Source of the DNA: a virus
Length of the DNA: 64,000 nucleotides
Strand: one strand, 5' to 3'
UHGV virus genome: UHGV-0010228
Shown: in pieces, positions 1-64,000 of the stretch
How positions within the stretch are numbered: position 1 is the stretch's first letter
Layout of the letters: every line of letters begins with the position of its first letter
Notes under the pieces: generated by a model
What the model saw: the letters and a program-made list of their open reading frames with translations, nothing else
Told to the model about the DNA's origin: nothing
Databases searched by the model: none
Made by a program: the position numbers and the translations under genes

Positions 1-430
1 AGCTAAAAATGGAACTGAAGATGGAAATAATGATATTTCATCATCAATGATAAAGAATCTTTTCAGCATTGGTAAAGGTGGAATGATTGATGCTTTAGGT
101 GGTTATGAAGAAATATCTGGTGCTAGTGATGCTGGCATTCATAGCGAAATTTATGATGATGATAAAATTCATGACAAATATTTTAGTTCTGACGAGGAAG
201 AATCTGAGGGTGATTTATATTTAAAATATGAAAATATGAACATTGAATTGATCATGCTTATAGATGAGGATGATAATATATTAAATATTATCGCTGAAGA
301 TGATGATGGAAATGTGATACCTGATTATCCTGTACCTGAAATTAATGATGGGATGGGGTGCACATTCAATAAAACAGTTATGACTGCAGAAGATGGTTAT
401 CATCGAAAATATAAATTACGGATTGTATAA
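1..430 (+). CDS. hypothetical acidic protein (5' end probably outside window)
   Basis: ORF frame open back to window edge (codons from pos 2); internal ATG at 47; D/E-rich product; followed by hairpin terminator. Confidence 0.45.
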   Translation, partial: AKNGTEDGNNDISSSMIKNLFSIGKGGMIDALGGYEEISGASDAGIHSEIYDDDKIHDKYFSSDEEESEGDLYLKYENMNIELIMLIDEDDNILNIIAEDDDGNVIPDYPVPEINDGMGCTFNKTVMTAEDGYHRKYKLRIV

Positions 431-440
431 AAAAAAAATA

Positions 441-470
441 AAAGGGGATTCGTTTGAATCCCCTTTTTAA
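441..470. terminator. bidirectional hairpin terminator
   Basis: aaaggggattc-gttt-gaatccccttt stem-loop flanked by A-run and T-run, between convergent genes. Confidence 0.7.
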
Positions 471-489
471 CTGTGTATACGAGCTGCAT

Positions 490-1119
490 CTATATAGTTG
501 CAGCTTTTTTCTGAGTCTTATTATTGACCCCTTCTTTTATGGAGTCAATAACAGATCTCTCAGCGTTCTTGTTCTTATGAACACTCTTTGCGGCCTTCTT
601 CATAGCCGCATTATATGCCGCGGCATTTCTAGCCGTAGCCTTAGATACGGCTTTGCGACCGTACTTTTCAGCAGCGCTGAGATATTTCATCTCAGCGTCA
701 CATTTATCGGCTTTATCGCCATAATCTGACGACTCGACAGTATTTGTATTAACAACAAATCTGTCGTATGAATCCTCCCAAAGAGGATTCTCCATTATGC
801 TCATATTGAGCATATGAATCAGCGAAAGCAACTGCTTTCTCTGAAATATATTATTCAGAGAAAGCAGTTGCTTGCCTATGACAATGCCATAGTCCCCGAT
901 CATAAGATCGAGATTGTTAATTTCAAATATTCCGATTGGAATATCGATCGGAATATTTGAATTCTTTTCCTTCTTAGAGTTAAACGATGTTAACTCTAAG
1001 ATTTTATCCTCTGTAGTAAACAGAGGATAAAATCTTTTGCCATCAGCAACATATCCTTTTATTGACACAGGCTTAAGCTTGCCTGTGTTTTCTTTTTTAA
1101 AATTAAAAATCTTTAACAT
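490..1119 (-). CDS. hypothetical protein
   Basis: 209-aa ORF, RBS GGAGGT upstream of ATG at 1119; contains internal peptide repeat KQLLSL encoded by a 44-bp palindrome. Confidence 0.6.
   Translation of the reverse strand: MLKIFNFKKENTGKLKPVSIKGYVADGKRFYPLFTTEDKILELTSFNSKKEKNSNIPIDIPIGIFEINNLDLMIGDYGIVIGKQLLSLNNIFQRKQLLSLIHMLNMSIMENPLWEDSYDRFVVNTNTVESSDYGDKADKCDAEMKYLSAAEKYGRKAVSKATARNAAAYNAAMKKAAKSVHKNKNAERSVIDSIKEGVNNKTQKKAATI
828..871. repeat. 44-bp palindrome (18-bp perfect arms) inside CDS with ATATATTATT core at centre
   Basis: gcaactgctttctctgaa-atatatta-ttcagagaaagcagttgc read directly. Confidence 0.8.
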
Positions 1120-1140
1120 ATATTTACCTCCATGTTAAAT

Positions 1141-1170
1141 AATACTAGAAGCATTATTGCTTCTAGTATT
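1141..1170. terminator. hairpin (13-bp arms) between genes
   Basis: aatactagaagca-ttat-tgcttctagtatt. Confidence 0.6.
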
Positions 1171-1192
1171 TTCTAATTATATTTTATTCACT

Positions 1193-1205
1193 TAAATAAT
1201 ATATT
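1193..1205 (-). promoter_or_regulatory. conserved promoter-like motif ATATATTATTTAA
   Basis: exact 13-mer on minus strand, 74 nt upstream of ATG 1119. Confidence 0.6.
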
Positions 1206-1207
1206 GG

Positions 1208-1516
1208 TTAAAAATCATACAATCTCGATAAATTATCAGTACTACGATATTCCATTCCAGTAATGCAATTCTTATAATATGTAAGAATATCATCAGCATT
1301 ATATCTACGTATTGTGTGCGATACTATCTTATCATTATCGCGTTTAATGCATAGTATTGGTCTATTCTGATCATCATATTCTCTTTCATATGCAATACCT
1401 GTAGAATTCCAATAGAATATTTCATTACCATTATCATCATATCGATATGATTCTGAAAATCCCTTACCATTTTCAAATTCAAGTATTCTTCCATGTTCAT
1501 CATATATTTTACCCAT
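1208..1516 (-). CDS. YD/RHS-repeat protein (short)
   Basis: repeats YDEHGRIL, YRYDDNGNEI, YEREYDDQNRPIL match YD-repeat consensus YDxxGR(L/I); RBS AGGAGG. Confidence 0.6.
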   Translation of the reverse strand: MGKIYDEHGRILEFENGKGFSESYRYDDNGNEIFYWNSTGIAYEREYDDQNRPILCIKRDNDKIVSHTIRRYNADDILTYYKNCITGMEYRSTDNLSRLYDF

Positions 1517-1543
1517 TTTTTTTTAACCTCCTACATAAAAAAT

Positions 1544-1574
1544 AAGTCTATACATTATAGAAATGTATAGACTT
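1544..1574. terminator. hairpin terminator (13-bp perfect arms)
   Basis: aagtctatacatt-ataga-aatgtatagactt downstream of 469-aa gene. Confidence 0.7.
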
Positions 1575-1595
1575 ATTTAATTTATTAAGACTTAT

Positions 1596-3005
1596 TTACT
1601 TAAAGAATAATTCTGAGAGTGAATCAGCTATATCATCCTGTAATGATCCTGTTGTAACATTATTCTTTAAAGCTGTACATATATTTTCAGCCGCTTTAAG
1701 AATATTATCATCTACTGTAACTGGACGAGCTGGACGCTTAGAGAATATTTCAACTCTACGTTCATTACCAATTGGTGGATACGTCTTGCGGATAGAGCTA
1801 TAATCACCAAAGTGATTAGTATTCGTTCTAACACCCGTAATATCACTTATTTCTTCACAATAAGATGTTGGCTTAAGATACTGCTTAATAGCATTCATAT
1901 CAACATCTTCTGATATAATTTCATCATAATGAGATATATCAATAATACCCTCATAGAACATATTAATCTTATTAGGAATCAATTCGTATTCCTCCTGATC
2001 AAATATTTCTTCAAGATATGCTTCAATTGACTCATCTGATATATTGCATGATAAATGAATTGTGAGATAATCAATCGTCATCTCTTTCTCAAATTTAATG
2101 AGCTTACCATTTCTGGTAGTATGCCAGATATAACCTCCATTATAATCTCTTCTACGAGTAATTATATTATCATCATCAGTAGTATCTGCCATATAAATGA
2201 GACTATGATTCTCGTCGTAAGCATTAATAAGGCATCTATGTGAATTAAATATGCCGTCGCTAGATACATTGCCATGATAAATATGCTCTAATTCATAGTC
2301 ATCTTTATCATAGAGATATTCATGAGTGTTAACAACTTTGCCATTTACGTAATATGTAATATTATACTTCTTGGCACCGTCATTAAGATATGATATTTCT
2401 TCTTCCTTTATGATATTATTATACTGCAGATATGCAGTATATATCAGACGATCATTATCGTCATATTTATATATTTCACTAGCACCTTTATTATTTTTAG
2501 TCATCAATAATCGATGCTTATTGTCATAATGATTTTCGATCAGTCTTACACTCGGAAAATCACCATCCTCTATACCATCATGGCAATCACTCCAATATCT
2601 TTCAATAATAGTTTCTTTAGTACCATTATGATTGATATATGTGTCACGCTGAAAAGTACTTTCATCAATAGCTGCATTATTCTCATCATTAGTTACTGAA
2701 ATCTTTCTATAGAATGAAGTACCGTAGTTATACGAGATAGTCTTCTCGTATGATTTTTCATTTTCTGAGTTAGTCTTATATGACTCAAATGAAAGATCGC
2801 CCTTCTCATTATAATTTCTTTTAAGGACTGATAATCCATCCGCATCATTTATAGTCCTAGAGAATAAACGAGGATTCATCTGATCTGGGTCAGATGCATC
2901 TTCAATATTAATGATCGTTTCTGTAATAGCATCATCCCCAGTAATTCTCATCAATTTCTCAACTGACTTTGCTTCTTCCATAAACTTTTCAAAATTAAAA
3001 CCCAT
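1596..3005 (-). CDS. YD/RHS-repeat protein
   Basis: multiple YD repeats (NYNEKGDL, HYDNKHRLL, YKYDDNDRLIY, YLYDKDDYELE, AYDENHSLIY, RDYNGGYIWH); RBS AAGGAGG. Confidence 0.65.
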   Translation of the reverse strand: MGFNFEKFMEEAKSVEKLMRITGDDAITETIINIEDASDPDQMNPRLFSRTINDADGLSVLKRNYNEKGDLSFESYKTNSENEKSYEKTISYNYGTSFYRKISVTNDENNAAIDESTFQRDTYINHNGTKETIIERYWSDCHDGIEDGDFPSVRLIENHYDNKHRLLMTKNNKGASEIYKYDDNDRLIYTAYLQYNNIIKEEEISYLNDGAKKYNITYYVNGKVVNTHEYLYDKDDYELEHIYHGNVSSDGIFNSHRCLINAYDENHSLIYMADTTDDDNIITRRRDYNGGYIWHTTRNGKLIKFEKEMTIDYLTIHLSCNISDESIEAYLEEIFDQEEYELIPNKINMFYEGIIDISHYDEIISEDVDMNAIKQYLKPTSYCEEISDITGVRTNTNHFGDYSSIRKTYPPIGNERRVEIFSKRPARPVTVDDNILKAAENICTALKNNVTTGSLQDDIADSLSELFFK

Positions 3006-3049
3006 AGTAAAATGTCCTCCTTTTAAATAGGTGAGCTATAAATTATCAT

Positions 3050-3062
3050 ATAAATAATATAT
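3050..3062 (-). promoter_or_regulatory. promoter-like motif ATATATTATTTAT
   Basis: 44 nt upstream of ATG 3005. Confidence 0.6.
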
Positions 3063-3077
3063 AGCTCTAAATAAAAC

Positions 3078-5735
3078 TTAATATAACCGATATATCGTTT
3101 GATTAGAATTCTTATCAATAACTTCTTCTGTTGTCATAATTATATTTACTGGATTTCCATCAAATGAATTATGATTATGAGTTATTAAGAATACTTGCTT
3201 AGCCTTAATATCATGTAATTGCTTATATAAAATATCAATAAAATGATCTTTATCTTTCTTATATAATGGACCATCCATTTCATCTAATAGCATTATATTA
3301 TAAGGTATTTCAACTTTCTGATTTAATTGGAATTGCCTTATCAATGCAAATGATAATGCGATACTAATAATAGCTTTTTGTCCCTGTGATGCAGATTCTA
3401 TATCATCTACTACTATATCATTAGATGCAAATGGAATCTTAAACTCATTTTCTGTGATTACAAAATCTAAAATTTCTAATCCATCATTAAATACATCAGA
3501 TATTAATTCATTAACAATTTCTCTGCAATTATCAAGAAATAATTTGATTAATACTAACGGAATTCCATCTTTAGCGGATGATGCTGCTAATATATCACGT
3601 AATAATTCTCGTTCTTCTAATGCTTCATCATACTCGTGTTGAGTATAATCAATATCCATTAAAAGATGAACTAACGATCTATGACGTTGCTCCTTTATAT
3701 CATATTCTAATTTAATATTATTAACTTCACGATATAAATCATTTACTTGGATAATATTATTCTTTGCAATTTCTAAATTTTTAGAAAGATTAACGATATT
3801 ATCAGATAATGTTTTATGCTGAACATCATATTCACGAATATCATTCTTAATAGAATCAATATTTAATGAGATCGTATATAATTCACTGGAACTTTCATAT
3901 TTTTTATTAATTTCAGTTCGTTCAGAATCTTTGACCTCTAACTGAGATATTAATGATCTATGTAAAGATTCACAATTTAAAATTTTCTCATCTATATTAC
4001 CTGAAGATTCCAATTGGCTCATTTCATATTTGATAGACTTTAATCTCTCAGAGAGATCATATAATGATTCTCTCATTTGACATAGCTCTAAAATATTGAT
4101 TAATTTAGAATGATCATACCAATTATAATTTGATCTATCAATAAGAATCATTTTTAGATTTTCTTGATTTAAAACTCCAAGGTCTTTTAGTGGAGTTTTA
4201 ATTGATTTCCACATTTCTTTTAATCCAATAATTCTCTTATATAAATATGGAAGATCTTGATATTTTGATATTTCAATATCAATAGAATCTATCTCATTTA
4301 AAATGCTATGTAATTCAGTATCATTCCTATTATTTTTATTTATATTAATTGGATGAGATATATAATATGGGCATGATTTAGTTGGACACAATGGTGCTCT
4401 ATACATTGGAATTGTGGGTGAATAAGTTTCTGAAAATTTTATATTATTTATTTGCTTCTGAAGATTTACCTTTCTACCAGTGAGCATAGATACTTTCTTA
4501 GATGCTACTGTAGATATTGTTGCATCTGAATTATATGCTGCAATTATCGATTCCTTAGAATACGACGTTATCTCATTAATTGAAGTTTTTATAATTTCAA
4601 GATCATCTATAAATTTAGCTAAATTTATATAACTATATGAGCATTTGAATCCTTTTAACTTGCGACTGTATTCATTATATTTAGTCTCAATATCTAAATA
4701 TTGTTGTTTTAATAAAGCTAAATGTGACTCTGATCCTGATATCTTTTTCATATCACGATATTTATTTAAATCAGCTTTATTATTCTTTATAGATTCTTCT
4801 AAATTCATTATTTCTTCATCAAGAGATTTTTTTCTATATAATAATACAGATATTTCATTACCTAGCTTTGTGCTATCTACACCATCGTATGCTTCTACTT
4901 TAGATCGGAGATTATCAATCTCTTTATTTAAATCTGATATCTGACCATTTAATATGCTCAATTGATCTTCAGTTTCTTCTATACTATGATTATTCAATAA
5001 GATATTATTAGCAGTTGATAGTTCTACGATCTTAGACTTAAGTGTAGAACTATCTTTCTCTAATTCAGATAATCGAGTTCCCAATTCATCTCGTTCCTGT
5101 ATCATTTCATCATATTTATCAGCAGATAATGACATAAGTTTATTTGTAAGCATTGTCATCTTAGCATTCATAGCTCTCATATCATCTGATACTTTCTTAT
5201 ATATATCAAGATATATATCTGCCTCCGGTAATTGCGCTGCTATATATGATTTCCTATCTGTAGATTTCATATTAATAAGATTTGTAACATTAGGTCCTAA
5301 TCTTAATAATCTTAAGAAATTTTGCTCTATACCCATCTCATCCTTTACGATCTCTTTAAAGGCTCCAGTATTACCATTAGGATTTAACTCAACACCATTT
5401 AATTTAATATATGATTTGGTATTATGAGTTTGACCATTTTTATTCCATGTATACTTATGCTGTATCGAATATACATCTTCGCCTCGGATGATATCAATCT
5501 CTTTAAGTCCATCCTTTTCTGGTAATATTTGCTTATCTTGATTTCTAGAATCCAATGAACCATACGTTGAGAATGGCTGTAAGTGTCCTAATATAGCCGT
5601 CTTACCAGATCCCATCTTTCCTATAAATATATTTATAGGATTATCATTATCAAAAATGATTTCTATCTCATTTTTATTCATTCCTGAATATATATGAGCA
5701 AAGTTCTTTAAATAAAGTCTATGTATTTTCCACAT
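3078..5735 (-). CDS. sbcC: SbcC/Rad50-like recombination ATPase
   Basis: N-terminal Walker A GKMGSGKT, long coiled-coil middle, C-terminal Walker B/D-loop LLDEMDG...ITHN; RBS AAGGAG. Confidence 0.85.
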   Translation of the reverse strand: MWKIHRLYLKNFAHIYSGMNKNEIEIIFDNDNPINIFIGKMGSGKTAILGHLQPFSTYGSLDSRNQDKQILPEKDGLKEIDIIRGEDVYSIQHKYTWNKNGQTHNTKSYIKLNGVELNPNGNTGAFKEIVKDEMGIEQNFLRLLRLGPNVTNLINMKSTDRKSYIAAQLPEADIYLDIYKKVSDDMRAMNAKMTMLTNKLMSLSADKYDEMIQERDELGTRLSELEKDSSTLKSKIVELSTANNILLNNHSIEETEDQLSILNGQISDLNKEIDNLRSKVEAYDGVDSTKLGNEISVLLYRKKSLDEEIMNLEESIKNNKADLNKYRDMKKISGSESHLALLKQQYLDIETKYNEYSRKLKGFKCSYSYINLAKFIDDLEIIKTSINEITSYSKESIIAAYNSDATISTVASKKVSMLTGRKVNLQKQINNIKFSETYSPTIPMYRAPLCPTKSCPYYISHPININKNNRNDTELHSILNEIDSIDIEISKYQDLPYLYKRIIGLKEMWKSIKTPLKDLGVLNQENLKMILIDRSNYNWYDHSKLINILELCQMRESLYDLSERLKSIKYEMSQLESSGNIDEKILNCESLHRSLISQLEVKDSERTEINKKYESSSELYTISLNIDSIKNDIREYDVQHKTLSDNIVNLSKNLEIAKNNIIQVNDLYREVNNIKLEYDIKEQRHRSLVHLLMDIDYTQHEYDEALEERELLRDILAASSAKDGIPLVLIKLFLDNCREIVNELISDVFNDGLEILDFVITENEFKIPFASNDIVVDDIESASQGQKAIISIALSFALIRQFQLNQKVEIPYNIMLLDEMDGPLYKKDKDHFIDILYKQLHDIKAKQVFLITHNHNSFDGNPVNIIMTTEEVIDKNSNQTIYRLY

Positions 5736-5755
5736 TATTCTTTTCTCCTTTTCAA

Positions 5756-5768
5756 AAGAATAATATAT
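5756..5768 (-). promoter_or_regulatory. promoter-like motif ATATATTATTC
   Basis: variant of conserved motif 24 nt upstream of sbcC ATG. Confidence 0.5.
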
Positions 5769-5788
5769 AGTTTGATAAAAAATAAAGA

Positions 5789-5820
5789 AAAAAGAGAAGG
5801 TTAATAACCTTCTCTTTTTA
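5789..5820. terminator. bidirectional hairpin terminator
   Basis: aaaagagaaggtt-aata-accttctcttttt. Confidence 0.7.
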
Positions 5821-5834
5821 TTGATTTTATCTTT

Positions 5835-6275
5835 CTATTTATCTTTCTCTTTATCTGGATCGACAAAGTATTTTTTGGTAAGCTTTTCAATGAGCTTAGC
5901 CTGAATATCATTGCCAATATCACATAAAGCATCACTTGGTGGCACTGATGATGAGCATGATATTAATAATATTGGATTGTTATCATTTGGTTTTACTAGA
6001 GAGATATATACTTCACCAACTACAGCTTTTATACAATGCTCCTGAAATGAATATTTCAGATTATATTTCGCATCAATGATATATTTAATATCATCTATAT
6101 TAAAGCTTGTAGTTGTCCTTGATGGGAAATATATATCTGAATTAAACTTCCCAGTAGTATGCTTACTAATATTATCAGTAAGCATACGCTGCATTACAAT
6201 ATTAACCTCAGATGCAATCTTAATTATTTCTGAAGCATACAATATTATACCATTTTTTGCAATTTCTTTAGACAT
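5835..6275 (-). CDS. hypothetical protein
   Basis: 146-aa ORF, RBS AAGGAG, promoter motif upstream. Confidence 0.55.
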   Translation of the reverse strand: MSKEIAKNGIILYASEIIKIASEVNIVMQRMLTDNISKHTTGKFNSDIYFPSRTTTSFNIDDIKYIIDAKYNLKYSFQEHCIKAVVGEVYISLVKPNDNNPILLISCSSSVPPSDALCDIGNDIQAKLIEKLTKKYFVDPDKEKDK

Positions 6276-6317
6276 AGTTATTCTCCTTTATATCCTATGT
6301 AACTATAATTTATTCGT

Positions 6318-6330
6318 TTAAATAATATAT
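6318..6330 (-). promoter_or_regulatory. promoter-like motif ATATATTATTTAA
   Basis: 48 nt upstream of ATG 6275. Confidence 0.6.
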
Positions 6331-6413
6331 CTATATAAATTATTTTTTATATCTCGGTATAAACATAAAAGTAAAGGTGATTGATTACTAACCTTTTTGT
6401 CAAAATTCATTTT

Positions 6414-6437
6414 ATGTATGTTATTTTAATAATAACA
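6414..6437. repeat. hairpin 10-bp arms in intergenic region
   Basis: gtatgttatt-ttaa-taataacatac. Confidence 0.5.
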
Positions 6438-6485
6438 TACACCTCCAATTAAATAAGGCTGAAAAATATTGTGATTAACGGCAAT

Positions 6486-6514
6486 AAAAGAGAGTGCATT
6501 TGCACTCTCTTTTA
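6486..6514. terminator. bidirectional hairpin terminator
   Basis: aaaagagagtgca-tt-tgcactctctttt. Confidence 0.7.
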
Positions 6515-6516
6515 TT

Positions 6517-6531
6517 GTATATATATATATA
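6517..6531. repeat. (TA)7 dinucleotide repeat
   Basis: tatatatatatatat. Confidence 0.8.
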
Positions 6532-6533
6532 TT

Positions 6534-6574
6534 AATTAATGCTATATATCCATTATGGATATATAGCATTAATT
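6534..6574. repeat. 41-bp perfect palindrome (20-bp arms)
   Basis: aattaatgctatatatccat-t-atggatatatagcattaatt. Confidence 0.85.
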
Positions 6575-6647
6575 GCAGGAATAGGCAATTCATTGAGTAA
6601 AACCATTAGCACATGATTTTACACTTATGTTTATTAGATATAAAAAA

Positions 6648-7388
6648 TTACCAATAATATATTGCATCAGTATCAAGATTATACCCTTCGTTATCCCAAG
6701 TTTCAAGAAGCTGCTTCTTTTCATCGTGAGCATTTTGCCATTCATCAATCTTTAATGATATTGTACCAACACCTACTTCTAACTGATCTTTTCTCTTTAA
6801 TTGATTATAAAGAAATTCTTCTAAGTCTAATACGGTCAATTGCCTTAAGTGAGTCATAGCTCTAGGTGGTATTGTTGATAATGATAAATCATGAGTTAAT
6901 GCTATTTCACATCTATAAATACCACCATTCCATCCATTAAATATTGCTAATTTATTAGGTGGAATAAATCTAAATGTTGGTGATTTCTGCATATTTCTAG
7001 ATAATGCTGATGCCATCTGAATATCCGCAACTGTTTCCATTATTACATCAGCACCACCTAATGCTAATGAAGGGAAGTATAAATCATCAGTTCCTCCGCC
7101 ATATGATCCAGCTTCAATATTAAGAACTCCTAATATTGTAGAATCTTGATATTCCTTATATGGAATTTCATAAGTAACTGATCTATCAAAATATCTCATA
7201 GAATCATCTACTATCATATTTGGAGTAATCTGTATCATCTTTATATATGGTGAACGTTGTGAAAATTCTTTTAATGCAGATTGCTGAAATCTCTGTATTA
7301 ATCTAGTATCATCTACCGGTAATGGGATATCTTTTATTCCCATGTCTTCCTTGCATAATGTTAAAAATTCCGAAAGGTTATAAAACAT
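6648..7388 (-). CDS. hypothetical protein
   Basis: 246-aa ORF with RBS GAAAGGAG. Confidence 0.55.
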   Translation of the reverse strand: MFYNLSEFLTLCKEDMGIKDIPLPVDDTRLIQRFQQSALKEFSQRSPYIKMIQITPNMIVDDSMRYFDRSVTYEIPYKEYQDSTILGVLNIEAGSYGGGTDDLYFPSLALGGADVIMETVADIQMASALSRNMQKSPTFRFIPPNKLAIFNGWNGGIYRCEIALTHDLSLSTIPPRAMTHLRQLTVLDLEEFLYNQLKRKDQLEVGVGTISLKIDEWQNAHDEKKQLLETWDNEGYNLDTDAIYYW

Positions 7389-7437
7389 ATATATCCATCT
7401 CCTTTCACAAGATTAACGAGTTGTTAAAAAAATAAAT

Positions 7438-7464
7438 AACCCATATGATATAATCATATGGGTT
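7438..7464. terminator. hairpin terminator (12-bp arms)
   Basis: aacccatatgat-ata-atcatatgggtt. Confidence 0.65.
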
Positions 7465-7477
7465 ATAGAAAAAGTGA

Positions 7478-8134
7478 TTATAAAGTATGCGTATCAGCTG
7501 ATGACGCAGTTATACCGGTTGTAAGGGGTAAACCAATAATGAGATTGTCGGGGTCGGCTTCCTCGACAATGATCGTGTACTTTAAATTAAATGCGTCCAT
7601 TCCACGATCAAATAATAACATTGATACTCTACCATCACCCTTAATCACTTGTTTAAAATTGAATAAAGCGTTCTTATCAACAAATCTAGATTTATATAAA
7701 TCTATATTTATCTGCTTCTGCTGCAATGCTTCTTTAATTAATCTCTTTAATATATCGTCATTATCTTTTATTTCTGGTATAGCCGATCCTTCTGTATCTG
7801 GGAAATTAACAATAACTACCTCTTTATTATTAATCATATTTACTATTTCATCAGGATTTAATGTGCCAACTTTATTTTCCCATTTATATTCATCATCATC
7901 AGGATCTGCTTCAACTAATATGTATTTCTCAATCCTAGTATCAAACCATATCCCTGGTTTTGTTGGATCAAGTGAAGTTTCGCCATTATATAGATAAAAC
8001 TGATCCCCTTTTAAATATGCAGTATCTTCACTAAAATATGTATCTTTATCATTATATAATTTAATAAAATATACACCCGTTTTAGTTACGATTCTAGACT
8101 CATTTGTGAAAACATTCTTTTCCATCTTTACCAT
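7478..8134 (-). CDS. hypothetical protein
   Basis: 218-aa ORF, overlaps upstream gene by 7 nt (coupled). Confidence 0.5.
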   Translation of the reverse strand: MVKMEKNVFTNESRIVTKTGVYFIKLYNDKDTYFSEDTAYLKGDQFYLYNGETSLDPTKPGIWFDTRIEKYILVEADPDDDEYKWENKVGTLNPDEIVNMINNKEVVIVNFPDTEGSAIPEIKDNDDILKRLIKEALQQKQINIDLYKSRFVDKNALFNFKQVIKGDGRVSMLLFDRGMDAFNLKYTIIVEEADPDNLIIGLPLTTGITASSADTHTL

Positions 8135-8775
8135 TCTCCTTTATTAAATCCTATACGTTTACGATATTCATCTTCATTCATGTATGAAGATGTATTAATT
8201 GAGTGCTTTAACACTTCTAAACATAATATCATTTCATTAGTGAAATTAAAATCTGATAATATATCATATAATCTCACTAATTCATTTACGGATAAGTCTA
8301 TCCTATTTTCTAATAAATTTATAAATAAATATACACCAGGTGTATATTTATTATTTGCTATCTCTAACACACATGGTGTTATCTTTAATAACTGATCTTC
8401 AAAATAAGATCTATCTGTAGTTGAATATAGCTGTTTATAATCAGCATTTAATAATAAAATACCATCATCAGTTTCAACATACATGTCTTTATATAACTCT
8501 CCACCGAACCATTTTATTGCTCTTTCAATGGTTCTTAATACATCTTTAAAATTAGCTGTAGTTATTTTAAATGAACGATACTTTAGCATTTCACTTGCAA
8601 TTCCAGTTTGATATGGTAACGCTAAATATAATATACCATTAGAATTTACATTGTATATTTTATTTAAATCATATGCTGAAACTGGAGGAAAATAAAATTG
8701 AAGATTATATTTCTTCGTTTTATATATCATTCTTTTTATTGGGTAATTATTTAGTATACTCATTTTATCCTCCAA
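8128..8775 (-). CDS. hypothetical protein
   Basis: 215-aa ORF, RBS GGAGG. Confidence 0.5.
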   Translation of the reverse strand: MEDKMSILNNYPIKRMIYKTKKYNLQFYFPPVSAYDLNKIYNVNSNGILYLALPYQTGIASEMLKYRSFKITTANFKDVLRTIERAIKWFGGELYKDMYVETDDGILLLNADYKQLYSTTDRSYFEDQLLKITPCVLEIANNKYTPGVYLFINLLENRIDLSVNELVRLYDILSDFNFTNEMILCLEVLKHSINTSSYMNEDEYRKRIGFNKGEW

Positions 8776-8792
8776 AATTTAAGAAAAAGTTT

Positions 8793-8820
8793 GATTCTGT
8801 GTAAAATTTTACACAGAATC
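8793..8820. terminator. hairpin (11-bp arms) overlapping helicase stop
   Basis: gattctgtgta-aaattt-tacacagaatc. Confidence 0.55.
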
Positions 8821-10260
8821 AAAATCAACTACAAAGCAATCTTTAATTTTGGTTTTATTAAGATATTTCAAACGCTGCTTTAATTTTTTCTTACAATACG
8901 GAAATCCATTATCAGTTACAATAAAGTATATTGCATCTTTACCATCTTTTAATGGTCTGGATCTACCTGCAGCCTGATTATCTTCTACTTTATTACTTTG
9001 ATTTAATCCTACTACATAGCGTATATCATCAACATCAATACCTGTGCTAAATGATTTATATGTAGAGACAATAACATTTGCTTCATTCTTTGCAAATTCT
9101 TTTTCTTCTGCAGGTACTTTACTATGATATCTTCCAAATGTAAATTTATCTTTCCATACACCTTTAAGATACATTGTGATTTCATCTACATGCGCTATCT
9201 GGGTTACAAGTATTAATGCTCTGTGATCATCTTGAATAGCACTCATTATAAAATCTAGCACTTTAAATATAATACCTTTTCGAATTTGATATCGCATATA
9301 ATTATCAGCACTATATCCATATCTATTATATATTGCCATAGATTCTGCTGTTGATGGGTGACTATCATATGTAATATTGATGATCTTTGTATATTTCATT
9401 GTCTTACTAATATCTTCAGATGGAGTAATTATTTTACACTTATTAAAGATCTGATAATATAATTTTTCTTTCTTTCTATCTCCTTGAGCATAGTCTGCTG
9501 ACATATATATCGTTTTATCTACATTTGATAATGCATTTATCTTTACTATATTAGACATGTTACGATGACTCTCATCAAATATTAATAACCCTATACCAAA
9601 ACCATTCATGATTCTCTCTAATCTAGAATAATCTGTACGTTTAAGATATGATGTTATAATACCTGGTGTTGATAGATAAATATCGTAATCATTATATGCT
9701 TCTGGCTCTTCATATACTTTATCTAATATTTCTGATGATGAGATTATCATTATTTTATTAGAATCTTTATTAGTCTTATTAATAAATGTAGATTTCCATT
9801 GATTAAGAATTTCAGTTGAAAAGCATAGTATCATAGTTTTACACTGTAATACTGATGTTATATATACTCCTAATACAGTTTTACCAGATCCTGTTTGAGC
9901 ATTAACAAAGAATTCTTTATAATAATCGTCAAGTAATATTGATTCAGATATTTCACCCTGCATATCTCTTAATACAATATCGTTATTTAATTTAAAGAAT
10001 TGAGATTGCTTTTTAGATCTTGTAGATCGCATATTTCTTACAAGATAATCGCCAAAATTAAATGTTAGCATTTCCGATGATTGATTGTGGGTAATAAAAG
10101 CCGGTAATCCATTATAGTTATCAACATAGAATCCTGTAACTTCATTTCGTTTATGATATACTTTATCATATATTGAAGTTACATTTTCAAGAGTTCGACA
10201 CTGATGTTTTTTATATGGTGATATTATAGTGCCATTTTTTGATTTAATTATTTCTCCCAT
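8809..10260 (-). CDS. SF2 DNA helicase (DExH-box)
   Basis: Walker A AQTGSGKT, motif II LLIFDESH, motif VI QAAGRSRP; start chosen at internal ATG 10260 (RBS GAAAGGAAAA, promoter motif 31 nt upstream) rather than longest-ORF ATG 10290. Confidence 0.75.
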   Translation of the reverse strand: MGEIIKSKNGTIISPYKKHQCRTLENVTSIYDKVYHKRNEVTGFYVDNYNGLPAFITHNQSSEMLTFNFGDYLVRNMRSTRSKKQSQFFKLNNDIVLRDMQGEISESILLDDYYKEFFVNAQTGSGKTVLGVYITSVLQCKTMILCFSTEILNQWKSTFINKTNKDSNKIMIISSSEILDKVYEEPEAYNDYDIYLSTPGIITSYLKRTDYSRLERIMNGFGIGLLIFDESHRNMSNIVKINALSNVDKTIYMSADYAQGDRKKEKLYYQIFNKCKIITPSEDISKTMKYTKIINITYDSHPSTAESMAIYNRYGYSADNYMRYQIRKGIIFKVLDFIMSAIQDDHRALILVTQIAHVDEITMYLKGVWKDKFTFGRYHSKVPAEEKEFAKNEANVIVSTYKSFSTGIDVDDIRYVVGLNQSNKVEDNQAAGRSRPLKDGKDAIYFIVTDNGFPYCKKKLKQRLKYLNKTKIKDCFVVDFDSV

Positions 10261-10290
10261 AATATTTATTTTCCTTTCATAATAATCCAT

Positions 10291-10303
10291 CTAAATAATA
10301 TAT
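10291..10303 (-). promoter_or_regulatory. promoter-like motif ATATATTATTTAG
   Basis: 31 nt upstream of helicase ATG 10260. Confidence 0.6.
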
Positions 10304-10359
10304 CTTCTAATATAGATCAATCAAAAAACACAAACTTAAATGAGGGGAGGCGAATTTAA

Positions 10360-12510
10360 TTGTCAATTTATTCTAAGATTTTAGACTTATTGAAATATTA
10401 TCGAGATCGGCATTTTCGATTAAATACTATTGCTAAAGATAATCATATTATTAATGAAAATAAAACGATCAGTGAAATAGGTGAGACCTTTAGTACAATA
10501 ACTAAATTAACTCCTTCTAGATCTCCAGAATCAGTCTCACCAGAATTTCCATTAGGACATCAAACTATACATGATGATGGTACAAGAGTTAATGGTATTG
10601 GATTAGGATACGAATTCTGTATAACAACAGCTGATACTCCTCCTAATATAAGTAAAATATCATCTGACTGTATCTTTAGATACAGTCCTAACAAATCATA
10701 TTCTAACCGTAATGGTCAAGGAGGTTATATAACTCTTAGAAATAATTCGATAAAGTATAATAGTTTAGAAATTATAAGTAATTCTAATGGTATTGATAAA
10801 AACGCATATTATTCTTTATCACAACCCGGGCCTGAAAAATACCAGTTTAATCGCATATCTCGCGATCCAATTACATCATATAAAGTGGTGAATACTGTAG
10901 CCTGTAAAAACTACATGTGTTGGTCTAATGGGGACAATGCTGATCTGACAAATATCAACATCATGAGCTTAGATGGTGCGATAATACTCAGTAATTACCG
11001 TCCAACAAGCTCGGCTAACACCTATAATGAAATATTAGATATGAGTCCAGGAAACGATAATGAAGTTTATGTATTATATAGAATCAATAAAAATACTACA
11101 GGATCAAACTCATATTCAATAATGAAGATCAACACTGCTCCAACAACACCAAACAATATAATTATTTCTGAAACTATAATTGATAAATGTAGTTATTGCA
11201 ATTCAGAAATAAAATATACTGAAGTTAAAAATATTAGTGGATCGTCTGATGGGTGCTATGCGGGTGTTTATATAAAGAATTCCGCTTCAGGTTTTATTTA
11301 TATAAAGAATGATTCACATAAAGTTTATAAAAATGAAAGAGCTCCAGTTTCAACTGGGAATTTTAAAGTTTCATATTCAGTTTCATATAAACGATTTAAT
11401 ATATATTCAAATACGCTATCATTATTAGGGTTTACGTATTTTAATTATGAAATAATTGACTATTATGGAAATACTGATACTTTTTATATTCTATATACAA
11501 ATAACGATAAATATTTTATTAGAAAATATAGAATAAATTCTCCAGTAAGTACAACAGCTGAGTTTGTATTGGAATGGACAACATGTATTGATTTGCCATT
11601 TTACAATATTCATACTGCAAATAAAACTAATAATTGTTTTGTATCATTCGATAATGATAATATGTATATTGCTTATGATGGTATAACAACATTTATTGAT
11701 ATAACATCTGGACGCATAGTGTCTAAATGTTCTGGTCATGTTATATGCATCAATAAATCTAAATATACTGATATATTAGACGAAAATAACAGTATTTCAA
11801 CCTATAGCTTAGGAACTGTAACTTCATTTATATATGAGATCAATAGAAGTTTAGGTGGTTATCTTATTAGTAATGATGAAAACATTTATGTTTCACAAAA
11901 TTTAACTAATTGGAGCTATATTATAGATACAAAGTATAAAGTAAGCTCTAGGCGATTAATATTTATGGATAATAACGGTATTATATATATCGCAAATAAT
12001 ATTGGTTCTACATCTAATAATATTATATATTTAGATTTATATTCAATTGATGGGATATTCTTAACGAGTTTTAAATTACCATCACAATCAACATTTTCAT
12101 CTGACAACACATTCTTCATATGCACTAACAAAGAAAAGAGTTCAAATATTGATGTATATTTTATAAATTACACATCTGCATTTCATATAACGAATGCAAA
12201 TGAATATAAAGTTAATCAAACTACTAGTATTGAAGTGCCTAAACTGATTAGAGGGACTAGCGTGATCTCATCTAATAGGATTCAATTATTAAATTTGGAT
12301 TTTATCCCTGAAAAAGTAATTATATCAATAAACGATTCTGTTACTATTGAAAGTACATATAATGGAACCATTAAATCATCAGATTCAGATTTTGCATCAC
12401 TAAATGCAGATGGAATTAATAATAATAATGTAGATATAATTGTCCCAGAAAAATATAATGGATTTAATTATACGTATGCTATATTTGGTAGATATTGTAA
12501 ATCCGTATAA
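10360..12510 (+). CDS. hypothetical large N/S/T/Y-rich protein (possible surface-binding / structural)
   Basis: 716-aa ORF, TTG start with RBS GAGGGGAGG; composition typical of beta-rich fibre/propeller proteins; no catalytic motif recognised. Confidence 0.55.
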   Translation: MSIYSKILDLLKYYRDRHFRLNTIAKDNHIINENKTISEIGETFSTITKLTPSRSPESVSPEFPLGHQTIHDDGTRVNGIGLGYEFCITTADTPPNISKISSDCIFRYSPNKSYSNRNGQGGYITLRNNSIKYNSLEIISNSNGIDKNAYYSLSQPGPEKYQFNRISRDPITSYKVVNTVACKNYMCWSNGDNADLTNINIMSLDGAIILSNYRPTSSANTYNEILDMSPGNDNEVYVLYRINKNTTGSNSYSIMKINTAPTTPNNIIISETIIDKCSYCNSEIKYTEVKNISGSSDGCYAGVYIKNSASGFIYIKNDSHKVYKNERAPVSTGNFKVSYSVSYKRFNIYSNTLSLLGFTYFNYEIIDYYGNTDTFYILYTNNDKYFIRKYRINSPVSTTAEFVLEWTTCIDLPFYNIHTANKTNNCFVSFDNDNMYIAYDGITTFIDITSGRIVSKCSGHVICINKSKYTDILDENNSISTYSLGTVTSFIYEINRSLGGYLISNDENIYVSQNLTNWSYIIDTKYKVSSRRLIFMDNNGIIYIANNIGSTSNNIIYLDLYSIDGIFLTSFKLPSQSTFSSDNTFFICTNKEKSSNIDVYFINYTSAFHITNANEYKVNQTTSIEVPKLIRGTSVISSNRIQLLNLDFIPEKVIISINDSVTIESTYNGTIKSSDSDFASLNADGINNNNVDIIVPEKYNGFNYTYAIFGRYCKSV

Positions 12511-12555
12511 ATGTATTAACAGATCTTTATATTAAGAGGAGGACGATAGTCGTTT

Positions 12556-13080
12556 ATGAATTATTCGGTTATAAAAAAACATGATGTAGCAAATGGTCCT
12601 GGAGTTAGAGTTTCACTTTATGTGTCTGGATGTTCGCATCATTGTAAAAATTGTTTTAATCCTGAGACTTGGGATAAAAATTATGGTTCAATATTTACTT
12701 TAAAAGAAAGAATTGAAATAATTGATGCATTAAGACCTGATTATATTGAAGGTCTAACAATATTAGGCGGAGATCCAATTGAACCTTATAATATTTCTGA
12801 AGTTATTAAACTTATAAAGAGTGTAAAGGTTGTGTATCCAGATAAATCTATTTGGTTATATACTGGATATAAATTTGAAGATCTATTATCTGAGAAATTA
12901 ATCCCCGATCGTAGTATTAGAGATGATATTACAAGATATATTGATGTTATTGTAGATGGAGAGTTCGAAGAAGAAAATAAAGTTATTGATTTAAGATTTA
13001 GGGGATCTACAAATCAAAGAATCATCGATGTTAAAAAGAGTGTTAAAGAAGATTCCATTATATTATGGACAGATAAATAA
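12556..13080 (+). CDS. nrdG: anaerobic ribonucleotide reductase activating protein (radical SAM)
   Basis: N-terminal GPGVRVSLYVSGCSHHCKNC (CxxxCxxC cluster motif), size 174 aa; RBS AGGAGG. Confidence 0.85.
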   Translation: MNYSVIKKHDVANGPGVRVSLYVSGCSHHCKNCFNPETWDKNYGSIFTLKERIEIIDALRPDYIEGLTILGGDPIEPYNISEVIKLIKSVKVVYPDKSIWLYTGYKFEDLLSEKLIPDRSIRDDITRYIDVIVDGEFEEENKVIDLRFRGSTNQRIIDVKKSVKEDSIILWTDK

Positions 13081-13104
13081 GGATAATGCATATGCATTAT
13101 CCTT
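13079..13104. terminator. bidirectional palindromic terminator
   Basis: aaggataatgca-ta-tgcattatcctt between convergent nrdG and DHFR genes. Confidence 0.7.
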
Positions 13105-13111
13105 ATTAATT

Positions 13112-13654
13112 TTACATAATCCGCTTATATACAAAATTGTGATATAAGTGACCATTAGCATCAACTTTCTGAGGATCATCTGGATTTTCACACTCCCATC
13201 TTGGATCTTTATTAGTAATAAGATTCATAAATAGATTTACAAATGTATCACAAGCACCATTTACATTTGTAAATTTTGTTAAATAAACTTTTTCAGCATC
13301 ATTTGCGAATGCATCATATAATGTAGCCCCTCCAATAATCCAAACATCACCATATTCAAGATATGTGTCGATAAGATCTCTAAGAGCAGATTCATTGTTA
13401 ACAAATATTGACATAGTTTTCTCATCTTCAATTTGATTACAAGGCCTATATTTAGTAGATATAACAACATTCGTTCTATTCTTTAATGGTTTAGAACCTA
13501 TAGATTCCCAGGTTTTTCTACCCATAACTACTACTGATCCTGTAGTCATCATTTTAAAATATTTTAAATCTTCAGGTGATTTACAAAAGAGCTCACCTTT
13601 ATTACCAATACCGCCTATAACATTAGACGCTGCTATCATTTTAATTGTTCCCAT
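13112..13654 (-). CDS. folA: dihydrofolate reductase
   Basis: MIAASNVIGGIG...VVMGRKTWESIG...IIGGATLY signature of DHFR; RBS AAGGAG. Confidence 0.85.
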   Translation of the reverse strand: MGTIKMIAASNVIGGIGNKGELFCKSPEDLKYFKMMTTGSVVVMGRKTWESIGSKPLKNRTNVVISTKYRPCNQIEDEKTMSIFVNNESALRDLIDTYLEYGDVWIIGGATLYDAFANDAEKVYLTKFTNVNGACDTFVNLFMNLITNKDPRWECENPDDPQKVDANGHLYHNFVYKRIM

Positions 13655-13665
13655 TTTATTCTCCT

Positions 13666-14526
13666 TTATTCTGCCACTGGAATATTTTTTATCTGAGGGT
13701 TTGCCTCATAATTTGGAATATGAATATCATCTATAGTAAAATCATAAAAATCCTTTATATCAGGATTAATTAGTACTTGTGGCGCTGGATAAGTTTTTCT
13801 AGATATCATTTCTTTTACGATTGGTATGTGTCTATCATAAATATGTGCATCCGCAATACAATGAATTAGTGTACCAGCTTCATAACCAGTAACCTGTGCT
13901 AATAATTTTAATAATAACGAATACTGAAATACATTAAATGCATTTGCAACTAATACATCTTGTGATCTTTGATTTAATATAGCATTTAATTTATTTCCAG
14001 TAACATTAAATGTCATACTATAAGCGCATGGTGCTAAATTCATTTCATGTAGATCTTCAAAATTATATATATTAGTTATCATACGTCTACTCTGTGGAGT
14101 ATTCTTTAATTGCCATATGATATTATCAACCTGATCCATTTCTCCCTGTGGGAATAAATATTTCTTACCTAATTGATACCCATAGGCTTTACCTATAGTA
14201 CCATCTTCGCCTTCCCACTGATCCCATATATGATTTCCTAATTCCGAAACCTTATTGGATTTCTTCTGCCATATCCATAATAATTCTTGTGTTGCAGTTT
14301 TCCATGCGGTTGGTCTTAGTGTGCATAATGGCATTTCTTTACCAACATCATAGACATTTACTGCACCAAATATTTTTATAGTATGGGCTGGTGTTCCATC
14401 TTCCCATTTAGCTCTAACAACTGACCCTTCAGTTGAATATCCGTAATCAATAATATGATTACATAACGTAATTAAGCTATCATCATATTTACTCATTTTA
14501 TTAACCTCCTTAAAATAAGTATCCAT
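13666..14526 (-). CDS. thyA: thymidylate synthase (ThyA family)
   Basis: active-site LAPCA...NQRSQDVLVANAFNVFQYSLL matches TS motifs (catalytic Cys, substrate Asn retained); adjacent to DHFR as in T4 frd-td. Confidence 0.8.
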   Translation of the reverse strand: MDTYFKEVNKMSKYDDSLITLCNHIIDYGYSTEGSVVRAKWEDGTPAHTIKIFGAVNVYDVGKEMPLCTLRPTAWKTATQELLWIWQKKSNKVSELGNHIWDQWEGEDGTIGKAYGYQLGKKYLFPQGEMDQVDNIIWQLKNTPQSRRMITNIYNFEDLHEMNLAPCAYSMTFNVTGNKLNAILNQRSQDVLVANAFNVFQYSLLLKLLAQVTGYEAGTLIHCIADAHIYDRHIPIVKEMISRKTYPAPQVLINPDIKDFYDFTIDDIHIPNYEANPQIKNIPVAE

Positions 14527-14589
14527 ATAACTTTATAGATAAGTTAGATAAGGAATACTAAAAAACAAAATCGTAATTTTATAGAAAGG

Positions 14590-15810
14590 GTGGGTAAAGA
14601 CATGGATACTATCCCTGAAAATTTAAAAAAAGAACTATTAGCACTAGATGCTAAAACTATAACAGTTTCTCAGATATCATCTTTATTTGGTTATACAATG
14701 GATAAAGAATCTGGAGATCCTTTTAAAGTTAAACCTCCGAAATTTGATACTACATGGAAAATGCATTTAAATGCCGGAGAATATATCAACAAAGAAGCTG
14801 TAGATACTCATGTTGGAATATTTTTATTTAATAAACTTCTTATTGAGGGAAATGTTGAAGATGCAATTCCAAATGGTTACTATAATGAAGTAATGACCGC
14901 AAAGAAAATGAAAAAGTTACTTTCAATGATTGCAAATGCCTTATTAAATAATATTGTAACAATAAAGCCTCAAGTATATCATTTTCTAAGAAATTATGAA
15001 TTTTGGTCTCTTAAATTAGTATCTATATTCTCTGCATCATATACGCCTAAGTTATTAGATATGAACACTAAAATTGAGGCTGAAAAGAAGAGAGTTCTGA
15101 ATGATCTCGATTCAATGACTATGGTTGATATGGTAAATGCTGAAGATAAGTTAGTTGATATGGCTAACCAGGTAGTTGGAAACGATCCAGGTAAGGCAAT
15201 ATTTAATTCTGGAGCAAGAGGTTCATTTGAAAACGACTATAAGAACATGATGTTATCTGTAGGACCTACAATGAATCCAACTACAGGGGAATACGATTTT
15301 ATCAAATCTTCTTATTTAGGTGGTATTAGCAAAGAGGATTTAGCTGCCGCAGGAAATATAATTATTAATGCAGAATATCCTAAAGCAATTGGTACTGCTA
15401 AAGGTGGATACTTGGTAAAGCAGTTCTATGCAGTATTTCAGAATGTAGTCTTCGGAGAACCAGGCTCTGATTGTAAAACTAAAGAAGGACTTATAGTAAA
15501 GATTGATAATGATAATGTAAATGAGTATATCGATCAATATGCATTTGGTAAAAGTGGGCCAGTTTTAATTACTGAAGAAAATGCAAAGAATTGGATTGGT
15601 AGAACTATAAAAATTAGATCACCGATGTTTTGTACTGCAGAGCATATTTGTAATAAGTGTGCTGGAGAGAGATTTTATAAATTAGGAATTAGAAATGCAG
15701 GATTAACTGCAATAAATATTGGTTCTAAAATCTTAAATGCCGGAATGAAAAACCGTCACTCTCTTAAAATTAAACTCGATACGGTTGATATTAATAAGGT
15801 GCTAAAATAG
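14590..15810 (+). CDS. multisubunit RNA polymerase beta-prime subunit, C-terminal half (copy A)
   Basis: SGARGS..., AIGTAKGGYLVKQFYAVFQNVV...DCKT (bridge helix region F) and CNKCAGERF...GLTAINIGSKI...RHS (trigger loop region G), compared with E. coli RpoC as recalled from memory. Confidence 0.75.
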   Translation: MGKDMDTIPENLKKELLALDAKTITVSQISSLFGYTMDKESGDPFKVKPPKFDTTWKMHLNAGEYINKEAVDTHVGIFLFNKLLIEGNVEDAIPNGYYNEVMTAKKMKKLLSMIANALLNNIVTIKPQVYHFLRNYEFWSLKLVSIFSASYTPKLLDMNTKIEAEKKRVLNDLDSMTMVDMVNAEDKLVDMANQVVGNDPGKAIFNSGARGSFENDYKNMMLSVGPTMNPTTGEYDFIKSSYLGGISKEDLAAAGNIIINAEYPKAIGTAKGGYLVKQFYAVFQNVVFGEPGSDCKTKEGLIVKIDNDNVNEYIDQYAFGKSGPVLITEENAKNWIGRTIKIRSPMFCTAEHICNKCAGERFYKLGIRNAGLTAINIGSKILNAGMKNRHSLKIKLDTVDINKVLK

Positions 15811-15821
15811 GAGGTTTAATT

Positions 15822-16007
15822 ATGATAAAAAATGATTCATTAAAGGATATGATGTTTCAAACATCAGCATTCGCACAACTATGTGAAAGATCACGAAATA
15901 AGCAGAATCGGCCATTATCAAATGGATCTACCAGAGTACAAGAATCAACAGAGGCTATTAATAATTTAATAGGTCATTGCATTAAGTATTCAAAAAAATA
16001 TATTTAA
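15822..16007 (+). CDS. small hypothetical protein
   Basis: 61-aa ORF with RBS GGAGG 7 nt upstream. Confidence 0.4.
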   Translation: MIKNDSLKDMMFQTSAFAQLCERSRNKQNRPLSNGSTRVQESTEAINNLIGHCIKYSKKYI

Positions 16008-16010
16008 TAA

Positions 16011-16042
16011 ATAGGATATGAACTTTAAAGTTCATATCCTAT
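16011..16042. terminator. bidirectional hairpin terminator
   Basis: ataggatatgaac-tttaaa-gttcatatcctat between convergent genes. Confidence 0.7.
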
Positions 16043-16049
16043 AATATTT

Positions 16050-18065
16050 TTATACATATTTAGCTAATACAGGGGCATACATTGTATCGAGATGTGATGG
16101 GGCACTCTTCTTATATAATTCAGTAGATAAGATTTGTCTCTTTAAGAATCCGTATGGCATACTAACTAATGCACTTGGATGATACTGTAAAGCAGTATCA
16201 AGTCTTAATATTTGATAATCATTAGGATCTCCATTAGCACTAAAATCTGGAAATTCTAATATATTAGATTTCTTTCTTAAAAGTCCTCTAATGATTAATT
16301 CACCATGAACTAAATCATATTTCTGACCCATACTTATTAATGATTCTGCAAATTTCTGACACATCTCGCTAACAGTTCTTACTCCCATATGCTCGTTGGT
16401 ATTTAAGAGTTTCTTAAATATTTCAATAGGTTCTGTCAGCTCTTTATTCTTAACCTCAACTAAGAATAAAGACATTGTTTCATCAAAATTCTCTAATGAT
16501 ATAGGAGTAGATTTATCACGAAGCTTTTTATATTGATCAATAATCTGATCGTTGAGATATAACTTAGCTTCACTTTCTTCATATATATGATATATCTCAT
16601 TATTAGCTGCATCTTGTATTTTAAATCCATATGTATAATAGAAAATTTTATCGTCTAATTCTTCTTCTATTACATCATCTAATACAATATACAAATCAGC
16701 ATCAAGATCTGAATCTTCTTTAAGACTCATTTCAGATGATTCTAATTCAAATAATTCATCAAATCCTTTACTGAATTTAATCTGATTAGAATGTGTAGTC
16801 TGAGAATGCTTTGTTGATAATACACCTTGCTGTGCTGGCTCTGATTCTTTAAGTGCAGCAATTGCACCTACACTAAACAAACTTGAATTAATATCAAATA
16901 ATTTACCATAGCAGTATTTACAAATGCCATCTTTACCACAGCATGTTGCCGGTGATTTAAACCTAACAATCTTACCAATAAGATCTTTATCTTTCTTATA
17001 ATCAACGCATTTTAAATGACCATGACTATCATAATAGAATCGACCATTTAATAATGATAAGAAATTGTCATCTAATATATGATAATCAACCGTTGCAACA
17101 CTATTACACATCTCACCTGACTGTGATAATATACCTGATGAAGTTGAAACCTGACATAATTTCTTAGCGAATGCACCCGGAATTCCCATTCCCTGCTTAA
17201 CAGCAATTAATGCTTTTCTACCTGACAGTGCATTAATATAGAATAATGATGGCTTATATAATCCGTCTAATAAGAATGATCCATTTATCATTACCGGAAT
17301 TACGTTGCCTGATAAGTCAGCTTTAAGTCCTATCTTAATCATAAACTCTTTTAACTGTGCAGGTTTTATTCCAGCACCAGATGCGTATGAAGATCTAAAA
17401 TCATTATCTTTACCAGGTTCTGCAGGTAAATCATTCTTCATTATATCAATTAATCTTGAAGTACGTCTACTTAACTCATCTTCAATCTCATTAGGCTCAA
17501 GAGTTTCATCAACATCTTTATACATTATATCATGAACTTCAGGTATACGCTTTTCTAAATCATATATGTTATGAATTGACACACCGTTACCAATCAATAA
17601 ACAAAAAGCATGAGCTATAGCAATGATTGAATAATATATATCATCAATCATTGTATTCTTTGATGCAAAGTCATCATCATTTATTGGTAGTAACTTTTCA
17701 TTTATATATTCTAATAAAGTTATTGAACTGAATTTAGTAAAATCAAATATATATGATTCATCTAATAATTCTACTTTATCCATATATATAAATGGTTTCC
17801 ACAATATTAAGTTAGATAGTAAATGACGAAGTTCCATAGTTTTAAATTCTTTATCTTCAGAATGGAATTTATAATGAACTAATCTACTTCTAATTTCCTT
17901 GTACTCAAACCCATATTTGAGTATATCTAATAGATCCTGAAAGATTACATTGTAAGTTTTATTGGATTCCAATATTTCTTCAATAATCAGAAAATGCTCA
18001 TCGTTATAAATTGCATCTAATTCTTCTGGAGTTTTCTTTGGATGCCCATTAAAGTCAATTTTCAT
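16050..18065 (-). CDS. multisubunit RNA polymerase beta-prime subunit, C-terminal half (copy B, paralogue)
   Basis: SGAGIKPAQLKEF...GRKALIAVKQGMGIPGAFAKKL (bridge helix) and CKYCYGKLF...GAIAALKESEPAQQGVLSTKHS (trigger loop, cf E. coli CAHCYGRDLARG...GEPGTQLTMRTFH); start at ATG 18065 with RBS GGGAGG. Confidence 0.75.
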   Translation of the reverse strand: MKIDFNGHPKKTPEELDAIYNDEHFLIIEEILESNKTYNVIFQDLLDILKYGFEYKEIRSRLVHYKFHSEDKEFKTMELRHLLSNLILWKPFIYMDKVELLDESYIFDFTKFSSITLLEYINEKLLPINDDDFASKNTMIDDIYYSIIAIAHAFCLLIGNGVSIHNIYDLEKRIPEVHDIMYKDVDETLEPNEIEDELSRRTSRLIDIMKNDLPAEPGKDNDFRSSYASGAGIKPAQLKEFMIKIGLKADLSGNVIPVMINGSFLLDGLYKPSLFYINALSGRKALIAVKQGMGIPGAFAKKLCQVSTSSGILSQSGEMCNSVATVDYHILDDNFLSLLNGRFYYDSHGHLKCVDYKKDKDLIGKIVRFKSPATCCGKDGICKYCYGKLFDINSSLFSVGAIAALKESEPAQQGVLSTKHSQTTHSNQIKFSKGFDELFELESSEMSLKEDSDLDADLYIVLDDVIEEELDDKIFYYTYGFKIQDAANNEIYHIYEESEAKLYLNDQIIDQYKKLRDKSTPISLENFDETMSLFLVEVKNKELTEPIEIFKKLLNTNEHMGVRTVSEMCQKFAESLISMGQKYDLVHGELIIRGLLRKKSNILEFPDFSANGDPNDYQILRLDTALQYHPSALVSMPYGFLKRQILSTELYKKSAPSHLDTMYAPVLAKYV

Positions 18066-18316
18066 TTTTCTTTTTCCTCCCAGCAAATAATAACATCATC
18101 ACTTCTATCATCAGTATTATTAGTATACAATACAACATTATATTTACATTTATCTTTTAATGATAAATCCTCTATGGGATATACATTAACACAATCATAA
18201 AAAGCACCATTACCGGGAATATTTGGCTGATTATTATAATATTCCATTTCAACAGTATAAGTTAATTGTGAATACGATAAACTCGTAAACAGTGTAAATA
18301 ATAATAAAGTTTTCAT
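18062..18316 (-). CDS. small secreted protein (signal peptide)
   Basis: MKTLLLFTLFTSLSYSQ hydrophobic N-terminus; RBS GAGGA; stop overlaps RNAP gene ATG (ATGA). Confidence 0.45.
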   Translation of the reverse strand: MKTLLLFTLFTSLSYSQLTYTVEMEYYNNQPNIPGNGAFYDCVNVYPIEDLSLKDKCKYNVVLYTNNTDDRSDDVIICWEEKEK

Positions 18317-18341
18317 ATTATTGTCCTCAATTGTCATGATA

Positions 18342-18377
18342 AAAGCGATATACTATCAATTGATAGTATATCGCTTT
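18342..18377. terminator. 36-bp perfect palindrome terminator
   Basis: aaagcgatatactatcaa-ttgatagtatatcgcttt followed by T-rich tract. Confidence 0.7.
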
Positions 18378-18402
18378 GTTTTTGTTATTTTAAGATTCTA
18401 GG

Positions 18403-19302
18403 TTATTCAATTACAACTTTACCATCTTTCCAATCAACTTTCTTACCAAGAGCTTCGGCAATCTGTCTGATTGAGCAATAATTGGTACCATTTCCTTTGA
18501 AGCCTTTAATCTTCATATCTTTGCCATTAACACGAACATTAACTTCTCCGACATCGATAATCGGTGTACTGCCGGATGATGTGACACTTAAGCCAAGACC
18601 TTCACCGATTGGTCTGACCGCAAGATAGTTGGATCCCTCCTTCATAATACCCTTGACTGTAACTTCTTTACCAAGTAATATTATTTTACGATCTTCTACC
18701 ACTTCGTCATCCACCTCCTTTGTTGGTGTTGCTGATGTCTTTCCATTATATGCATCTGCAAGTTTCTTTTTGAACGCTTTCCAATTTGCTTCGCCTGCTG
18801 CAGTGTAGCACATTGGCTCCGGACATCTCTTTGCAGTTACATCATAATGTCTATAAACGTTTTCTAATGGAATATTATATTTTTTCATTAAATATACTCC
18901 CAACTCAATCGCATTTGCTTGAGTTTCTTCAGGAATATAATAATGCCCTTTACCTACGACTGGATTTGGAGTTGTTGATCTAGATACCATTTCAATAGAT
19001 ATTGAATTAGTATTGGTAATTTTACCTTTCATCTTACCGATACCCTTATCACCAACTGAATATCCAACATTCGTATCAGGTACACAATTGTATACAGTCT
19101 TACTATTATCAACACAGTAATGTGCAGAAGCTGCTCTAGGACTATTCTTAAAGTAATTTGCATTACCTTTAGCTGTTGCATTCTTTCCAGAAGCAGTGGT
19201 TCCATTAGCAGTATAATGATAAATCAGATACTTTGGCGTTCCTCTTTGTCCGCCATAATATTTAGCTCTTATTGAGGAGTCTATCTTTAGTGTGAGTGCC
19301 AT
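18403..19302 (-). CDS. endolysin: N-acetylmuramoyl-L-alanine amidase (Amidase_2/PGRP) with Cu_amine_oxidN1-type cell-wall-binding repeats
   Basis: YHYTA..HYCVD amidase_2 motifs; two C-terminal repeats ending KVDWKDGKVVIE typical of Cu_amine_oxidN1 domains of Clostridia/Bacilli; RBS AGGAGG. Confidence 0.8.
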   Translation of the reverse strand: MALTLKIDSSIRAKYYGGQRGTPKYLIYHYTANGTTASGKNATAKGNANYFKNSPRAASAHYCVDNSKTVYNCVPDTNVGYSVGDKGIGKMKGKITNTNSISIEMVSRSTTPNPVVGKGHYYIPEETQANAIELGVYLMKKYNIPLENVYRHYDVTAKRCPEPMCYTAAGEANWKAFKKKLADAYNGKTSATPTKEVDDEVVEDRKIILLGKEVTVKGIMKEGSNYLAVRPIGEGLGLSVTSSGSTPIIDVGEVNVRVNGKDMKIKGFKGNGTNYCSIRQIAEALGKKVDWKDGKVVIE

Positions 19303-19326
19303 GTCAATCCTCCTTTCATAAAATAT

Positions 19327-19356
19327 AGGTTAATGTAGTATATACTACATTAACCT
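19327..19356. terminator. hairpin terminator
   Basis: aggttaatgtagta-tat-actacattaacct. Confidence 0.65.
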
Positions 19357-19368
19357 AATTGTTAGTTA

Positions 19369-20274
19369 TTATTCATCTTCATCTCTCACATACCATAATA
19401 AAGCTTTCATTAATGTATCAACATTTCTATCTACAACTTCATCCATTTTCTCAGGATCATCACAGAATTCCATATCGATTACATCTATCATATATCCAGC
19501 TTTATCGGCATAATGCAATAATAAAGCAAAATCATCTTCAGCATATCGCATCTCATCAAGCTTTGCATATTCCGGAGAATTTTCTATTGTATATTCCCCA
19601 AATGGAAGATACTTCCACATATTAGATACTATATTCATATACGAATCATTTGATTCATGCAGATCTTTATTCTCTTTAGTATCTAAGGTGTTTTTATCAT
19701 CTGGAAATCTTAAATAGAAATTCATCTGATATCCTGGAATATCTTTTAGCATACTTGGTTCAATAAGAATTTGGCTCCTTAAATATTCTATGAGATACAT
19801 ATAGATATTTTCAAGTTCATCCGGATTCTTTTGCTGCTCTATATAGAAGGAATTTACAATCTTAGCACCCTGATATAAGAAATTAGATAAAAATGATCTA
19901 TCATTAACCATATAGTGTGCAATTTTATAATCAGAAGATTCAACTCTAAGACGTCTATCTAAGACATATAATAATGAAGAAGTTATATAATCAAGTTCTG
20001 TTGGATCAGTATTATTTAATTCCCCATTAAGATATTGCTTAATCATTTTACCCATAGAAGATTCATAGTCAGGATAATGTTGATATATAGCAACATCTTC
20101 AATTCCTTTTTCTAAAATTGCATTTCTTATTTCATCAGGAAGTCTATCTATAATAGTTCTATTAGCAGCATTTAATCTTTCAACTATTCTCTTAGCAATA
20201 GTTGATTTACCAACACCATCTGCACCTTCGATATTAATTACAATATGTAATAATTCTTTTGATTCATTTTCCAT
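19369..20274 (-). CDS. tmk: thymidylate kinase-like dNMP kinase
   Basis: P-loop IEGADGVGKST resembling TMK IEGxxGxGKST; 301 aa with C-terminal extension. Confidence 0.7.
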   Translation of the reverse strand: MENESKELLHIVINIEGADGVGKSTIAKRIVERLNAANRTIIDRLPDEIRNAILEKGIEDVAIYQHYPDYESSMGKMIKQYLNGELNNTDPTELDYITSSLLYVLDRRLRVESSDYKIAHYMVNDRSFLSNFLYQGAKIVNSFYIEQQKNPDELENIYMYLIEYLRSQILIEPSMLKDIPGYQMNFYLRFPDDKNTLDTKENKDLHESNDSYMNIVSNMWKYLPFGEYTIENSPEYAKLDEMRYAEDDFALLLHYADKAGYMIDVIDMEFCDDPEKMDEVVDRNVDTLMKALLWYVRDEDE

Positions 20275-20279
20275 ATCAT

Positions 20280-21986
20280 CTATTCCTCTCCGCTCATTGA
20301 AGTTAATATATTTGTATCTTCTTTTTCAACAATCTCAATTTTTTCATATTTAAGATATTCCTTAAAAGGATCGTCTTTATATTTAGATTCGATCCAAGAA
20401 TCAAATGATTTCTTCTTGGTTTTCTTAGTTTCAACTTCAAATAAATACTGATTATGACACGGTTCACGATCTGGAGTAAAGTAGAATCTATCATATAATT
20501 TAGCAAATGGAACTAAACTTCCAGACATACCAACATCTGAATTTGATGATACATTTAAATCTAATATTCCAACCATAGATGGATGAAGATATCTATATTT
20601 AACAGATATTTTCTTATTGTTAGAATCACCAATAGACTGGAAGCCTTTTCCTGAATATGCGATATCCATTAAGAAATTCATATCATTTACAATATCATCA
20701 GTCTTAACTAAGTCATTTAAATTTCTCATACCACTAATAATAATATCGGAAGGGAAATTAAATAACTCCATTAAGGTATCCATTGTATTCATACGTGATT
20801 TACCACGTTTTTCAATGAATTTATTAATGTTTTCATTAATCTTCTTACCTAATGAAGATAATACGATATATTCATTACGTCTAATACGTTTATTGCACAT
20901 ATCAATATTTGAATGAGCTCTTAACTCTTCAAAATTAGTCATTATCCAATACATCAAATAATAGATATTCTGTTTATAATATAATGGTAATCTTAGATTA
21001 TTAATTGTAACTTGATCCAATAATCTTTCAATCATCAATAATGTGGTATAACCTTTTTCTCTGAAAGAAAGAATATTTTTATTTTTTGCAGTACCAACCA
21101 TTCCAATTCTGCAGATCCAATATTCTTTATCTTCAATATTATGAGAGCTTACTGGAAAATCTTTATTTCTAGTACTACAAAGCATAGTTACAAATGCTCT
21201 GACCATGTTATATTTTTCAAACATATCAGATTTTACTTTTACATATAATTCATCAAGCTGGAAAATCTCATATTTATCTAATTCAGATTCTTTATAATCT
21301 GAATCAATGAATACAATACCTTCCATATCAAAGAATTTTAGTGTGTTTGCTAATCCCATTTTAGAGCTATAAATTAATATTGGATTTATAAATCTTGGTT
21401 TACTTTTAGCGCCAGGTTTTCTAGTTTTAGTATTAAGTGCATATGAATAAGAAGGTGTAACGTGTGTAGTACCAGTTACATCTTCTATCATACGATTTTT
21501 ATTCTGATATATAACAATTGGCATCCTAGATTTGATAGTAGTTTTACCTCTTTGAGAATAGGTTGAAGCATCTAGTAACTGCCATATTGCTTTCATTTTC
21601 TTACCATTATTATAATAAAAACCATCAATCTCTATTGGGTATAATATATGCTTCTTAATAATTTTCTTATTAAGATTAGTCTCTACTTTTATTGTAAAGA
21701 TTATCTCTCCATAAAAATTATCATTCATATATTTAAATTTAGGAAATTCAAGATTTGATAGATCTTTCTTCTTATAATTGATATTTATTGTATGCATATT
21801 AATATCAACTTCATCAGGTCTATCAACCACTTCTATATTAAGAATTTCGATATTTTCTATAGCCTCTAATTCTTTCATTGAGGTGATTATGAAGTCTTCT
21901 AATGAATCATCCTGATTACCCACAATAATATCATCATTAAATTCTTCGGTGTATTTATTTGGATATAATCCTACATAGTCTATCAT
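20280..21986 (-). CDS. multisubunit RNA polymerase beta-subunit fragment (putative)
   Basis: KYRYLHPSMVGILDLNVSSNSDVGMSGSLVPF resembles beta motif [23 protein letters not shown]; start at ATG 21986 with RBS AAGGAGG (not longest ORF). Confidence 0.55.
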   Translation of the reverse strand: MIDYVGLYPNKYTEEFNDDIIVGNQDDSLEDFIITSMKELEAIENIEILNIEVVDRPDEVDINMHTININYKKKDLSNLEFPKFKYMNDNFYGEIIFTIKVETNLNKKIIKKHILYPIEIDGFYYNNGKKMKAIWQLLDASTYSQRGKTTIKSRMPIVIYQNKNRMIEDVTGTTHVTPSYSYALNTKTRKPGAKSKPRFINPILIYSSKMGLANTLKFFDMEGIVFIDSDYKESELDKYEIFQLDELYVKVKSDMFEKYNMVRAFVTMLCSTRNKDFPVSSHNIEDKEYWICRIGMVGTAKNKNILSFREKGYTTLLMIERLLDQVTINNLRLPLYYKQNIYYLMYWIMTNFEELRAHSNIDMCNKRIRRNEYIVLSSLGKKINENINKFIEKRGKSRMNTMDTLMELFNFPSDIIISGMRNLNDLVKTDDIVNDMNFLMDIAYSGKGFQSIGDSNNKKISVKYRYLHPSMVGILDLNVSSNSDVGMSGSLVPFAKLYDRFYFTPDREPCHNQYLFEVETKKTKKKSFDSWIESKYKDDPFKEYLKYEKIEIVEKEDTNILTSMSGEE

Positions 21987-22024
21987 TTTTGTGTGTACCT
22001 CCTTAAAATAATTATATAATTTTT

Positions 22025-22059
22025 GAGAGAGCCATAGCATAATACACTATGGCTCTCTC
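22025..22059. terminator. hairpin terminator (13-bp arms)
   Basis: gagagagccatag-cataatacac-tatggctctctc. Confidence 0.65.
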
Positions 22060-22068
22060 TTAATATAA

Positions 22069-22542
22069 TTAATAATTCATTTCAGTAATTGTTAAATACT
22101 GCTTATCATTATCAACGTCACACTTAATATCATGATTTACTATGTTTACAATGTCAAAATCAAATGTAATATTATCTAATGATATCTTAAACGAATATCT
22201 TCCACTAGGATATTCATTTATTTCTGCACTATCTAACTGATTTAGAAGTTCATGCTTTCCAATATTCAGTTTAAGTAGAGCAAATTTATATCCTAATAAG
22301 ATATCGAGCAATGATCCATTCGCAGTTTCATTAAATATATCAGTCTTAGCTAATTCATTTAAGACAACTTCAACTGCAGATAATTCATCTAATGTAAATA
22401 TATCAAAATGTAGATCTAATTTTAATTCTTCATTCGGATCTACCTTTGAGACTTCGTATGCCTTATACAAGCATACGAAGTCTAATTTCTTATTTTCTTT
22501 ACGAATTCTATCTTCAATAACTTCTCTTAATTCTTTACTCAT
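22069..22542 (-). CDS. hypothetical protein
   Basis: 157-aa ORF overlapping upstream stop (ATGA-type coupling). Confidence 0.5.
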   Translation of the reverse strand: MSKELREVIEDRIRKENKKLDFVCLYKAYEVSKVDPNEELKLDLHFDIFTLDELSAVEVVLNELAKTDIFNETANGSLLDILLGYKFALLKLNIGKHELLNQLDSAEINEYPSGRYSFKISLDNITFDFDIVNIVNHDIKCDVDNDKQYLTITEMNY

Positions 22543-23288
22543 TAGTATTCATCATCTCCCTCATATACAGCATCAAATTTAATTGTTAATTTAGCAACTA
22601 AACCTGGATTCATATTAATCACGATCTCACCCTGATCATTATATCTAGCATGAATTTCAATAACATCATTGAAATTGACTGTCTGCATAGTACCGTCAGG
22701 ATCATTCTTAAGGTCTATTACTAATTTCTTAAATAAATTCTCAAAGAATACATATGTTATTCCCAATACTGCATATTTATCCTTATCAGCTAACACGATT
22801 GAGAAATTCTGCGATAACGCATATCTTGCAAATGTATCTACATTCTCATAGAATTTATCAATATCTGGAAGTCCTGTAAGAAAATACTCACTTGCTGGCA
22901 TTAACTCATATTCTTTTTCATTTTCTGGGATATCAATATCATCAATTATCTTCTGAGCTCCACTTCCAGCTCCAAATACAATATTGATATTTCCTTCCTT
23001 TTCAGCTTTAGGAGTTTTTCTATACGAAACACTAAGACTGAATAAATTGAAGAAGTTAATTGCTTTAATATTATTATTAGCACTAGAATTAAATCCAAGT
23101 GCCGTAATAATACTTTCAATTACCTGATTAGCAATTGTATTACAACGCCAATCCATATTGGTCATAAGACCAAATCTAGCTTCTACATCACCTTTGGTCT
23201 TACGATCAACTGCTAACAGAAAATCTCTGTCTCTAGGCTCCTGTGGAACTACTAACACCTGCTGATTTGAAAAATCGAATGAATTCAT
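22542..23288 (-). CDS. hypothetical acidic protein (possibly sliding-clamp-like; speculative)
   Basis: 248 aa, acidic C-terminus, size/position reminiscent of phage clamp; no motif confirmed. Confidence 0.45.
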   Translation of the reverse strand: MNSFDFSNQQVLVVPQEPRDRDFLLAVDRKTKGDVEARFGLMTNMDWRCNTIANQVIESIITALGFNSSANNNIKAINFFNLFSLSVSYRKTPKAEKEGNINIVFGAGSGAQKIIDDIDIPENEKEYELMPASEYFLTGLPDIDKFYENVDTFARYALSQNFSIVLADKDKYAVLGITYVFFENLFKKLVIDLKNDPDGTMQTVNFNDVIEIHARYNDQGEIVINMNPGLVAKLTIKFDAVYEGDDEY

Positions 23289-23308
23289 TTTATTTCCTCC
23301 TTTATCAT

Positions 23309-23321
23309 GTGAATAATATAT
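23309..23321 (-). promoter_or_regulatory. promoter-like motif ATATATTATTC
   Basis: 21 nt upstream of ATG 23288, immediately after ligase stop. Confidence 0.5.
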
Positions 23322-23323
23322 GA

Positions 23324-25327
23324 TTATAATTTAGATAGTTCATTATAAAGCTTTTCAATATCATGAATATCAATAATTGAAACACCTTTACGAATTGCTG
23401 CTTTACATTTAGTTGAAGTTGTACTACCAGATGTAATAACTGCGAATGTACTACTTGTAACTGACTGACCAACATCTATTCCTATAGATTTAAACTTAGC
23501 CTCCCATTCAGGATTTCTAAATCCAGTAAATACAACACTTCCTTTATATGATGCATCATCTACGATATTCATATTATTAAGAAGAAACTCTATAAGATCT
23601 CTATTTTCATCTACAAAATCTGCAAAGACCATTGCAGTATTTGTTCCAATACCATCTGCCTGAACAGCTTTCTTTACAATCTTTTTATTACTCATATCCA
23701 TTAATTTATCTAATGATATAACTTCAAATATCTTTCTACATTTCTTCTCTTTTATTAATGTTATTCCTAAAGCTCCAAATAATTTTGAAGATGAAATCGG
23801 CTTATTCTTTATAGATTCTATCTGTGATAATATCTTACTTTCAGATTTATCACTAAATCCATCTAACCTAGCAATACTACCGGGTTCTATAAAGAATAGT
23901 GATTTAATATCATGAATTACTCCAGCTTTATATAATGTTTCTATTGATGTATCTGAGAAATCTACTATACCCATCTGATCGAGGAAGTTTGCAATTCTTC
24001 CTGTATTAACTCTAATGCAATCTGGATTTTTACATTTATATTCAGTTCCATATCGAGTTAATTTTTCTCCACAATAAGGACATATTTTAGGAATCTTTAG
24101 TTCATCTCTTCGATACATTTCATTTCTACTAGGAATTACCTTTGCCTGCGGAATTACATCGCCTGCAGAATATGCTATGATTTCTTCACCTTCATATAAA
24201 TTCATTGAAAGAAACTTATCATACGAACCTAATGAAATATCTGTAACTATAGTTTCATTAACCTCACATGGTTTAACTTTTAACATTGGAATTGCATTTC
24301 CTAATCTACCAACTGACATATATCCATATTCAATAGTTGTGATTGCTTCATTAGTATTGATCTTATATGCAACTGCTTCATCCATAAAATCATATTTATT
24401 AACCGGCATACCTTTTATTACTGGATAAATAACAATTCCATCTACACGATATTGAAATTGATGATCTTTATATTTAGTCATCATTTTTTCAATATCGTTC
24501 ATCATATCTCTCGGATGATAATAATCTCCGATTTTAGCATGTAATGGAATATATTTAATTCTATCATTATTGTAGTATAATAATGGAATCAATGTTAAAT
24601 ATCTTCCATAACTTACATTCTTAGGAGTTCCTATTATACCAGAGGTTGCAGATCTTCTATTAGCATAATTCTTATGTTTTATTAGTTTATTGAAATCATC
24701 AGTTGATACGACTATTTCACATTTATAGTATCCATCTAATAGTCCCTTATCAGTCATAAATTTTGATGCAATTTCTGGATCAAAAGATATTCTAGCTCTT
24801 CTAATTAATTCAGTTATATCCTGTCCTTTGATACCATCATACCTTGTTAATGCAAGATCGATCATTCCATCTTCAACTTTCATTCCACAAGATATTCCAT
24901 CGTATTTTGGTGCTAAGATATATTTTGTAATTGGTTTATTCTTATTAAAGAAATCTTTCAATTCATCATATTCATATATCTTAGATATAGAGCCGACTAA
25001 TCCTGGTTCTTCATGATCAACAAAATCCCACTGAGTTATGTCTAAGATATTATCCGGAAATATTATCATATCATTATTTCCATATGACATATACGATCTC
25101 ATGCACTCATCATAATTTCTATCGGGAATTAATACCTGACCAGTTTTACTAAACGCATAATAATCGAGGCAGAGAATTATGAAATCTTCTAATTCCATAA
25201 CTTTAAACTTTCTATTATTCATTATTCGTAATGAATAATTCAGAAAATCATCTTTATATTCATAAAGATCTTCTACGGTTATTTTTTTCTCAATTAAATT
25301 ATTTCTTAAACTTGAAAAATCTATCAT
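23324..25327 (-). CDS. ligA: NAD-dependent DNA ligase
   Basis: adenylation motif ILAPKYDGIS (KxDG), C4 zinc finger CPYCGEKL...CKNPDC, HhH/BRCT-length C-terminus; 667 aa. Confidence 0.85.
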   Translation of the reverse strand: MIDFSSLRNNLIEKKITVEDLYEYKDDFLNYSLRIMNNRKFKVMELEDFIILCLDYYAFSKTGQVLIPDRNYDECMRSYMSYGNNDMIIFPDNILDITQWDFVDHEEPGLVGSISKIYEYDELKDFFNKNKPITKYILAPKYDGISCGMKVEDGMIDLALTRYDGIKGQDITELIRRARISFDPEIASKFMTDKGLLDGYYKCEIVVSTDDFNKLIKHKNYANRRSATSGIIGTPKNVSYGRYLTLIPLLYYNNDRIKYIPLHAKIGDYYHPRDMMNDIEKMMTKYKDHQFQYRVDGIVIYPVIKGMPVNKYDFMDEAVAYKINTNEAITTIEYGYMSVGRLGNAIPMLKVKPCEVNETIVTDISLGSYDKFLSMNLYEGEEIIAYSAGDVIPQAKVIPSRNEMYRRDELKIPKICPYCGEKLTRYGTEYKCKNPDCIRVNTGRIANFLDQMGIVDFSDTSIETLYKAGVIHDIKSLFFIEPGSIARLDGFSDKSESKILSQIESIKNKPISSSKLFGALGITLIKEKKCRKIFEVISLDKLMDMSNKKIVKKAVQADGIGTNTAMVFADFVDENRDLIEFLLNNMNIVDDASYKGSVVFTGFRNPEWEAKFKSIGIDVGQSVTSSTFAVITSGSTTSTKCKAAIRKGVSIIDIHDIEKLYNELSKL

Positions 25328-25877
25328 ATATTTTCCTCCATATCGGTTTTCTCTTAAATGAATCTATCATACTATCCTTATTAGTTCCTATATCATATCT
25401 TCGCATATTTTCATAAAATATGCCCTGTTTATTTGGGTGATATGCTGGTTGTCTATACCATAATACTGGTATTTTATCACATAATTCTAACATTATCTTA
25501 TTATCTAATTCTACGAATAAATAATCATACTCTTTTGACAAGCTAAGGGCTTTAAGAAATGCATATCCATAACCCTGATTACGATATTCCTTACATATCT
25601 CGAAATCACATAGCATCTTATAATTCCCATGATATGTAAATGCACACGTTCCAATAACATTTTCAAGATCATCAATCAATACTCCTTCATAATGCATTAT
25701 GAAATCATTTAATACATATGAATATACTGCATATTTATATATGCATATTTTAGCAGCTAAATTTGGAATATTTGTCGTATAGTTATCAAGTTTAATTCCA
25801 TTTATTGGATTTGCATTCTCATAATTCAAACCAATCTTTTTGCAGTATTCATTTAATTTCATATTATGCCTCCTCAT
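25299..25877 (-). CDS. GNAT-family acetyltransferase (putative)
   Basis: motif A-like RNQGYGYAFLKAL; RBS GAGGAGG. Confidence 0.5.
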   Translation of the reverse strand: MRRHNMKLNEYCKKIGLNYENANPINGIKLDNYTTNIPNLAAKICIYKYAVYSYVLNDFIMHYEGVLIDDLENVIGTCAFTYHGNYKMLCDFEICKEYRNQGYGYAFLKALSLSKEYDYLFVELDNKIMLELCDKIPVLWYRQPAYHPNKQGIFYENMRRYDIGTNKDSMIDSFKRKPIWRKIYDRFFKFKK

Positions 25878-25897
25878 AACAACTTTAAAATAATAAT

Positions 25898-25930
25898 AGA
25901 GAAGAATTCATCATTATTGAATTCTTCTCT
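25898..25930. terminator. hairpin 13-bp perfect arms (contains EcoRI-like gaattc twice)
   Basis: agagaagaattca-tcattat-tgaattcttctct, between promoter motif and RBS. Confidence 0.55.
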
Positions 25931-25942
25931 TTAATAATATAT
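25930..25942 (-). promoter_or_regulatory. promoter-like motif ATATATTATTAAA
   Basis: 56 nt upstream of ATG 25877. Confidence 0.55.
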
Positions 25943-25963
25943 CAACTTGGATTAAATCATTTT

Positions 25964-26410
25964 TTACTTATATCCAGTTGACCCAAAACCGCCTCTATTA
26001 TTATTGCTGAGTTTTTCAACGATCTTAAACTTTGTGCGTGGCATCTTTTCAAGAATTTCGCACTGACAAATTCTTTCATCAAATGGGATTACTGTGTCCC
26101 TGAGGGCAAGAACTCCAAATTTTATAATATCACCATCACCACAATACGATTCGTCAATAACCCCACTACTAACCATAATAATTCCATATTTTTTATAAGT
26201 ACTACTTCTAGGATATAATTGCATTCTACATCCATTAGGAAGTCTTACCGATATTCCAAGTGATATTTCATAATAATCGCCCTTCTTAAGCACTAGATCA
26301 TGCTCAGCACAACGTAAGTCTATCATATCACCACGTCTAGTCTGCTCGATCGGTGTAATTCCTTCATGATACTTAATATCAACATAATATGTCTTATTGA
26401 TTGAACTCAT
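25964..26410 (-). CDS. dut: dUTP diphosphatase
   Basis: dUTPase motifs RSS..Y, GVIDESY, C-terminal RGGFGSTG; RBS AAGGAGG. Confidence 0.85.
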   Translation of the reverse strand: MSSINKTYYVDIKYHEGITPIEQTRRGDMIDLRCAEHDLVLKKGDYYEISLGISVRLPNGCRMQLYPRSSTYKKYGIIMVSSGVIDESYCGDGDIIKFGVLALRDTVIPFDERICQCEILEKMPRTKFKIVEKLSNNNRGGFGSTGYK

Positions 26411-26477
26411 TTTGTCCTCCTTATAACAAATAAAGTCTGTATTTAATTTATAAAAAAGTTAAATAAAATATAAAAAA

Positions 26478-26542
26478 GAAAACCATAATGGTTTTCTTTT
26501 TTTGTCTGTAATCGTAATTAATCAACAATTACGATTACAGAC
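26478..26542. terminator. tandem hairpins (7-bp with T-run; 16-bp arms)
   Basis: gaaaacc-ataat-ggttttc+T-run, and gtctgtaatcgtaatt-aatcaac-aattacgattacagac. Confidence 0.6.
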
Positions 26543-26595
26543 ATTCCGTCTCTTGACGTATCTCTTTTTTTCATGTTATCCACCTCCTGTTCACT

Positions 26596-26608
26596 TAAAT
26601 AATATATC
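26596..26608 (-). promoter_or_regulatory. promoter-like motif ATATATTATTTAA
   Basis: immediately after RNase H stop; 188 nt upstream of dut ATG with two hairpins between. Confidence 0.5.
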
Positions 26609-26614
26609 AATGTA

Positions 26615-27091
26615 TTATTTAAGTTTGACAGTCAGCATTGTGTTGTCAGGTACTTTACGTCCATAATTCGCATATTGATCTGCAAGCATATTTCCGGGTA
26701 TATTGGAATGACCTTTTACCCACTGAAAGGAAACATTCATTCCTGATGATTTATATTGATTAACTAATGCTTTATAACTTGCAGTAGCAGGTTTATTAGT
26801 CTTCCATTTTCCATTTACCCAAAATCCTAAACCATTATAATCATGATATATGATTATATTATTGAAGCTATTTTCTGCGCAATATTTAAGAGCAACTTCA
26901 ACAGCTTTAATTTCACCGCCAACATTCCACATGTCAACAAGCTCTTTATCAGTGACCTTACCATATATTACCCTTTCAGACCTTATTCCTTCTTTATCAG
27001 GAATATTACATTTTATAACTGCAGCATAACCACAGGTCTTATCTCTTCTAAGATAAGACCCATCAGTATATATTTCATAATCATAAGTCAT
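26615..27091 (-). CDS. rnhA: ribonuclease H
   Basis: YTDGSYLRRDKTCGYAAV and KGHSNIPGNMLADQYA RNase HI signatures; start at ATG 27091 with RBS AAGGAG (longest ORF uses TTG 27124). Confidence 0.8.
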   Translation of the reverse strand: MTYDYEIYTDGSYLRRDKTCGYAAVIKCNIPDKEGIRSERVIYGKVTDKELVDMWNVGGEIKAVEVALKYCAENSFNNIIIYHDYNGLGFWVNGKWKTNKPATASYKALVNQYKSSGMNVSFQWVKGHSNIPGNMLADQYANYGRKVPDNTMLTVKLK

Positions 27092-27111
27092 TTTTTTAAT
27101 AATCTCCTTAT

Positions 27112-28308
27112 TTAATAATACCAATATGATCTAGTTGGTTTATTGTATTGAATACATATGGATTTTTTAGCTCTGGTGATTCCAGTATACCTTAACCGTC
27201 TCATAAAATCTTCATCGCCAAAATATTCATCTATTAATAAAACTCTTGGATATTCGCTACCTTGTGATAAATGCACCGTTATTGCATATCCATATTCAAA
27301 TTTTTCATATTTACTCATTCCCCAATTCTTACGTGCTTCATGATTCGCCATAATATACTTTATATCCATTTTAACATCAGAAAAACATTCATCCATAAAA
27401 TCTGGTTCAAAGCAAATATTATAATATCCTCTACTAGCAGTGGATCTACTAATGTCAACAATATCTCCAATTAATCCATTGGTTAGATATATACCATTAA
27501 CAGAAGTGTCCCAATTATTCTGCCGGCAAATTATTTTATCACCCAATGATGGAGAATCAGATCTTCTACCAAGTATATCCTTTCTAATTGTATTATTTAT
27601 CTCGTCTCTAGTTTTATTTTTACCGCATATTATTTGATCAAAATCAGTTAATATTTTATCAGTAATTTCATACGATTCAACTACAGATGATAATCCATAA
27701 TCACCATATTCTATTGGTTCATCATGAAGCACCATCTGAGATAATCTAACTATCGGATCATCTTCTGCTTGACGCATTATTTTAGTTAAAGTAAAATCAG
27801 GATATTTCATTACTGATGAAATCCCAAATACTGGAGGAAGCTGATTCATATCTCCGATAAATACTATAGGAATATGGAATGACAATAGTTCTCTTACCAT
27901 TTCATCATTAACCATAGTTGCTTCATCAACAATTATTAATTTATAAGGATGCTCTAAAGCATCTTTTAATACGAATTCCATTTTATACTTCTTCTTTTCA
28001 TTACCATATTCATCAATAAGTATATCCTTAACCCTAGTTGGATAGTAAATTAATGAATGTATAGTCTTAGCTACAATTCCATGCTGTAGTAAATTTAATA
28101 CCGCCTTACCAACATAAGCACATGCAATATAATCATTGTTGATACTAGATAAACCTAATTGGTTTATAACTTCCTGTATTACTGATGTTTTCCCAGATCC
28201 CGCAGGACCGGAATAACTAAAATATGGTTTTTGTGATGTATCATACATAAACCAATGTTTTATTTTATCTATGAGCATTTCTTGCTCATCTGTATATACT
28301 AGATTCAT
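27112..28308 (-). CDS. dda: Dda/RecD-like SF1 DNA helicase
   Basis: Walker A GPAGSGKT, Walker B IIVDEATM, C-terminal ITVHLSQGSEY motif; RBS AAGGAGG. Confidence 0.8.
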   Translation of the reverse strand: MNLVYTDEQEMLIDKIKHWFMYDTSQKPYFSYSGPAGSGKTSVIQEVINQLGLSSINNDYIACAYVGKAVLNLLQHGIVAKTIHSLIYYPTRVKDILIDEYGNEKKKYKMEFVLKDALEHPYKLIIVDEATMVNDEMVRELLSFHIPIVFIGDMNQLPPVFGISSVMKYPDFTLTKIMRQAEDDPIVRLSQMVLHDEPIEYGDYGLSSVVESYEITDKILTDFDQIICGKNKTRDEINNTIRKDILGRRSDSPSLGDKIICRQNNWDTSVNGIYLTNGLIGDIVDISRSTASRGYYNICFEPDFMDECFSDVKMDIKYIMANHEARKNWGMSKYEKFEYGYAITVHLSQGSEYPRVLLIDEYFGDEDFMRRLRYTGITRAKKSICIQYNKPTRSYWYY

Positions 28309-28348
28309 AAAACCTCCTTACAATTATTTAAATTAGTCTAAAGAGAGG

Positions 28349-28759
28349 ATGATATATATGTCAGTTAATATTGAAAATACAAATTTAACAAAATGGGAAT
28401 TAAATGATACTGAAATAGCATATTATGTTAATTCTCCATATGGATCATCAAGTGGATCTCTCCCATTATATATACCAAAACTTATGCCAAACATATCAAT
28501 GGGTAAAGCTAGATCTACGAGAGTCAATTTAAATAAATCATGTTATTGCAATGATTCTGGATGTAAGCCACCAGTTTCTTCACAGTTATCATCCCAAAAC
28601 TACTTAACTATTAGTCCTCAGCAGAATAGATCATTCAGAGAACCACATTTTAGATATGGTGCTAAAATACAAATTGAAGTTCACAATCAAAACGATGATG
28701 AAATGTATATCACTACTAAAATTGATAATTCAACTACAGTTAAGAAGAAGAAAGGGTGA
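28349..28759 (+). CDS. hypothetical protein
   Basis: 136-aa ORF divergent from dda; alternative ATG at 28358. Confidence 0.45.
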   Translation: MIYMSVNIENTNLTKWELNDTEIAYYVNSPYGSSSGSLPLYIPKLMPNISMGKARSTRVNLNKSCYCNDSGCKPPVSSQLSSQNYLTISPQQNRSFREPHFRYGAKIQIEVHNQNDDEMYITTKIDNSTTVKKKKG

Positions 28760-28765
28760 TTTTAA

Positions 28766-29224
28766 ATGGCACAAAGCATAATGAATGCTGGTAAAGATAG
28801 TACAATTCAGATTTTTATCAATAGTTACTCCATAGATACTATGACTTTTAAGAAAATGTATATGCAAGAAGTTATGGAATTTAATTCTGGTAGAAAAATT
28901 ATTGTTAATTCAGAATCTTTAATTGATAGATATGTTAATGAACTTGCTGATTATAAAATGAAACTATCAATGACTGATGAAGAGAAACGAAAATATCGAT
29001 TCAACCCGAAATCACTATCATTTGATCTATATGGCACAACTGAATTGTGGAATTTATTATTACATGCAAATGAAATGTTTTCAGTCGCTGAATTTGAGAC
29101 TATGGATGATGACGTGTATGTATATTCGGGTAGTGTGCTTCAGTTTATAAATAAAGTTATAGATCTGGAAAAGAATTATGTTGACTACAATGAATCACTA
29201 AATCAGAAAATATTAGATAAATAA
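28766..29224 (+). CDS. hypothetical protein
   Basis: 152-aa ORF with RBS GAAAGGGTG. Confidence 0.5.
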   Translation: MAQSIMNAGKDSTIQIFINSYSIDTMTFKKMYMQEVMEFNSGRKIIVNSESLIDRYVNELADYKMKLSMTDEEKRKYRFNPKSLSFDLYGTTELWNLLLHANEMFSVAEFETMDDDVYVYSGSVLQFINKVIDLEKNYVDYNESLNQKILDK

Positions 29225-29230
29225 ATAAAG

Positions 29231-29267
29231 AAAGAAGATATATAGTTACATACTATATATCTTCTTT
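29231..29267. terminator. bidirectional hairpin terminator (16-bp arms)
   Basis: aaagaagatatatagt-tacat-actatatatcttcttt between convergent genes. Confidence 0.7.
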
Positions 29268-29276
29268 AATCTATAT

Positions 29277-30971
29277 TTAAACTCCCTTAGGAAGCATTGA
29301 ATTTAATGGTATAGAATTTATAACCTGACTTATCTGTTGTGCTTTTAAGTCTTTCGGTGTTATTCTATGATGCTTGTTTTCACCATCTAATTCATTGTTC
29401 TTTTCCTCAATACTTTCTAAATCAGATGCAATTGAAATTATTGATACTGGCTTTTCTTTATCAATATCAACTTCTAATCTTATGTTCTTTTCATTTGTAA
29501 AAGGATGATTAAAATAATCAACTGCAGTTCTGTCTGATTTACCTCTTATCTTTAAGCGCTTAAATGTAAGATAAGTCTGCCCACTAGACTTTTGCTTTTC
29601 TAAGTTAATTAGGCATATCCAGTCAGCATCTTCTGCAATTTCCCATGAATTGCCTATTGATGAAGTACCTACGAATCTCGCAACATCTTCTTTACCATCT
29701 CTAGATGCGGCATCGATAATTCCATTACCATCACGATTTAACTGCATTGCTGATATAACTGGAATTTGTAGATCCTGTGCAATATTCTTCAATTCTTTAC
29801 TTACATAACCAATTCTAACTCTTTCATCACCATTTGAAGGATGAATTGAATCTATTCGCTTAATATAGTCAAGTACTATTGCTATGGGTTCTTTCCCTTT
29901 ATCATTTAAAGATCTTACAATATTGTATATTTCAGAAGTATTAATTTCCAAGTTACCATAATATCTCATTTCTATATCTATACCATTATCAGCATCAAAT
30001 TCAAACTTTCCTGACTCTTTTAATGTATTATATACATCTTTAATAGTCTTATCTCGCATCTCATCTTCAACATCAGAATACATATCATACAAACGTTCAA
30101 CTGTTTCTTCAATTGAGTTTTCCATAGTTATGAATAAGATACATTTGCGTCTTCCATTTTCATATGGAATTATTTGTGGATTATATCTACGAATCTGATC
30201 TGTTATATTAAGTAAAGTGCCCGATTTAAATTTTCCTGTTCCACCCAATATTACATAGAATCTGCCAGATTTAAATCCTGGAGATAGTATGGCATTTAAT
30301 TGTCTTATGCCAGTCTGTAATATTGACGATGGCTTCTTAGCTTTATTAACTACTGTACCTAATAGATTAGCATAGTCATCATCTGAAAAGCTAAATTGCC
30401 TTAATAAACCCTGTGATGCATTACTATTATGAAGATCCATCAGTAAAGATGACATTACGTCTTTTAATTCATTTATTAGAGATGTATATGAAGTTTCGTA
30501 TGATGTACCATCAATATTCTCTAATAAACGTATTAAATTATCCTTTGTTTTATATATCGCGATAGTTTGAAGACGCTCGTTGATCATTTTAGTCATAACA
30601 TCACATTCGGACTGAGATAATTTATTTTTTCCTATTTCTAAATTTGATGATAATTCTATAATATTAGAATCTCCTGATTCGTTTATTTTCATCTGAATTA
30701 TATCAGATGAAACTACATTATTAGTTACTATAGTATCCAGCATTAATTCTAATAATTTTAATCTATTATATATATCAGGATTGACTTTATTAGTCTCAAT
30801 ATCGAGATATTGCAATAATTTATTTAAATTTGATTTGTAATTTAGAGATACATATTCGCATTGAACATATTTGATCATTGCGTTCAATGTTGGTACATCT
30901 AAAGCCATATTTATTTTATCGTTAGATTTAGATTTACGCTTTGGGATATTAGCCAACGTATTCACCCCCAT
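29277..30971 (-). CDS. DnaB-like replicative helicase (RecA-fold ATPase)
   Basis: Walker A YVILGGTGKFKSG, H4-like motif PVISAMQLNRDG; 564 aa. Confidence 0.65.
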   Translation of the reverse strand: MGVNTLANIPKRKSKSNDKINMALDVPTLNAMIKYVQCEYVSLNYKSNLNKLLQYLDIETNKVNPDIYNRLKLLELMLDTIVTNNVVSSDIIQMKINESGDSNIIELSSNLEIGKNKLSQSECDVMTKMINERLQTIAIYKTKDNLIRLLENIDGTSYETSYTSLINELKDVMSSLLMDLHNSNASQGLLRQFSFSDDDYANLLGTVVNKAKKPSSILQTGIRQLNAILSPGFKSGRFYVILGGTGKFKSGTLLNITDQIRRYNPQIIPYENGRRKCILFITMENSIEETVERLYDMYSDVEDEMRDKTIKDVYNTLKESGKFEFDADNGIDIEMRYYGNLEINTSEIYNIVRSLNDKGKEPIAIVLDYIKRIDSIHPSNGDERVRIGYVSKELKNIAQDLQIPVISAMQLNRDGNGIIDAASRDGKEDVARFVGTSSIGNSWEIAEDADWICLINLEKQKSSGQTYLTFKRLKIRGKSDRTAVDYFNHPFTNEKNIRLEVDIDKEKPVSIISIASDLESIEEKNNELDGENKHHRITPKDLKAQQISQVINSIPLNSMLPKGV

Positions 30972-31554
30972 TTAAATCATTATCAGTCAATCCTAATAAT
31001 CCAGCGATTTCTGGATATTTAGTTGCCATTATTGATAATATTCTAGGGGTAAAATTTTCTACATATACAATAGTATTTGGATCTAAATCTAATGCATAAC
31101 ATATTAAATCTTCATCAGGATCTTTAATATATTGGATATTTGCAGGATTCTCATCTATTTTAGATATTAAATAATCTTTATCTATATTTGCATAATTGAT
31201 CATTAATGATGGGTCAATATCAAATGCGTCTTTATATATTTCTTTTGTCTTAATATTATCTGGTAAATTCAATAGTGATTCTGGATTTGATTTTATAGCT
31301 TTCAAAGCCATATCTTTTGTAATTCTTATTCCCTTATCATTTAAATAATTCACATTATTTCCATCTAAATCTAACACAAACTCACAGAGCTCATCAGATG
31401 GGTCATTTAAATATTGAAATAATGCGGGTTCTTTTGCTAAGCATACTTTCCACATCTCATCTGTACGATATTTATTTTTTAATAATAATATCAGTGATGG
31501 ATATATCGAAAGTATCTCCAATAATTTTTCATTTCTTACATTTTCTGTAATCAT
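30949..31554 (-). CDS. hypothetical protein with internal DPxxELxxxxLDLD repeats
   Basis: 201-aa ORF, repeats DPSDELCEFVLDLDGNNVNYL / DPDEDLICYALDLDPNTIVYV. Confidence 0.5.
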   Translation of the reverse strand: MITENVRNEKLLEILSIYPSLILLLKNKYRTDEMWKVCLAKEPALFQYLNDPSDELCEFVLDLDGNNVNYLNDKGIRITKDMALKAIKSNPESLLNLPDNIKTKEIYKDAFDIDPSLMINYANIDKDYLISKIDENPANIQYIKDPDEDLICYALDLDPNTIVYVENFTPRILSIMATKYPEIAGLLGLTDNDLNGGEYVG

Positions 31555-31559
31555 ATTAC

Positions 31560-32717
31560 TTATTCTCCTATATATTTTGATAATATCTTATTAATATTAT
31601 CGATTGGAATTGATTTGTTTTTATTTTCATATATCCATTGCTGATACTTTTCTGCAATAGATATATTTGGATCGAATATAAATCCATATTTATTAGTTAA
31701 ATCAACTAATTGATTTTTCTTTTTTGTCTTTTCCTTCTTCTTTTCTAAGTCTTTAACTTCAATTTTAACATTTTTATTATTTATAAAATATTTCTTGAAT
31801 GTATTAATTAAATCATCATCAGTTTCGGTTGATGTTGATTTAAGTATTTTTACTCTAAGTCTATTATTTTCAAGATCATATTTTTCTTCTATATTACTTA
31901 TTAATTCTGCATAATCTGCTGTTGTTGTAATATTACTAGTGTCAACGATAATAGTATCATATCTTTTAGCTTTTGTATTTTCAATTTGTATATATGAATA
32001 TTCATGGGAATCTGTATCATATTGTAAAATTATAAATCCTTTAGGCTCTTCTTCTCCAAAAACCCATCTATCAAAAGATCCTGTATATAACAATGGGTTT
32101 TCAAAATACATTGTATGCCAATGTCCAGCGATCATTGGACCTTTGATTAATGAACTAAAAGTACCATAACTAAATATAACATTCCTATTATGTGATTCAT
32201 TTGAATGCTGAACCACAATATCTGGCAATACAATATCAAAACTACCATGAAAGAACCCTATATCTGGAATGCTCATTATATTCTTCATATACTTCTTCAT
32301 ATATTCGTCAGTTGCAATTAATTCATCTGGACAATACATACATTTCATATTAGGCAGAGTTTCTTCTATTGTATTTTCAGTAAATATTTTATAATAACTA
32401 TCGTCATCTTCATATACTCTAAAAGCTTCTAATTGGTTATTGTCGTGCTCATGGGTTCCTTTAACAACTCTAATTTTCTTTATATTATTTTCTTTACAGC
32501 AATTTACCAATTCATCCATCCATTGCAAAGCAAATAGTGCTGATTTAGAATTTAGAGTTAATTTATAATCAAAATAATCTCCACAGATAACAACCATATC
32601 GAGATTATTCTTCATCTCTCTAATAGTATCTAATACTATACTTAGATTTGAGTAGAGAGTTTTAGCTTCAACTGCTCCCCAGTGTATATCTGAAATTACT
32701 AACATATTATATTTCAT
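31560..32717 (-). CDS. sbcD: Mre11/SbcD-like nuclease (metallophosphoesterase)
   Basis: MLVISDIHWG, VVICGDYFD, GTHEHD phosphoesterase motifs; start at ATG 32717 (MKYNML) with RBS AAGGAG 11 nt upstream; longest ORF start 32927 rejected. Confidence 0.8.
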   Translation of the reverse strand: MKYNMLVISDIHWGAVEAKTLYSNLSIVLDTIREMKNNLDMVVICGDYFDYKLTLNSKSALFALQWMDELVNCCKENNIKKIRVVKGTHEHDNNQLEAFRVYEDDDSYYKIFTENTIEETLPNMKCMYCPDELIATDEYMKKYMKNIMSIPDIGFFHGSFDIVLPDIVVQHSNESHNRNVIFSYGTFSSLIKGPMIAGHWHTMYFENPLLYTGSFDRWVFGEEEPKGFIILQYDTDSHEYSYIQIENTKAKRYDTIIVDTSNITTTADYAELISNIEEKYDLENNRLRVKILKSTSTETDDDLINTFKKYFINNKNVKIEVKDLEKKKEKTKKKNQLVDLTNKYGFIFDPNISIAEKYQQWIYENKNKSIPIDNINKILSKYIGE

Positions 32718-32740
32718 AATATTCATATCTCCTTTATCAA

Positions 32741-32753
32741 ATAAATAATATAT
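32741..32753 (-). promoter_or_regulatory. promoter-like motif ATATATTATTTAT
   Basis: about 28 nt upstream of sbcD ATG; divergent partner motif at 32790. Confidence 0.55.
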
Positions 32754-32789
32754 CAATTTCTGATTTTTATGAATAATATCAGAAAAATG

Positions 32790-32802
32790 ATATATTATAT
32801 CG
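32790..32802 (+). promoter_or_regulatory. promoter-like motif ATATATTATATCG (plus-strand instance)
   Basis: 46 nt upstream of TTG 32845. Confidence 0.45.
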
Positions 32803-32844
32803 ATGAATACATATGTATAATTTAATGTTTGGAGGTTAGTTAAA

Positions 32845-33510
32845 TTGCATTTATACGAAAAAGACGGGAAAAAATATCCATCAGTAACAACAATTGTACA
32901 TTCTTTAGGAAGTGATGATATTGTCAAATGGTCAAATTTCTTAGGATTTAAGCATATTAAAGTACAAACTGAATTAGATAGAACTGCATCATTCGGAACA
33001 TTAGTTCATTCACATTTACAACATATCGTTGATCCTTCGTGTACTGATGAATTGATAGAACCAAAAAATTCTATTGAAAAATATGATCTTGATAAAGTTA
33101 TTAAAATATTTAATGATTATTTCAAAAATTTTAAATATGAAACTTTATTTACTGAAAGATTTATATTATCTGAAGAATTAGGATATGCAGGTACAATGGA
33201 TTGGGTTGCTAATGTAAATGGTAAAATAATGCTAAATGATTTTAAAACTGCCAAAGCCCCATATGTATCAATGATGTTTCAATTAGGTGGCTATTATAAT
33301 TTATTACAATCAATAGGTCAAGATGTCGATCTAGCATCTATTATAACAATAAATACATCTGGATGTAGAATGCACCCAATACATAAAGAAGATTTAATAT
33401 TTTATGCTAATGTATTTAATAGTCTTGCTAAATTTTATATATCAACGGAATTATACAATAATCCTAAACCTAAAATAGATTATGATATAATATCATCATT
33501 GCAGGAGTAA
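32845..33510 (+). CDS. PD-(D/E)xK family nuclease (Cas4/RecB-like exonuclease fold)
   Basis: YPSVTTI N-terminal motif, GTMDWV...MLNDFKTAK (D...(D/E)xK) core; TTG start with RBS GGAGG. Confidence 0.55.
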   Translation: MHLYEKDGKKYPSVTTIVHSLGSDDIVKWSNFLGFKHIKVQTELDRTASFGTLVHSHLQHIVDPSCTDELIEPKNSIEKYDLDKVIKIFNDYFKNFKYETLFTERFILSEELGYAGTMDWVANVNGKIMLNDFKTAKAPYVSMMFQLGGYYNLLQSIGQDVDLASIITINTSGCRMHPIHKEDLIFYANVFNSLAKFYISTELYNNPKPKIDYDIISSLQE

Positions 33511-33515
33511 TTCAT

Positions 33516-33887
33516 ATGAACATAATAAATTATTTAACACAAAAACGTGATAAAAAAATTCAACGTGAAGTTGAATTGGAAAAACAAATGATTGATGAAT
33601 ATATATACTTAAGAAAGAATAAATTGCCAATGCCTAGGAGTAAACTAGGAATGCGAACAGATATAGTTGCTAAATACTTTAAATTATTACCATATACATC
33701 AGCATATACTTCAAATTCATTATCTCATGATGATATTTATATGGAATATTATACTGTAGAGAATGAAGCTAGAGTTGGCAGTAAAATGGGTAATCCTAAT
33801 ATAGCAATTCTAAATGATATATTAGACAAAGATAGAGTATTTCAACGGGTATATGATAAGATCGTTTATAAGAAAATTCATTTATAA
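33516..33887 (+). CDS. hypothetical protein
   Basis: 123-aa ORF, RBS GGAG. Confidence 0.5.
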   Translation: MNIINYLTQKRDKKIQREVELEKQMIDEYIYLRKNKLPMPRSKLGMRTDIVAKYFKLLPYTSAYTSNSLSHDDIYMEYYTVENEARVGSKMGNPNIAILNDILDKDRVFQRVYDKIVYKKIHL

Positions 33888-33918
33888 AAAGAATAGTTCT
33901 GAAACTATTCTTTTTTTA
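33888..33918 (+). terminator. rho-independent terminator
   Basis: gaatagtt-ctgaa-aactattc followed by TTTTTTT. Confidence 0.7.
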
Positions 33919-33957
33919 ACAATTATGTAAATTCTAGAGAAAGCGAGGGATATATTT

Positions 33958-34959
33958 ATGAGGCACTATACAAATAGTGATATTTTTCAATATATTAATC
34001 GTGGTAATAACTTCCAATCGGATGTTGCTAATACGGTAAGAGCTATAAATCCTTCAATCATTATAAATGATATGATTAAATCTTCAATTGCTGATTTAAC
34101 CAAGACAAGTAAAGAGGGCGTATTAGTTAAGGTTATAGATGCTATTAATAAACACGACTTATTATTAATTAATCCTCCTATAGAAGTAAGATTACCAGAA
34201 TATGCACCATTTATAAAGGCTAAATTTAAAGGTAAAGTATGTGTAATAATTGATGTTAGTAGATACACTTCACCTATATTAAATTCAAAAGATGAATTAG
34301 CTGGTTATAAAGTTGATATTAATAAGCTTTATAACTTAATTATTCCTGCATATATTGCTTTAAAATTCTATGTACCGAACTCATTATTACCAGCCGAAAC
34401 AGCTAAAGGATTAGCTAAGGTATGGGCAAGAATGTTTTGTAATGTATTGATGAGTAATGCTATTGGCATATTACAGAATCATAGTGAAAGATTAGAAGCA
34501 TTTATGTATTTTGCATTTAAATTCTTCTTAATATATTACTTAGAGGAACCTGCTAATCTGGTTGATAAGTTGGCAGAATCTACACTTGAAAATGGAAAAT
34601 CTCAGTATATATTAATAATAGAGGATAAATGCAAATCTCTTGGTATTAATATGTATGAGGATTTTGGTACTTTATGCCGAACTTTATTTAATAACGATAT
34701 TACAAATATTAAAGGTGCCATAGCTAAAGTTAACGATATGAACCAATCAGAACTTATAAATGCGTATATTCGTCAGTATGGTACTAATGCAATTATGTCA
34801 TTATGTGCAGTAGAATATTTTACTTGGACTATATTTGCAGCATATAATAAATGCAACATAATGAAAGACCGTGGTCTTGAAAATGTATTATATGGCAGGC
34901 GTGGAGAATATAAACGAGAAGTTCCAAAATTATTCGATTCGATATATAAAGAATTATAA
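33958..34959 (+). CDS. hypothetical protein
   Basis: 333-aa ORF, RBS GAGGGA. Confidence 0.55.
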   Translation: MRHYTNSDIFQYINRGNNFQSDVANTVRAINPSIIINDMIKSSIADLTKTSKEGVLVKVIDAINKHDLLLINPPIEVRLPEYAPFIKAKFKGKVCVIIDVSRYTSPILNSKDELAGYKVDINKLYNLIIPAYIALKFYVPNSLLPAETAKGLAKVWARMFCNVLMSNAIGILQNHSERLEAFMYFAFKFFLIYYLEEPANLVDKLAESTLENGKSQYILIIEDKCKSLGINMYEDFGTLCRTLFNNDITNIKGAIAKVNDMNQSELINAYIRQYGTNAIMSLCAVEYFTWTIFAAYNKCNIMKDRGLENVLYGRRGEYKREVPKLFDSIYKEL

Positions 34960-34974
34960 AAAAAAAAAAAAAAT

Positions 34975-35004
34975 AAAACCCGGAGACAATGTCTCCGGGT
35001 TTTT
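34975..35004. terminator. bidirectional GC-rich hairpin terminator
   Basis: A15-cccggagac-aat-gtctccggg-TTTTT. Confidence 0.8.
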
Positions 35005-35007
35005 ACT

Positions 35008-35400
35008 CTACTTAACCTCTAAACATATATCGAGTCCTTTGAACTCGATTTTGTTCGAAGCTATTTTTGGATCTTCGGATGATGAGGATCCAATTGCCCA
35101 ATTAGTGATCTCACCTCTATGCCACAGAGGTGAAAATATGTCTGCAGGAGCGGATGCTCCTACTTCCCAATATTCCAGAATAGTTAAGATTCTGGAATAT
35201 AGAAGTTTTTCAACAGCCGTTGCACGGCTGTTGTCGTTTGATGGTTCTGAATTCGCCATCAGATTTTTAAAGAGGAGATATGCTCCTCTTTTATCTTCTA
35301 CAATCAAATTTAACTGGGCAGATAAATCTGTCCAGTTATTGAAGGCGTTCATAGTCTCCAGAATATCGAATAATTCTGTAAATGGTTTAAAATTTCTCAT
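35008..35400 (-). CDS. hypothetical protein encoded by GC-rich, hairpin-dense segment
   Basis: 130-aa ORF with strong RBS AGGAGG 9 nt upstream, promoter motif 49 nt upstream, terminator downstream; local GC well above genome average; >=6 perfect hairpins inside. Confidence 0.4.
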   Translation of the reverse strand: MRNFKPFTELFDILETMNAFNNWTDLSAQLNLIVEDKRGAYLLFKNLMANSEPSNDNSRATAVEKLLYSRILTILEYWEVGASAPADIFSPLWHRGEITNWAIGSSSSEDPKIASNKIEFKGLDICLEVK

Positions 35401-35446
35401 AGTAATATTCCTCCTATATTATTTATACTATGTACTATAATTTCAC

Positions 35447-35459
35447 TTTAATAATATAT
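35447..35459 (-). promoter_or_regulatory. promoter-like motif ATATATTATTAAA
   Basis: 49 nt upstream of ATG 35400. Confidence 0.6.
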
Positions 35460-35476
35460 CAATGAAAAATAAAGAT

Positions 35477-35512
35477 ATTACGGTATATTCTATATATAGA
35501 ATATACCGTAAT
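35477..35512. terminator. 36-bp perfect palindrome terminator
   Basis: attacggtatattctatat-atagaatataccgtaat. Confidence 0.65.
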
Positions 35513-35531
35513 TAATATAATGAAATTATAG

Positions 35532-36008
35532 TTAATTATTAGTTATAATTTCATATATCATGTCATCATGATAAGTCCCATACTTATCTCTCACAGCATC
35601 TTTGAGGACATGTTTGTTCCCGCCATATTTAGTCATGATTCTATCATAACCTTTACATGCTGGATTTCCACCAATCGCTCTCCATTCGATTCTATGGAAA
35701 CGATTAATGAGTTCATCTATCTTGCGATAGACATCACGTCCAACAATTATATTTCCTCTATCAAAAGAAATATACCCGAATCGAGATACATTTGATGAAT
35801 AATAATCAACAAAGTACTCTAAATACCCAATCAATTCTTTGGCTGAATTGATTATTGCAAATTGATAGTTGCCTTTATTTGGTTCATCATTTATTATTAT
35901 AGGTGAATTATATAATCCTCCCATATAATAAAAGAACTCATCAGTATAAAAATACTCTAGGCTTCTTTTATATATTTCCTCTTTATACAATATCGCTGGT
36001 ACTAACAT
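35532..36008 (-). CDS. hypothetical protein
   Basis: 158-aa ORF, RBS AAGGAGG, own promoter motif and terminator. Confidence 0.5.
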   Translation of the reverse strand: MLVPAILYKEEIYKRSLEYFYTDEFFYYMGGLYNSPIIINDEPNKGNYQFAIINSAKELIGYLEYFVDYYSSNVSRFGYISFDRGNIIVGRDVYRKIDELINRFHRIEWRAIGGNPACKGYDRIMTKYGGNKHVLKDAVRDKYGTYHDDMIYEIITNN

Positions 36009-36055
36009 AGTATTATTATTCCTCCTTATTATGTAAACTAGATGTATTTATTCAT

Positions 36056-36068
36056 TTTAATAATATAT
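36056..36068 (-). promoter_or_regulatory. promoter-like motif ATATATTATTAAA
   Basis: 42 nt upstream of ATG 36008. Confidence 0.6.
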
Positions 36069-36078
36069 TAATAAAAAA

Positions 36079-36113
36079 AAAGATATTACGGATAATTTCT
36101 CCGTAATATCTTT
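36079..36113. terminator. palindromic terminator sharing gatattacgg core with 35477 element
   Basis: aaagatattacgga-taatttc-tccgtaatatcttt. Confidence 0.65.
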
Positions 36114-36120
36114 AATTTAT

Positions 36121-36849
36121 TTACTCCATTTTCCCAGCGAAAACTAAAATGTCTAATACTTCATTATTATAAACATACCCAGCACACCTACAGCAATAAC
36201 GTGAATTATTTAATAATAAATGAATTGGATTGATTTTACCAGAACATTTAAATATATCTGAGATATGAAGTGTTCCACTCATAACACATAAATAACTCTT
36301 TGCCGTCTTAATTAACGAATAGGCATATCTTTTCGTTCGTTTTCCATCGAGGCTATTGAAGCCCCTGCACCTTGTTAAATCTATAGATATAACTGATATT
36401 AATGTTTTTACCATCTTAGCATATACCAATTTGAATTTTGCATCAATAATCGGTGAACGACGACCAATATCTTGATATTCATATTTAAGTGTTGCATAGT
36501 GATAAGTAAATGTCCAATGATAAATCATATATTCAGGTGTCGTAGCCGGAATTTGTATGCTTCGAAATTTGTTTGTCATTTTACGACACTTTCTTGGTTC
36601 ATCGAGTTTTGATTCGAACTCGTTTAAATCGTGTAATATATCTGCAAGTTTAATTGGAATCACACCACCAGCATCATTCATAGCTTTATCAAACTTTTCT
36701 TCTAAAGTTGGTATAACCTTAAGAAATGCCGTTTCCAAATTGTATTTTGGAGAGTCATCAGTCGTCTTATCTTCCTCTTTTTCATCATTAACTAACTGCG
36801 TTTCATCCTTTAACTGTAAATCACCCTTTAAAATATCTTCTTCTCTCAT
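36121..36849 (-). CDS. hypothetical protein (Cys-rich C-terminus)
   Basis: 242-aa ORF, RBS AAGGAGG; CxC...CxxC near C-terminus. Confidence 0.5.
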   Translation of the reverse strand: MREEDILKGDLQLKDETQLVNDEKEEDKTTDDSPKYNLETAFLKVIPTLEEKFDKAMNDAGGVIPIKLADILHDLNEFESKLDEPRKCRKMTNKFRSIQIPATTPEYMIYHWTFTYHYATLKYEYQDIGRRSPIIDAKFKLVYAKMVKTLISVISIDLTRCRGFNSLDGKRTKRYAYSLIKTAKSYLCVMSGTLHISDIFKCSGKINPIHLLLNNSRYCCRCAGYVYNNEVLDILVFAGKME

Positions 36850-36894
36850 AATAATTTATCCTCCTTATTATGTAAATTAAATGTATTTATTCAC

Positions 36895-36907
36895 CATAAT
36901 AATATAT
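36895..36907 (-). promoter_or_regulatory. promoter-like motif ATATATTATTATG
   Basis: 48 nt upstream of ATG 36849. Confidence 0.55.
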
Positions 36908-36920
36908 TTTTATAAAAAAA

Positions 36921-36952
36921 TTTAGAATATCGCAATATTGCGATATTCTAAA
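36921..36952. terminator. 32-bp perfect palindrome terminator
   Basis: tttagaatatcgcaat-attgcgatattctaaa. Confidence 0.65.
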
Positions 36953-36970
36953 TTTCTATAACTTGATTTT

Positions 36971-37357
36971 TTATCGTCTTTCTGATAAATAATTAACTAT
37001 TGAATCATAAAATTGATCAACATCAATTATCTCAGATTTATAATTATCAATCCGCCTTACGAAACCAAATATTATAGTTGCTTCTTTGCGGAACCTTTTA
37101 AAATATATCGATGGATTGGTTGCATATGGATTTATCACATTATTCATCCCTATACGTATGTATTTTCTGCATCTCTCAATACAATCATATATTCTAGTTG
37201 CAATAGCTGTAATAGGGATATTTAATGGTGTTCTATTACATTCTAAATGTATAGCAATTTTAAATCTCTCTTTAAGAATGTTTTCATAAAGATTACTAAG
37301 TTTAATATTAATATCAAATTTAGTCATTCCATTATTAACCATCCATTTTCTATACAT
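36971..37357 (-). CDS. hypothetical protein
   Basis: 128-aa ORF, RBS GAGGAGG. Confidence 0.5.
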   Translation of the reverse strand: MYRKWMVNNGMTKFDINIKLSNLYENILKERFKIAIHLECNRTPLNIPITAIATRIYDCIERCRKYIRIGMNNVINPYATNPSIYFKRFRKEATIIFGFVRRIDNYKSEIIDVDQFYDSIVNYLSERR

Positions 37358-37372
37358 AATAATTCCTCCTCT

Positions 37373-37741
37373 TTATAACCCTTTTATTCTATTATATCTA
37401 CGCATAAGATTACTTATATCAATAATTAATTCCTCACGTATATGATATATCATATTAGTTTGAAATGAATCTAATAATTTATCATATTTTTCCATTGAAA
37501 GGCTTTTTTCATATACCTTAACTATGTATTCATGTACTGAAAAAAGTCTTTGGGTAACTTCGAGTGAATCATGACATTTTTCTCTAGGCTCATCTTCCCA
37601 ATATAATTCAAGATCAACTAAGAATTCTTCAAGATCTTTATCATATAATCTAAGGGCTTTCTTATAGATTTTATTCAATGCACTAAATACAAAATATACA
37701 TCTGATAATGATTTTATATTCTCAATTTTAAAAATGTTCAT
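37373..37741 (-). CDS. hypothetical protein
   Basis: 122-aa ORF, RBS AAAGGAAAT. Confidence 0.5.
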   Translation of the reverse strand: MNIFKIENIKSLSDVYFVFSALNKIYKKALRLYDKDLEEFLVDLELYWEDEPREKCHDSLEVTQRLFSVHEYIVKVYEKSLSMEKYDKLLDSFQTNMIYHIREELIIDISNLMRRYNRIKGL

Positions 37742-37772
37742 ATTATTTCCTTTTCTAAATAAAGTGATAAAT

Positions 37773-37840
37773 TTAAAGATGTAGAACTCGAGAATTTATT
37801 TCTTTGGTCTTACCCTCATTCCAGAAATTGCTTCCAAGAT
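37773..37840 (-). CDS. nrdD: anaerobic ribonucleotide reductase NrdD, exon 2 (last 21 codons)
   Basis: after splicing the reading frame gives ...RRTCG-Y-LGSNFWNEGKTKEINSRVLHL*, matching the conserved glycyl-radical C-terminus RVCGYLGS...NAGK...RV.HL as recalled from memory. Confidence 0.7.
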
Positions 37841-38156
37841 CTTTTATACCCTCGGTTTCCCGATATTTTAGTAGGGGAATAGACTATACAATACTATTTC
37901 TGATTATTTTTATGACAAAATCGACCTTTAGAATCTCGTGCCTTAAAACACAGAAATAGTTCTCTATTATAGTCGTTGAACGTCCATCCTATATTTCTAT
38001 AGATGTTTCGCTGCGTTTGATTACCCAATCCTTAATGATTTTACCATACCGATTCCGTTACTAATCGCCACTATCTATATCACTATGATAGCTTGGTTAT
38101 TAAGGCTCTAAGGGACTCCCCGCAGTTTAAGAGATTTAACGTGGACTATCTCGTTA
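37841..38156 (-). ncRNA. group I self-splicing intron (ORF-less, 316 nt) in nrdD
   Basis: P1: exon GUGGAU pairs intron GUCCAC with U.G at splice site; P10: exon-2 AUCUUG pairs CGAGAU; P element AACUGCGGGGAG, Q CGCAGCG, R GUUCAACGACUAUAA, S GUAUAGUCUAUUCC in canonical order; GNRA-loop hairpin UCGG-GAAA-CCGA; terminal G before exon 2. Confidence 0.75.
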
Positions 38157-40248
38157 ATCCACACGTGCGGCGTACCACTGTAAGTTTAGTATGATCACGA
38201 CATCCGCAATTAGGGCATTCCCAGTCTCCATCTTTTATGACTATCTCACCATCAAATCCGCAATTACCACAGTAATCGGATTTGGTGTTAAATTCTCCAT
38301 ATAATATATGATCGTATATGAACTTAATTAAAGCTTCTACTGCAGATAAATTATTTTTCATATTAGGTATTTCTACATATGAAATACAACCACCTGTACT
38401 TATATTCTGATATGGAGCTTCAAATTCAAATTTACTAAATGCATCTATTTCTTCTCTAACATCAATATGATAAGAATTTGTATAATACCCTTTATCGGTG
38501 ATATCTTTTATATCACCGAACTTTTCTTTATCTATTTTTGCAAATCTATAGCATAAAGATTCAGATGGTGTACCATATAATGCATATCCTAAATTCTCTT
38601 CTTTATTCCATTCTACAACTTTATCTTTCATATACTGTAAAACTTTAAGGGTAAATTCTTTTCCTTCTTTACTAGTATGTGATTTACCTAACATTGCTAT
38701 TGATAATTCATATACACCGATATAACCCAGAGATAATGTTGAATATCCACCAACTAATAAATCATCAATAGTATCTTCTGCATTCAACCTAGCTAATGCA
38801 CCATACATCCAATGTATAGGTGATGACTTAGCTTTAGTACCTCTGAGTGCTTTATATCTCAAATATAATGCTCTATGGCATAATTCAAGTCGTTCATCAA
38901 ATAACTTCCAGAATTTATCCATATCACCATTAGCAATTATACCTATCTGTGGTAAGTTAATACTTACTACACCCTTATTAAATCTACCTTCAAATTTATA
39001 ATTTCCATTTTCATCTTTCCATGGTGATAGTGCAGATCTACATCCCATAGGTGAGAACACATTTCCTTCATAATTCTGTCTCATTATCTTAGCACTGATA
39101 TAGTCCGGATACATTCTCTTAGCTGTACATTTAGCCGCTAAGTGTGTGAGATAATCATATTTACCACCTGTAAGATTATTATGCTCATCAAGCACATAGA
39201 TAAGCTTAGGAAATGCTGGTGTTATATATACACCATATTCATTCTTAATACCCTGATACCGCTGATTAAGAATAGCTTCAATTATCTGTGCAACTTCTTC
39301 AATATATGGATCATCTGGTTTAAGATTTAAGAAAATTGTAATAAATGGTGATTGACCATTTGTAGTCATTAATGAATTTAACTGATAATCAATAACCTGG
39401 ACTCCAGCTTTTAATTCTTTATCAACCATATCATCAACTATAGACTTTATAGTTTCTTCATCAATTTTACCATGTGATGATTCTCGAATTTGCTTATCAA
39501 ATTTCTCTCTTGATTTTCTAAGATACTTTCCCAAGTGTCTAATATCTACAGACTGACCACCATATTGTGAAGATGCAACTGCAGCAATTATCTGAGTCAT
39601 AATGGTACACGCAACTCTAAATGATTTAGGACTTTCAATCATCTTACCATTCATTACAGTACCATTATCAAGCATATCTCCTATATTTATGAGACAGCAG
39701 TTGATTATTGGTTGTAGAAAATAATCTGCATCATGGAAATGAATGATACCATCTTCATGAGCTTTTACAATATCTTTAGGTAATAAAAGTCTCTTAGTTA
39801 AATCTTTAGAAACTTCACCTGCTATTAAATCTCTCTGAGTAGAGGCTAAATATGCATCTTTATTTGAGTTTTCTTCCATAACATATTTATTATTATATCT
39901 AACTAATGATAATATCGACTCATCTGTTGTATTCTGCTCACGAACTAAATTTCTAGAATATCTATACGTAATATATTCTTTAGCAACAGGATATTCTTCA
40001 TTTACTTCATATCTAAGAATATTATTGATTACCTGCTCTTGAATATATTCAACATCAGCAATAAATTCAGGATCATCTGCAAGATAGGAATCAATATTAG
40101 CTTCTACATTAGAAGCTATTCTCTGAATTAATTTTTCGCTAAATCTAGCATTTTCAGGAACCTGTAAATTTGCTTTACCAATAGCGCTTGCTATCTTTTC
40201 TTTGTTGAAATCAACAATCTGACCATTTCTTTTACGAACTTTAATCAT
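38157..40248 (-). CDS. nrdD: anaerobic ribonucleoside-triphosphate reductase NrdD, exon 1
   Basis: N-terminal ATP-cone (VRKRNGQIVDFNKEKIASAI), C-terminal Zn-ribbon CGNCGF...CPNCGC, then RRTCG glycyl-radical motif interrupted; unspliced ORF would end 3 residues after the radical Gly. Confidence 0.85.
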
Positions 40249-40290
40249 TTTATTCTCCTTCCAAAAATGTTAAAATATCTTTATCATTTT

Positions 40291-40303
40291 TATAATATAT
40301 AAG
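40291..40303 (-). promoter_or_regulatory. promoter-like motif TATATATTATAAA
   Basis: 40 nt upstream of nrdD ATG 40248. Confidence 0.5.
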
Positions 40304-40439
40304 TTATAAAAAGGTTAATAATTAATACAAAAACAAGTTTTAGATACTTGTCGGTTAATAAATTTATTACAAATACTATTTATATACATATTCAACAACA
40401 CCGTAATTGCTTGATAATACTCGGAAAGGAAGTGATTTA

Positions 40440-43379
40440 GTGTCAACGATTACCCCTAACTATACTAATATATCAGATATTAAAAATACATGGTTAGAAT
40501 CAATTGCACCTAATTACTTTGATTTTGATAATACAAATAATTATCAGTCTGGTATATTTGGTTATATAAATGAAGTTATGGCTGAAGCGGTTGAGGATGG
40601 ATTCAATAGTGTAACTATTGCTAGAAAAGAATTCTATCCTGTAACTGCACAATATATATCATCTTTTTACAAGATGGCATCAATGCAGCAGGTTAGTTTA
40701 CCAATGACAACACCTGCCAGATGTAATGTATCATTAGCTATACCTCAGAAGCAAATTCTTGAAAATAGTACAATAAATGATGGAGTATATGAATGTACGA
40801 TAGATTCGACGTTGCAGATATATGCGGATAATCTACAATTTATGTTAGATTATCCAATAAAAATATTATCTACTAAATCAGATGATGGTACATATGTACA
40901 TGTAATACATTATGATACATCCATAAATAATTCACTCAGTAATGCTGATAGTGAAACTTACATTTCTAATAAGGTTATGGACGCAGATGGTACTAAATAC
41001 CTCATATTATTCATAAAAGATGTACGTCAGTTAGAAATGACAACTTTTTCTCAGATCATACAAAGAGATAGTGGTGTAAATACAGTTACATTCGAAAAGG
41101 ATTTTGAGGGTGATATTGCCAACTTCGAAGTATTCTATAAAGAATCTCAGAATTCTAAAAAGATACAGTTAAAGAAAGTTCTACGATATTCTAACTATCC
41201 AGGTGAGCCATTTATCTGTTATGAATTTATTACATCTAATAAAATTAGATTTACTTTTCCAGATAATAGTGCATTCACTCCCGGTTATAACTCTGAAGTT
41301 ATCGTAAATATATATACATCTCAAGGTGAAGCTGGAAATTTCGAATTATTCTCTGGTCAGTTAACGTGTTCAAATAATTCAGAAGATTATCCATATAATG
41401 CAAACTTCTCAATATTCGGATATGTAAATGCCAGTGCAACTGGTGGTAGAGCTAAAATGACTGATGATGAATTTAGAAATGAAGTTATCAAAGCCTATGC
41501 AACTAATAATGTACATACAATAGCAAATGACTTACAGATGTATTTTGATGACGAATCAAATGCGATAGAGAATGTAAATCTAATGTTTAGAAAAAAACGA
41601 GATGATGCATTCATTAGATTATTTGGATCATATGCATTAATGAAAGATGCATCTGCAATGGTAATTCCTACTAATACAGTAAATCTTAACTTGCACAAAA
41701 CTGATTTAGTTGATAGATCTGATAATGTAACTAGAATTATGATAAAACCTGGTACGATATTTGAATATATCGAACCAGAATCTGAAACAAATTTTGATTT
41801 AAAGATTAATAATGATATATCTATATTAGATATTGATGATAATACTTCTATGTATTTTATAAATCCATTCTTAGTAGGAATTAATATATCTCCAAATTTA
41901 GTTGGATATTACTTAAATTCGATAGATAGTACTAAGAGTGTAGATTATACATATGTAAATGATCAGACAACTAATCAGTTCTCTTGCACAGGAATTAAGT
42001 TTTATAGAAACGCTATTAATGGAAGTAATTACTATGAAATTACTACTCAGATAATTCCTGCATCAGAAATATTTAATCCTGATTATTGTGTAACTAAAAC
42101 CGATGTTTCTCTCACTGAAAACATGATCGTTGCAACTGATAGTGGTCGTATTGTTGACAAGACTTATGTATACGATGACGACAATCAGATTGGTTACGTT
42201 GAGTATACATATAAATATAATAATGGCACTGTGGGTAAGATCCAAGGTAGTACTGCGATTAAACCTGATAATAGTAGAGTTATTGGTTATAATGTACTAT
42301 ATGAAATCGGTGAGGATTTTGTTGTTGGTGACATTATTGCCACTAAGAAAGATATTGATTTAGGATCTCTTACTATTGTAGGTGACATCAATAATGAATT
42401 ATATGCTAATGAGCTTTATATTCCATTTGTACTTGATTCATATAATGATACTGATGGATATTTTGAATTTAAGGCATATCTTGCTACAGATGACGATATT
42501 GGATTAAATGCTAAATTTAATGTTACACATGGTATATTTGACATTAATGGAGAAGAAAATTCAAACCTTGCAATAAATAACGATAATTGCATATTTAATT
42601 TCTGTGCATTATATAATAATCCAGGTAATAATTTAAATCATAAATATTCAACGTTTAAGAATCTCGAGCAGTACACGATGACTAATATGTATTCTACAGA
42701 TTCTAATGACTTAATCGCATTTATTGAATCATATACATTTATTCGTAGTACAGTAACTTTCGTTGATAATCCAGAAGATGCATATAACTATGGTATTGAA
42801 ATTAAAGAATTACCTATGCTACAAGCGTGGTGGGCTTCTAAAGAAGAAAACTATAGCTATTTCATTAATAAGATAAATAGTATTAATGAAGCTTTATTAA
42901 GTATCTCCGATACTTTAGAAAATAACTTTAGTATAGATCTGAAGTTTTATAATACTTTTGGTAAATCTAGATTTTATAAAGTTGGTAATAATAATGAAGG
43001 ATCTACTCTTCTTGATAGTATCCGTTGTAGATTTAGATTTGGTATATCAGTAATGACATTAACTTCCCAGGATACATTCTTATCTCGTTTTAGGGCTCAT
43101 ATAAAATCATATATTGAAGATACAACAAATATTACGGTTAATGGTCAGAGCACATATATAATGAATCTTATAGCAGATCTTAAAAAGACATTCTCAGAAG
43201 TTATCTATATTGAATATTATGGTTTTAATAAATATGATCATATGGCTCAAAAAATTATAGGCCCAAGTTTAGATAAATATACTGAGGATTATATACCTGA
43301 ATTTATAAATATTGGTGTTGTATACACTGATGAAGGTGAAGCATATCCTGATATTTCAATCACCTTAATTGACGAATAA
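40440..43379 (+). CDS. large virion structural protein (putative; baseplate/tail-associated)
   Basis: 980-aa ORF; GTG 40440 preceded by RBS AAAGGAAG (longest ORF TTG 40407); no catalytic motifs; position in structural block. Confidence 0.5.
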   Translation: MSTITPNYTNISDIKNTWLESIAPNYFDFDNTNNYQSGIFGYINEVMAEAVEDGFNSVTIARKEFYPVTAQYISSFYKMASMQQVSLPMTTPARCNVSLAIPQKQILENSTINDGVYECTIDSTLQIYADNLQFMLDYPIKILSTKSDDGTYVHVIHYDTSINNSLSNADSETYISNKVMDADGTKYLILFIKDVRQLEMTTFSQIIQRDSGVNTVTFEKDFEGDIANFEVFYKESQNSKKIQLKKVLRYSNYPGEPFICYEFITSNKIRFTFPDNSAFTPGYNSEVIVNIYTSQGEAGNFELFSGQLTCSNNSEDYPYNANFSIFGYVNASATGGRAKMTDDEFRNEVIKAYATNNVHTIANDLQMYFDDESNAIENVNLMFRKKRDDAFIRLFGSYALMKDASAMVIPTNTVNLNLHKTDLVDRSDNVTRIMIKPGTIFEYIEPESETNFDLKINNDISILDIDDNTSMYFINPFLVGINISPNLVGYYLNSIDSTKSVDYTYVNDQTTNQFSCTGIKFYRNAINGSNYYEITTQIIPASEIFNPDYCVTKTDVSLTENMIVATDSGRIVDKTYVYDDDNQIGYVEYTYKYNNGTVGKIQGSTAIKPDNSRVIGYNVLYEIGEDFVVGDIIATKKDIDLGSLTIVGDINNELYANELYIPFVLDSYNDTDGYFEFKAYLATDDDIGLNAKFNVTHGIFDINGEENSNLAINNDNCIFNFCALYNNPGNNLNHKYSTFKNLEQYTMTNMYSTDSNDLIAFIESYTFIRSTVTFVDNPEDAYNYGIEIKELPMLQAWWASKEENYSYFINKINSINEALLSISDTLENNFSIDLKFYNTFGKSRFYKVGNNNEGSTLLDSIRCRFRFGISVMTLTSQDTFLSRFRAHIKSYIEDTTNITVNGQSTYIMNLIADLKKTFSEVIYIEYYGFNKYDHMAQKIIGPSLDKYTEDYIPEFINIGVVYTDEGEAYPDISITLIDE

Positions 43380-43423
43380 AAACATCAACATAAGAAAATT
43401 GCAATAGAAAGGTGGCTAAAGTA

Positions 43424-45085
43424 ATGATAAATAAGAACTTACTTAGAACTGGTCTTATAAATAAATTTACTAACCAATTAATGGAATCGGTTGTAACTGA
43501 GGCTTTTGTTCGTGGTCTTCCATTCAATAAAGAAGACATGACTCATGAACTTGATTCATATAGAAATTATGTTGGATCGGTACTTGAAAGCTTAGGCGGT
43601 GGCTATATATTACTTGAAAATGCAGTTAAGAATAGCAAGCCTGGTTATATACATGATTTAGCAATCGATATAGTATCGACAGCAATTGAAGCAGCAGATA
43701 GAGTTGTAAAGGAGTCTAGTGAAGTTACAGATCCTGAAAATTCTATGTATTCAATAATTGATGAATCAGAGTTTACGGCTGAAGAACTTTCTAGATTTAA
43801 AAAGAAAGGCTCAAATATATCAATTAAAGATGTGGGTAAGGTTATCAATAAAAAGGTTATTGATACTATTAAATTAGAAAAAAATGAATATGAAGATTCA
43901 GAGGATCTTAAGGAAAAATTATCCGCAGCATTAGATGATGCTACAGATAAAGAAGATTCTGAAAAGAATGCTGGAGACGAACCATCAACTGCAGATGATT
44001 CTACTTTATCTGAGGATGATCTAAACGATCCAGATCTCGGTGATGATGATTCTAAAGATTCAGAACCTATAGAAAATGAAAAGAGTGGGTTAGAATCACT
44101 TTATCGTACTAATCTTACACCATTTGATGTTGTTAAACCTATTAGCTTATTCTCAAAGTTACAGGATCTTTGTCTCGAATCTGTATTATGTACAAATGAA
44201 GTATATAGTTCATTACCATTTGAGACTTTAACAAAGATAACTATGGAATCTACTTTAAGCGATTTTTCGCCAAAGAGTAGAACTATTGAGGAAGAATTAG
44301 AAAGTCTTAAACTTGCATCAGAATCTTATAGAGACTCTGACCTTTCTAATGATTCATTTAAATCTAAAATAGACACTGCAATGTCATGTGCTATATGTAT
44401 TGAGACTATATTAGAAACCCTTAATACCCTTAGATTATATAAGCCATCATTAGAATCGGTAAGAGATTTTGTTGATAAACATATCACATATACATCAGCA
44501 ACAGAATCAGATCTTAATGCTATAAAGAATAAGTTAACTGGAATTTCTAAGAGTATGCTTGCTGATGCTGCAGATAATGATTCTATTGAGGATTTAAGAA
44601 ATGTATATACACATATTGAATCAATAGTTGAAAGTGTAGAGGAATTACCACCAGAATACGACTCAATAAAAAATGATGTTCATGCAGCATTTGAATCAAC
44701 TGCTAAGTATATATATGATAAATGTGTTGATCTTAACAATCACTATGATGCAGTTACTGAATCTATATATGATATTAAGAATAGAGAAGCTAATATAAGT
44801 GAATTTGATAAGATCGCTAGAACTTATGGTAAGCACCCAAATGTTAGTGAAATAAGAATCGTATTTGATTCTGCAAGTGAGAATGTTGGAGCTGTATCAA
44901 TCGATGCATATGGTAGAAATGGTAATAGACTTGATAGCACAATAGCAGTTATGCATGGCCATGAGTCTTATAAAACATTCAAAGATTGTGTATTAGAAGC
45001 TGCTCAGTTATCTAAACTTCCATATACTGGAAAGAATCTTAATTACTACGATAAAACTACTTGTAAGCTTCATAATTTATACTAA
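43424..45085 (+). CDS. hypothetical acidic protein (possible scaffold/internal virion protein)
   Basis: 553-aa D/E/S-rich ORF; ATG 43424 with RBS AAAGGTGG. Confidence 0.5.
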   Translation: MINKNLLRTGLINKFTNQLMESVVTEAFVRGLPFNKEDMTHELDSYRNYVGSVLESLGGGYILLENAVKNSKPGYIHDLAIDIVSTAIEAADRVVKESSEVTDPENSMYSIIDESEFTAEELSRFKKKGSNISIKDVGKVINKKVIDTIKLEKNEYEDSEDLKEKLSAALDDATDKEDSEKNAGDEPSTADDSTLSEDDLNDPDLGDDDSKDSEPIENEKSGLESLYRTNLTPFDVVKPISLFSKLQDLCLESVLCTNEVYSSLPFETLTKITMESTLSDFSPKSRTIEEELESLKLASESYRDSDLSNDSFKSKIDTAMSCAICIETILETLNTLRLYKPSLESVRDFVDKHITYTSATESDLNAIKNKLTGISKSMLADAADNDSIEDLRNVYTHIESIVESVEELPPEYDSIKNDVHAAFESTAKYIYDKCVDLNNHYDAVTESIYDIKNREANISEFDKIARTYGKHPNVSEIRIVFDSASENVGAVSIDAYGRNGNRLDSTIAVMHGHESYKTFKDCVLEAAQLSKLPYTGKNLNYYDKTTCKLHNLY

Positions 45086-45125
45086 AATAATAAGGATAGA
45101 TGTTTATAAACATCTATCCTTATTA

Positions 45126-45494
45126 TTATATTTTAATGACCCATCTACCCTCTATATTAAATACTACTGCACGAGAAATAAAAATTCCCCATGATGTCGA
45201 ATCTGCTGATTCATCCATACTACTCATCCAATCATTTTTTATCTGATCAAGTGCTTCAAATCTTGAGCCTGTTTCTATATTCGTATCATAGAATGATGAT
45301 TGATATAAATCAGGTTCATTTTTTAATTCATAATTAGAATTACAAAATTGATTAATTTTAGATACTACATAATCGTAATTATGATGTATTGGGTAAATCG
45401 GGGATACTTCCTTACTACAATCAATTCCATACTTAGGTTTTTCTAATAATATATCCTCAATTAACTCAGTGGGCTTAGCATTTAATTTCATCAT
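45126..45494 (-). CDS. hypothetical protein
   Basis: 122-aa ORF overlapping rusA stop by 4 nt. Confidence 0.45.
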   Translation of the reverse strand: MMKLNAKPTELIEDILLEKPKYGIDCSKEVSPIYPIHHNYDYVVSKINQFCNSNYELKNEPDLYQSSFYDTNIETGSRFEALDQIKNDWMSSMDESADSTSWGIFISRAVVFNIEGRWVIKI

Positions 45495-46114
45495 TTATCC
45501 TCCTTACACATATATTTCATATATGCAACCGTTTTTTGTATACGTTTTCTATTATAATCGCAATCAAAATCTTCTTGATATCTAATTTTGATATTAATTC
45601 TAGGTTTAATAGAATAGTATAATTCTACACGTCCGGGATTGATGATATAATCATCTAATAATAATGAATCATATCCACTCATTGTATCAGGATATGTTTT
45701 AGCTAGATTATCCCAATCTGGTTTTTGTAAGGGTCTAATTTTCTTTTTTTCTGCTAAATATGTATCTACATTACTCATACTTTTAGGAGTTGGCAAATAT
45801 GCTTCAATAGTATATTCAACTCTTGTGCATATAGTATCTAATTCTTCAATAAATTTTTTCATCCGTTTTCTGTTCTTTTTAGCATCTTTAACATAAAATC
45901 CAAATTTACCCTGCCTAGGTCTTGGTGATGCTTTAGGAACCCATGGAATCGTTAAATTTATTTCTTCCCATTTAATTTTATCAATTTGCTTTTCTTTTTC
46001 TTTAACTTTATTAAAATCTATTCTTTTTGTATTTTCTAAGTATTCTAATAATTCTTCTGTTGTGTCTGGTAATTTACTATACAATTTTTCATATTCAATA
46101 TCTTCTTTATACAT
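45491..46114 (-). CDS. rusA: RusA-family Holliday junction resolvase
   Basis: KPDWDNLAKTYPDTMSG...LLLDDYII matches RusA catalytic Asp pattern (D.DN..K...D.......DD..I). Confidence 0.65.
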   Translation of the reverse strand: MYKEDIEYEKLYSKLPDTTEELLEYLENTKRIDFNKVKEKEKQIDKIKWEEINLTIPWVPKASPRPRQGKFGFYVKDAKKNRKRMKKFIEELDTICTRVEYTIEAYLPTPKSMSNVDTYLAEKKKIRPLQKPDWDNLAKTYPDTMSGYDSLLLDDYIINPGRVELYYSIKPRINIKIRYQEDFDCDYNRKRIQKTVAYMKYMCKEDK

Positions 46115-46117
46115 AAT

Positions 46118-47635
46118 CTATCCTACTAACGTCGCAAATCTTCTTAATTTTGTTGCTAACGTATCACCCATTTTTCTAGCAAATGACCTAGGTACATCTC
46201 TAACTCGGTTAAGGCAAAATGCGGTAAATAAATCAACCTTTTCTCTAACATTTGATGATTTTAAATCTGCTCCACATAAATTACCGAGATATTCAATTAA
46301 ACCTTCATTTCTCATGAATAATAATGGATGATCTGAATTTGTTAACATTAATTGACTATATAAAGGAGTTATTGTAATAGTAACATTCCATGCAGTCGAT
46401 AATCCATCAATAGTCCATGCTGTCATATCATCACCACCACGGTTTAATTCTATTCCAGATATTACTGCCAATTGACTATTAAACATTCCTGGCTGATATA
46501 CACGAATAACAAATGGGAATGTATACATATTATCCGATATCTGTCTAGGTAAAGACATTGCTAATAAATGTAGTGCCGGCACCATACAATTTAAGAATAT
46601 TGATACTGGATCTCCATATGGAGAGACAAAATCCATACTACATCTAATATCTTTATTATATGTAACACCTGAGAGCATTGATGGAAAGACCATCTGTCCA
46701 CCATTTAATAATCCAGTTCCTAGCATCGAAAATATATCACCGTCACCACCAGATAATGAACTTATCATATCAGTTAAATCTTTAGTAACGTCTGAACTGA
46801 AAAATCCACCTTTATGTTCTCCTTGGAGATAATAATATAATGATGCAGATGCAGTTCCTAATTTTTGTGCAGCATCTGATAGTAAAGGAGAATCTCCTGT
46901 ATCTGTCTGTATATTTTCAGATATATTAGTTTCCTGATTATTTACAAAGAAATGAATATAGTTCTTATCACTAAAGAAATCACCTGATGTAAATAATGTT
47001 TTATAGAAATCTGTCCATATCGATCTAAGAGCAGAATCTTTAGTATTCTTATAACTCGCTCTATATCTCCAATACATATAGTCAAAGTTTTTTAATTCAA
47101 CAGATGTATTTGGCATTAAATAATCGCCAATACCCATAAGAATGGCTGATGCTCTACATAATACATTTAAATACTTTGCATATTCTTCAGTATCTTGCTT
47201 AAAATCGAAAAGTTTCATCGATTCATTACCAATCTTACGTTTACCACTTATTTCTTGCTGAACTTTATATAATATTGCACTATTACCTCTAGATGCTTCT
47301 AATATTGAATTACTAAATGAAGTTTTATCTGAATCTGTAAATTTAGGTAACATAGTTACTTTACCTGGCAATATTGATATTATTGTAGGATTTGATAATA
47401 TAGTTCTAGAATACACCCTTCCAAACCCAGAGCCCATTTCATTTGTATATTGTAAATCAATATCCATATTATATTTAGGCGGTACACCCATAGCTCTAGT
47501 TATTCTTGTTATATCAACCGAGTAATAATCTCTCTCAAGATGCCCAGCAATGGAGTTATCAGTTGGGTCATAATCCTGAGTACTAGATGCTTGATTAGTG
47601 TTTTTCTTAATTGCACCAAATGAGAAAATTCCCAT
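46118..47635 (-). CDS. hypothetical virion-associated protein downstream of giant gene
   Basis: 505-aa ORF, RBS AAGGAGGTGA. Confidence 0.5.
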   Translation of the reverse strand: MGIFSFGAIKKNTNQASSTQDYDPTDNSIAGHLERDYYSVDITRITRAMGVPPKYNMDIDLQYTNEMGSGFGRVYSRTILSNPTIISILPGKVTMLPKFTDSDKTSFSNSILEASRGNSAILYKVQQEISGKRKIGNESMKLFDFKQDTEEYAKYLNVLCRASAILMGIGDYLMPNTSVELKNFDYMYWRYRASYKNTKDSALRSIWTDFYKTLFTSGDFFSDKNYIHFFVNNQETNISENIQTDTGDSPLLSDAAQKLGTASASLYYYLQGEHKGGFFSSDVTKDLTDMISSLSGGDGDIFSMLGTGLLNGGQMVFPSMLSGVTYNKDIRCSMDFVSPYGDPVSIFLNCMVPALHLLAMSLPRQISDNMYTFPFVIRVYQPGMFNSQLAVISGIELNRGGDDMTAWTIDGLSTAWNVTITITPLYSQLMLTNSDHPLLFMRNEGLIEYLGNLCGADLKSSNVREKVDLFTAFCLNRVRDVPRSFARKMGDTLATKLRRFATLVG

Positions 47636-47671
47636 TTAATTTCACCTCCTTATATTATCAAGTTTGTTAAT

Positions 47672-47707
47672 AGATGATGAGATAGTAAATTTACTATCTC
47701 ATCATCT
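47672..47707. terminator. 36-bp perfect palindrome terminator after giant gene
   Basis: agatgatgagatagtaaa-tttactatctcatcatct. Confidence 0.65.
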
Positions 47708-47716
47708 TATTTCTAT

Positions 47717-50700
47717 TTATAATGTAGCTATTTTATTATACATTGAATTTAGATTAGGATTCTTTAATGATTTTGCACTTTTTGCTCTACTTCCAGTAGA
47801 AATATTATTTGTCTTATTACCACCAATAATTGTAGTGTTACCACTATTTGTAATGTTAGTTGGACTAGAATTCTTACTGTCACCATACCACTTGTCAATA
47901 GTATTAGCAATAGTATCGAGTCTAGATTCAACTCCATCATTATTAGCATTAATAAATGTATTCTTATTAATAAATCCACCATTTTCAGAATTGCCTCCGA
48001 AGTATGGAGCATCTGGGTTTATATTATATCTCTTTGCCATATTAACATTTGCTATATTTAACTTCTTATTATAATCAGGCCCTAAACCTACTAAGCTATA
48101 TGATGCAGGATTGATCCATGACCCGTTTTTCTTTACACCATAATGTAAGTGGTTACCTGTAGACTTGCCAGTAGATCCAACAAGACCAACTTTAGCACCC
48201 TTAGCAACTCTAGCGCCCTTAGACACTAAGCGCTTACTCTGATGAGCGAAGTAATGTTGAGTTCCCTTACTATCTGTTACTACAACAAGATTACCAAATC
48301 CACCAGTACTACCAGGAGATTCCGATCTAGTAACAGTACCCGATACAGGTGTATAGATTGGAGTTCCAGCTGGTGCTGCAAAATCTATACCATTATGCAT
48401 CTTACGTTTACCGCTCTGTGGATCTGATCTATATCCGAATGGACTTGAAATTCTCGTGTACTTCAATGTTTTCTGAATGGCTTCTTTAGCATTATTACCA
48501 ACTACATTAACTGATGAACCAACTGAAGAGCCAGATAAAGAAGAAGATGATGACTTAGATGTAGTATTAGTGTTTGATGATTTTCCAGATGAGTATTTAG
48601 AATTTATCCAATCCCATAAATCTCCCATCTTTGATGCTTTCATTGCATTTCCAACACCTTCTGCATATCCACTTATCATTTCACCCCACGTGGAGTTACC
48701 ATATCCAATCGGAAGATCAATATCTCCCCAGCCATAGATATTTTTTCCACCAACAGAATCGTATTGTCCTAAATTATAATTTACATATAACCGCTTTAAT
48801 TTATTTTCATAATCAATTTTTGCCATCGGGATATTATTTGGATAATCATACGTTGATGTGCAGTATCCAGCATTAGCAACTGCGTGCATTGCATCATATG
48901 CTGTAGTTGCAGTTCTAGCACCACTATATAACTTACCCGAAAGCACATCCCAATATCTAACTACACTATCACCAATGGTATTATATTTAGCCAACTTACC
49001 TTTTGGCATTACACCAAACATATTATTACTACTGAGAGCTCCACCGGCTGATCCTAAGCTTGTTTCTTGAATCGCTTGCGCCAGCGTTAATGAAGGTGGT
49101 AATGATGTTGATCTGGCGTTATCTTGAGCAAATTTTGCAAGAATATTTAATCTTTCACTTAATGATTTCTTTGCCCACTGTCTTCCACTAACATTTAATT
49201 CAGCCGGTATAGTAATTGAAGATCCGTTAAAATCTACAATTCCCGTACTACCTAAGGTTTTACCATCTTCAGCAGTTTCATAGTCTGATGATACATCACT
49301 TTCCAATTCAGAAGCAATTGCTTCCCATGGATCTGTACCATTCACATATGCTGTCATATATGAACTAATAGCACCCGCAAGTCGCTTTAATTTTGTGAAA
49401 AGATTCTCGCCTTTTAACGAACCTAAAAAGTTCATAACTCCTTCTCTAGTATGCTCTAATAAGCCGGAAGCTAAAGATTCATCAGTTGCTGCAATACTAG
49501 ACATATCAACTCCGTTTACATAGTATTCAGAATTATCAACTCTTTCTTGCATATCTTTAATTTTTGAAGATGATAATCCCCAGTTTACGTAAATATATGA
49601 CAATCTAGTTCTCTCGTGCTGTTTTATTACACTTTTAGACTTATATGTAACATTTGTACCTGTTTCAGTTTCACCATCTTTAATTACTATCGAATATTTA
49701 TTATATTTTTTATTTATTGGAATTTCGACATATCTCCAATAATCTCTTAAAGTATAATATTTATCCCTATCTGCTGATTGCATTACTGTATCTACAAGTC
49801 TTCTTAATTCAGCATCAGTAATTTTAGATACTGGAACGTTTTTCTTTCCAATAGTAGCAACATTACATACATCTGTAGATTTATTAAAATAATCAATTTT
49901 TGTTATTGTAGTATCATTCGATCCAGTCGAACTTTTCCACTTTTTATATACATATTCATAGATATATCTAGTTCTAAAAATATTATCACCATAAGTATTA
50001 ACTTTCTTTCTCCAACTTAATGCTTCATATTTTTTATATCCTTCTACAATATATTTATCATATAACTTAAAATCGGATTTTTTGTAAGATAATATTAATG
50101 AATATAGCGCAGTATTTCCAATACCTGCTAAATCTTTAGTTTGTTCAGGGACTGGTGGAATAGATTTCTTAATTGCACAGAATTTATATGGATCCGCTAA
50201 ATACTTATTTTCAATATCTCTTGAAGTCAGCTTCGTTTTATTTGCTGCATTATATAATTTTGATGGTGCCGGCGGATTATAATTTGTAGTTGTTTTAGCT
50301 TCATTTTTCTTTGCAGTTGTAATATCTTTAACCAATTTTGATTTATTGGATAGCTTATTAAGGGTTGATGATATCAGTCCATACCCAAATGGTATATCAT
50401 ATGCAGTCTTTTTTGTTTTATACATATCTGGAATATTGATATTACCATAACCATATGACCATCCACCAGTTGCATTGTTGATGACTGATGATGCTGAATA
50501 ACTCTTAGTCTTACCATCCATTGGATCTTTGATAATGATATTACCATTTGAATCCATACCTGATGCTACAACTATATGACCAGCTGATGTGAATGGATCA
50601 TTTGTATGATCTCCTCTACCGGCTACTATTGTAGGTACTCCAGATTTTATATTTGTATATAATTCGGATCCTCTAGTTACTTGATGAGGCTTTAATCCCA

Positions 50701-53700
50701 TTTCTGCAGCACCTTTGGTGAATAATGCTGCATTAGCCCCGCCCTGAGTAATATATCCATTAGCAGCTGCCATTTTACCAATGTCTCCAGGTGAAATCAT
50801 TTTACCATTAATATCATTTGCAATCATTGCTAATGATGTAGGTCCACATCCACCGTTTGCCATAGTAGATGGCTGTCCATTTGGTAATGTGCCTAATGGA
50901 ATACTTGACCACTGAGCATTTTTCTGAGATAATGCCTGACCATATCCAAAACCAACAGGTCCTCTGCCAAAACCAGCATTATTTATATTTGAAGATTTAT
51001 TTCTATTATTAGATGTATTAGTAGATGCTCCACTTCTAATAGTACCTCCACTAACATCATTCGTTATATAATCATCATTATAATCAGTCATAGTATAGCC
51101 ACTGTATGCACCAGCAGGTTTACCATAACCTAAAGCTTTATTCATAGATATGATTGGATGTCGAATCACACTCCATACACGTTTTATTACACTTCTATTT
51201 GCTATAGTGTCACTATATTCATCTAATGTTAAATCATCACCATTTTCTGCATTATATTGAGCAGCTTCTTCTTCAAATCTTTTCTGAGCTTCATCAAGAT
51301 TAAGAGCAAACTGATCATTGAATAACCCAGATAATTTATCATATAAGAACGATGCAAATTCACATTTAAGATCACATCCTTTAAATGCACCTACAACTTC
51401 TAATGTTAAGTCTATTACAATACCTACACTAATACCCATAAGGCATTTCATTACTGATGATATGAATCTCATTAATAAATCAACATCATTTGCATTTACT
51501 TTGAATAAATTAGCAGCTTCAAAGAATCCAGTTGCTAAATCGTATACACCGAATAATATTCCTATCGGAGAAGTAGTTATTCCGGCCTTAGCTATCTGAG
51601 TTCCTAATAAAGTTGCATATTTCATATATATTCTATCTTCTGATAATATAAATGTTAACTTATCTTTGAGCCATGAACTAATAGCAGATATTGTTTTAGC
51701 AATAACTGTCTTTTGTCCACTCTTATCTTTCATTATTTTACCTAATACTTTTAGTACAACCTTATTCTTTGCAATTGCACTTATTCCTTTTTCTACTAAT
51801 CCAAATGCTTTTCTAATAAGACCTTTTCTACTTTCTTTAACTGCATCACTAGCTCCTGTTTCAACAACGCTCTGTGTTGATTTCTTAAGAATATCTTTTT
51901 CAAAATCAGTTGTTGCTTCACCTGCAGCAGCCTTTGCAGTTGCTTCAGCAATAGCACCAGCTTCGGACTTTGACATAGTAAATCCAAGATCAAGGGCTGT
52001 ATCTTTAATAATGTTTCTTCTAGCAATATCCACAATTGATTTGCTTACAGATTCTGATGCATATTTTTCAAGTACTCCTAATCTTTCTTCAACTGGAAGA
52101 TACTTTAATACTTCTTCTAATAATTCTTCAGGTGCTTTATGAACACTAAGGCCTTTAGCAACCATAGCTCCAGCACCACTTTTAACATTACCAGCAGCAC
52201 TTTCAGCAGATATTCCTTTGAGAATATCATATGCTTGCTTATCATCTATATTTGAAACTAATACTTTATTGACTTCGTCTAATGTCTTATCAGATATATT
52301 ATTTAATGCGCCATTCTGTAATACCCTAGCTCCAATATCAGATGCACGTCCACTTCTAAGACCTGTAGAAGATACTATAGTATTTATACTTGATCCTGCT
52401 ACTGATCTAGCAACTGAACTCGTAGCTTTAATAGCGGCATCGCCTAATGCGGCACCTCTAGCTCCACCATATAATGCCCCTGTAACTGGCGAAATTCCTC
52501 CTGGCATTAATCCAAAAGCTCCACCAACCGTAGCACCCAGGACTGCACCGGCACCCTTATATAGCAATTTTCCAGTTCTACCACCACGAGCAGCATTAAT
52601 AGCACCTCTAACAAATCCATTTAATCCTATTCTTTGTGCATCAGTATGCTCAGCATATGTTGCATTTCCATCTTCATCAATACCTATAGCATCTTGATCT
52701 CTAGTATATGAAATAGTACCATCTTCATCAACATCAATAACATTATTACCATTAGCTTGCAAGCCTTGAATCATTGATGCTCTTTGCTCTTTGCTCATGT
52801 GAGCAGTTGATAATGTGTATACTTCAGTTGTATCAGTTTTAAACTTCCATCCTGGGACTAGTTTACCAACAGTAACATTCCATAATGCTTTAAGAACTGA
52901 TCCTGCTATAGTTGGAATTACAGAAATAAATGCATTCATCATTGGTTCTGCTAATGTATTAAACATGACCTTTATAACATCAGCAATATAATGAGCATTC
53001 TTTCCTATATTTTCAAATACTTTAGTTATTGATGGGAATATGTATTGATTCCAATACATTGGGAAGTTTTCTGAGAACTTATTAATACCATTACCAATAG
53101 ATGTTAATCCATGCTCTAATGTTGGTAATACATATTGATCCCAAATTGCTCCACGCTCAATGAAATTAGAGAATTCCTGAGTCTTAGCTTCAAGTCTAGC
53201 CTGGAAACCAGGTCTTATAATTTCAGCTATACCTATAGTTATACCTGCTACAGTGTATGCAGGAATAATTTTCTTAACACCAGCAACTACTAATTTAGCA
53301 GGAAGGGTATTGCCAACCGCACCTAATACACTTCCAGATACTCCTAAAATCTTTCCAAGAGCTTTTCTAATTATAGATGTATCATTTTCAGTTGGTTTTT
53401 CTTCTTCTTCATTAGTTTTAGCAGCAGATGTTGCACCTATAGTTGCAACTGAAGTTGCACCTTTACGAACTTCCTCAGTATCTTCATCTTTTCTATTAAG
53501 AGCAAAAAAGCTCTTAATATTATTTTTCATATTTTGAACATTCTCATTTTCTGTTATTTTATATTTATCCATTATACGTTTACCGAAACGCTTTAATGGA
53601 TTTCCTTTTGACGTACTCTTTCTCTTCTTTCTAACATCATCACCAGTAATATCACCATCTGTATTGATTTCAACATCAACTGCAGCAGCATCAGCAATAT

Positions 53701-56700
53701 CCTGATTAATTTTATTAGCTTCTTTCTGAAGATTTTCATTTTCTTTAGCAAGATTTATCTGTTCTTCCTGAAGCTTATGATTTAATCCTGCTAATTCATT
53801 TGTCTCTCTGAATAAATCAATTATCTTCTGTAAGTAAGATGACTTAGCGTCGTCATTATCTTTAATCTTAGATTCTACAAAATCTGCTAAACCATTAATA
53901 CCTTCAGGACCTAATCCCTTATCAATTTTACCAGATTTCTTAACTCTCTTAAGATTTTCAATAACGCTAGCATTAGATGCATCTTCTGATGTTCTACCAC
54001 CAAATGTGAATCCTGAAAGATCTACATCTCCTGCATACGCAGCTTTAATTAATTTATCAAGGAATATATCTTTATTAATACCTACTCTAGAATACATCGC
54101 ATCATCATTAAATCCAACATTCATTCTCGTAGCTTTTCTGCGTATATCTCCATATTTTCTAACATATTCTTCACGCATAGCTTCATATTTATTCTTGTCA
54201 GCTTCAAACTGATTCTTCTTTGAATTATATCTAAATCTCTTTTTCTCATTCTCATCTTTACGCTTTCTCTGCTTTACAAAATCTCTAAAATTACCAGTAG
54301 CAAAATATCCTGATTCTCTATATTCGTTAAATAAATCATCATCTAAGATATCTGCACTAAGATTACCAATATCTTCGATACCCATACCACTAGTATCTAT
54401 TCCATGTCTCTTTAACTTCTTTAATATTCTATCTGCATATTCAGTTCTATCAGCTTCACTAGTAAATTCATTTATTTTAAGATGGCTATTTAAAGCCTTC
54501 CCAGCAAAGAAATCTCTTATTGACTGGAGATAATCTTCTACTGCTGTCTGATAGCGCATAGTGCGTTCTCTTGCAGCTTTTTCTTCTGGGCTTTCCTGAA
54601 CTTTAACACCATCACGCATTATCTGCTCTTCAAGTGTGCCATTCTTTACAGCCTTAGACCATTCTCCACGTCTATAAAGTAAATCCATAATATCATCAGA
54701 TGTTTGTAATCTATTCAGATACTTATCATCTTTCATACCTGCTTTACGGAACATCTCACGATATCTCTTCACCTGTTCATCTGTTAAATCTACTTCTCTA
54801 CCACCAAGATCTTTAATTGTGATATTTTCTCTGATCTTATTGACCTTTTTCCACATCTTATTTTCTTTCTTGGCAGCTTTAGCTTTTGCATTTAGATCAT
54901 CTAAATCATTATCTGCTGTCATCCAATCAAATGCATTTCTACCAAGATCTGACATTTGATCAGCCCATCCTTCTTTTGCAGCTCTAGCTATATCACCTTT
55001 ACCTCTAATAGCTTGGAATATATCTACAGCTTTTCCTAATCCTGTTCTGCTATTACCAGCTTCACGTTCAGTTCTCCACTTACCCATGAGCATAGTAGCA
55101 ATATTTCTACGATATTCTTTTCTATAATCACCCATAGCATCTTTACGTTTACCACGAGTCAATAACTCTAAACCACGAAGACCTATAGAAACCGGAGCAA
55201 CTGCACCATAGATTCCTAATGACGCCGTTTTAGTTACAGCTTTAGTGATAAGCTTAGTTAATGACGCTACTGGACCAAATATTCTATGAAGGGCACCTTC
55301 AATAATAGTCTTAGCACCATCACCTATTTTTTCAATAACCGCTTTTATATTGTCTACAATATTATCTTTAACTTCTTTTATACTATCAACTATTGGACCA
55401 AATGCTTTTCTAAATGGTATTGTAATATTTTTTCTAATGGTATTTAAAGTTCCCATTACATGTTCTTTTGCAGGTCCTATGATATTATCAATTATAGTAA
55501 CCTTCATAACATTAGCCATTCGTCTTAAAAGACCATTAGTTTTTCTACCTATTACATTACCATTTTCATCAACTTGCTCTGTACCAAATAAGTATTCATT
55601 AAATTTCTTACTTGCAGAACTCATTCCGATTACCATACCAGCAATACCCATACCAATAGGTCCACCAGCAGATAATGCTGCAGGAATAAATCCCATATGA
55701 GACATCGTAGTAGCAGTTAATGCACCAATAGCAAAACCTTTTATTCCCTTACCGATCATAGGGAATAATTTGCCGAGTCTTTCTTTAGATTTATTCCAAT
55801 GATTTGATAACCAAGTTCCGCTGCGTTTTCCATCAGCACCTTTTTCACCAAATAACATTGATTGGAAAGACTCATTATTCTTTAATATACCTAATGCCGC
55901 ACCTAATAACGCACCACCAATTACACCAGAAGGTAATAATGCAGATGTTAACACTCCACCAGCACCAAACTGAGATACTGTCGAAGGCAATACTATTGAT
56001 TTTATAACACCTAATGTTGCACCACCAATTGCAAATGGTAAAGCTTTCTTAAATGATGCTTGCATCTTTTTAGTGAATATACCACCATGACGCTCACCAT
56101 TATCATCCATCTTACCAAACATTACAGACTGGAATGCTTCGGTGTGACTAAGAATTGATAGACCAGCCGCAGCGATAGCTCCACCTAATACAGTGTGAGG
56201 TAAAAATGCAAGACCGGTTAATCCTAAATTTTGTCTAGTTGCTAATAATCCGAAAATACCACCAGCTATTGCAGCTGCAGCTGCTTTAGGAGCAATCTTC
56301 TTTGCAGATTCTTTAAATTTTTCAAAGATATTCTGAGTAACTTTCTTTTTCTTAGTACTATCATTACTACCTTTTATATCTTCAGCAACATCTTCTGCTG
56401 CATCTTCAATTTTTTCTGCACCATTATATATCGTTAACGCAAATTGATCTTTTGCTGACTCGATCATATCCGCGGAATTATCAACTCCAACTGTGAATCT
56501 TTTCTTAGCACCTATAAGTTTCTTTCCAGTGAATCGTTTATAGTTACGCTTAGGGCCTTCTAATAATTTTGTCTCAGTAGCATTTATATATTTCTTATCT
56601 TCTACATCATCTGTAAGATTACTAGTAATATTTACTGTAGATTTTCTATCTCCTGGCTTTCTGAGTTTCCTCTTAAGAGATTCTTTTGTAACCCCTTCAG

Positions 56701-59680
56701 CCAATTGTACTTTACGAGGATCATTTTCCATTTGATAAACTTTATTTCGTTTATCTTTTCTATGTCTATCAGTCCATGATAAATATTTAAGATAAGTTTC
56801 ATTATTTTGCCAATCCTCACCAAATAAGTAAGTCATGGTACCACGCTGAATCTTATCGTATCCTTTTCCTAATTCTTCTTTGGTCTTTTTCCAAAAAGAC
56901 TTTTTACCATCCTTAGCTTTCTTAACCTGATCTTTAAATATACCATCTTTTTCATCAAAGAAATATTTCTTTATCTTTTCTCTAAGTTTTTTAGATGGTT
57001 CACTATCCCAGAATTTTGATAATAATCCATTTTCACCAAATAATGAAGATGTGAAATTAGTAAAGCTTGCAGATAAATTAGAAATTGCTATTGTATTAGC
57101 ATTTGCATTCTGCATTAAAGCTTCTTCTGGGGTATTTGGTGTTGGAGCATCTTGTAATCTATTAACTAAATTATTTCTAAGAGCAGTATCCTGTGCAACC
57201 TTTCTCTGGTCTCTACCAAGAATATCTTTTGGATTTCCGGTAATGTCCATCTTTTCAACTTGTGCACGAATATCATCAGTATCATTACTATGCCTAGCTC
57301 TTCGATTACGCATTCTATTGCGTAATGCTGCTTTATTACCACTAAATTTTACAGACCGTTTAGTACCAACACTATATGTGTTATAATCCAGATCATCAAA
57401 ATCAAAATCATCGGCGCTTCTAACTGGTCTGTAATGTTTATAATCGAAATCATCTTCGAGATCTTTATTTATCCCATATACAGTTCTAAAAAGTCTATCA
57501 TCTACAGGATCTACAAATTTTGATCTAGCATATTTATTCATTCTCTTCTTGCGCATTGCTTCGGCACGTTTAGGAGAGAATTTTCCAACAATTTTTTCTC
57601 CAAGATGAGTATTCTTTACTATCCATTCTTGATAATATTTCTTAATTATTTTCTTACATTCAGTCTTTTGCTCATTGATAGATGTAGCTTTATCGGCTAC
57701 CTTTTGTATTTCTTTATAAAATCCAGGTTCTGATGCGATATCTTCAATAATATCATCAGTAATTCCCATTTCTCGCATATAGTTCAATATACGTTCATCA
57801 ATCAAGCTTGAATCCATAAAGGCATATTCAAAATGGTTAATATCGAACTTTCTTCTACCACGTTCATCAGTACGTTTAAACTTTATATTATTTCTTCTAT
57901 CATTCCAAGCAGTTTTTCCGTACTGATTATTAATGTTTCTAAATATTGAAGTATCTGATGATCCAATATCAAATAACTTCTCGTTCAATCCAGCAATTGA
58001 CTCATTTATATAATTATCATAATCCATTATAGCTTGCTTATATAGATTATAATTTTCTTTCTTAAGATATGAGATTGCCTTTGCGAACTCAATACGTGCT
58101 TGTTTATCATCTATATTATCAAATATTCTATCATTAGTAATTTCACTTACTCTAGATGAAACCTTTTTTCTTTGCTTCTTATCACCAACTCCATTTATTG
58201 CATCAGTAATAGATTCGGCCATATTATTAAGAGAATATTTAAGCTCATCATTGAAATCTTTTTCAATACGATCTTTAGTCTTGAACATTCCTGTTTCATA
58301 ATCATAGTATCTCTTATTACCTTTACTATATGAAACTCGATTAAATCCATTAGGATCAACATTGAGATTTGATTTGGATAATATCTTACTGATATTAGCA
58401 ATATTATTATCCATACTACTCAAATATTCAGGAATTACTTCAACTATAGCTCTTTGAGCATATCCATTCCATGGTAAAGCATCTTTTGTATATCCACTAA
58501 GGCTTAATCCTTTTAATTTATTTCGGTCATTACCAAAAATATCACTAATTCCTAATAATGACCATATCATCTGCCCACCAAAGCCTAAACCTTTTGGTGA
58601 ATAACTCCCAATTCTTTTCAATATCTCATCGGCATATTTGCCAATCTTTTCATCAAATTTCTTTAATGATTTTGGCATTGCCATACCAATGAATTTTTCT
58701 GCAATAAATCCTACAGGATCATTCTTTATTTTCTTTATGGTATCTCCTCCGCCCATTCCTTGACCAGGAAGCATGAGCTGAGCCATTGTACCTAATAATG
58801 AATTTCCAAAATTATTTTTAACGTATCCAAGATATTCTTTTACATTAAATCCACTAGAAGTGTCAAAGTTTTTGCTTGAAGGTTTATCTTTAGAATATTT
58901 ATATTTTGTCATATTTTCAAGCATATCGCCAATTCCACTCATCATATCATTTGCAGATGAGAAGAAATCGCCCATAGTTTCATATGCTTGAACTGTATTT
59001 GAATTATGAAATTCTAACAGTTTTTCAATATTATCATTTATTCTATCAACCTTATGATTTAAGGTCATAAGTGATGAATTCAACAAATTCGTTCCATATA
59101 GAACTGAATTTATTATAGCATCAGCATTAGCACTAGAAAGTTTTGCATTTGTCCTATTTATACTATTAGCTAAATGCTCCATTCCTTTTACTTGTGCCGA
59201 ACTTGATAGCACAATTGACTTCGCAACACCAGCAGATGCATTCATATACACTTCTGCGTTTTTTGAATTATTTGTACTATCAGAAAACTCATCATCATCT
59301 AAAGCAAAATCATCATTTAAATCAAAATCTCCCATTATATCATTTTCAAATGAATCATATAATTCATCTGATACAATATTTGAGAAGACTCCCGAATTTA
59401 ATTGCTCTTTTGCTCTATTAAAAGTATCTCGAGCAGCTTTAGCGAGTTTATTTTTACCCATCTCTCTCTGCTCTTGGGTCTGCACATTCTTAAATTTTCT
59501 TGATGTATTTCTTATCTCCTTATTAATTTCTGAAATACCTTGTGCAGTATTATATGTTGATGGTAATACTTCTTTAGCAGTTATCTTAAAAGCATTACCA
59601 ACTGACGATCCAGCATTTCTTACCCAAGATTTTTTCTTAGATCTCGAACTGCTAGATCTAGATTTTATAGTTCTAGCCAA
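47717..59680 (-). CDS. giant (3987-aa) tape-measure-like / ejection protein with peptidoglycan hydrolase domains
   Basis: uninterrupted 11.96-kb ORF; Gly/Ala-rich hydrophobic segments with threefold (E/K)SFQSxxFGE repeat; papain-like Cys peptidase (NGGCGPTSLAMI...GHIVVASG); glucosaminidase/FlgJ-like (AQAIQETSLGS...NNMFGVMP); C-terminal M23 peptidase (HNGIDFAAPAGTPIY...GNHLHYGV); TTG start with RBS AAAGGTGG. Confidence 0.8.
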   Translation of the reverse strand: MARTIKSRSSSSRSKKKSWVRNAGSSVGNAFKITAKEVLPSTYNTAQGISEINKEIRNTSRKFKNVQTQEQREMGKNKLAKAARDTFNRAKEQLNSGVFSNIVSDELYDSFENDIMGDFDLNDDFALDDDEFSDSTNNSKNAEVYMNASAGVAKSIVLSSSAQVKGMEHLANSINRTNAKLSSANADAIINSVLYGTNLLNSSLMTLNHKVDRINDNIEKLLEFHNSNTVQAYETMGDFFSSANDMMSGIGDMLENMTKYKYSKDKPSSKNFDTSSGFNVKEYLGYVKNNFGNSLLGTMAQLMLPGQGMGGGDTIKKIKNDPVGFIAEKFIGMAMPKSLKKFDEKIGKYADEILKRIGSYSPKGLGFGGQMIWSLLGISDIFGNDRNKLKGLSLSGYTKDALPWNGYAQRAIVEVIPEYLSSMDNNIANISKILSKSNLNVDPNGFNRVSYSKGNKRYYDYETGMFKTKDRIEKDFNDELKYSLNNMAESITDAINGVGDKKQRKKVSSRVSEITNDRIFDNIDDKQARIEFAKAISYLKKENYNLYKQAIMDYDNYINESIAGLNEKLFDIGSSDTSIFRNINNQYGKTAWNDRRNNIKFKRTDERGRRKFDINHFEYAFMDSSLIDERILNYMREMGITDDIIEDIASEPGFYKEIQKVADKATSINEQKTECKKIIKKYYQEWIVKNTHLGEKIVGKFSPKRAEAMRKKRMNKYARSKFVDPVDDRLFRTVYGINKDLEDDFDYKHYRPVRSADDFDFDDLDYNTYSVGTKRSVKFSGNKAALRNRMRNRRARHSNDTDDIRAQVEKMDITGNPKDILGRDQRKVAQDTALRNNLVNRLQDAPTPNTPEEALMQNANANTIAISNLSASFTNFTSSLFGENGLLSKFWDSEPSKKLREKIKKYFFDEKDGIFKDQVKKAKDGKKSFWKKTKEELGKGYDKIQRGTMTYLFGEDWQNNETYLKYLSWTDRHRKDKRNKVYQMENDPRKVQLAEGVTKESLKRKLRKPGDRKSTVNITSNLTDDVEDKKYINATETKLLEGPKRNYKRFTGKKLIGAKKRFTVGVDNSADMIESAKDQFALTIYNGAEKIEDAAEDVAEDIKGSNDSTKKKKVTQNIFEKFKESAKKIAPKAAAAAIAGGIFGLLATRQNLGLTGLAFLPHTVLGGAIAAAGLSILSHTEAFQSVMFGKMDDNGERHGGIFTKKMQASFKKALPFAIGGATLGVIKSIVLPSTVSQFGAGGVLTSALLPSGVIGGALLGAALGILKNNESFQSMLFGEKGADGKRSGTWLSNHWNKSKERLGKLFPMIGKGIKGFAIGALTATTMSHMGFIPAALSAGGPIGMGIAGMVIGMSSASKKFNEYLFGTEQVDENGNVIGRKTNGLLRRMANVMKVTIIDNIIGPAKEHVMGTLNTIRKNITIPFRKAFGPIVDSIKEVKDNIVDNIKAVIEKIGDGAKTIIEGALHRIFGPVASLTKLITKAVTKTASLGIYGAVAPVSIGLRGLELLTRGKRKDAMGDYRKEYRRNIATMLMGKWRTEREAGNSRTGLGKAVDIFQAIRGKGDIARAAKEGWADQMSDLGRNAFDWMTADNDLDDLNAKAKAAKKENKMWKKVNKIRENITIKDLGGREVDLTDEQVKRYREMFRKAGMKDDKYLNRLQTSDDIMDLLYRRGEWSKAVKNGTLEEQIMRDGVKVQESPEEKAARERTMRYQTAVEDYLQSIRDFFAGKALNSHLKINEFTSEADRTEYADRILKKLKRHGIDTSGMGIEDIGNLSADILDDDLFNEYRESGYFATGNFRDFVKQRKRKDENEKKRFRYNSKKNQFEADKNKYEAMREEYVRKYGDIRRKATRMNVGFNDDAMYSRVGINKDIFLDKLIKAAYAGDVDLSGFTFGGRTSEDASNASVIENLKRVKKSGKIDKGLGPEGINGLADFVESKIKDNDDAKSSYLQKIIDLFRETNELAGLNHKLQEEQINLAKENENLQKEANKINQDIADAAAVDVEINTDGDITGDDVRKKRKSTSKGNPLKRFGKRIMDKYKITENENVQNMKNNIKSFFALNRKDEDTEEVRKGATSVATIGATSAAKTNEEEEKPTENDTSIIRKALGKILGVSGSVLGAVGNTLPAKLVVAGVKKIIPAYTVAGITIGIAEIIRPGFQARLEAKTQEFSNFIERGAIWDQYVLPTLEHGLTSIGNGINKFSENFPMYWNQYIFPSITKVFENIGKNAHYIADVIKVMFNTLAEPMMNAFISVIPTIAGSVLKALWNVTVGKLVPGWKFKTDTTEVYTLSTAHMSKEQRASMIQGLQANGNNVIDVDEDGTISYTRDQDAIGIDEDGNATYAEHTDAQRIGLNGFVRGAINAARGGRTGKLLYKGAGAVLGATVGGAFGLMPGGISPVTGALYGGARGAALGDAAIKATSSVARSVAGSSINTIVSSTGLRSGRASDIGARVLQNGALNNISDKTLDEVNKVLVSNIDDKQAYDILKGISAESAAGNVKSGAGAMVAKGLSVHKAPEELLEEVLKYLPVEERLGVLEKYASESVSKSIVDIARRNIIKDTALDLGFTMSKSEAGAIAEATAKAAAGEATTDFEKDILKKSTQSVVETGASDAVKESRKGLIRKAFGLVEKGISAIAKNKVVLKVLGKIMKDKSGQKTVIAKTISAISSWLKDKLTFILSEDRIYMKYATLLGTQIAKAGITTSPIGILFGVYDLATGFFEAANLFKVNANDVDLLMRFISSVMKCLMGISVGIVIDLTLEVVGAFKGCDLKCEFASFLYDKLSGLFNDQFALNLDEAQKRFEEEAAQYNAENGDDLTLDEYSDTIANRSVIKRVWSVIRHPIISMNKALGYGKPAGAYSGYTMTDYNDDYITNDVSGGTIRSGASTNTSNNRNKSSNINNAGFGRGPVGFGYGQALSQKNAQWSSIPLGTLPNGQPSTMANGGCGPTSLAMIANDINGKMISPGDIGKMAAANGYITQGGANAALFTKGAAEMGLKPHQVTRGSELYTNIKSGVPTIVAGRGDHTNDPFTSAGHIVVASGMDSNGNIIIKDPMDGKTKSYSASSVINNATGGWSYGYGNINIPDMYKTKKTAYDIPFGYGLISSTLNKLSNKSKLVKDITTAKKNEAKTTTNYNPPAPSKLYNAANKTKLTSRDIENKYLADPYKFCAIKKSIPPVPEQTKDLAGIGNTALYSLILSYKKSDFKLYDKYIVEGYKKYEALSWRKKVNTYGDNIFRTRYIYEYVYKKWKSSTGSNDTTITKIDYFNKSTDVCNVATIGKKNVPVSKITDAELRRLVDTVMQSADRDKYYTLRDYWRYVEIPINKKYNKYSIVIKDGETETGTNVTYKSKSVIKQHERTRLSYIYVNWGLSSSKIKDMQERVDNSEYYVNGVDMSSIAATDESLASGLLEHTREGVMNFLGSLKGENLFTKLKRLAGAISSYMTAYVNGTDPWEAIASELESDVSSDYETAEDGKTLGSTGIVDFNGSSITIPAELNVSGRQWAKKSLSERLNILAKFAQDNARSTSLPPSLTLAQAIQETSLGSAGGALSSNNMFGVMPKGKLAKYNTIGDSVVRYWDVLSGKLYSGARTATTAYDAMHAVANAGYCTSTYDYPNNIPMAKIDYENKLKRLYVNYNLGQYDSVGGKNIYGWGDIDLPIGYGNSTWGEMISGYAEGVGNAMKASKMGDLWDWINSKYSSGKSSNTNTTSKSSSSSLSGSSVGSSVNVVGNNAKEAIQKTLKYTRISSPFGYRSDPQSGKRKMHNGIDFAAPAGTPIYTPVSGTVTRSESPGSTGGFGNLVVVTDSKGTQHYFAHQSKRLVSKGARVAKGAKVGLVGSTGKSTGNHLHYGVKKNGSWINPASYSLVGLGPDYNKKLNIANVNMAKRYNINPDAPYFGGNSENGGFINKNTFINANNDGVESRLDTIANTIDKWYGDSKNSSPTNITNSGNTTIIGGNKTNNISTGSRAKSAKSLKNPNLNSMYNKIATL

Positions 59681-59767
59681 ATTAAATTCACCACCTTTCA
59701 GCTATAGATTAAATTTAGCCTAAACTTTTATCGGTCTGTTTTTATAGGTTAATTTAGGGAATTAAAT

Positions 59768-59799
59768 AAAATAGATAGTTTATATAAACTATCTATTTT
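59768..59799. terminator. palindromic terminator
   Basis: aaaatagatagttta-ta-taaactatctatttt. Confidence 0.65.
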
Positions 59800-59808
59800 A
59801 TTTAGTAT

Positions 59809-60216
59809 TTAAATCTTTTGTGGTATATGTGTATATACACAGCCTTCATCACCATCACCGGAATCAAACTTACAATAATTAATATACTTTAAAGCAATTA
59901 ATTGCGCCAAATCTTCATGAATTCCTAAACAAATGTGCATATCCTGACTCATCTCACCAATAACGAAATATGTTTGACGACCTTCATCAATTGTTTCTAT
60001 ATCTCTATACCAACTTTTTAATTGACTTATAGATATTGGTTCATAATTATTATCTTGGGCAAATTGATATTTTTCATATATTTCTTTTCCCGTAAGCTTT
60101 TTTAAATCAGAATTATATGCGTTTAATACGCGTCTTGCTTCATCATTAAATTCTTTAGTTGCAGTTAATGCTATTACTAATTTAAGGAGATCATTTTCAA
60201 TCTGTTTTATTATCAT
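59809..60216 (-). CDS. hypothetical protein
   Basis: 135-aa ORF. Confidence 0.5.
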   Translation of the reverse strand: MIIKQIENDLLKLVIALTATKEFNDEARRVLNAYNSDLKKLTGKEIYEKYQFAQDNNYEPISISQLKSWYRDIETIDEGRQTYFVIGEMSQDMHICLGIHEDLAQLIALKYINYCKFDSGDGDEGCVYTHIPQKI

Positions 60217-60321
60217 ATTTCTATCTTTAAAATAACCCTTAGGATAAGGTGTAAAATCATATTTTATTTGGCTTTTTATAGTATCCAGATTAAGATAAAT
60301 ATAATCAGGTGCTTTTCCTTT

Positions 60322-60335
60322 CGGAATATATTCCG
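60322..60335. terminator. short palindrome cggaatat-atattccg
   Basis: 4 nt downstream of stop of 185-aa gene, T-run follows. Confidence 0.45.
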
Positions 60336-60338
60336 ATT

Positions 60339-60896
60339 TTATCTATCACCATATTTTTTATAAAATTCATCCACATTATCTTGATAATATCTAGTTATAT
60401 TATTTATCATTGTGGTAATATCTAAATATACAAACTCTCCCCTGTCGTTAGTAAATAAATAAGCAATATCTTGATCTCCAATCCAATAATATACAATCTG
60501 TCCACCGAGTTTTATTTTGAAAAAATCATTATTGTAAGTTTTAGAATATTCCTTAAATTTTTTATTATCTGGATCTACATCATTAACTGATATTTCAGTT
60601 TCATCATCAGGTCCAAAAATCTTTCGAAATTCTTTTAAAAATAATGCTTTGTTATATTTAATTTTATTCGGATAGCATAATTCGATATAAAGATTTAAAA
60701 AGTTAGTGATATAATTTAAATCTTCATATTTATCTCCTTCTATTACTCCATTAATTTGAGGATCATTGTATACAACTCTTGAAATTTTTCGCATGAGTAC
60801 ATTCTGAGCTTTCTTTTGACTTCTTGCTTCTTTTTTAACAGCTCTTATATCTTTTAATTTAGAAATTAATCCTTCCATTACTATTATATCATTCAT
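60339..60896 (-). CDS. hypothetical protein
   Basis: 185-aa ORF, RBS AAGGAGG, duplicated promoter cassette upstream. Confidence 0.5.
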   Translation of the reverse strand: MNDIIVMEGLISKLKDIRAVKKEARSQKKAQNVLMRKISRVVYNDPQINGVIEGDKYEDLNYITNFLNLYIELCYPNKIKYNKALFLKEFRKIFGPDDETEISVNDVDPDNKKFKEYSKTYNNDFFKIKLGGQIVYYWIGDQDIAYLFTNDRGEFVYLDITTMINNITRYYQDNVDEFYKKYGDR

Positions 60897-60960
60897 ATAT
60901 AATACCTCCTTATATTATATAGTATTAATATAATGTATAATAAAAAAAAACAAGTGAATG
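60897..60960 (-). promoter_or_regulatory. duplicated promoter/5'UTR cassette copy A (sigmaA-like TTGTTT-N15/16-TATATT, T-tract UP element)
   Basis: about 65 bp near-identical to 62502-62566; upstream 26-bp palindrome gtgaatgactaat-attagtcattcac (60951-60976). Confidence 0.5.
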
Positions 60961-61009
60961 ACTAATATTAGTCATTCACTATTATTAACTATATTGATTA
61001 TAATTCATT

Positions 61010-61420
61010 ATATACCACAACTACCACTCCGTAGAATATACACACTTTGTCTCGCGATCATGCAACATGTTAACCATGACCTAACACCCCGTCGCCACCG
61101 TTTGCTTCTTCGGATCTTCAAGCTTTCGAAAACCCGCTTAAAATATACTACCCGCCACGTTACACGGTTTGCTATCTACATCGGCTCTTTCGAATGCAGA
61201 ATGCTCAAATGTTGAAACTTTAAATATCACTTAAGGACATTTATCATTACAACGCAATCATAGCATTAAATGTGCAGATTTAGATAGCAACAAATAATGC
61301 AATCATGTTTCGAGTATATTCTAAACGGGGAGGTTCTCTAATTGCACCGCCACGCCCAGTGAGGATGTTAGTCACCTACAGCAGTAATTGCGTAGAGCTA
61401 TATAACATCGTTAATTATAA
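61010..61420. other. GC-rich ORF-free island within about 940-bp non-coding region (candidate structured RNA / cis element)
   Basis: local GC far above flanks, no ORF with RBS, only an 85-aa spurious ORF. Confidence 0.3.
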
Positions 61421-61901
61421 CCTAGTTATTTATTATCTTTAGTATATTATATAAAAGATTAGCTTCTTATTGTATCTAATCTATCTAGTAGAGTATTTAT
61501 TACCATCTACTAAATCTAGTCTATATAATATAAAATTCTTATATTATAATCATATTATAAACTATCATATTGTAAAGTGTCCTGATAATATTAATTGACA
61601 CGAATGTGAAGCCTATGTATATACTTCGAATTACAACAATATCGTTTTTAGATATCTTATTGACTAGCTATTAGTATTATTATGAACTATATAGCAATTC
61701 TTATCATATAATATCAATAAGAGATAGCGCGATTAAAAAATAAAAATAATCAATCAAAAAAGAATATCGCTAAATATAATATAACTATATTATAGAATTA
61801 TTCGTCACATAATTAATTTTAAATCCCATTTAAAATTAATTTCTATAATTATGTTATATCAATATAAAAAAATAAAATCAAAAACCATTTTGTTATTATT
61901 A

Positions 61902-62501
61902 TCAAATCATGCCCATCATCATCAGATTATTCTGCTGCAGCATTTGTTGCTGTTGCATCATATCAATATGTTGTTGTTGCATTTGTTGCTGTTGCATCTG
62001 AGCAAATAATAATGCAAGCGATTGACGATCCTTTGGTGACATATGAGTATTAATTCTATCTATCAATTCTTTTCGTGTCACACATCTTAATTCATCATAA
62101 ATGAAAAAATAGAATTTAGTCGTACCGATAATTGATTTAAATTCCATAACAGCAAATTTGACGCCATGAGTTTTAGTATTGATATATGTAATTTTAGTTT
62201 TAATTTTTGCATTATCATACTCTATTTTTTTAGTATATTTCCTCTCTTTAGCTTGCACTATTAATAATTCTTTAAACAATGCATCATCTTCCATCGCATG
62301 TTTAAGTGCTATCTCAAGACCTCCATTAAATTCTCTAGATCCATCATCAAATGTGTTACAATATAATCTAACCAATTCAGTATCTGATGCTTTTTCTAAT
62401 TTTTTCGGAAGGTTCCTTATAGCATTAAATATCTTTCCTTCATATGCATAATCATTATCTATTACATTATATGATTCTAATGTATTATATAAATCAAACA
62501 T
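61902..62501 (-). CDS. hypothetical protein with Q/M-rich C-terminal tail
   Basis: 199-aa ORF ending QQQQMQQQHIDMMQQQQMLQQNNLMMMGMI; RBS AAGGAGG. Confidence 0.5.
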   Translation of the reverse strand: MFDLYNTLESYNVIDNDYAYEGKIFNAIRNLPKKLEKASDTELVRLYCNTFDDGSREFNGGLEIALKHAMEDDALFKELLIVQAKERKYTKKIEYDNAKIKTKITYINTKTHGVKFAVMEFKSIIGTTKFYFFIYDELRCVTRKELIDRINTHMSPKDRQSLALLFAQMQQQQMQQQHIDMMQQQQMLQQNNLMMMGMI

Positions 62502-62566
62502 TATAATACCTCCTTATATTATATATAATATTAATATAATGTATAATAAAAAAAAAACAAGTGAAT
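62502..62566 (-). promoter_or_regulatory. duplicated promoter/5'UTR cassette copy B
   Basis: near-identical to 60897-60960. Confidence 0.5.
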
Positions 62567-62584
62567 GAATCACATGATACAGTG

Positions 62585-62656
62585 GATCTATACAAATCAA
62601 CATTATAATGAGTCGGCCCCGACTATTCATATAATATTAATATTGTATAGATCCTA
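62585..62656. other. 72-nt stem-loop: 12-bp perfect outer stem enclosing GC hairpin agtcgg-cc-ccgact
   Basis: ggatctatacaa...ttgtatagatcc. Confidence 0.4.
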
Positions 62657-62900
62657 GTATCATAGCACAATCTGCAGAATAGCAGAAGGTTGATAGTCTT
62701 CCTTTCCTTTCTATAATATCTACTTTCACATGATACTATCATGTTACGTTAGAATGATATTTCATTCAAGTGATCAATATTTTAGATTTTGTCTATCCTT
62801 TATATTTTTAATACTTTGACAAATTGAGGAAATTTATATAGTTTTATAACACCACCCTACAAGTTACCGCTAACCCAGTAACCCCGATGTTAATATGCTA

Positions 62901-62971
62901 GCTAGGATAAATCATCTTACATGCAATGCAACACGAGAATGTAGTAATGCAGCAAGATAATTTATCCTAGC
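62901..62971. other. 71-nt long-stem hairpin (12-bp perfect + extended imperfect stem)
   Basis: gctaggataaat...atttatcctagc. Confidence 0.4.
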
Positions 62972-62985
62972 CTATATAAGTTCAC

Positions 62986-62998
62986 TTTAATAATATAT
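62986..62998 (-). promoter_or_regulatory. promoter-like motif ATATATTATTAAA with no protein gene for about 490 nt downstream
   Basis: exact motif; downstream minus-strand region contains the two long hairpins. Confidence 0.5.
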
Positions 62999-63012
62999 AA
63001 GTATAATTTTAA

Positions 63013-63423
63013 TCATTTATGCTGAAGAAAGAGCATTTTTAATCTCTCCAATAATGTATGTTTATCAGTATGATTATCCATATTTACACAATCATACATA
63101 TATGCTACAATTTTATCAATAACATAGTTGACCAATCTAGGAATTTCATATCTACCCTTCGAATATTCGTATTCGCAATTATATGAGCGAGTTACTATTT
63201 CATCATATACCACACTTTTATAACTTATCATCACCCATATTGATCGATTATCGTTTTCTTCTAAACTATTAGTCATCTTAACTGTAATTGGAAATTTAGG
63301 GCCTAAATAAAATTCATCTGAATGGATCGTTTGAGATTCATAGTTAGATATTTTTCTAATTAATCTTTCGATCTTATATCTTAACATCATTTCCGGCGCT
63401 TCATTTAATATAAACTTATCCAT
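63013..63423 (-). CDS. hypothetical protein
   Basis: 136-aa ORF. Confidence 0.5.
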   Translation of the reverse strand: MDKFILNEAPEMMLRYKIERLIRKISNYESQTIHSDEFYLGPKFPITVKMTNSLEENDNRSIWVMISYKSVVYDEIVTRSYNCEYEYSKGRYEIPRLVNYVIDKIVAYMYDCVNMDNHTDKHTLLERLKMLFLQHK

Positions 63424-63452
63424 ATAAATTTCCTTTCAAAAAAAAAAAATAA

Positions 63453-63476
63453 GAGAGCTATTATATAATAGCTCTC
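63453..63476. terminator. hairpin terminator
   Basis: gagagctatta-ta-taatagctctc. Confidence 0.6.
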
Positions 63477-63500
63477 CATAATTAATATTAATTATTAAGT

Positions 63501-63962
63501 TTAAAGTTCTTCCTTTAACCATGGAGGAACTGCATTTGACACCTTAAGTGCTGAATGCTTCTTTGTCTTCATAACTCTACCAGTATCTACCGGAATTGAC
63601 TTTCCATCTGGCTGAGTTTCAAACTTCTTAATTGCAGTTTTCTTTTCAGCAACATCTGTTACTGAAATTGCCATCTGAGTTTCTTCCTTATCTGTAATAG
63701 GGAATACATACTTTCTTCCAGCCTTGATGTAATCCTTAATTACAGTACCAGCAACTTCCATAACTGCAGATGCCTGTTCCTTTGAGAATGTAACTGTATC
63801 GATCTGATTTACTTCTTCCTTATCAAGTCCTAACTGCTTAAGTGTAGGCTTGAGTGATTCTCTATATCTTGTAGCTGGCTTTGTTTCAGTTGCTACAGGC
63901 TCACCATCTGCACCTACAGAACTCTTCTTATATTCATTCTGCACATATTCTGGTGAATTCAT
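63501..63962 (-). CDS. hypothetical protein (locally GC-richer gene)
   Basis: 153-aa ORF; composition differs from neighbours. Confidence 0.5.
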   Translation of the reverse strand: MNSPEYVQNEYKKSSVGADGEPVATETKPATRYRESLKPTLKQLGLDKEEVNQIDTVTFSKEQASAVMEVAGTVIKDYIKAGRKYVFPITDKEETQMAISVTDVAEKKTAIKKFETQPDGKSIPVDTGRVMKTKKHSALKVSNAVPPWLKEEL

Positions 63963-64000
63963 TAAAGCCTGAGCAAGACCTACAAGATCTGTAGTTGATG

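Follow-up and report, generated by a model that had tools for sequence, protein, structure and literature searches.

A conserved AT-rich motif upstream of early-type genes in an uncultivated gut jumbo phage matches the early promoter of Bacillus phage AR9

General features and RNA polymerase genes

UHGV-0010228 is an uncultivated jumbo phage recovered from human-gut metagenomes, of which a stretch of 64,000 nt (hereafter the window) was analyzed. No near DNA match to the window was found among sequenced phages. Bacillus phage AR9 is distant kin (proteins 24-35% identical), and gene order is kept with this phage around sbcD-dnaB-recD and around the tape-measure gene.

A multisubunit RNA polymerase (RNAP) had been claimed from a sequence-only reading of the window, and homologs of AR9 g264, g105 and g154 were indeed identified (Table 1). 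AR9 and the window phage thus share homologous subunits of both the virion and the non-virion enzyme. A further subunit with an Rpb2 domain is encoded just beyond the window, in an additional 10 kb of the same phage (L130), the 64 kb showing part of the subunit set. The g264 homolog is assumed to be packaged in the virion.

The genes for the SbcC-like ATPase, SbcD-like phosphoesterase, SF2 helicase and NrdD, as well as the small-gene cassettes, lie behind copies of a repeated AT-rich motif, as had been claimed; so do a PD-(D/E)XK nuclease, a GNAT/ligase pair and an operon containing the non-virion RNAP beta-N gene. Judging from gene content and orthology, these genes would be of early or middle class.

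Table 1. Putative promoters and RNA polymerase genes in the window
Feature	Position	Strand	Context
Putative early promoter, ATATATTAT-TTAAGT-G	1189..1204	-	predicted +1 is G at 1189; 69-nt leader containing a hairpin, then 209-aa gene 490-1119
Putative early promoter	3047..3062	-	5' of 469-aa gene 1596-3005 (no family match)
Putative early promoter	5753..5768	-	right after terminator hairpin; 5' of SbcC-like ATPase 3078-5735 (AR9 g139 homolog)
Putative early promoter	6315..6330	-	5' of 146-aa gene 5835-6275
Putative early promoter	10288..10303	-	5' of SF2 helicase 8809-10260 (AR9 g156 homolog)
Putative early promoter	23306..23321	-	5' of gene 22542-23288; same-strand gene run extends to non-virion RNAP beta-N gene
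Putative early promoter	25927..25942	-	5' of GNAT-like gene 25299-25862 and NAD-dependent ligase 23324-25327; hairpin 25930-25898 begins at about +1
Putative early promoter	26592..26607	-	then 18-aa mini-ORF 26518-26574, two hairpins, dUTPase gene 25964-26410
Putative early promoter	32738..32753	-	5' of SbcD-like phosphoesterase 31560-32717 (AR9 g002 homolog), then DnaB-like helicase
Putative early promoter, divergent, tenth base A	32790..32805	+	5' of PD-(D/E)XK nuclease 32845-33510
Putative early promoter	35444..35459	-	right after terminator hairpin 35512-35477; 5' of small gene 35008-35400
Putative early promoter	36053..36068	-	right after terminator hairpin 36113-36079; 5' of small gene 35532-36008
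Putative early promoter	36892..36907	-	after terminator-like hairpin; 5' of 36121-36849
Putative early promoter, tenth base A	40285..40300	-	5' of nrdD 38146-40248
Putative early promoter	62983..62998	-	482-nt structured non-coding leader 62502-62983, then gene 61902-62501
Late motif AACA-(6N)-TA	7414..7425	-	25 nt 5' of virion structural protein 6648-7388
Late-type motif	10327..10338	+	21 nt 5' of 716-aa gene 10360-12510
Late-type motif	12518..12529	+	26 nt 5' of nrdG 12556-13080
Late-type motif	14564..14575	+	26 nt 5' of virion-RNAP subunit gene; AR9 g264 late promoter mapped
Late-type motif	18369..18380	-	5' of 18062-18316 and non-virion RNAP beta'-C gene
Late-type motif	33918..33929	+	28 nt 5' of virion protein 33958-34959; AR9 g281 late promoter mapped
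Late-type motif	40394..40405	+	34 nt 5' of 40440-43379; AR9 homolog g212 expressed late
Late-type motif	43381..43392	+	31 nt 5' of 43424-45085
Late-type motif	59729..59740	-	48 nt 5' of 3987-aa gene 47717-59680; AR9 homolog is tape-measure protein g204, with mapped late promoters
Virion RNAP subunit gene	14602..15810	+	AR9 g264, 31% identity, E=1e-56; PHROG family "RNA polymerase beta subunit"
Non-virion RNAP beta'-C subunit gene	16050..18065	-	AR9 g154 homolog, E=1e-50
Non-virion RNAP beta-N subunit gene	20280..21986	-	AR9 g105 homolog, E=8e-39

Distribution and structure of the motif

The repeated motif is real. All 15 copies listed in the sequence-only reading, whose coordinates give the lower boundary of a 13-mer (minus strand in 14 cases, plus strand at 32790), are present, their positions being right to within 1 nt. 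Counts were compared with those in dinucleotide shuffles of the sequence. The conserved unit ATATATTAT-(6N)-G has 15 matches in the window, which are precisely the listed sites, against 2.6 expected, and none of 100 shuffles reached 15. For ATATATTATT, 18 exact matches were found against 5.1 expected (maximum of 10 in 100 shuffles). The 13-mer as originally written, ATATATTATTWWR, is likewise enriched (10 matches, 1.2 expected) but covers only nine of the listed sites; its tenth match, at 52294 on the plus strand, falls within the giant gene and is not one of them.

Intergenic DNA amounts to 5,315 nt, or 8.3% of the window, and holds every copy of ATATATTAT-(6N)-G; shuffled intergenic DNA contained a mean of 0.4, with 0 of 2000 shuffles reaching 15. 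Copies of ATATATTAT itself number 15 in the 5.3 kb of intergenic DNA versus 9 in 58.7 kb of coding DNA, and among the strongly enriched intergenic 9-mers it is the most abundant after the ribosome-binding site. The remaining copies of the core or 10-mer, located inside genes or at gene ends, lack the N6-G extension, and their number fits the background expectation. A check for strand and position bias, which had been proposed, found all copies of the conserved unit to be intergenic, above shuffles, and co-oriented with the next gene, the orientation originally described.

The distance to the start codon, given earlier as typically 20-50 nt, is 17-69 nt at 13 of the 15 sites. Two of the gene assignments needed amendment: the site attributed to dut exists but precedes a mini-ORF and lies 181 nt from dut, and the copy at 62986 is separated from its gene by the long non-coding leader. 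Neither 40440, 43424, the giant gene nor the endolysin (amidase) is preceded by the motif, in agreement with the earlier description, and no copy was found ahead of virion genes in the window. Terminator-like hairpins are also enriched (22 versus 5.0 expected), several of them directly 5' of a motif copy.

Ten invariant positions had been claimed. The nine core positions, ATATATTAT, and the G located six nucleotides past the core are unchanged in 15/15 sites, while the tenth base is T in only 13, being A at 32790 and 40291. Nearly invariant in addition are an A four nucleotides 5' of the core (13/15), T(-1) (13/15) and A(+2) (14/15); this A excepted, information content 5' of the core does not exceed 0.5 bit per position. 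The GTG or ATG noted after the motif is present, but corresponds to T(-1) followed by G(+1), a predicted transcription start and not a start codon.

In the 10 kb beyond the window three more copies were found, all intergenic, co-oriented and 40-92 nt 5' of a start codon. Related metagenomic jumbo-phage contigs (L102, L097, L033, L093 and the L049 group) were retrieved through the motif itself, so that one copy per contig is present by construction; every ATATATTAT-(6N)-R copy in them is intergenic, and all those with a called same-strand gene close downstream point at that gene. One copy in L102 lies 5' of an sbcD homolog, an arrangement seen also in the window and in AR9.

Comparison with the AR9 early promoter

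The early promoter of AR9, which is read by the virion RNAP, is AAATATATATTAT-(6N)-G(+1); it was mapped by dRNA-seq and primer extension and is active in chloramphenicol (Lavysh et al. 2017, PMC5312081). The window motif agrees with this AR9/PBS1 promoter in the 9-nt core ATATATTAT, the 6-nt spacer, T(-1), G(+1) and A(+2), and in the A four nucleotides 5' of the core. This single A is what is left of the upstream AAAT of AR9, which is mostly lost in the window, whereas the T after the core is a feature of the window and not of AR9. The two phages are alike in motif density (15 per 64 kb versus 41 per 251 kb), in the classes of downstream genes, in the position 5' of sbcD and in the pairing with the same late motif, AACA-(6N)-TA. 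As a positive control, ATATATTAT-(6N)-G was searched in 250 kb of AR9, where the G coincided exactly with a mapped early start in 27 of 32 matches. AR9 early starts were mapped from transcripts, while those of the window are predictions from sequence, and by analogy the G six nucleotides past the core would be the transcription start of the window phage.

The motif class is thus already known, the window providing a further example of the early promoter mapped in AR9. Based on these observations, the 15 sites are most probably early-class promoters of an AR9-like jumbo phage (probability roughly 0.85). The RNAP subunit homologs and the identity with the AR9 promoter support the earlier proposal that the sites serve a phage-encoded or phage-modified polymerase; homology at 24-35% protein identity suggests the timing and the polymerase that reads the sites. 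The core would lie at about -15 to -7, followed by 6 nt of A/T-rich spacer with T(-1) as its last base, and initiation at the invariant G(+1) would give 5' leaders of 18-70 nt with a strong Shine-Dalgarno sequence. By analogy to AR9 and phiKZ, the sites would be read, in the absence of a host sigma factor, by a virion multisubunit RNAP injected with the DNA, which would turn on the non-virion RNAP and small takeover genes along with genes for replication, recombination and nucleotide metabolism. The AACA-(6N)-TA class ahead of virion genes would then be read by the non-virion enzyme.

Although proteins of the two phages are only 24-35% identical and the window phage inhabits another environment, the anaerobic human gut, the AR9 core has stayed the same, which implies that its recognition by the virion RNAP is strongly constrained. 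More tentatively, the core may count among the cis-elements best conserved in jumbo phages that encode RNAP, whether their hosts are Gram-positive or Gram-negative. In practical terms little is gained: motifs of this class had been described before, and according to reviews one can be detected bioinformatically in every RNAP-encoding jumbo phage (PMC7598289). For this genome, the motif makes it easy to lay out the transcription units, with their early promoters, late promoters and terminators, and it flags the phage as one whose genes may be transcribed by two multisubunit RNA polymerases of its own.

Comparison with phiKZ-type and host promoters

Similarity to the early promoters of phiKZ-type phages had been suggested. 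The literature confirms the phiKZ consensus TATATTAC given with that suggestion and the AT-rich element is similar, but the closest comparator is AR9 and not phiKZ. Reported early promoters are TATATTAC in phiKZ, TATATTAC...GTG in 201phi2-1 and KATATTATYWAAGTG in OBP and N1M2 (PMC7058600 Table 2; PMC7598289). The predicted N1M2 promoter (KATATTATYWAAGTGWA; PMC7058600) is nearly the same string as the window consensus ATATATTATTWAARTGAA, and that of OBP (KATATTATYWWADTG; PMC7058600) is almost identical too. The phiKZ-like promoters and those of the window share an AT-rich element of about 10 nt near -10, TATATTA(T/C), with the start 6 nt downstream; such a conserved element, with the core (A)TATATTAT, is the mark of AR9/phiKZ-type virion-RNAP early promoters, and in the window it is represented by ATATATTAT. 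The phiKZ-like and related phages infect Gram-negative hosts and many of them form a phage nucleus. Their late promoters also differ: TATG is used in phiKZ, and the late motif of the window is of the AR9 type.

Early genes of some phages, such as SPO1, are read by host RNA polymerase. The sites could accordingly be host sigma-A (sigma-70 type) promoters in which TATATT/TATTAT acts as a -10-like hexamer, in some cases with an extended -10 TG. Like such promoters, the window motif has an A/T-rich, TATAAT-like element about 10 nt 5' of the start; the core matches TATAAT at five of six positions, TG stands one nucleotide ahead of TATATT in 5/15 sites, and the predicted start is 7-8 nt past the hexamer. 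A conserved -35 (TTGACA 16-18 nt 5' of TATAAT) is, however, absent, and sigma-70-like sites are not enriched (140 versus 152 expected, in 22-41 kb). Nine invariant positions with an invariant G start at fixed distance represent far higher conservation than is seen in sigma-A -10 boxes, and the enzyme reading the window motif is expected to lack a sigma homolog. In AR9, the identical motif needs no newly made protein to function (PMC5312081), and infection by AR9-type phage is rifampicin-resistant (PMC13282480). Transcription of these sites by host RNAP is considered very unlikely.

Marginally less improbable, though still unlikely, is recognition by another phage enzyme or factor, for example the non-virion RNAP with a separate specificity subunit acting on a middle class of promoters. 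The assignment of the polymerase rests on analogy, nrdD and the small cassettes could be middle genes, and the non-virion RNAP of phiKZ serves two promoter classes. On the other hand, the motif is of the AR9 virion-RNAP class and matches no non-virion RNAP motif, a separate AR9-like non-virion motif already exists in the window, and the early-type motif fronts the non-virion RNAP beta-N operon, which would be needed before that enzyme exists.

A non-promoter role, as the binding site of a phage regulator or nucleoid protein or as an RNA-processing signal generating 5' ends, appears the least probable of all. Processing is formally possible since terminator-exonuclease treatment failed to enrich many of the early 5' ends of AR9 (PMC5312081). 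Against this, the sites stand directly after terminators, 17-69 nt before start codons and without exception on the strand of the gene, there is a copy for each direction where genes diverge (32738, 32790), and phiKZ early sites of the same type were recovered by ONT-cappable-seq, a method designed for primary transcript 5' ends.

Late promoters and DNA composition

Late promoters of AR9 have the sequence AACA-(6N)-T(A/G), in which AACA spans -11 to -8 and TA/TG follows 6 nt later at -1/+1, and their recognition requires deoxyuridine in the template strand at -11/-10. AACA-(6N)-TA occurs 17 times in intergenic DNA of the window against 5.9 expected (reached in 0 of 2000 shuffles); over the whole window it is depleted (44 versus 73.9 expected). 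Nine copies lie 21-52 nt 5' of virion, virion-RNAP, tape-measure and other genes (Table 1), and the AR9 orthologs of these virion, virion-RNAP and tape-measure genes are expressed late or have late promoters that were mapped. No early motif belongs to the non-virion RNAP beta'-C gene itself; two terminator-like hairpins and a late-type motif stand ahead of it, and read-through would be required for it to be expressed early. Neither motif was found at the replication-type ThyA/DHFR and RecD-like helicase operons, so that promoters of a third class, or the host RNAP, may be at work too.

The DNA of AR9 contains uracil. The genome of the window phage encodes several enzymes of thymidine-nucleotide synthesis, namely ThyA (above the NCBIfam cut-off), DHFR, dUTPase and a Tmk-like kinase, and for this reason the phage probably has thymine DNA; NrdDG is encoded as well. 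No homolog of gp226 was found in the window. We tentatively suggest, at somewhat below even odds, that a gut phage with thymine DNA has kept both AR9 promoter classes and that reading by both polymerases is uracil-independent in this lineage. If so, it would be a natural variant for studying how the specificity subunit of the non-virion RNAP distinguishes U from T. Perhaps the more interesting side observation is this occurrence of thymidine-making enzymes alongside a late motif that in AR9 needs uracil-containing DNA.

Phage identity and gene content

A near-identity DNA search of 50,697 phage records returned no match to the window, and the phage was therefore placed by protein similarity alone. 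Protein matches at 23-30% identity were found to Bacillus phage AR9/PBS1, Staphylococcus jumbo phages, Listeria phage LPJP1 and Yersinia phage phiR1-37, and exact copies of window proteins are carried by human-gut metagenome contigs, Hadza samples included; the window is thus part of an uncultivated AR9-like jumbo phage. The same NrdD is encoded on contigs of 0.2-1 Mb. Gene calling gave 53 genes and an intergenic remainder of 5,315 nt (8.3%). Orthologues in AR9, which has virion and non-virion multisubunit RNA polymerases (RNAPs), were determined by local tblastn of the window proteins against 250 kb of AR9; further products were assigned with Pfam, PHROGs and NCBIfam, which also confirmed several "virion structural protein" families. 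The gene labels of the sequence-only reading agreed with these assignments, and its "split multisubunit RNAP" proved correct, the orthologues of AR9 g264, g154 and g105 being found by tblastn. The anaerobic ribonucleotide reductase NrdD/NrdG, together with the gut source, suggests an anaerobic host. A 469-aa early gene (1596-3005), similar in size, was considered as the AR9 promoter-specificity subunit gp226 and was unsupported by BLASTP (E=0.58). A look-up of a 209-aa protein, for leftward extension of the window, found no exact record.

Genes and non-coding features of the window (families, assignment by Pfam, PHROGs and NCBIfam; late motif, AACA-(6N)-TA upstream of the gene)
Position	Strand	Feature	AR9 gene	Basis	Late motif
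3078-5735		SbcC	g139	tblastn	
6648-7388		virion structural protein			yes
8809-10260		SF2 helicase	g156	tblastn	
10360-12510					yes
12556-13080		NrdG		families	yes
13112-13654		DHFR		families	
13666-14496		thymidylate synthase		families; above NCBIfam TIGR03284 cut-off	
14602-15810		virion RNAP subunit	g264	tblastn	yes
16050-18065	-	non-virion RNAP beta'-C	g154	tblastn	
18062-18316					yes
18403-19302		amidase		families	
19369-20274		Tmk-like kinase		families	
20280-21986		non-virion RNAP beta-N	g105	tblastn	
23324-25327		NAD-dependent ligase	g095	tblastn	
25964-26410		dUTPase		families	
27112-28308		RecD-like helicase	g016	tblastn	
29277-30971		DnaB	g007	tblastn	
31560-32717		SbcD	g002	tblastn	
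33958-34959		virion protein	g281	tblastn	yes
38146-40248		NrdD		families	
40440-43379			g212	tblastn	yes
43424-45085					yes
45491-46114		RusA	g208	tblastn	
46118-47635		virion protein	g205	tblastn	
47717-59680		tape-measure-like protein, 3987 aa	g204	tblastn	yes
about 1140-1175	-	hairpin in leader			
25898-25930	-	hairpin			
26518-26574	-	18-aa mini-ORF			
26592-26607		early site			
37773-38157	-	group I intron candidate, nrdD 3' end			
60897-61901		non-coding gap, 1005 nt			
62502-62983	-	non-coding RNA or leader, 482 nt			
62998-62983	-	early promoter			

Probable early promoters

The sequence-only reading had proposed a nearly invariant 13-mer, ATATATTATTWWR, at 15 sites. The motif and the sites are real, but the full 13-mer has only 10 matches in the window, and one copy (52294, +) sits within the giant gene. 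The decamer ATATATTATT occurs 18 times against 5.1 expected, the maximum in dinucleotide shuffles being 10. From an alignment of the intergenic copies the true unit is ATATATTAT, six variable bases and G; ATATATTAT-(6N)-G matches the window exactly 15 times (2.6 expected; attained in 0 of 100 shuffles), precisely at the 15 sites. These sequence facts, like the statistics and homologies, are observations of the present analysis. All 15 sites are intergenic (mean of 0.4 in shuffled intergenic DNA; none of 2000 shuffles attained 15) and lie on the strand of the next gene, so that the coupling to genes and strand on which the motif was to be checked holds within the window. Thirteen are located 17-69 nt upstream of a start codon with a strong ribosome-binding site before it. 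In an unbiased k-mer count, ATATATTAT was the commonest strongly enriched intergenic 9-mer after the ribosome-binding site, with 15 intergenic copies and 9 in coding DNA of eleven times the length; the genic copies all lack N6-G and are as numerous as the background predicts. That the motif is a non-promoter element is extremely improbable.

In the position matrix of the 15 sites the nine core positions and the G are invariant, while T after the core (13/15), T(-1) (13/15), A(+2) (14/15) and an A four nt upstream of the core (13/15) are nearly so. The matrix holds no information farther upstream, and there is therefore no -35 element. This argues against host sigma-A promoters, as do the unenriched sigma-70-like matches at 22-41 kb (140 against 152 expected) and an invariance which is excessive for such promoters, making this explanation very unlikely.

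AR9 is the closest experimentally characterised match. Its transcript 5' ends were mapped by dRNA-seq and primer extension (Lavysh et al., mBio 2017; PMC5312081), giving 41 early promoters, whose consensus is AAATATATATTAT-(6N)-G(+1); their activity at 5 minutes after infection, and also in the presence of chloramphenicol, led to their assignment to the injected virion RNAP (PMC5312081). Based on a matrix comparison with the early promoters annotated in the AR9 record, both phages have the 9-nt core ATATATTAT, the 6-nt spacer, T(-1), G(+1), A(+2) and an A at the place of the first A in the AAAT prefix of AR9, whereas this prefix is largely missing from the window sites. As a positive control the same strict pattern gave 32 matches in AR9, and in 27 of these the G is a mapped early start. 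In about ten AR9 early promoters the AAAT-core is preceded, at a distance of about 10-15 nt, by CCGTATTAAAA or a sequence differing from it in one or two bases (PMC5312081 Table S2; AR9 loci L001-L005), of which no counterpart is visible in the window.

Early motifs of this type are described as about 10 nt long, AT-rich and centred near -10 (PMC7058600; PMC7598289). The likeness to phiKZ, proposed in the sequence-only reading, was right as to the motif, TATATTAC, although AR9 is closer; 201phi2-1 has TATATTAC..GTG, and the KATATTATYWAAGTG of OBP and N1M2 is almost identical to ATATATTATTWAARTGAA, the consensus of the window (PMC7058600 Table 2). This kind of element is already experimentally characterised in AR9, phiKZ and phiR1-37, and what is new is its instance in an uncultivated gut phage.

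With a probability of about 85%, the 15 sites are early promoters read by the injected multisubunit virion RNAP of the phage. By analogy with AR9 and phiKZ, from which the timing and the polymerase are also predicted, the core would span -15 to -7, with the invariant G as the transcription start. It is unlikely that the promoters are instead read by a different enzyme or factor of the phage.

A TATAG at about +6 to +13 was observed in four of the 15 sites (3062, 6330, 35459 and 62998). It may be an element of the leader or a downstream element of the promoter or, the DNA being AT-rich, a chance occurrence. For AR9, a motif in early 5' UTRs is mentioned without explanation (PMC5312081).

Early motif outside the window

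In about 10 kb of the same phage past the right end of the window (L130), ATATATTAT-(6N)-G recurs three times; each copy is intergenic, has the orientation of its gene and precedes a start codon by 40-92 nt. IMG/VR viral contigs were scanned for the 18-mer, the matches listed being mostly single chance ones in unrelated AT-rich contigs. Among them, the loci with homologues of window proteins (L102, L090, L093, L097 and the L049 group), plus L033, were used as relatives, one motif copy per locus being present by construction. In these relatives, taken from the matches listed, all ATATATTAT-(6N)-R copies are intergenic, among them about 15 that the search had not selected, and all copies with a called same-strand gene close downstream aim at that gene. 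The order promoter, sbcD, dnaB, recD is common to L102, the window and AR9. Loci L007-L009, related via a 979-aa protein, say little on the early motif because they are distant (33% identity, one group with 41% GC) and hold mostly late genes.

Putative late promoters

Late promoters of AR9, which are read by the non-virion RNAP, have the sequence AACA-(6N)-T(A/G)+1 (PMC5312081). Window-wide, AACA-(6N)-TA is depleted (44 copies against 73.9 +/- 7.7 expected; 100 of 100 shuffles had at least 44) and in intergenic DNA it is enriched (17 against 5.9; attained in 0 of 2000 shuffles), a pattern that fits the idea that spurious late promoters are selected against. Nine copies precede genes by 21-52 nt, and in L130 a single copy precedes a 1051-aa gene by 24 nt. 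Late promoters were mapped for AR9 g264, g281, g204 and g205, and g212 is expressed late (PMC5312081 Tables S3 and S4). The structural genes, which had been noted to lack the early motif, indeed do so and bear the AR9 late motif AACA-(6N)-TA instead. The split of early and late motifs over gene classes is the expected two-polymerase programme.

Besides the largely missing AAAT prefix, two complications remain for the early-promoter reading. AR9 g154 has an early motif (PMC5312081) and its window orthologue, the beta'-C gene, has none of its own, and the ThyA/DHFR and RecD-like transcription units have neither motif. In the region 16050-18402 (-), a pair of terminator-like hairpins stands before the beta'-C gene, together with a late-type AACA motif that has its predicted start at the foot of a hairpin.

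The DNA of AR9/PBS1 contains uracil, and the AR9 non-virion RNAP reads the late motif only with deoxyuridine at template positions -11/-10. Since thymidylate synthase, DHFR, dUTPase and a Tmk-like kinase are encoded, the DNA of the window phage probably contains thymine, yet the AR9 late motif is kept; this is the most interesting residue.

Terminators and leaders

Terminator-like hairpins at 22-41 kb number 22 against 5.0 expected, and hairpins lie directly upstream of early sites 5768, 35459, 36068 and 36907; these are terminator-promoter modules between small-gene cassettes. Rfam at gathering thresholds gave no matches in the whole window.

The "GC-rich gene" of the sequence-only reading (62502-62983) does have an early promoter ahead of it and a GC content above its surroundings, but is a very strongly structured non-coding leader or RNA (MFE -139 kcal/mol, z = -7.2 against shuffles), ending with a hairpin and T10 run near 62560. 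Rfam at E-value thresholds found only chance-level microRNA/snoRNA matches in the non-coding region downstream of the 62998 promoter. The second long non-coding gap has the same terminal hairpin, T-run and conserved block TTATTATACATTATATTAATAYTATATAATATAAGGAGG as 62502-62560. Comparison ruled out that the genes behind these repeated modules (61902-62501 and 60339-60896) are paralogues, and cassette content here varies among strain contigs from different gut samples (L130-L133).

Hairpins also occur in predicted early transcripts, where they might stabilise the 5' end, act as attenuators or, although placed after the promoter, terminate the upstream gene. One of them begins near +1 of the 25942 promoter, with a T-rich run behind it; in the leader of the 1204 promoter there is a second, about 20 nt in. 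Directly after the 26607 promoter comes a mini-ORF of 18 aa (MKKRDTSRDGMSVIVIVD), which has a strong ribosome-binding site, AGGAGG; two hairpins and then dut follow. The mini-ORF may encode a leader peptide or micro-protein.

Putative nrdD intron

Judging from sequence, a group I intron seems to interrupt nrdD. An Rfam Intron_gpI match (37860-38192, -) covers the full model length and is below threshold (26.2 bits, E=1e-4). The nrdD ORF halts right after ...RRTCG, and joining T at 38157 to 37840 gives CGYLGSNFWNEGKTKEINSRVLHL*, the C-terminus that canonically follows the glycyl-radical motif in NrdD. A U precedes the predicted intron (38156..37841, 316 nt), and its last base is G; this putative intron accounts for the 404-nt "gap".

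Follow-up and report, generated by a model that had tools for sequence, protein, structure and literature searches.

Two adjacent genes of an uncultured human-gut jumbo phage encode a small protein that is, by its repeat profiles and predicted fold, a genuine YD-repeat protein cut down to four units, and a larger orphan protein in which YD-like sequence is only faintly recognizable. Neither of them is able to close into a toxin shell. The two are best explained as a pair of soluble, cytoplasmic β-hairpin-repeat proteins that act as non-enzymatic binding proteins in the early programme of the phage, a reading of the whole that we hold with middling confidence. The window analysed here is a stretch of 64,000 nucleotides of the virus genome UHGV-0010228, and four of its genes, running from SbcC to the gene that follows the pair, are discussed below:

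3078–5735, minus strand: SbcC/Rad50-like ATPase, 885 aa (AAA_23 at 32.6 bits, cut-off 27; phrog_77 at E = 2.6e-46)
1596–3005, minus strand: 469-aa orphan protein (open reading frame; no Pfam match)
1208–1516, minus strand: 102-aa stand-alone YD-repeat protein (RHS_repeat and TIGR01643 matches, structure model)
490–1119: 209-aa gene, next after the 102-aa gene

Genomic setting

The source phage is of the AR9/PBS1/Staphylococcus S6–MarsHill kind. Its RNA polymerase is encoded by split multisubunit β/β′ genes related to those of AR9, PBS1, S6 and MarsHill, and a tubulin gene lies just beyond the window edge. Megablast of window positions 1–8000 against 50,697 phage records gave no cultured-phage match, and the phage has no close cultured relative. 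The module around both genes is devoted to replication and nucleotide metabolism, with helicases, DnaB, ligase, RNase H, NrdD/NrdG, ThyA, DHFR, dUTPase and DNA polymerase. Both open reading frames, of 469 and 102 codons, exist as the initial annotation had described them, and the setting that it had proposed, a replication module downstream of sbcC, is borne out by the neighbouring gene content and by the AAA_23 and phrog_77 matches. The two genes lie directly downstream of the SbcC-like gene, and the order sbcC, large protein, small protein was constant in all nine loci examined (9/9). Tyr, Asp and Asn are abundant in the proteome (median for Tyr, 6.2%), so bare YD dipeptides carry little weight.

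Repeats and predicted fold of the 102-aa protein

The 102-aa protein consists of four units, the first three of which begin at residues 5, 26 and 47, a spacing of 21, and the last of which, at residue 72, is degenerate; only two units are canonical. The YD motifs that had been read in it go beyond chance. RHS_repeat (PF05593) scored 22.0 bits, exactly at its cut-off of 22.0, TIGR01643 scored 18.1 bits (cut-off 15.8), and an independent repeat profile gave 27.0 bits, where the highest of 500 shuffles reached 7.1.

Structure prediction agrees with a fold of YD/RHS type. The AlphaFold model (pLDDT 89) shows nine antiparallel strands in an open sheet, and its best PDB matches are strips from the shell walls of Rhs, TcB/TcC and teneurin proteins, on which it superposes over 84–90 residues with TM 0.64–0.71 and rmsd 2.2–2.9 Å (for 7q97_A, TM 0.69 and rmsd 2.2 Å over 87 columns; for 8qjd, 8qja and teneurin-2/3, TM 0.60–0.71). 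The best viral structural match, in BFVD, is a 152-aa phage protein (TM 0.77).

A family of stand-alone mini-YD proteins

Sequence similarity further places the 102-aa protein, as a divergent member, in a large family of small YD-repeat proteins that has not been curated and is here called mini-YD. The family comprises at least 1,328 clusters, has a strict 21-residue period and a median protein length of 131 aa; the best 120 matches are all 109–251 aa long, and 233 of about 260 unit-to-unit intervals measure 21 residues. Its members lie on phage-like contigs, often as tandem arrays of paralogues. The unit profile was built from 406 units, taken from metagenomic mini-YD members only. In the reverse direction, an HMM made solely from the 102-aa family matched 16 mini-YD open reading frames at 27–62 bits, with two further, weaker matches. 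A cultured example is gp42 of Verrucomicrobia phage P8625 (AKA60293.1), which lies within a replication module among RecT-family, helicase and primase genes.

Some mini-YD proteins carry an FxFPxEI-type N-terminal leader (48/118 members) or the C-terminal motifs GKVIEVDG (49/118) and IIDxRP (17/118); not being universal, these motifs do not strictly define the family. All of them are absent from the 102-aa protein, which begins directly with a YD unit, so that its membership is by repeat similarity only. The supposed rarity of YD-repeat proteins in phages holds for cultured phages, with weak matches in 7 of 50,697 records, but not for metagenomic phage-like contigs.

The 469-aa protein is an orphan with a faint YD signal

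The 469-aa protein is predicted to begin with a helix, followed by a long β-hairpin region (residues ~46–336), a conserved C-terminal α/β region (~346–424) and a variable helical tail, whose length beyond residue ~430 is not constant and which is cut short in one lineage. No hydrophobic or membrane segment was found in it. The protein is acidic, with a net charge of −36 (−7.7 per 100 aa); a role as a DNA mimic was considered and rejected, as several other window proteins match this charge density. Among 1.84 billion (1.84e9) representatives its relatives amount to one other 50%-identity cluster, with no bacterial homologue. Neither tblastn against cultured phages nor a pattern scan of IMG/VR found relatives, and a PDB sequence search returned noise only.

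YD-like units can be recognized near residues 160, 181 and 263, yet the YD motifs that had been ascribed to this protein proved marginal: one conserved site gives a signal, and it falls below all curated cut-offs. PF05593 and TIGR01643, which score at or above their cut-offs in the 102-aa protein, do not do so here. TIGR01643 scored 12.1 bits (cut-off 15.8), with the sub-threshold signal at residues 160–188, and PF05593 gave no match. A weak signal recurs at the same site in two orthologues, and in a 445-aa orthologue PF05593 scored 12.6 bits, below the cut-off of 22. The independent mini-YD unit profile gave 3.8 bits on the 469-aa protein, inside the shuffle range.

The structure model, built from three sequences, is poor (pLDDT 52) and consists mostly of β-hairpins; in Foldseek searches with this low-confidence model, Rhs-type similarity was local only (TM 0.1–0.2), with no global shell match. 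Only residues 158–236 resemble the 102-aa neighbour, with a domain score of 14.7 bits, a full-sequence score of 8.3 against a shuffle maximum of 6.8, and an hhalign E of 3.6e-7. The protein also contains an internal repeat, and the two proteins are each other's best non-self match within the window. These comparisons weakly support the view that this lineage-restricted orphan retains, in its central part, a small number of YD-like units akin to those of the 102-aa protein.

Expression signals around the two genes

The signals read from the window around these genes are as follows:

5753–5768: early promoter motif of sbcC itself
3047–3062, minus strand: copy of the AR9-type early promoter motif (ATATATTAT-N6-G), lying 42 nt ahead of the start codon of the 469-aa gene
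3033–3067, unstranded: inverted repeat GAGCTATA...TATAGCTC in the sbcC–469-aa intergenic region, enclosing the early promoter motif
3015–3020, minus strand: GGAGGA ribosome-binding site of the 469-aa gene, read from the sequence and conserved
1540–1578, minus strand: hairpin between the genes, a 17-bp stem followed by a U-run (terminator-like scan)
1527–1531, minus strand: GGAGG ribosome-binding site of the 102-aa gene, read from the sequence and conserved
1189–1204, minus strand: early promoter motif past the 102-aa stop codon, serving the 209-aa gene
1141–1170: hairpin following the 1189–1204 motif

The window contains 15 copies of the motif ATATATTAT-N6-G where 2.6 would be expected, and nearly all of them are intergenic and in sense orientation. 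The AR9 virion RNA polymerase recognizes promoters with the consensus AAATATATATTAT-(6N)-G+1 (PMC5312081), and the copy at 3047–3062 matches this early consensus and is invariant across lineages. By analogy with AR9, the 469-aa gene, with an early promoter motif of its own, is probably transcribed early by the virion RNA polymerase. The enclosing inverted repeat (−15.9 kcal/mol, z = −4.0) has arms that are invariant in five sequences from three lineages.

The initial annotation had assigned a shared promoter motif to both genes. It is present before the 469-aa gene and before sbcC but not before the 102-aa gene, where positions 1517–1595 contain neither an early nor a late promoter motif. A second candidate motif upstream of the 102-aa gene, ATAAATTAAATA, was rejected with 9 matches in the window against 10.1 expected. 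That the two are separate genes, each with its own ribosome-binding site and with a hairpin between them, was confirmed: a GGAGG lies about 9–11 nt before the ATG of both, and the stem-loop at 1540–1578 has a folding energy of −23.3 kcal/mol (z = −6.2). Its stem is invariant in three lineages although identity in the 469-aa gene next to it has fallen to 49%, and the hairpin has the look of an intrinsic terminator or of an element that stabilizes RNA. The 102-aa gene, with no promoter motif and behind this hairpin, is probably expressed by read-through, and the motif at 1189–1204 marks the end of the 469/102 unit.

Variation and selection

Comparison of the lineages marks out the 469-aa gene as a variable cassette with sharp boundaries. 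Its three alleles encode 469, 492 and 445 aa. Its product shares 49% amino-acid identity with the positional orthologue (about 60% at the nucleotide level), whereas the sequence either side of the gene is about 90% identical between the same phage lineages and SbcC is 93% identical. The 102-aa protein is 79–90% identical between lineages. Values of dN/dS were 0.17–0.28 for the 469-aa gene and 0.12–0.19 for the 102-aa gene. In the 469-aa gene dS reached 1.5, compared with about 0.5 in the flanks; allele exchange by recombination fits this high value as well as an arms race does. Both open reading frames were intact in all nine loci, which represent three lineages.

Proposed role and alternative explanations

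From the type of fold, the class of promoter and the evolutionary pattern, we infer that a binding role in the early programme is most likely. Both proteins would bind their partners non-enzymatically, through exposed faces or edges of an open β-sheet. Because its gene is replaced or diversified and yet remains under purifying selection, the 469-aa protein would be the specificity-bearing partner, directed against a variable target; a host factor with a part in takeover or counter-defence is the likeliest. As the conserved backbone member, the 102-aa protein would bind a conserved partner. Among the roles first put forward for the pair, that of an anti-host factor is the remaining option and is compatible with the data. 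A further reading, which we consider unlikely, would make the mini-YD proteins a large unrecognized class of early proteins that use the RHS-wall sheet as a scaffold for binding host factors. The pair would then be a two-part swappable inhibitor, with a conserved 102-aa module and a rapidly exchanged 469-aa specificity module in a cassette adjoining sbcC.

The pair could instead be accessories of SbcC, acting as adaptors or regulators of DNA-end processing that replace or recruit a missing SbcD/Mre11. We judge this quite unlikely, although several observations are in its favour: the gene order is fixed in 9/9 loci, neither an SbcD-like gene nor the GNH[DE] phosphoesterase motif is present beside sbcC or elsewhere in the window, the cultured mini-YD gene also stands among recombination and replication genes, and the 469-aa protein is acidic. 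However, the same SbcC-like gene occurs in AR9 and MarsHill without a YD protein, so the partnership is not conserved in the wider phage group, and identities of 93% for SbcC and 49% for the 469-aa protein would be unusual for tight partners. In addition, no nuclease or DNA-binding domain was detected in either protein, several window proteins are equally acidic, and a separate promoter or hairpin goes with each gene. The narrower proposal that one of the two proteins replaces SbcD was rejected, since neither contains a phosphoesterase motif or domain.

A place in the virion, as structural or cell-wall-binding components (YD repeats being said to bind carbohydrate), is very unlikely for proteins whose genes lie in a replication module far from recognizable tail genes. 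The 469-aa gene carries the early motif and not the AR9 late motif AACA-N6-T[A/G], and PHROG structural families match neither protein. Consistent with such a place are the YD-repeat proteins found in tail modules of B. cereus-group siphophages, where they have been proposed as adsorption aids (PMC9128512), a nearby DUF7484 protein that matches a 'virion structural protein' PHROG, the annotation of the MarsHill SbcC-like protein as virion associated, and the fast divergence typical of receptor-binding proteins. A Klebsiella phage tail fibre also came up in tblastn, but this weak match had an E of 0.6.

It is highly improbable that both open reading frames are pieces, no longer functional, of an rhs or wapA gene captured from bacteria, the decayed RHS element of the initial annotation. 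In favour of this, functional Rhs proteins are all much longer than these two, the repeats of the 469-aa protein are degenerate, and weak similarity between adjacent open reading frames is what fragments of a single gene would show. Yet both frames are intact in nine loci of three lineages with dN/dS of 0.12–0.28, and ribosome-binding sites and flanking signals are conserved for each gene. The 102-aa protein is much closer to mini-YD proteins (27–62 bits) than to solved Rhs proteins (≤18.7 bits), and the 469-aa protein has no bacterial homologue among the 1.84e9 representatives. Under purifying selection, the two genes are not decayed remnants.

The searches for the remaining parts of an RHS toxin system were negative throughout. 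No RHS-associated core repeat domain (TIGR03696-type) was found in NCBIfam at E ≤ 10, and the whole-protein RHS_core model NF041261 reached 12 bits where its cut-off is 2,000, with a match that covers the YD repeats. The regular expressions DPxG[LWIVM] and PxxxxDPxG were absent from all 11 family members. The C-terminal 171 residues of the 469-aa protein gave no Pfam or PDB sequence match, and in Pfam neither protein has a recognizable toxin domain or a PAAR, VgrG-binding or LXG domain. An export signal was likewise absent, with no hydrophobic segment and a maximum Kyte–Doolittle 19-residue mean of 0.65, and PADLOC defence models matched neither protein. That a YD shell here delivers a C-terminal toxin, with the small open reading frame as accessory or immunity gene, is thus scarcely credible for two cytoplasmic early-region proteins of a lytic phage that show no sign of export and measure 469 and 102 residues against 660 to >2,000 for the solved YD shells in the structural match lists, even though the repeat type and local fold of the 102-aa protein match the Rhs shell wall, a true phage YD-repeat toxin is known in APSE3 and the 469-aa protein has a conserved C-terminal region with no assigned function. 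Since both proteins are too small and incomplete for an RHS shell, what we see is an unusual use of a known repeat and not the toxin-encapsulating delivery cassette that had been suggested.

Comparison with known systems

A YD motif in a phage does not in itself denote an RHS toxin cassette, and an automatic label such as 'Rhs family protein' would be wrong here. The YD unit, otherwise found in very large secreted shells, also exists as a stand-alone module of ~100–250 aa in many uncultured phages, in the mini-YD family, for which Pfam, PHROGs and NCBIfam have no entry. Studies of host interaction or counter-defence could reasonably take up the 469-aa gene as a candidate. None of this overturns current understanding, and the proposed mechanism is one that we infer.

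With the Rhs, TcB–TcC and teneurin proteins (7q97 RhsA, 8qjd, 6fb3) the pair shares the YDxxGR/N repeat with its period of about 21 residues, marginally so in the 469-aa protein, and, in the 102-aa protein, the local antiparallel β-hairpin architecture. Rhs-type shells are built from dozens of units, whereas here there are four, or a few degenerate ones, which makes a closed shell impossible. Unlike Rhs-type proteins, the pair has no RHS core/aspartyl autoprotease motif, N-terminal plug, C-terminal toxin, secretion signal or adaptor, and it is apparently cytoplasmic, phage-encoded and located in an early/replication module.

The YD-repeat toxin of APSE3, whose gene spans 17,764–22,185 and encodes about 1,470 aa (PMC8579659), and the tail YD proteins of B. 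cereus-group phages are, like the pair, phage-encoded proteins with YD repeats. They are large, however, and serve as lysogenic-conversion toxins or belong to tail modules, whereas the pair is small, lies in an early module and has no such context. MORN/YwqK-like proteins likewise form single-layer sheets of β-hairpin repeats that act as binding or dimerization modules, and are weaker structural neighbours: the MORN profile matched neither protein at E ≤ 10, MORN proteins in BFVD reached TM 0.28–0.42 against 0.70–0.77 for phage YD proteins, and the repeat consensus differs.

With the early genes of AR9/PBS1-like phages, which the virion RNA polymerase transcribes, the 469-aa gene shares its promoter motif, ATATATTAT-N6-G. 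The slot after sbcC is occupied in AR9 and MarsHill by unrelated small genes and holds no YD protein. The 102-aa gene is single-copy, in contrast to the tandem arrays of mini-YD genes, and its product has a large orphan relative as its partner, whereas in the few mini-YD loci listed the gene calls alone show no comparable neighbour. Like the 102-aa protein, the mini-YD proteins are nonetheless small and stand-alone, consist almost only of 21-residue YD units and are encoded, as these genes are, among early or replication-type phage genes.

Organization of the gene pair

Two adjacent open reading frames, encoding proteins of 469 and 102 aa, lie downstream of an SbcC/Rad50-like gene (sbcC). The gene structure proposed in the initial annotation stood: each frame has a GGAGG 9–11 nt 5' of its ATG, and a hairpin separates the two.

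Features of the locus
1208–1516, minus strand: 102-aa ORF (ORF call)
1540–1578: 17-bp hairpin with U-run between the two ORFs (−23.3 kcal/mol, z = −6.2 against shuffles)
1596–3005, minus strand: 469-aa ORF (ORF call)
3033–3067: conserved inverted repeat enclosing the promoter motif of the 469-aa gene
3078–5735: SbcC/Rad50-like ATPase, 885 aa, upstream of the pair (AAA_23, 32.6 bits, cut-off 27; phrog_77 'SbcC-like', E = 2.6e-46)

Nearly all intergenic gaps of the region are filled by strong hairpins (1141–1170, 1540–1578, 3033–3067 and 5789–5819), and window positions 1–6500 hold 13 terminator-like sites where 1.1 were expected. Hairpins fall before, around or after the promoter motif depending on the gap, and not all of them may be simple terminators. 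Downstream of the pair, a gene at 490–1119 (minus strand) encodes a basic 209-aa protein (pI 9.5) of moderate divergence (66–81% identity between lineages), which matched the PADLOC candidate-defence model PDC-S31 weakly (E = 0.004, 14.5 bits) and no other family.

The 102-aa protein belongs to an uncurated family of small YD-repeat proteins

Both products had been described as YD/RHS-repeat proteins, which was borne out for the 102-aa protein. It is recognised at threshold by PF05593 (22.0 bits, cut-off 22) and TIGR01643 (18.1 bits, cut-off 15.8), with YD units beginning at residues 5, 26 and 47 (period 21 residues). Its AlphaFold2 model (pLDDT 89) predicts nine antiparallel strands arranged as a ladder, and the top Foldseek matches in the PDB are strips of shell wall from Rhs effectors (7q97, 8qjd, 8qja and 8h8a), TcB/TcC and teneurins, with close superpositions on Rhs effectors and teneurins (query TM 0.60–0.71, rmsd 2.0–3.5 Å, 81–93 columns). 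The BFVD search was led by two uncharacterised 152-aa phage proteins (TM 0.77 and 0.70), with MORN-repeat proteins matching far more weakly. The sole good cultured-phage match by tblastn was gp42 of Verrucomicrobia phage P8625, a protein with five perfect YD units of 21 residues, encoded between helicase and primase genes.

Searching with a profile that combined the 102-aa family and P8625 gp42 brought up 1,328 clusters (E ≤ 1e-3), and the 120 best-scoring ones are all small (109 to 251 aa). Members of this group of stand-alone phage proteins, here named the mini-YD family, have a median length of 131 aa and 3–5 units at strict 21-residue spacing (unit consensus YYENSDGYWEKREYDSNGNET). Because gp42 formed part of the search profile, the link to the 102-aa protein was checked in two independent ways: an HMM from the 102-aa family only matched mini-YD proteins at 27–62 bits, and a unit HMM from metagenomic proteins only gave the 102-aa protein 27.0 bits, where 500 shuffles peaked at 7.1. 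No solved Rhs protein, in comparison, exceeded 18.7 bits with the profile of the 102-aa family. These profile comparisons link the 102-aa protein to the family; since it lacks the N-terminal leader and C-terminal motifs found in many members, it is placed there as a divergent one.

The mini-YD loci examined lie on long phage-like contigs with numerous small genes in one direction, near genes for DUF932, HNH homing endonucleases, T4 gp13-like proteins and a family B DNA polymerase. Paralogues often stand in tandem, and two metagenomic loci each contain at least seven copies:

L012, 1145–10111: mini-YD tandem array, genes of ~122–194 aa
L015, 2166–9074: mini-YD tandem array, genes of ~122–194 aa

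Typical members gave only sub-threshold matches in Pfam, PHROGs and NCBIfam, and no curated family covers the arrays.

The 469-aa gene is an orphan and a bounded variable cassette

The 469-aa protein had no Pfam or PHROG family match, and exhaustive phmmer against 1.84 billion representatives returned one other cluster, at 49% identity; by sequence comparison it is a lineage-restricted orphan. Its YD content survived as a weak signal. TIGR01643 scored 12.1 bits at residues 160–188, and PF05593 scored 12.6 bits at the same site in a 445-aa orthologue; three motifs are conserved (YDNKHRLL, YDDNDRLIY and YDENHSLIY). Similarity to its neighbour was seen with hhalign, which aligned residues 159–189 with residues 4–34 of the 102-aa protein (E = 3.6e-7; probability 93% for the segment, 54% for the whole profile), and with the 102-aa-family HMM (8.3 bits; shuffles reached 6.8 at most), whose matched domain has the same location in all six orthologues. 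The two proteins are reciprocal best non-self matches within the window, and residues 141–167 resemble residues 244–270 (E = 1.6e-5). The TIGR01643 match is under cut-off, and the independent mini-YD unit profile gave a non-significant 3.8 bits.

The structural model of the 469-aa protein is poor (pLDDT 52, built from three sequences), with hairpins over residues ~46–336, then mixed alpha/beta structure (346–424) and after that a helical tail. Foldseek listed Rhs, Tc and teneurin proteins at the top, but at TM 0.1–0.2, a matter of local hairpin similarity only. The net charge is −36, and equally acidic proteins occur elsewhere in the window. In one lineage the large protein stops early, at 432 aa (locus L005, 5760–5910, compared with window 1596–1700), and leftover tail sequence is kept as non-coding DNA ahead of the hairpin; given this early stop, the C-terminal helical tail past about residue 430 seems dispensable.

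All nine retrieved loci contain both genes. Between the window and a second lineage (locus L003), protein identity is 92–99% for the flanking genes (dS ~0.45–0.6), 90% for the 102-aa protein (dN/dS 0.12) and 49% for the 469-aa protein (dN 0.43, dS 1.5, dN/dS 0.28). On these alignments both genes are under purifying selection. In a sliding comparison of the same loci, nucleotide identity was ~0.9 over the backbone of the compared stretch (helicase gene through 102-aa gene), dipped to ~0.6 exactly over the 469-aa gene and over a 146-aa gene beyond sbcC, and was back to 0.91 inside the 102-aa gene. Near-invariant intergenic signals flank the 469-aa gene on either side, and together with the sharp dip they mark it as a bounded variable cassette, probably exchanged via recombination at the conserved flanks. 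The 146-aa gene (5835–6275, minus strand), directly upstream of sbcC, forms another variable cassette with sharp boundaries and without a family match, its protein 53–55% and its nucleotides ~0.63–0.69 identical between lineages that are ~0.9 identical on either side.

Phage context and early promoters

The window, with a G+C content of 29.9%, lacks tRNA genes. Its replication and nucleotide-metabolism module includes SF2 and SF1 helicases, DnaB, NAD-dependent ligase, RNase H, RusA, NrdD, NrdG, ThyA, DHFR, dUTPase and a DNA polymerase. The window also carries two genes for a split multisubunit RNA polymerase, both beta/beta'-like (phrog_2962 and phrog_3015):

14602–15810, plus strand
16050–18065, minus strand

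The nearest cultured relatives of the RNA polymerase genes and SbcC by tblastn are in the Bacillus phages AR9/PBS1, the Staphylococcus jumbo phages S6/MarsHill, the Listeria jumbo phage LPJP1 and the Yersinia phage phiR1-37, at 27–37% identity. AR9, PBS1, S6 and phiR1-37 reportedly use uracil in their DNA; the ThyA, DHFR and dUTPase genes here (13112–14526 and 25964–26410) suggest a thymine-containing genome. The locus recurs, identical or near-identical, on 223–256 kb human-gut metagenome contigs, one from a Hadza sample, with a tubulin gene ~6 kb past the left end of the window. A giant ORF (47717–59461, minus strand; 3,914 aa) contains a C39-like or papain-like peptidase (~2868–2992), a glucosaminidase (3443–3564) and an M23 peptidase (3687–3785); its product is probably virion-associated, a cell-wall-degrading or tape-measure-type protein, and the domains suggest a Gram-positive host. 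No SbcD/Mre11 partner adjoins sbcC, and the GNH[DE] phosphoesterase motif is absent from all frames of the window. The AR9 and MarsHill SbcC homologues likewise have no adjoining SbcD/Mre11, and that of MarsHill has a virion-associated annotation.

The window contains 15 copies of the motif ATATATTAT-N6-G, where 2.6 would be expected; copies are intergenic, upstream of genes and in sense orientation in nearly all cases.

Copies of ATATATTAT-N6-G
1189–1204, 5' of the 209-aa gene
3047–3062, 5' of the 469-aa gene, within the inverted repeat 3033–3067
5753–5768, 5' of sbcC
6315–6330
10288–10303
23306–23321
25927–25942
26592–26607
32738–32753
32790–32805 (plus strand)
35444–35459
36053–36068
36892–36907
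40285–40300
62983–62998

It agrees with the early promoter that experiments defined in AR9, AAATATATATTAT-(6N)-G+1, used by the virion RNA polymerase (PMC5312081), the core of which is also reported for MarsHill (bioRxiv 10.1101/2020.12.14.422802). By analogy, these AR9-matching copies, nearly all upstream of genes, suggest an AR9-like transcription scheme in the gut phage. The promoter motif earlier ascribed to both genes of the pair is true of the large gene only, since a copy lies at 3047–3062 but none in 1517–1595, upstream of the 102-aa gene, which would be expressed via read-through of the 1540–1578 hairpin.

Proposed role and relation to known YD proteins

We propose that the 469-aa and 102-aa proteins would act as cytoplasmic, non-enzymatic binders of the early programme, the variable 469-aa protein carrying specificity toward a variable target, probably in the host, and the 102-aa protein forming part of the conserved backbone. 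The leading alternative has the pair working with SbcC, which the fixed gene order and the lack of a nearby SbcD gene favour, but the slot after sbcC in AR9 and MarsHill holds unrelated genes, and SbcC and the 469-aa protein evolve at sharply different rates. The RHS toxin shell of the initial annotation is rejected: except for the repeat and, in the small protein, the local fold, the pair has no defining feature of one, being too small for a closed shell (469 and 102 aa), with no RHS core match, DPxGL motif, toxin domain, or hydrophobic or secretion segment found in it. PADLOC models matched neither protein.

The locus is chiefly of value for drawing attention to an uncurated phage protein family and a variable early gene. 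The earlier observation is partly confirmed, and the pair stands as a fresh variant of the known YD repeat class. It differs in kind from the phage-encoded YD-repeat toxin of APSE3, of ~1,470 aa (PMC8579659), and from the YD proteins in the tail module of B. cereus-group siphophages (PMC9128512).

What the first reader, a model, noticed from the sequence alone, without database searches (positions are those of the whole stretch)
14590..21986. Split multisubunit RNA polymerase: two paralogous beta-prime C-terminal halves in divergent orientation plus a beta fragment
Both the 14590-15810 (+) and 16050-18065 (-) products carry the beta-prime bridge helix (SGARGS / SGAGIK ... GGYLVKQF / GRKALIAVKQ) and the trigger loop (CxxC(A/Y)G ... 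IGS / EP ... RHS). They are only distantly related to each other, so they look like two separate polymerase sets.

The 20280-21986 product resembles the beta segment around CPIETPEG.

This is the hallmark of phiKZ- and AR9-type jumbo phages, which encode a virion and a non-virion RNAP with split subunits. Here it occurs in a phage whose endolysin points to a Clostridia or Bacillus-type host. The other RNAP pieces (beta-prime N-halves and remaining beta pieces) should lie outside this window.

A small signal-peptide protein gene (18062-18316) is translationally coupled to one beta-prime gene.
Basis: partly seen in the sequence, partly recalled or inferred. Interest (0 to 1): 0.7.

Follow-up and report, generated by a model that had tools for sequence, protein, structure and literature searches.

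The report
Jumbo-phage split RNA polymerase subunit genes
Three genes here encode pieces of the two phage-made, multi-subunit RNA polymerases typical of AR9/phiKZ-type giant phages, in an uncultured relative that probably infects anaerobic Clostridia, so this is a new member of a well-known system rather than a new kind of thing.

Summary

- 14590-15810 (+) is the virion-RNAP beta' piece, orthologous to AR9 gp264 (31% identity, E 1e-52). A profile of its family hits bacterial beta' at E 1.5e-19.
- 16050-18065 (-) is the non-virion-RNAP beta' C-terminal half (AR9 gp154, PDB 7S00_D, E 3e-48).
- 20280-21986 (-) is the non-virion beta N-terminal half (AR9 gp105, 7S00_c, E 2e-36).

Corrections:
- The two beta' genes are convergent, not divergent.
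- The virion piece is the beta' middle fragment. It ends at the trigger-loop His, and a third known beta' piece (AR9 gp125 / SPN3US gp244 type) is missing from the window.
- None of the three pieces carries a double-psi beta-barrel.
- AR9 itself infects Bacillus, so a Firmicute host is not new.

Added evidence: AR9's early promoter (ATATATTAT-N6-G) heads the beta-N operon. AR9's late promoter (AACA-N6-TA) precedes the virion beta' gene, here and in five relatives.

Odd points:
- The non-virion beta'C gene has no early promoter.
- The phage encodes ThyA, DHFR, a thymidylate kinase-like protein and dUTPase, so thymine DNA is inferred, unlike uracil-DNA AR9.

Verdict: new member of a known kind, modest interest.

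The parts
14564..14575 (+). Late-type (AR9 nvRNAP-type) promoter motif AACAAAATCGTA. The predicted +1 (A at 14575) is 15 nt before the GTG of the virion beta' gene.
   Evidence: The same AACA-(6N)-TA lies upstream of the orthologous gene in L007, L008, L009, L011 and AR9 g264. The motif occurs in 10 of 41 upstream regions, against 0-3 for spacing or sequence variants and 2.1 +/- 1.4 in shuffles. Promoter function is inferred from the AR9 consensus (PMC5312081).
14590..15810 (+). Virion RNAP beta' middle piece (406 aa, GTG start). Features: region F SGARGS 15208-15225; bridge helix 15325-15453; Zn-site Cys295/348/354/357 within 15469-15666; trigger-loop helix 1 with His390 at 15682-15762.
   Evidence: phrog_2962 E 9e-59. 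AR9 gp264 31% identity, E 1e-52, annotated virion RNAP subunit. Family profile against PDB: bacterial beta' E 1.5e-19. Maps to E. coli beta' 667-936. AlphaFold model pLDDT 81.5 with a 36-residue helix at 248-283; Foldseek top hits are all beta' (E 7e-12). Invariant residues.
15822..16007 (+). 61-aa ORF 12 nt after the beta' stop, with a GGAGG ribosome site. Function unknown.
   Evidence: A 55-aa ORF holds the same position in L009/L011, with only marginal similarity (E 0.015). No family hit. It is too short to be the 240-250-aa third beta' piece, and phmmer with AR9 gp125 finds nothing in the window.
16011..16042 (.). Perfect 14-bp hairpin between the two convergent beta' genes. Probably a bidirectional terminator.
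16050..18065 (-). Non-virion RNAP beta' C-terminal half (671 aa). Features: SGAGIK 17364-17381; bridge helix 17154-17246; Zn Cys cluster 16905-17117; trigger-loop His about 16805-16814; insertion domain in the trigger loop; second trigger helix about 16389-16433; then the C-terminal conserved regions.
   Evidence: PDB 7S00_D (AR9 gp154) E 3.3e-48 over residues 85-667. 7OGP_D (phiKZ gp74) E 1.6e-8. Bacterial beta' hits are weaker. phrog_3015 E 2.6e-47. 167 homologues, the full-length ones mostly 664-683 aa (a few to 715). Compared with a 99%-identical relative: 112 synonymous and 6 non-synonymous codon changes.
18062..18316 (-). 84-aa protein with a hydrophobic N-terminus. Its TGA stop overlaps the ATG of the beta'C gene (ATGA).
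   Evidence: 9 synonymous and 4 non-synonymous changes against L013, so it is probably a real gene. Absent from the 69% relative L011; the 53% relative L012 has an unrelated 146-aa ORF overlapping the start instead. No family hit.
18342..18380 (-). 16-bp perfect hairpin (18342-18377) after the endolysin gene, overlapped by a late-type motif AACAAAGCGATA (18369-18380). The predicted +1 of that motif lies in the 5' arm of the hairpin.
   Evidence: No early-type promoter here, unlike L011 and AR9 g154.
20280..21986 (-). Non-virion RNAP beta N-terminal half (568 aa). The fork-loop/'CPIETPEG'-equivalent segment is at 20505-20588. A clade-specific 60-aa C-terminal tail is at 20283-20465.
   Evidence: PDB 7S00_c (AR9 gp105) E 2.2e-36. 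phrog_2943 E 7e-20. Alignment with L011, L012 and AR9. Local alignment to E. coli beta 535-593.
22026..22058 (-). 12-bp hairpin without a U-tract, just upstream of the beta-N ribosome site. It contains the spurious upstream ATG at 22040.
22069..23288 (-). Two genes of unknown function (248 aa at 22542-23288; 157 aa at 22069-22542) that precede beta-N in the same early operon.
   Evidence: No family hits. Genes of similar size sit between the ligase and beta-N genes in L011 and L012.
23306..23320 (-). Early-type (AR9 vRNAP-type) promoter TATATTATTCACATG. The predicted +1 G is at 23306. It is the only such site between 16000 and 23400.
   Evidence: PWM score 27.3 bits. The 15 sites in the window score 22-33 and the next best scores 13. 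13 of 15 ATATATTAT-N6-G matches lie in intergenic DNA by the crude gene list. The same motif heads the same operon in L011 and L012. AR9 consensus AAATATATATTAT-(6N)-G (PMC5312081).
19326..19357 (.). 14-bp perfect hairpin that ends the beta-N/thymidylate-kinase-like unit, followed by TATTTTAT on the minus strand.

Best explanation
The window comes from an uncultured jumbo phage. Relatives sit on contigs of roughly 240-280 kb. Its transcription machinery is of the AR9/PBS1 (and more distantly phiKZ) type: two phage-encoded multisubunit RNA polymerases built from split beta and beta' chains.

What each gene is (shown):
- 14590-15810 encodes the middle third of the beta' chain of the virion polymerase: region F, bridge helix, second zinc site and the first arm of the trigger loop.
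- 16050-18065 encodes the whole C-terminal half of the beta' chain of the non-virion polymerase: the same elements, plus a domain inserted in the trigger loop, the second trigger helix and the C-terminal regions.
- 20280-21986 encodes the N-terminal half of the non-virion beta chain.

How it works (inferred from AR9 and phiKZ):
- The virion enzyme is packaged and injected with the DNA. It reads the AT-rich early promoters ATATATTAT-(6N)-G.
- One such promoter, at 23306-23320, drives an operon that includes the non-virion beta-N gene.
- The non-virion enzyme then assembles from early products together with a sigma-like fifth subunit. It reads AACA-(6N)-TA late promoters.
- One late promoter sits 15 nt before the virion beta' gene, so new virion polymerase is made late for packaging.

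Shown: the homology, orthology and motif positions, and their conservation in relatives. Inferred: packaging, timing and promoter use.
For: Homology:
- PHROG families for jumbo-phage RNAP subunits: E 9e-59, 2.6e-47 and 7e-20.
- Solved AR9 nvRNAP chains D and c: E 3e-48 and 2e-36. phiKZ gp74: E 1.6e-8.
- AR9 gp264, the virion subunit: E 1e-52.
- A family profile of the 406-aa protein hits about 77 bacterial or plastid beta' chains, best E 1.5e-19.
- The predicted fold matches beta'.
- Mapping to E. coli beta' 667-936, with the four Zn cysteines and the trigger-loop His invariant.

Orthology to different enzymes:
- Each window protein's best AR9 hit is a different annotated subunit, and the two cross-hit only weakly.

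Phage context:
- The window shares SbcC, SbcD-like phosphoesterase, DnaB, RecD, SF2 helicase, NAD-ligase, tape measure and virion proteins with AR9.

Regulation:
- 15 early-motif sites are sharply separated from background.
- The late motif is specific for 6-nt spacing.
- Both motifs are conserved at the orthologous positions in relatives and in AR9.

Intactness:
- More than 100 full-length homologues exist for each beta' piece.
- Purifying selection is strong.
Against: - The other subunits were not seen: beta'N with the NADFDGD catalytic loop, betaC, the sigma-like gp226/gp68 homologue, and virion betaN, betaC and beta'C. So a complete pair of enzymes is inferred, not shown, for this phage.
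- Virion packaging of the 406-aa protein rests only on orthology and on a late-type promoter.
- The non-virion beta'C gene has no early-type promoter. It has only a late-type motif inside a hairpin. This does not fit the simple early/late scheme unless there is read-through from 23306.
- AR9's late promoter recognition requires uracil in the template strand (PMC9209446), whereas this phage appears to make thymine DNA. So the late-promoter mechanism cannot be identical.
Confidence: 0.9

Rival explanations
1. Only one functional phage polymerase exists. One of the two beta'-like genes is a decaying or redundant paralogue with no role.
For: Only three of at least ten expected subunit genes are visible in the window. 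The two beta' pieces share the same core motifs.
Against: Both genes are intact. Both have more than 100 full-length homologues of constant length. All catalytic-site-lining residues are kept: bridge helix, Zn cysteines and trigger-loop His. The non-virion gene shows 112 synonymous against 6 non-synonymous changes. Each gene is orthologous to a different, experimentally characterised AR9 subunit. They carry different promoter types.
Confidence: 0.03
2. The genes are cellular. The window would be a bacterial chromosome or prophage-free region with split rpoC/rpoB genes, as in cyanobacteria, plastids or archaea.
For: The beta' split after the catalytic barrel coincides with the cyanobacterial split. 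The best single-sequence PDB hit of the 406-aa protein is a cyanobacterial beta' C-half (8SYI_Z, E 0.0019).
Against: - Identity to any cellular beta' is below 25% and needs profiles to detect.
- The closest named relatives are all jumbo phages.
- The window is full of phage genes syntenic with AR9: tape measure, virion proteins, endolysin and a replication module.
- There are no tRNA or Rfam hits.
- AR9-type promoter motifs punctuate the sequence.
Confidence: 0.01
3. The system is as described, but the non-virion beta'C gene is a late-only gene. The early copy of the non-virion enzyme would use another beta'C source, such as a second paralogue elsewhere in the genome or a packaged protein.
For: No early motif within 5 kb upstream. 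A late-type motif lies directly upstream of the coupled 84-aa ORF. The arrangement is identical in the 99% relative L013.
Against: AR9 g154 and the 69% relative L011 have an early promoter at this place, so early expression is the ancestral state. Read-through from 23306 cannot be excluded: hairpin 22026-22058 has no U-tract and hairpin 18342-18377 has a poor one on the minus strand. No second beta'C copy is present in the window.
Confidence: 0.06

Closest known systems
Bacillus phage AR9 / PBS1 (Takahashivirus): non-virion RNAP (gp270, gp154, gp105, gp089, gp226; PDB 7S00/7S01/7UM0/7UM1) and virion RNAP (gp145, gp264, gp125, gp189, gp078)
   Same: - The subunit split pattern is the same for the three pieces seen. 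Best hits are gp264 at 31%, gp154 at 29% and gp105 at 28% identity.
- A domain is inserted in the trigger loop of the non-virion beta'C.
- The early promoter (ATATATTAT-(6N)-G) and late promoter (AACA-(6N)-TA) consensus are the same, and the late motif precedes the virion beta' gene in both (PMC5312081).
- The replication and repair gene set is shared.
   Different: - Protein identity is only about 30%, and there is no DNA similarity to any phage record searched.
- Gene order differs. Here the virion and non-virion beta' genes are neighbours, whereas in AR9 they are 90 kb apart.
- No introns or homing endonucleases interrupt these genes, whereas several other AR9 RNAP subunit genes are interrupted.
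- This phage has ThyA, DHFR, a Tmk-like kinase, dUTPase and anaerobic RNR. AR9 has uracil DNA, an Ung inhibitor, class I RNR and none of the thymidylate genes.
- Beta-N has an extra 60-aa tail, and AR9 gp105 Lys375 is Thr here.
- There is no early promoter before beta'C.
Pseudomonas phage phiKZ and relatives (Chimalliviridae): nvRNAP gp55, gp74, gp71-73, gp123, gp68 (PDB 7OGP/7OGR); Salmonella phage SPN3US virion RNAP with beta' in three pieces (gp42 is the middle piece, gp244 the C-terminal piece)
   Same: The two-polymerase strategy is the same. The beta' split follows the catalytic barrel in both. The virion beta' middle piece is about 400-430 aa and stops in the trigger loop (PMC5105663, PMC7598289). 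The non-virion beta'C matches phiKZ gp74 at E 1.6e-8.
   Different: The relationship is much more distant than to AR9. The phiKZ late promoter is TATG rather than AACA-(6N)-TA (PMC5312081). phiKZ-type phages build a chimallin nucleus, and no chimallin was seen in this 64-kb window. That is not informative for the whole genome.
Cyanobacterial and plastid split beta' (gamma/beta', rpoC1/rpoC2)
   Same: The split is at the same place, after the double-psi beta-barrel. The cyanobacterial beta' C-half is the best single-sequence structural hit of the 406-aa protein (8SYI_Z).
   Different: The cellular enzymes have alpha and omega subunits and sigma factors, and the C-half is a single chain of about 1300 aa. 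Here the chain is split again at the trigger-loop tip and is far shorter.

Membership tests
Bacterial-type multisubunit RNAP beta' (RpoC), C-terminal part | Region F (SGARG), bridge helix, second Zn site (four Cys) and trigger-loop helix 1 with the catalytic His, in this order | tested here: met
   Both proteins carry them. For the 406-aa protein they align to E. coli beta' 667-936: C295/C348/C354/C357 correspond to C814/C888/C895/C898, and H390 to H936. For the 671-aa protein see the alignments to 7S00_D and to bacterial beta'. The fold search returns only beta' chains.
Bacterial-type multisubunit RNAP beta' (RpoC), C-terminal part | Statistically significant profile match to RpoC | tested here: met
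   Profile of 30 family members against PDB: 77 beta' sequences at E <= 0.001, best 1.5e-19. Pfam alone fails: RNA_pol_Rpb1_4 scores E 0.22, below its cut-off.
Bacterial-type multisubunit RNAP beta' (RpoC), C-terminal part | Double-psi beta-barrel with the NADFDGD Mg-binding loop | tested here: not met
   The pieces start downstream of it: the alignments begin at about E. coli residue 667, and the barrel loop is at 458-464. This is expected, because in these phages the barrel is on the separate beta'N subunit, which is not in the window. It is not an argument against family membership of the fragments.
AR9/phiKZ-type non-virion RNAP | beta'C subunit orthologous to AR9 gp154 / phiKZ gp74, with an insertion domain in the trigger loop | tested here: met
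   7S00_D E 3.3e-48, aligned over residues 85-667 including the inserted region. 7OGP_D E 1.6e-8. The best AR9 match of the window ORF is gp154, and gp154 finds it back among the window ORFs.
AR9/phiKZ-type non-virion RNAP | betaN subunit orthologous to AR9 gp105 | tested here: met
   7S00_c E 2.2e-36. Alignment from residue 1 to the end of gp105.
AR9/phiKZ-type non-virion RNAP | Complete core (beta'N, betaC) plus the sigma-like fifth subunit (AR9 gp226 / phiKZ gp68) | not testable with these tools
   None of these is in the window. A search with AR9 gp226 found only AR9-like proteins and two distant ones on an unrelated contig. The rest of this phage's genome is not available.
AR9/phiKZ-type non-virion RNAP | Subunit genes are early genes behind a virion-RNAP promoter | tested here: inconclusive
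   Beta-N lies in an operon headed by an early motif (23306-23320), conserved in L011 and L012. Beta'C has none, although AR9 g154 and L011 do. These are motifs only; there are no transcript data.
AR9/phiKZ-type virion RNAP | beta' middle piece orthologous to AR9 gp264 / SPN3US gp42: about 400-430 aa, ending in the trigger loop | tested here: met
   AR9 gp264 E 1e-52 with 99% coverage. phrog_2962 covers profile positions 73-432 of 433. The protein ends 16 residues after the trigger-loop His.
AR9/phiKZ-type virion RNAP | Protein is present in the virion and injected | not testable with these tools
   Needs proteomics of purified particles. It is supported only indirectly, by orthology to a virion protein of AR9 and by a conserved late-type promoter.
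AR9/phiKZ-type virion RNAP | Third beta' piece (AR9 gp125 / SPN3US gp244 / phiKZ gp176) and the beta pieces (AR9 gp189, gp078) | tested here: not met
   No homologue in the window by tblastn, blastp or phmmer. They are expected elsewhere in the genome. The 61-aa ORF after the beta' gene is too short and shows no similarity.

The most novel reading that the evidence does not exclude
This phage stands for a large, uncultured clade of roughly 240-280 kb phages, probably of anaerobic Clostridia. The clade is the thymine-DNA sister of the uracil-DNA AR9/PBS1 group and has kept both AR9 promoter consensus sequences. If so, its non-virion polymerase must recognise the template-strand element as 3'-TTGT-5'. 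AR9's enzyme strictly needs 3'-UUGU-5' and rejects thymine. The clade would then be a natural thymine-tolerant version of template-strand promoter recognition, and uracil dependence would be a later specialisation of the AR9 branch. The missing early promoter before beta'C would point to a rewired early/late switch in this particular lineage.
Probability: 0.45. Interest if true: 0.45.

Novelty: new member of a known kind. Interest (0 to 1): 0.25.

Why it matters
The two-polymerase, host-independent transcription strategy of jumbo phages is well described for phiKZ, AR9 and relatives. Finding it again is therefore not a surprise.

The value here is in the placement:
- The genes come from a deep, uncultured branch. 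It is about 30% identical to AR9, with more than 100 metagenomic relatives at 40-70%.
- Its auxiliary genes point to an anaerobic Gram-positive host: anaerobic RNR, and an Amidase_2 endolysin with a copper-amine-oxidase-N cell-wall-binding type of domain. One relative is filed as a Lachnospiraceae MAG.
- The branch combines AR9-type polymerases and AR9-type promoter motifs with a full thymidylate pathway. That makes it a natural test case for how uracil-specific promoter reading evolved.
- It also supplies diverse sequences for the virion polymerase. No sequence relative of its beta' middle piece other than cellular beta' was found among solved structures.

Tried and rejected
1. Pfam alone does not recognise any of the three proteins: the best hit is E 0.22 and beta-N has none. 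PHROGs, PDB sequences and a family profile were needed.
2. I suspected the 61-aa ORF after the virion beta' gene might be the missing C-terminal beta' piece, because by eye it resembles beta' region H. I rejected this. It has no Pfam or PHROG hit. The known piece is 240-250 aa. The positional counterpart in L009/L011 is barely similar. AR9 gp125 finds nothing.
3. The full AR9 early consensus AAATATATATTAT with 2 mismatches is not enriched in the window: 54 matches against 59 expected. Only the shorter core plus the +1 G and the intergenic position revealed the motif.
4. Sigma-70-type promoters are not enriched: 105 against 109 expected.
5. The search for the sigma-like subunit failed. AR9 gp226 retrieves only AR9-like proteins and two distant ones on a 22%-GC contig unrelated to the window. 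A gp226 profile finds nothing in the window or in the relatives' loci.
6. There is no near-identical DNA in the phage collection, and no relative of beta'C in IMG/VR by the pattern search.
7. A beta-N profile does not reach cellular beta in the PDB. The link to beta rests on the solved AR9 structure and on a local alignment around CPIETPEG.
8. There are no tRNA genes, introns or Rfam families in the window.

Full report
**What is there**

The window is AT-rich (about 29% G+C) and densely coding. In 14590-22040 the long ORFs are:
- 14590-15810 (+), 406 aa
- 16050-18086 (-), 678 aa from a TTG, or 671 aa from the ATG at 18065
- 18062-18337 (-), 84 aa from the ATG at 18316
- 18403-19302 (-), 299 aa
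- 19369-20274 (-), 301 aa
- 20280-22040 (-), 586 aa, or 568 aa from the ATG at 21986

- 18065 is preceded by GGGAGGA, and the homologues are 666-678 aa.
- 21986 is preceded by AAGGAGG. The ATG at 22040 lies in the loop of a hairpin, and the alignment with AR9 gp105 starts at residue 1.

**Identity of the three proteins**

Pfam does not recognise them. The phage family library does:
- phrog_2962 'RNA polymerase beta subunit', E 9e-59, for the 406-aa protein
- phrog_3015, E 2.6e-47, for the 671-aa protein
- phrog_2943, E 7e-20, for the 568-aa protein

Against solved structures:
- The 671-aa protein matches chain D of the AR9 non-virion RNAP (gp154, beta'C) at E 3.3e-48 over nearly its full length. 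It matches phiKZ gp74 at E 1.6e-8, followed by many bacterial beta' chains around the CxxCYG/trigger-loop segment.
- The 568-aa protein matches chain c of the same AR9 structure (gp105, betaN) at E 2.2e-36. The chain assignments are given in PMC9209446.
- The 406-aa protein has no close solved relative; the best hit is a cyanobacterial beta' C-half at E 0.0019.

In the phage records, the best match of the 406-aa protein is AR9 g264 at 31% identity and E 1e-52. That gene is annotated as a virion RNAP subunit.

A profile of 30 family members hits 77 bacterial and plastid beta' sequences, best E 1.5e-19.
- It aligns to E. coli beta' 667-822 and 879-936.
- The four cysteines of the second zinc site and the trigger-loop histidine are invariant in the family.

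An AlphaFold model (pLDDT 81.5) has a 36-residue helix at 248-283 (the bridge helix) and a helix at 370-387 (trigger helix 1). The model then becomes disordered. Foldseek returns only beta' chains, best E 7e-12.

**Two enzymes, not one**

The two beta' pieces are barely similar to each other: E 3e-4, 22% identity over 79 residues. Each has a different AR9 subunit as its best match. Searching back with those AR9 proteins recovers the same window ORFs, with only weak cross-hits between the two beta' pieces.

Sokolova et al. (PMC7598289) and Thomas et al. (PMC5105663) show that the virion beta' of these phages is in three pieces.
- The 400-430-aa protein (SPN3US gp42, AR9 gp264) is the middle piece.
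- A separate 240-250-aa protein (SPN3US gp244, AR9 gp125; PMC5312081) supplies the C-terminal regions.

This fits what is seen here. The 406-aa protein stops 16 residues after the trigger-loop histidine. That is at the loop tip, where E. coli carries SI3 and where AR9 gp154 and the window's 671-aa protein carry an inserted domain.

So 'two C-terminal halves' should read 'one middle fragment and one C-terminal half'. None of the three proteins contains a double-psi beta-barrel; the barrels are on beta'N and betaC.

**The rest of the polymerases**

I fetched the whole AR9 genome and compared every window ORF with it. I also searched the window ORFs with AR9 gp125, gp089 and gp226 at permissive thresholds.

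Only the three genes above are RNAP genes. The other shared genes are SbcC, an SbcD-like phosphoesterase, DnaB, RecD, an SF2 helicase, NAD-ligase, a tape-measure protein and virion proteins.

**Layout**

The two beta' genes are convergent, not divergent. Their 3' ends face each other across a perfect 14-bp hairpin at 16011-16042.

A 61-aa ORF with a strong ribosome site follows the virion beta' gene. A 55-aa ORF holds the same place in a 70% relative, but the two are hardly similar. Neither resembles any RNAP piece.

The 84-aa ORF overlaps the beta'C start by ATGA.
- Against a 99%-identical relative it shows 9 synonymous and 4 non-synonymous changes, so it is probably a real gene.
- It is absent from the 69% relative. 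In the 53% relative an unrelated ORF replaces it.
- It is therefore a lineage-specific passenger, not part of the polymerase.

**Regulation**

AR9's virion polymerase reads AAATATATATTAT-(6N)-G, and its non-virion polymerase reads AACA-(6N)-TA/G (PMC5312081).

Early motif:
- The core ATATATTAT-(6N)-G occurs 15 times in the window.
- 13 of the 15 lie in intergenic DNA by my crude gene list. The other two lie in what is probably an over-extended ORF.
- A weight matrix separates 15 sites (22-33 bits) from everything else (at most 13 bits). Fourteen are on the minus strand, upstream of minus-strand genes.
- Only one lies in the finding's region, at 23306-23320. It heads the unit 248-aa gene, 157-aa gene, beta-N and thymidylate kinase-like gene, which ends at hairpin 19326-19357.
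- The same motif heads the same unit in two relatives.

Late motif:
- AACA-(6N)-TA is found in 10 of 41 upstream regions.
- Spacing or sequence variants give 0-3, and shuffles give 2.1 +/- 1.4.
- It precedes all six plus-strand leader genes examined and the tape-measure gene.
- It sits 15 nt before the virion beta' gene. It is also found before the orthologous gene in four metagenomic relatives (36-44% G+C) and in AR9 itself.

This supports the virion and non-virion assignment independently of homology. All of it rests on motifs; no transcripts were seen.

**An inconsistency**

The non-virion beta'C gene has no early motif. The only motif upstream of the coupled 84-aa ORF is a late-type AACAAAGCGATA, whose predicted start lies inside the 5' arm of hairpin 18342-18377. 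AR9 g154 and the 69% relative do have an early motif at that place.

There are two readings:
- beta'C mRNA is made early by read-through from 23306, across hairpins that have poor U-tracts; or
- this lineage has rewired the switch.

I cannot decide between them.

**Host and DNA chemistry (noticed in passing)**

- The endolysin is Amidase_2 plus a copper-amine-oxidase-N domain.
- The phage carries anaerobic ribonucleotide reductase.
- One relative's 257-kb contig is filed as a Lachnospiraceae MAG.
- It also encodes ThyA, DHFR, a thymidylate kinase-like protein and dUTPase. AR9 has none of these and has uracil DNA with an Ung inhibitor.

Thymine DNA is therefore likely. DHFR argues for a true thymidylate synthase rather than a hydroxymethylase; that argument is inference.

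AR9's late-promoter reading requires uracil, because gp226 Val206 excludes the thymine methyl (PMC9209446). The gp226 homologue of this clade should therefore differ. I could not find it. In beta-N, the AR9 pocket residues Arg363, Lys375 and Asn382 correspond to Lys, Thr and Asn.

**Novelty**

No phage record has similar DNA, and protein identity to cultured phages is about 30%. The public protein collections, however, hold more than 100 relatives at 40-70% identity on contigs of up to about 240-280 kb.

The system itself is textbook for jumbo phages (PMC7598289, PMC13282480). This is a new member of a known kind. Interest is modest, and is raised slightly by the thymine/uracil question and the missing early promoter.

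Noticed in passing
13112-14526 (-), 19369-20274 (-), 25964-26410 (-): DHFR, ThyA, a thymidylate kinase-like protein and dUTPase are all present, so the phage probably has thymine DNA. AR9, the closest cultured relative of its polymerases, has uracil DNA and none of these genes. Yet both AR9 promoter motifs are kept.
   Followed up: partly
16050-18380 (-): The non-virion beta'C gene lacks the early-type promoter found at the same place in AR9 and in a 69% relative. Only a late-type motif, inside a hairpin arm, lies upstream.
   Followed up: partly
whole window; e.g. 5789-5819, 35477-35512, 36079-36113, 36918-36955, 25898-25930: About 40 perfect hairpins with stems of 10-20 bp fill the intergenic DNA. 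Many sit directly upstream of an early-type promoter. In two cases (25898-25930 and 18342-18377) the predicted transcription start lies inside the 5' arm, so the new transcript could not form the full hairpin.
   Followed up: partly
12556-13080 (+) and 38146-40248 (-): The anaerobic ribonucleotide reductase activase (NrdG) and catalytic subunit (NrdD) are 25 kb apart on opposite strands. NrdG is behind a late-type motif and NrdD behind an early-type motif. Their presence points to an anaerobic host.
   Followed up: partly
47717-59680 (-): A single 3987-aa ORF. Its N-terminal 490 residues resemble the AR9 tape-measure protein g204, which is about half as long.
   Followed up: no
20283-20465 (-): Beta-N carries a 60-residue lysine/glutamate-rich C-terminal tail that AR9 gp105 lacks. 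The tail is conserved in two relatives (motif YEKIEIVEKE).
   Followed up: partly
22069-23288 (-): Two genes with no detectable family (248 aa and 157 aa) lie between the DNA ligase and beta-N genes, in the same early unit. Genes of similar size hold the same place in relatives L011 and L012.
   Followed up: no
60912-60939 and 62516-62545 (-): Two nearly identical AT-rich upstream cassettes (T-run, ATTATACATTATATTAATA, ribosome site) precede two small minus-strand genes about 1.6 kb apart. This suggests a local duplication.
   Followed up: no
L011:9889-10000 and L012:9568-10008: The segment just upstream of the beta'C gene is variable among relatives. It holds an early promoter plus hairpin in L011, an unrelated overlapping 146-aa ORF in L012, and the 84-aa ORF here.
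   Followed up: partly
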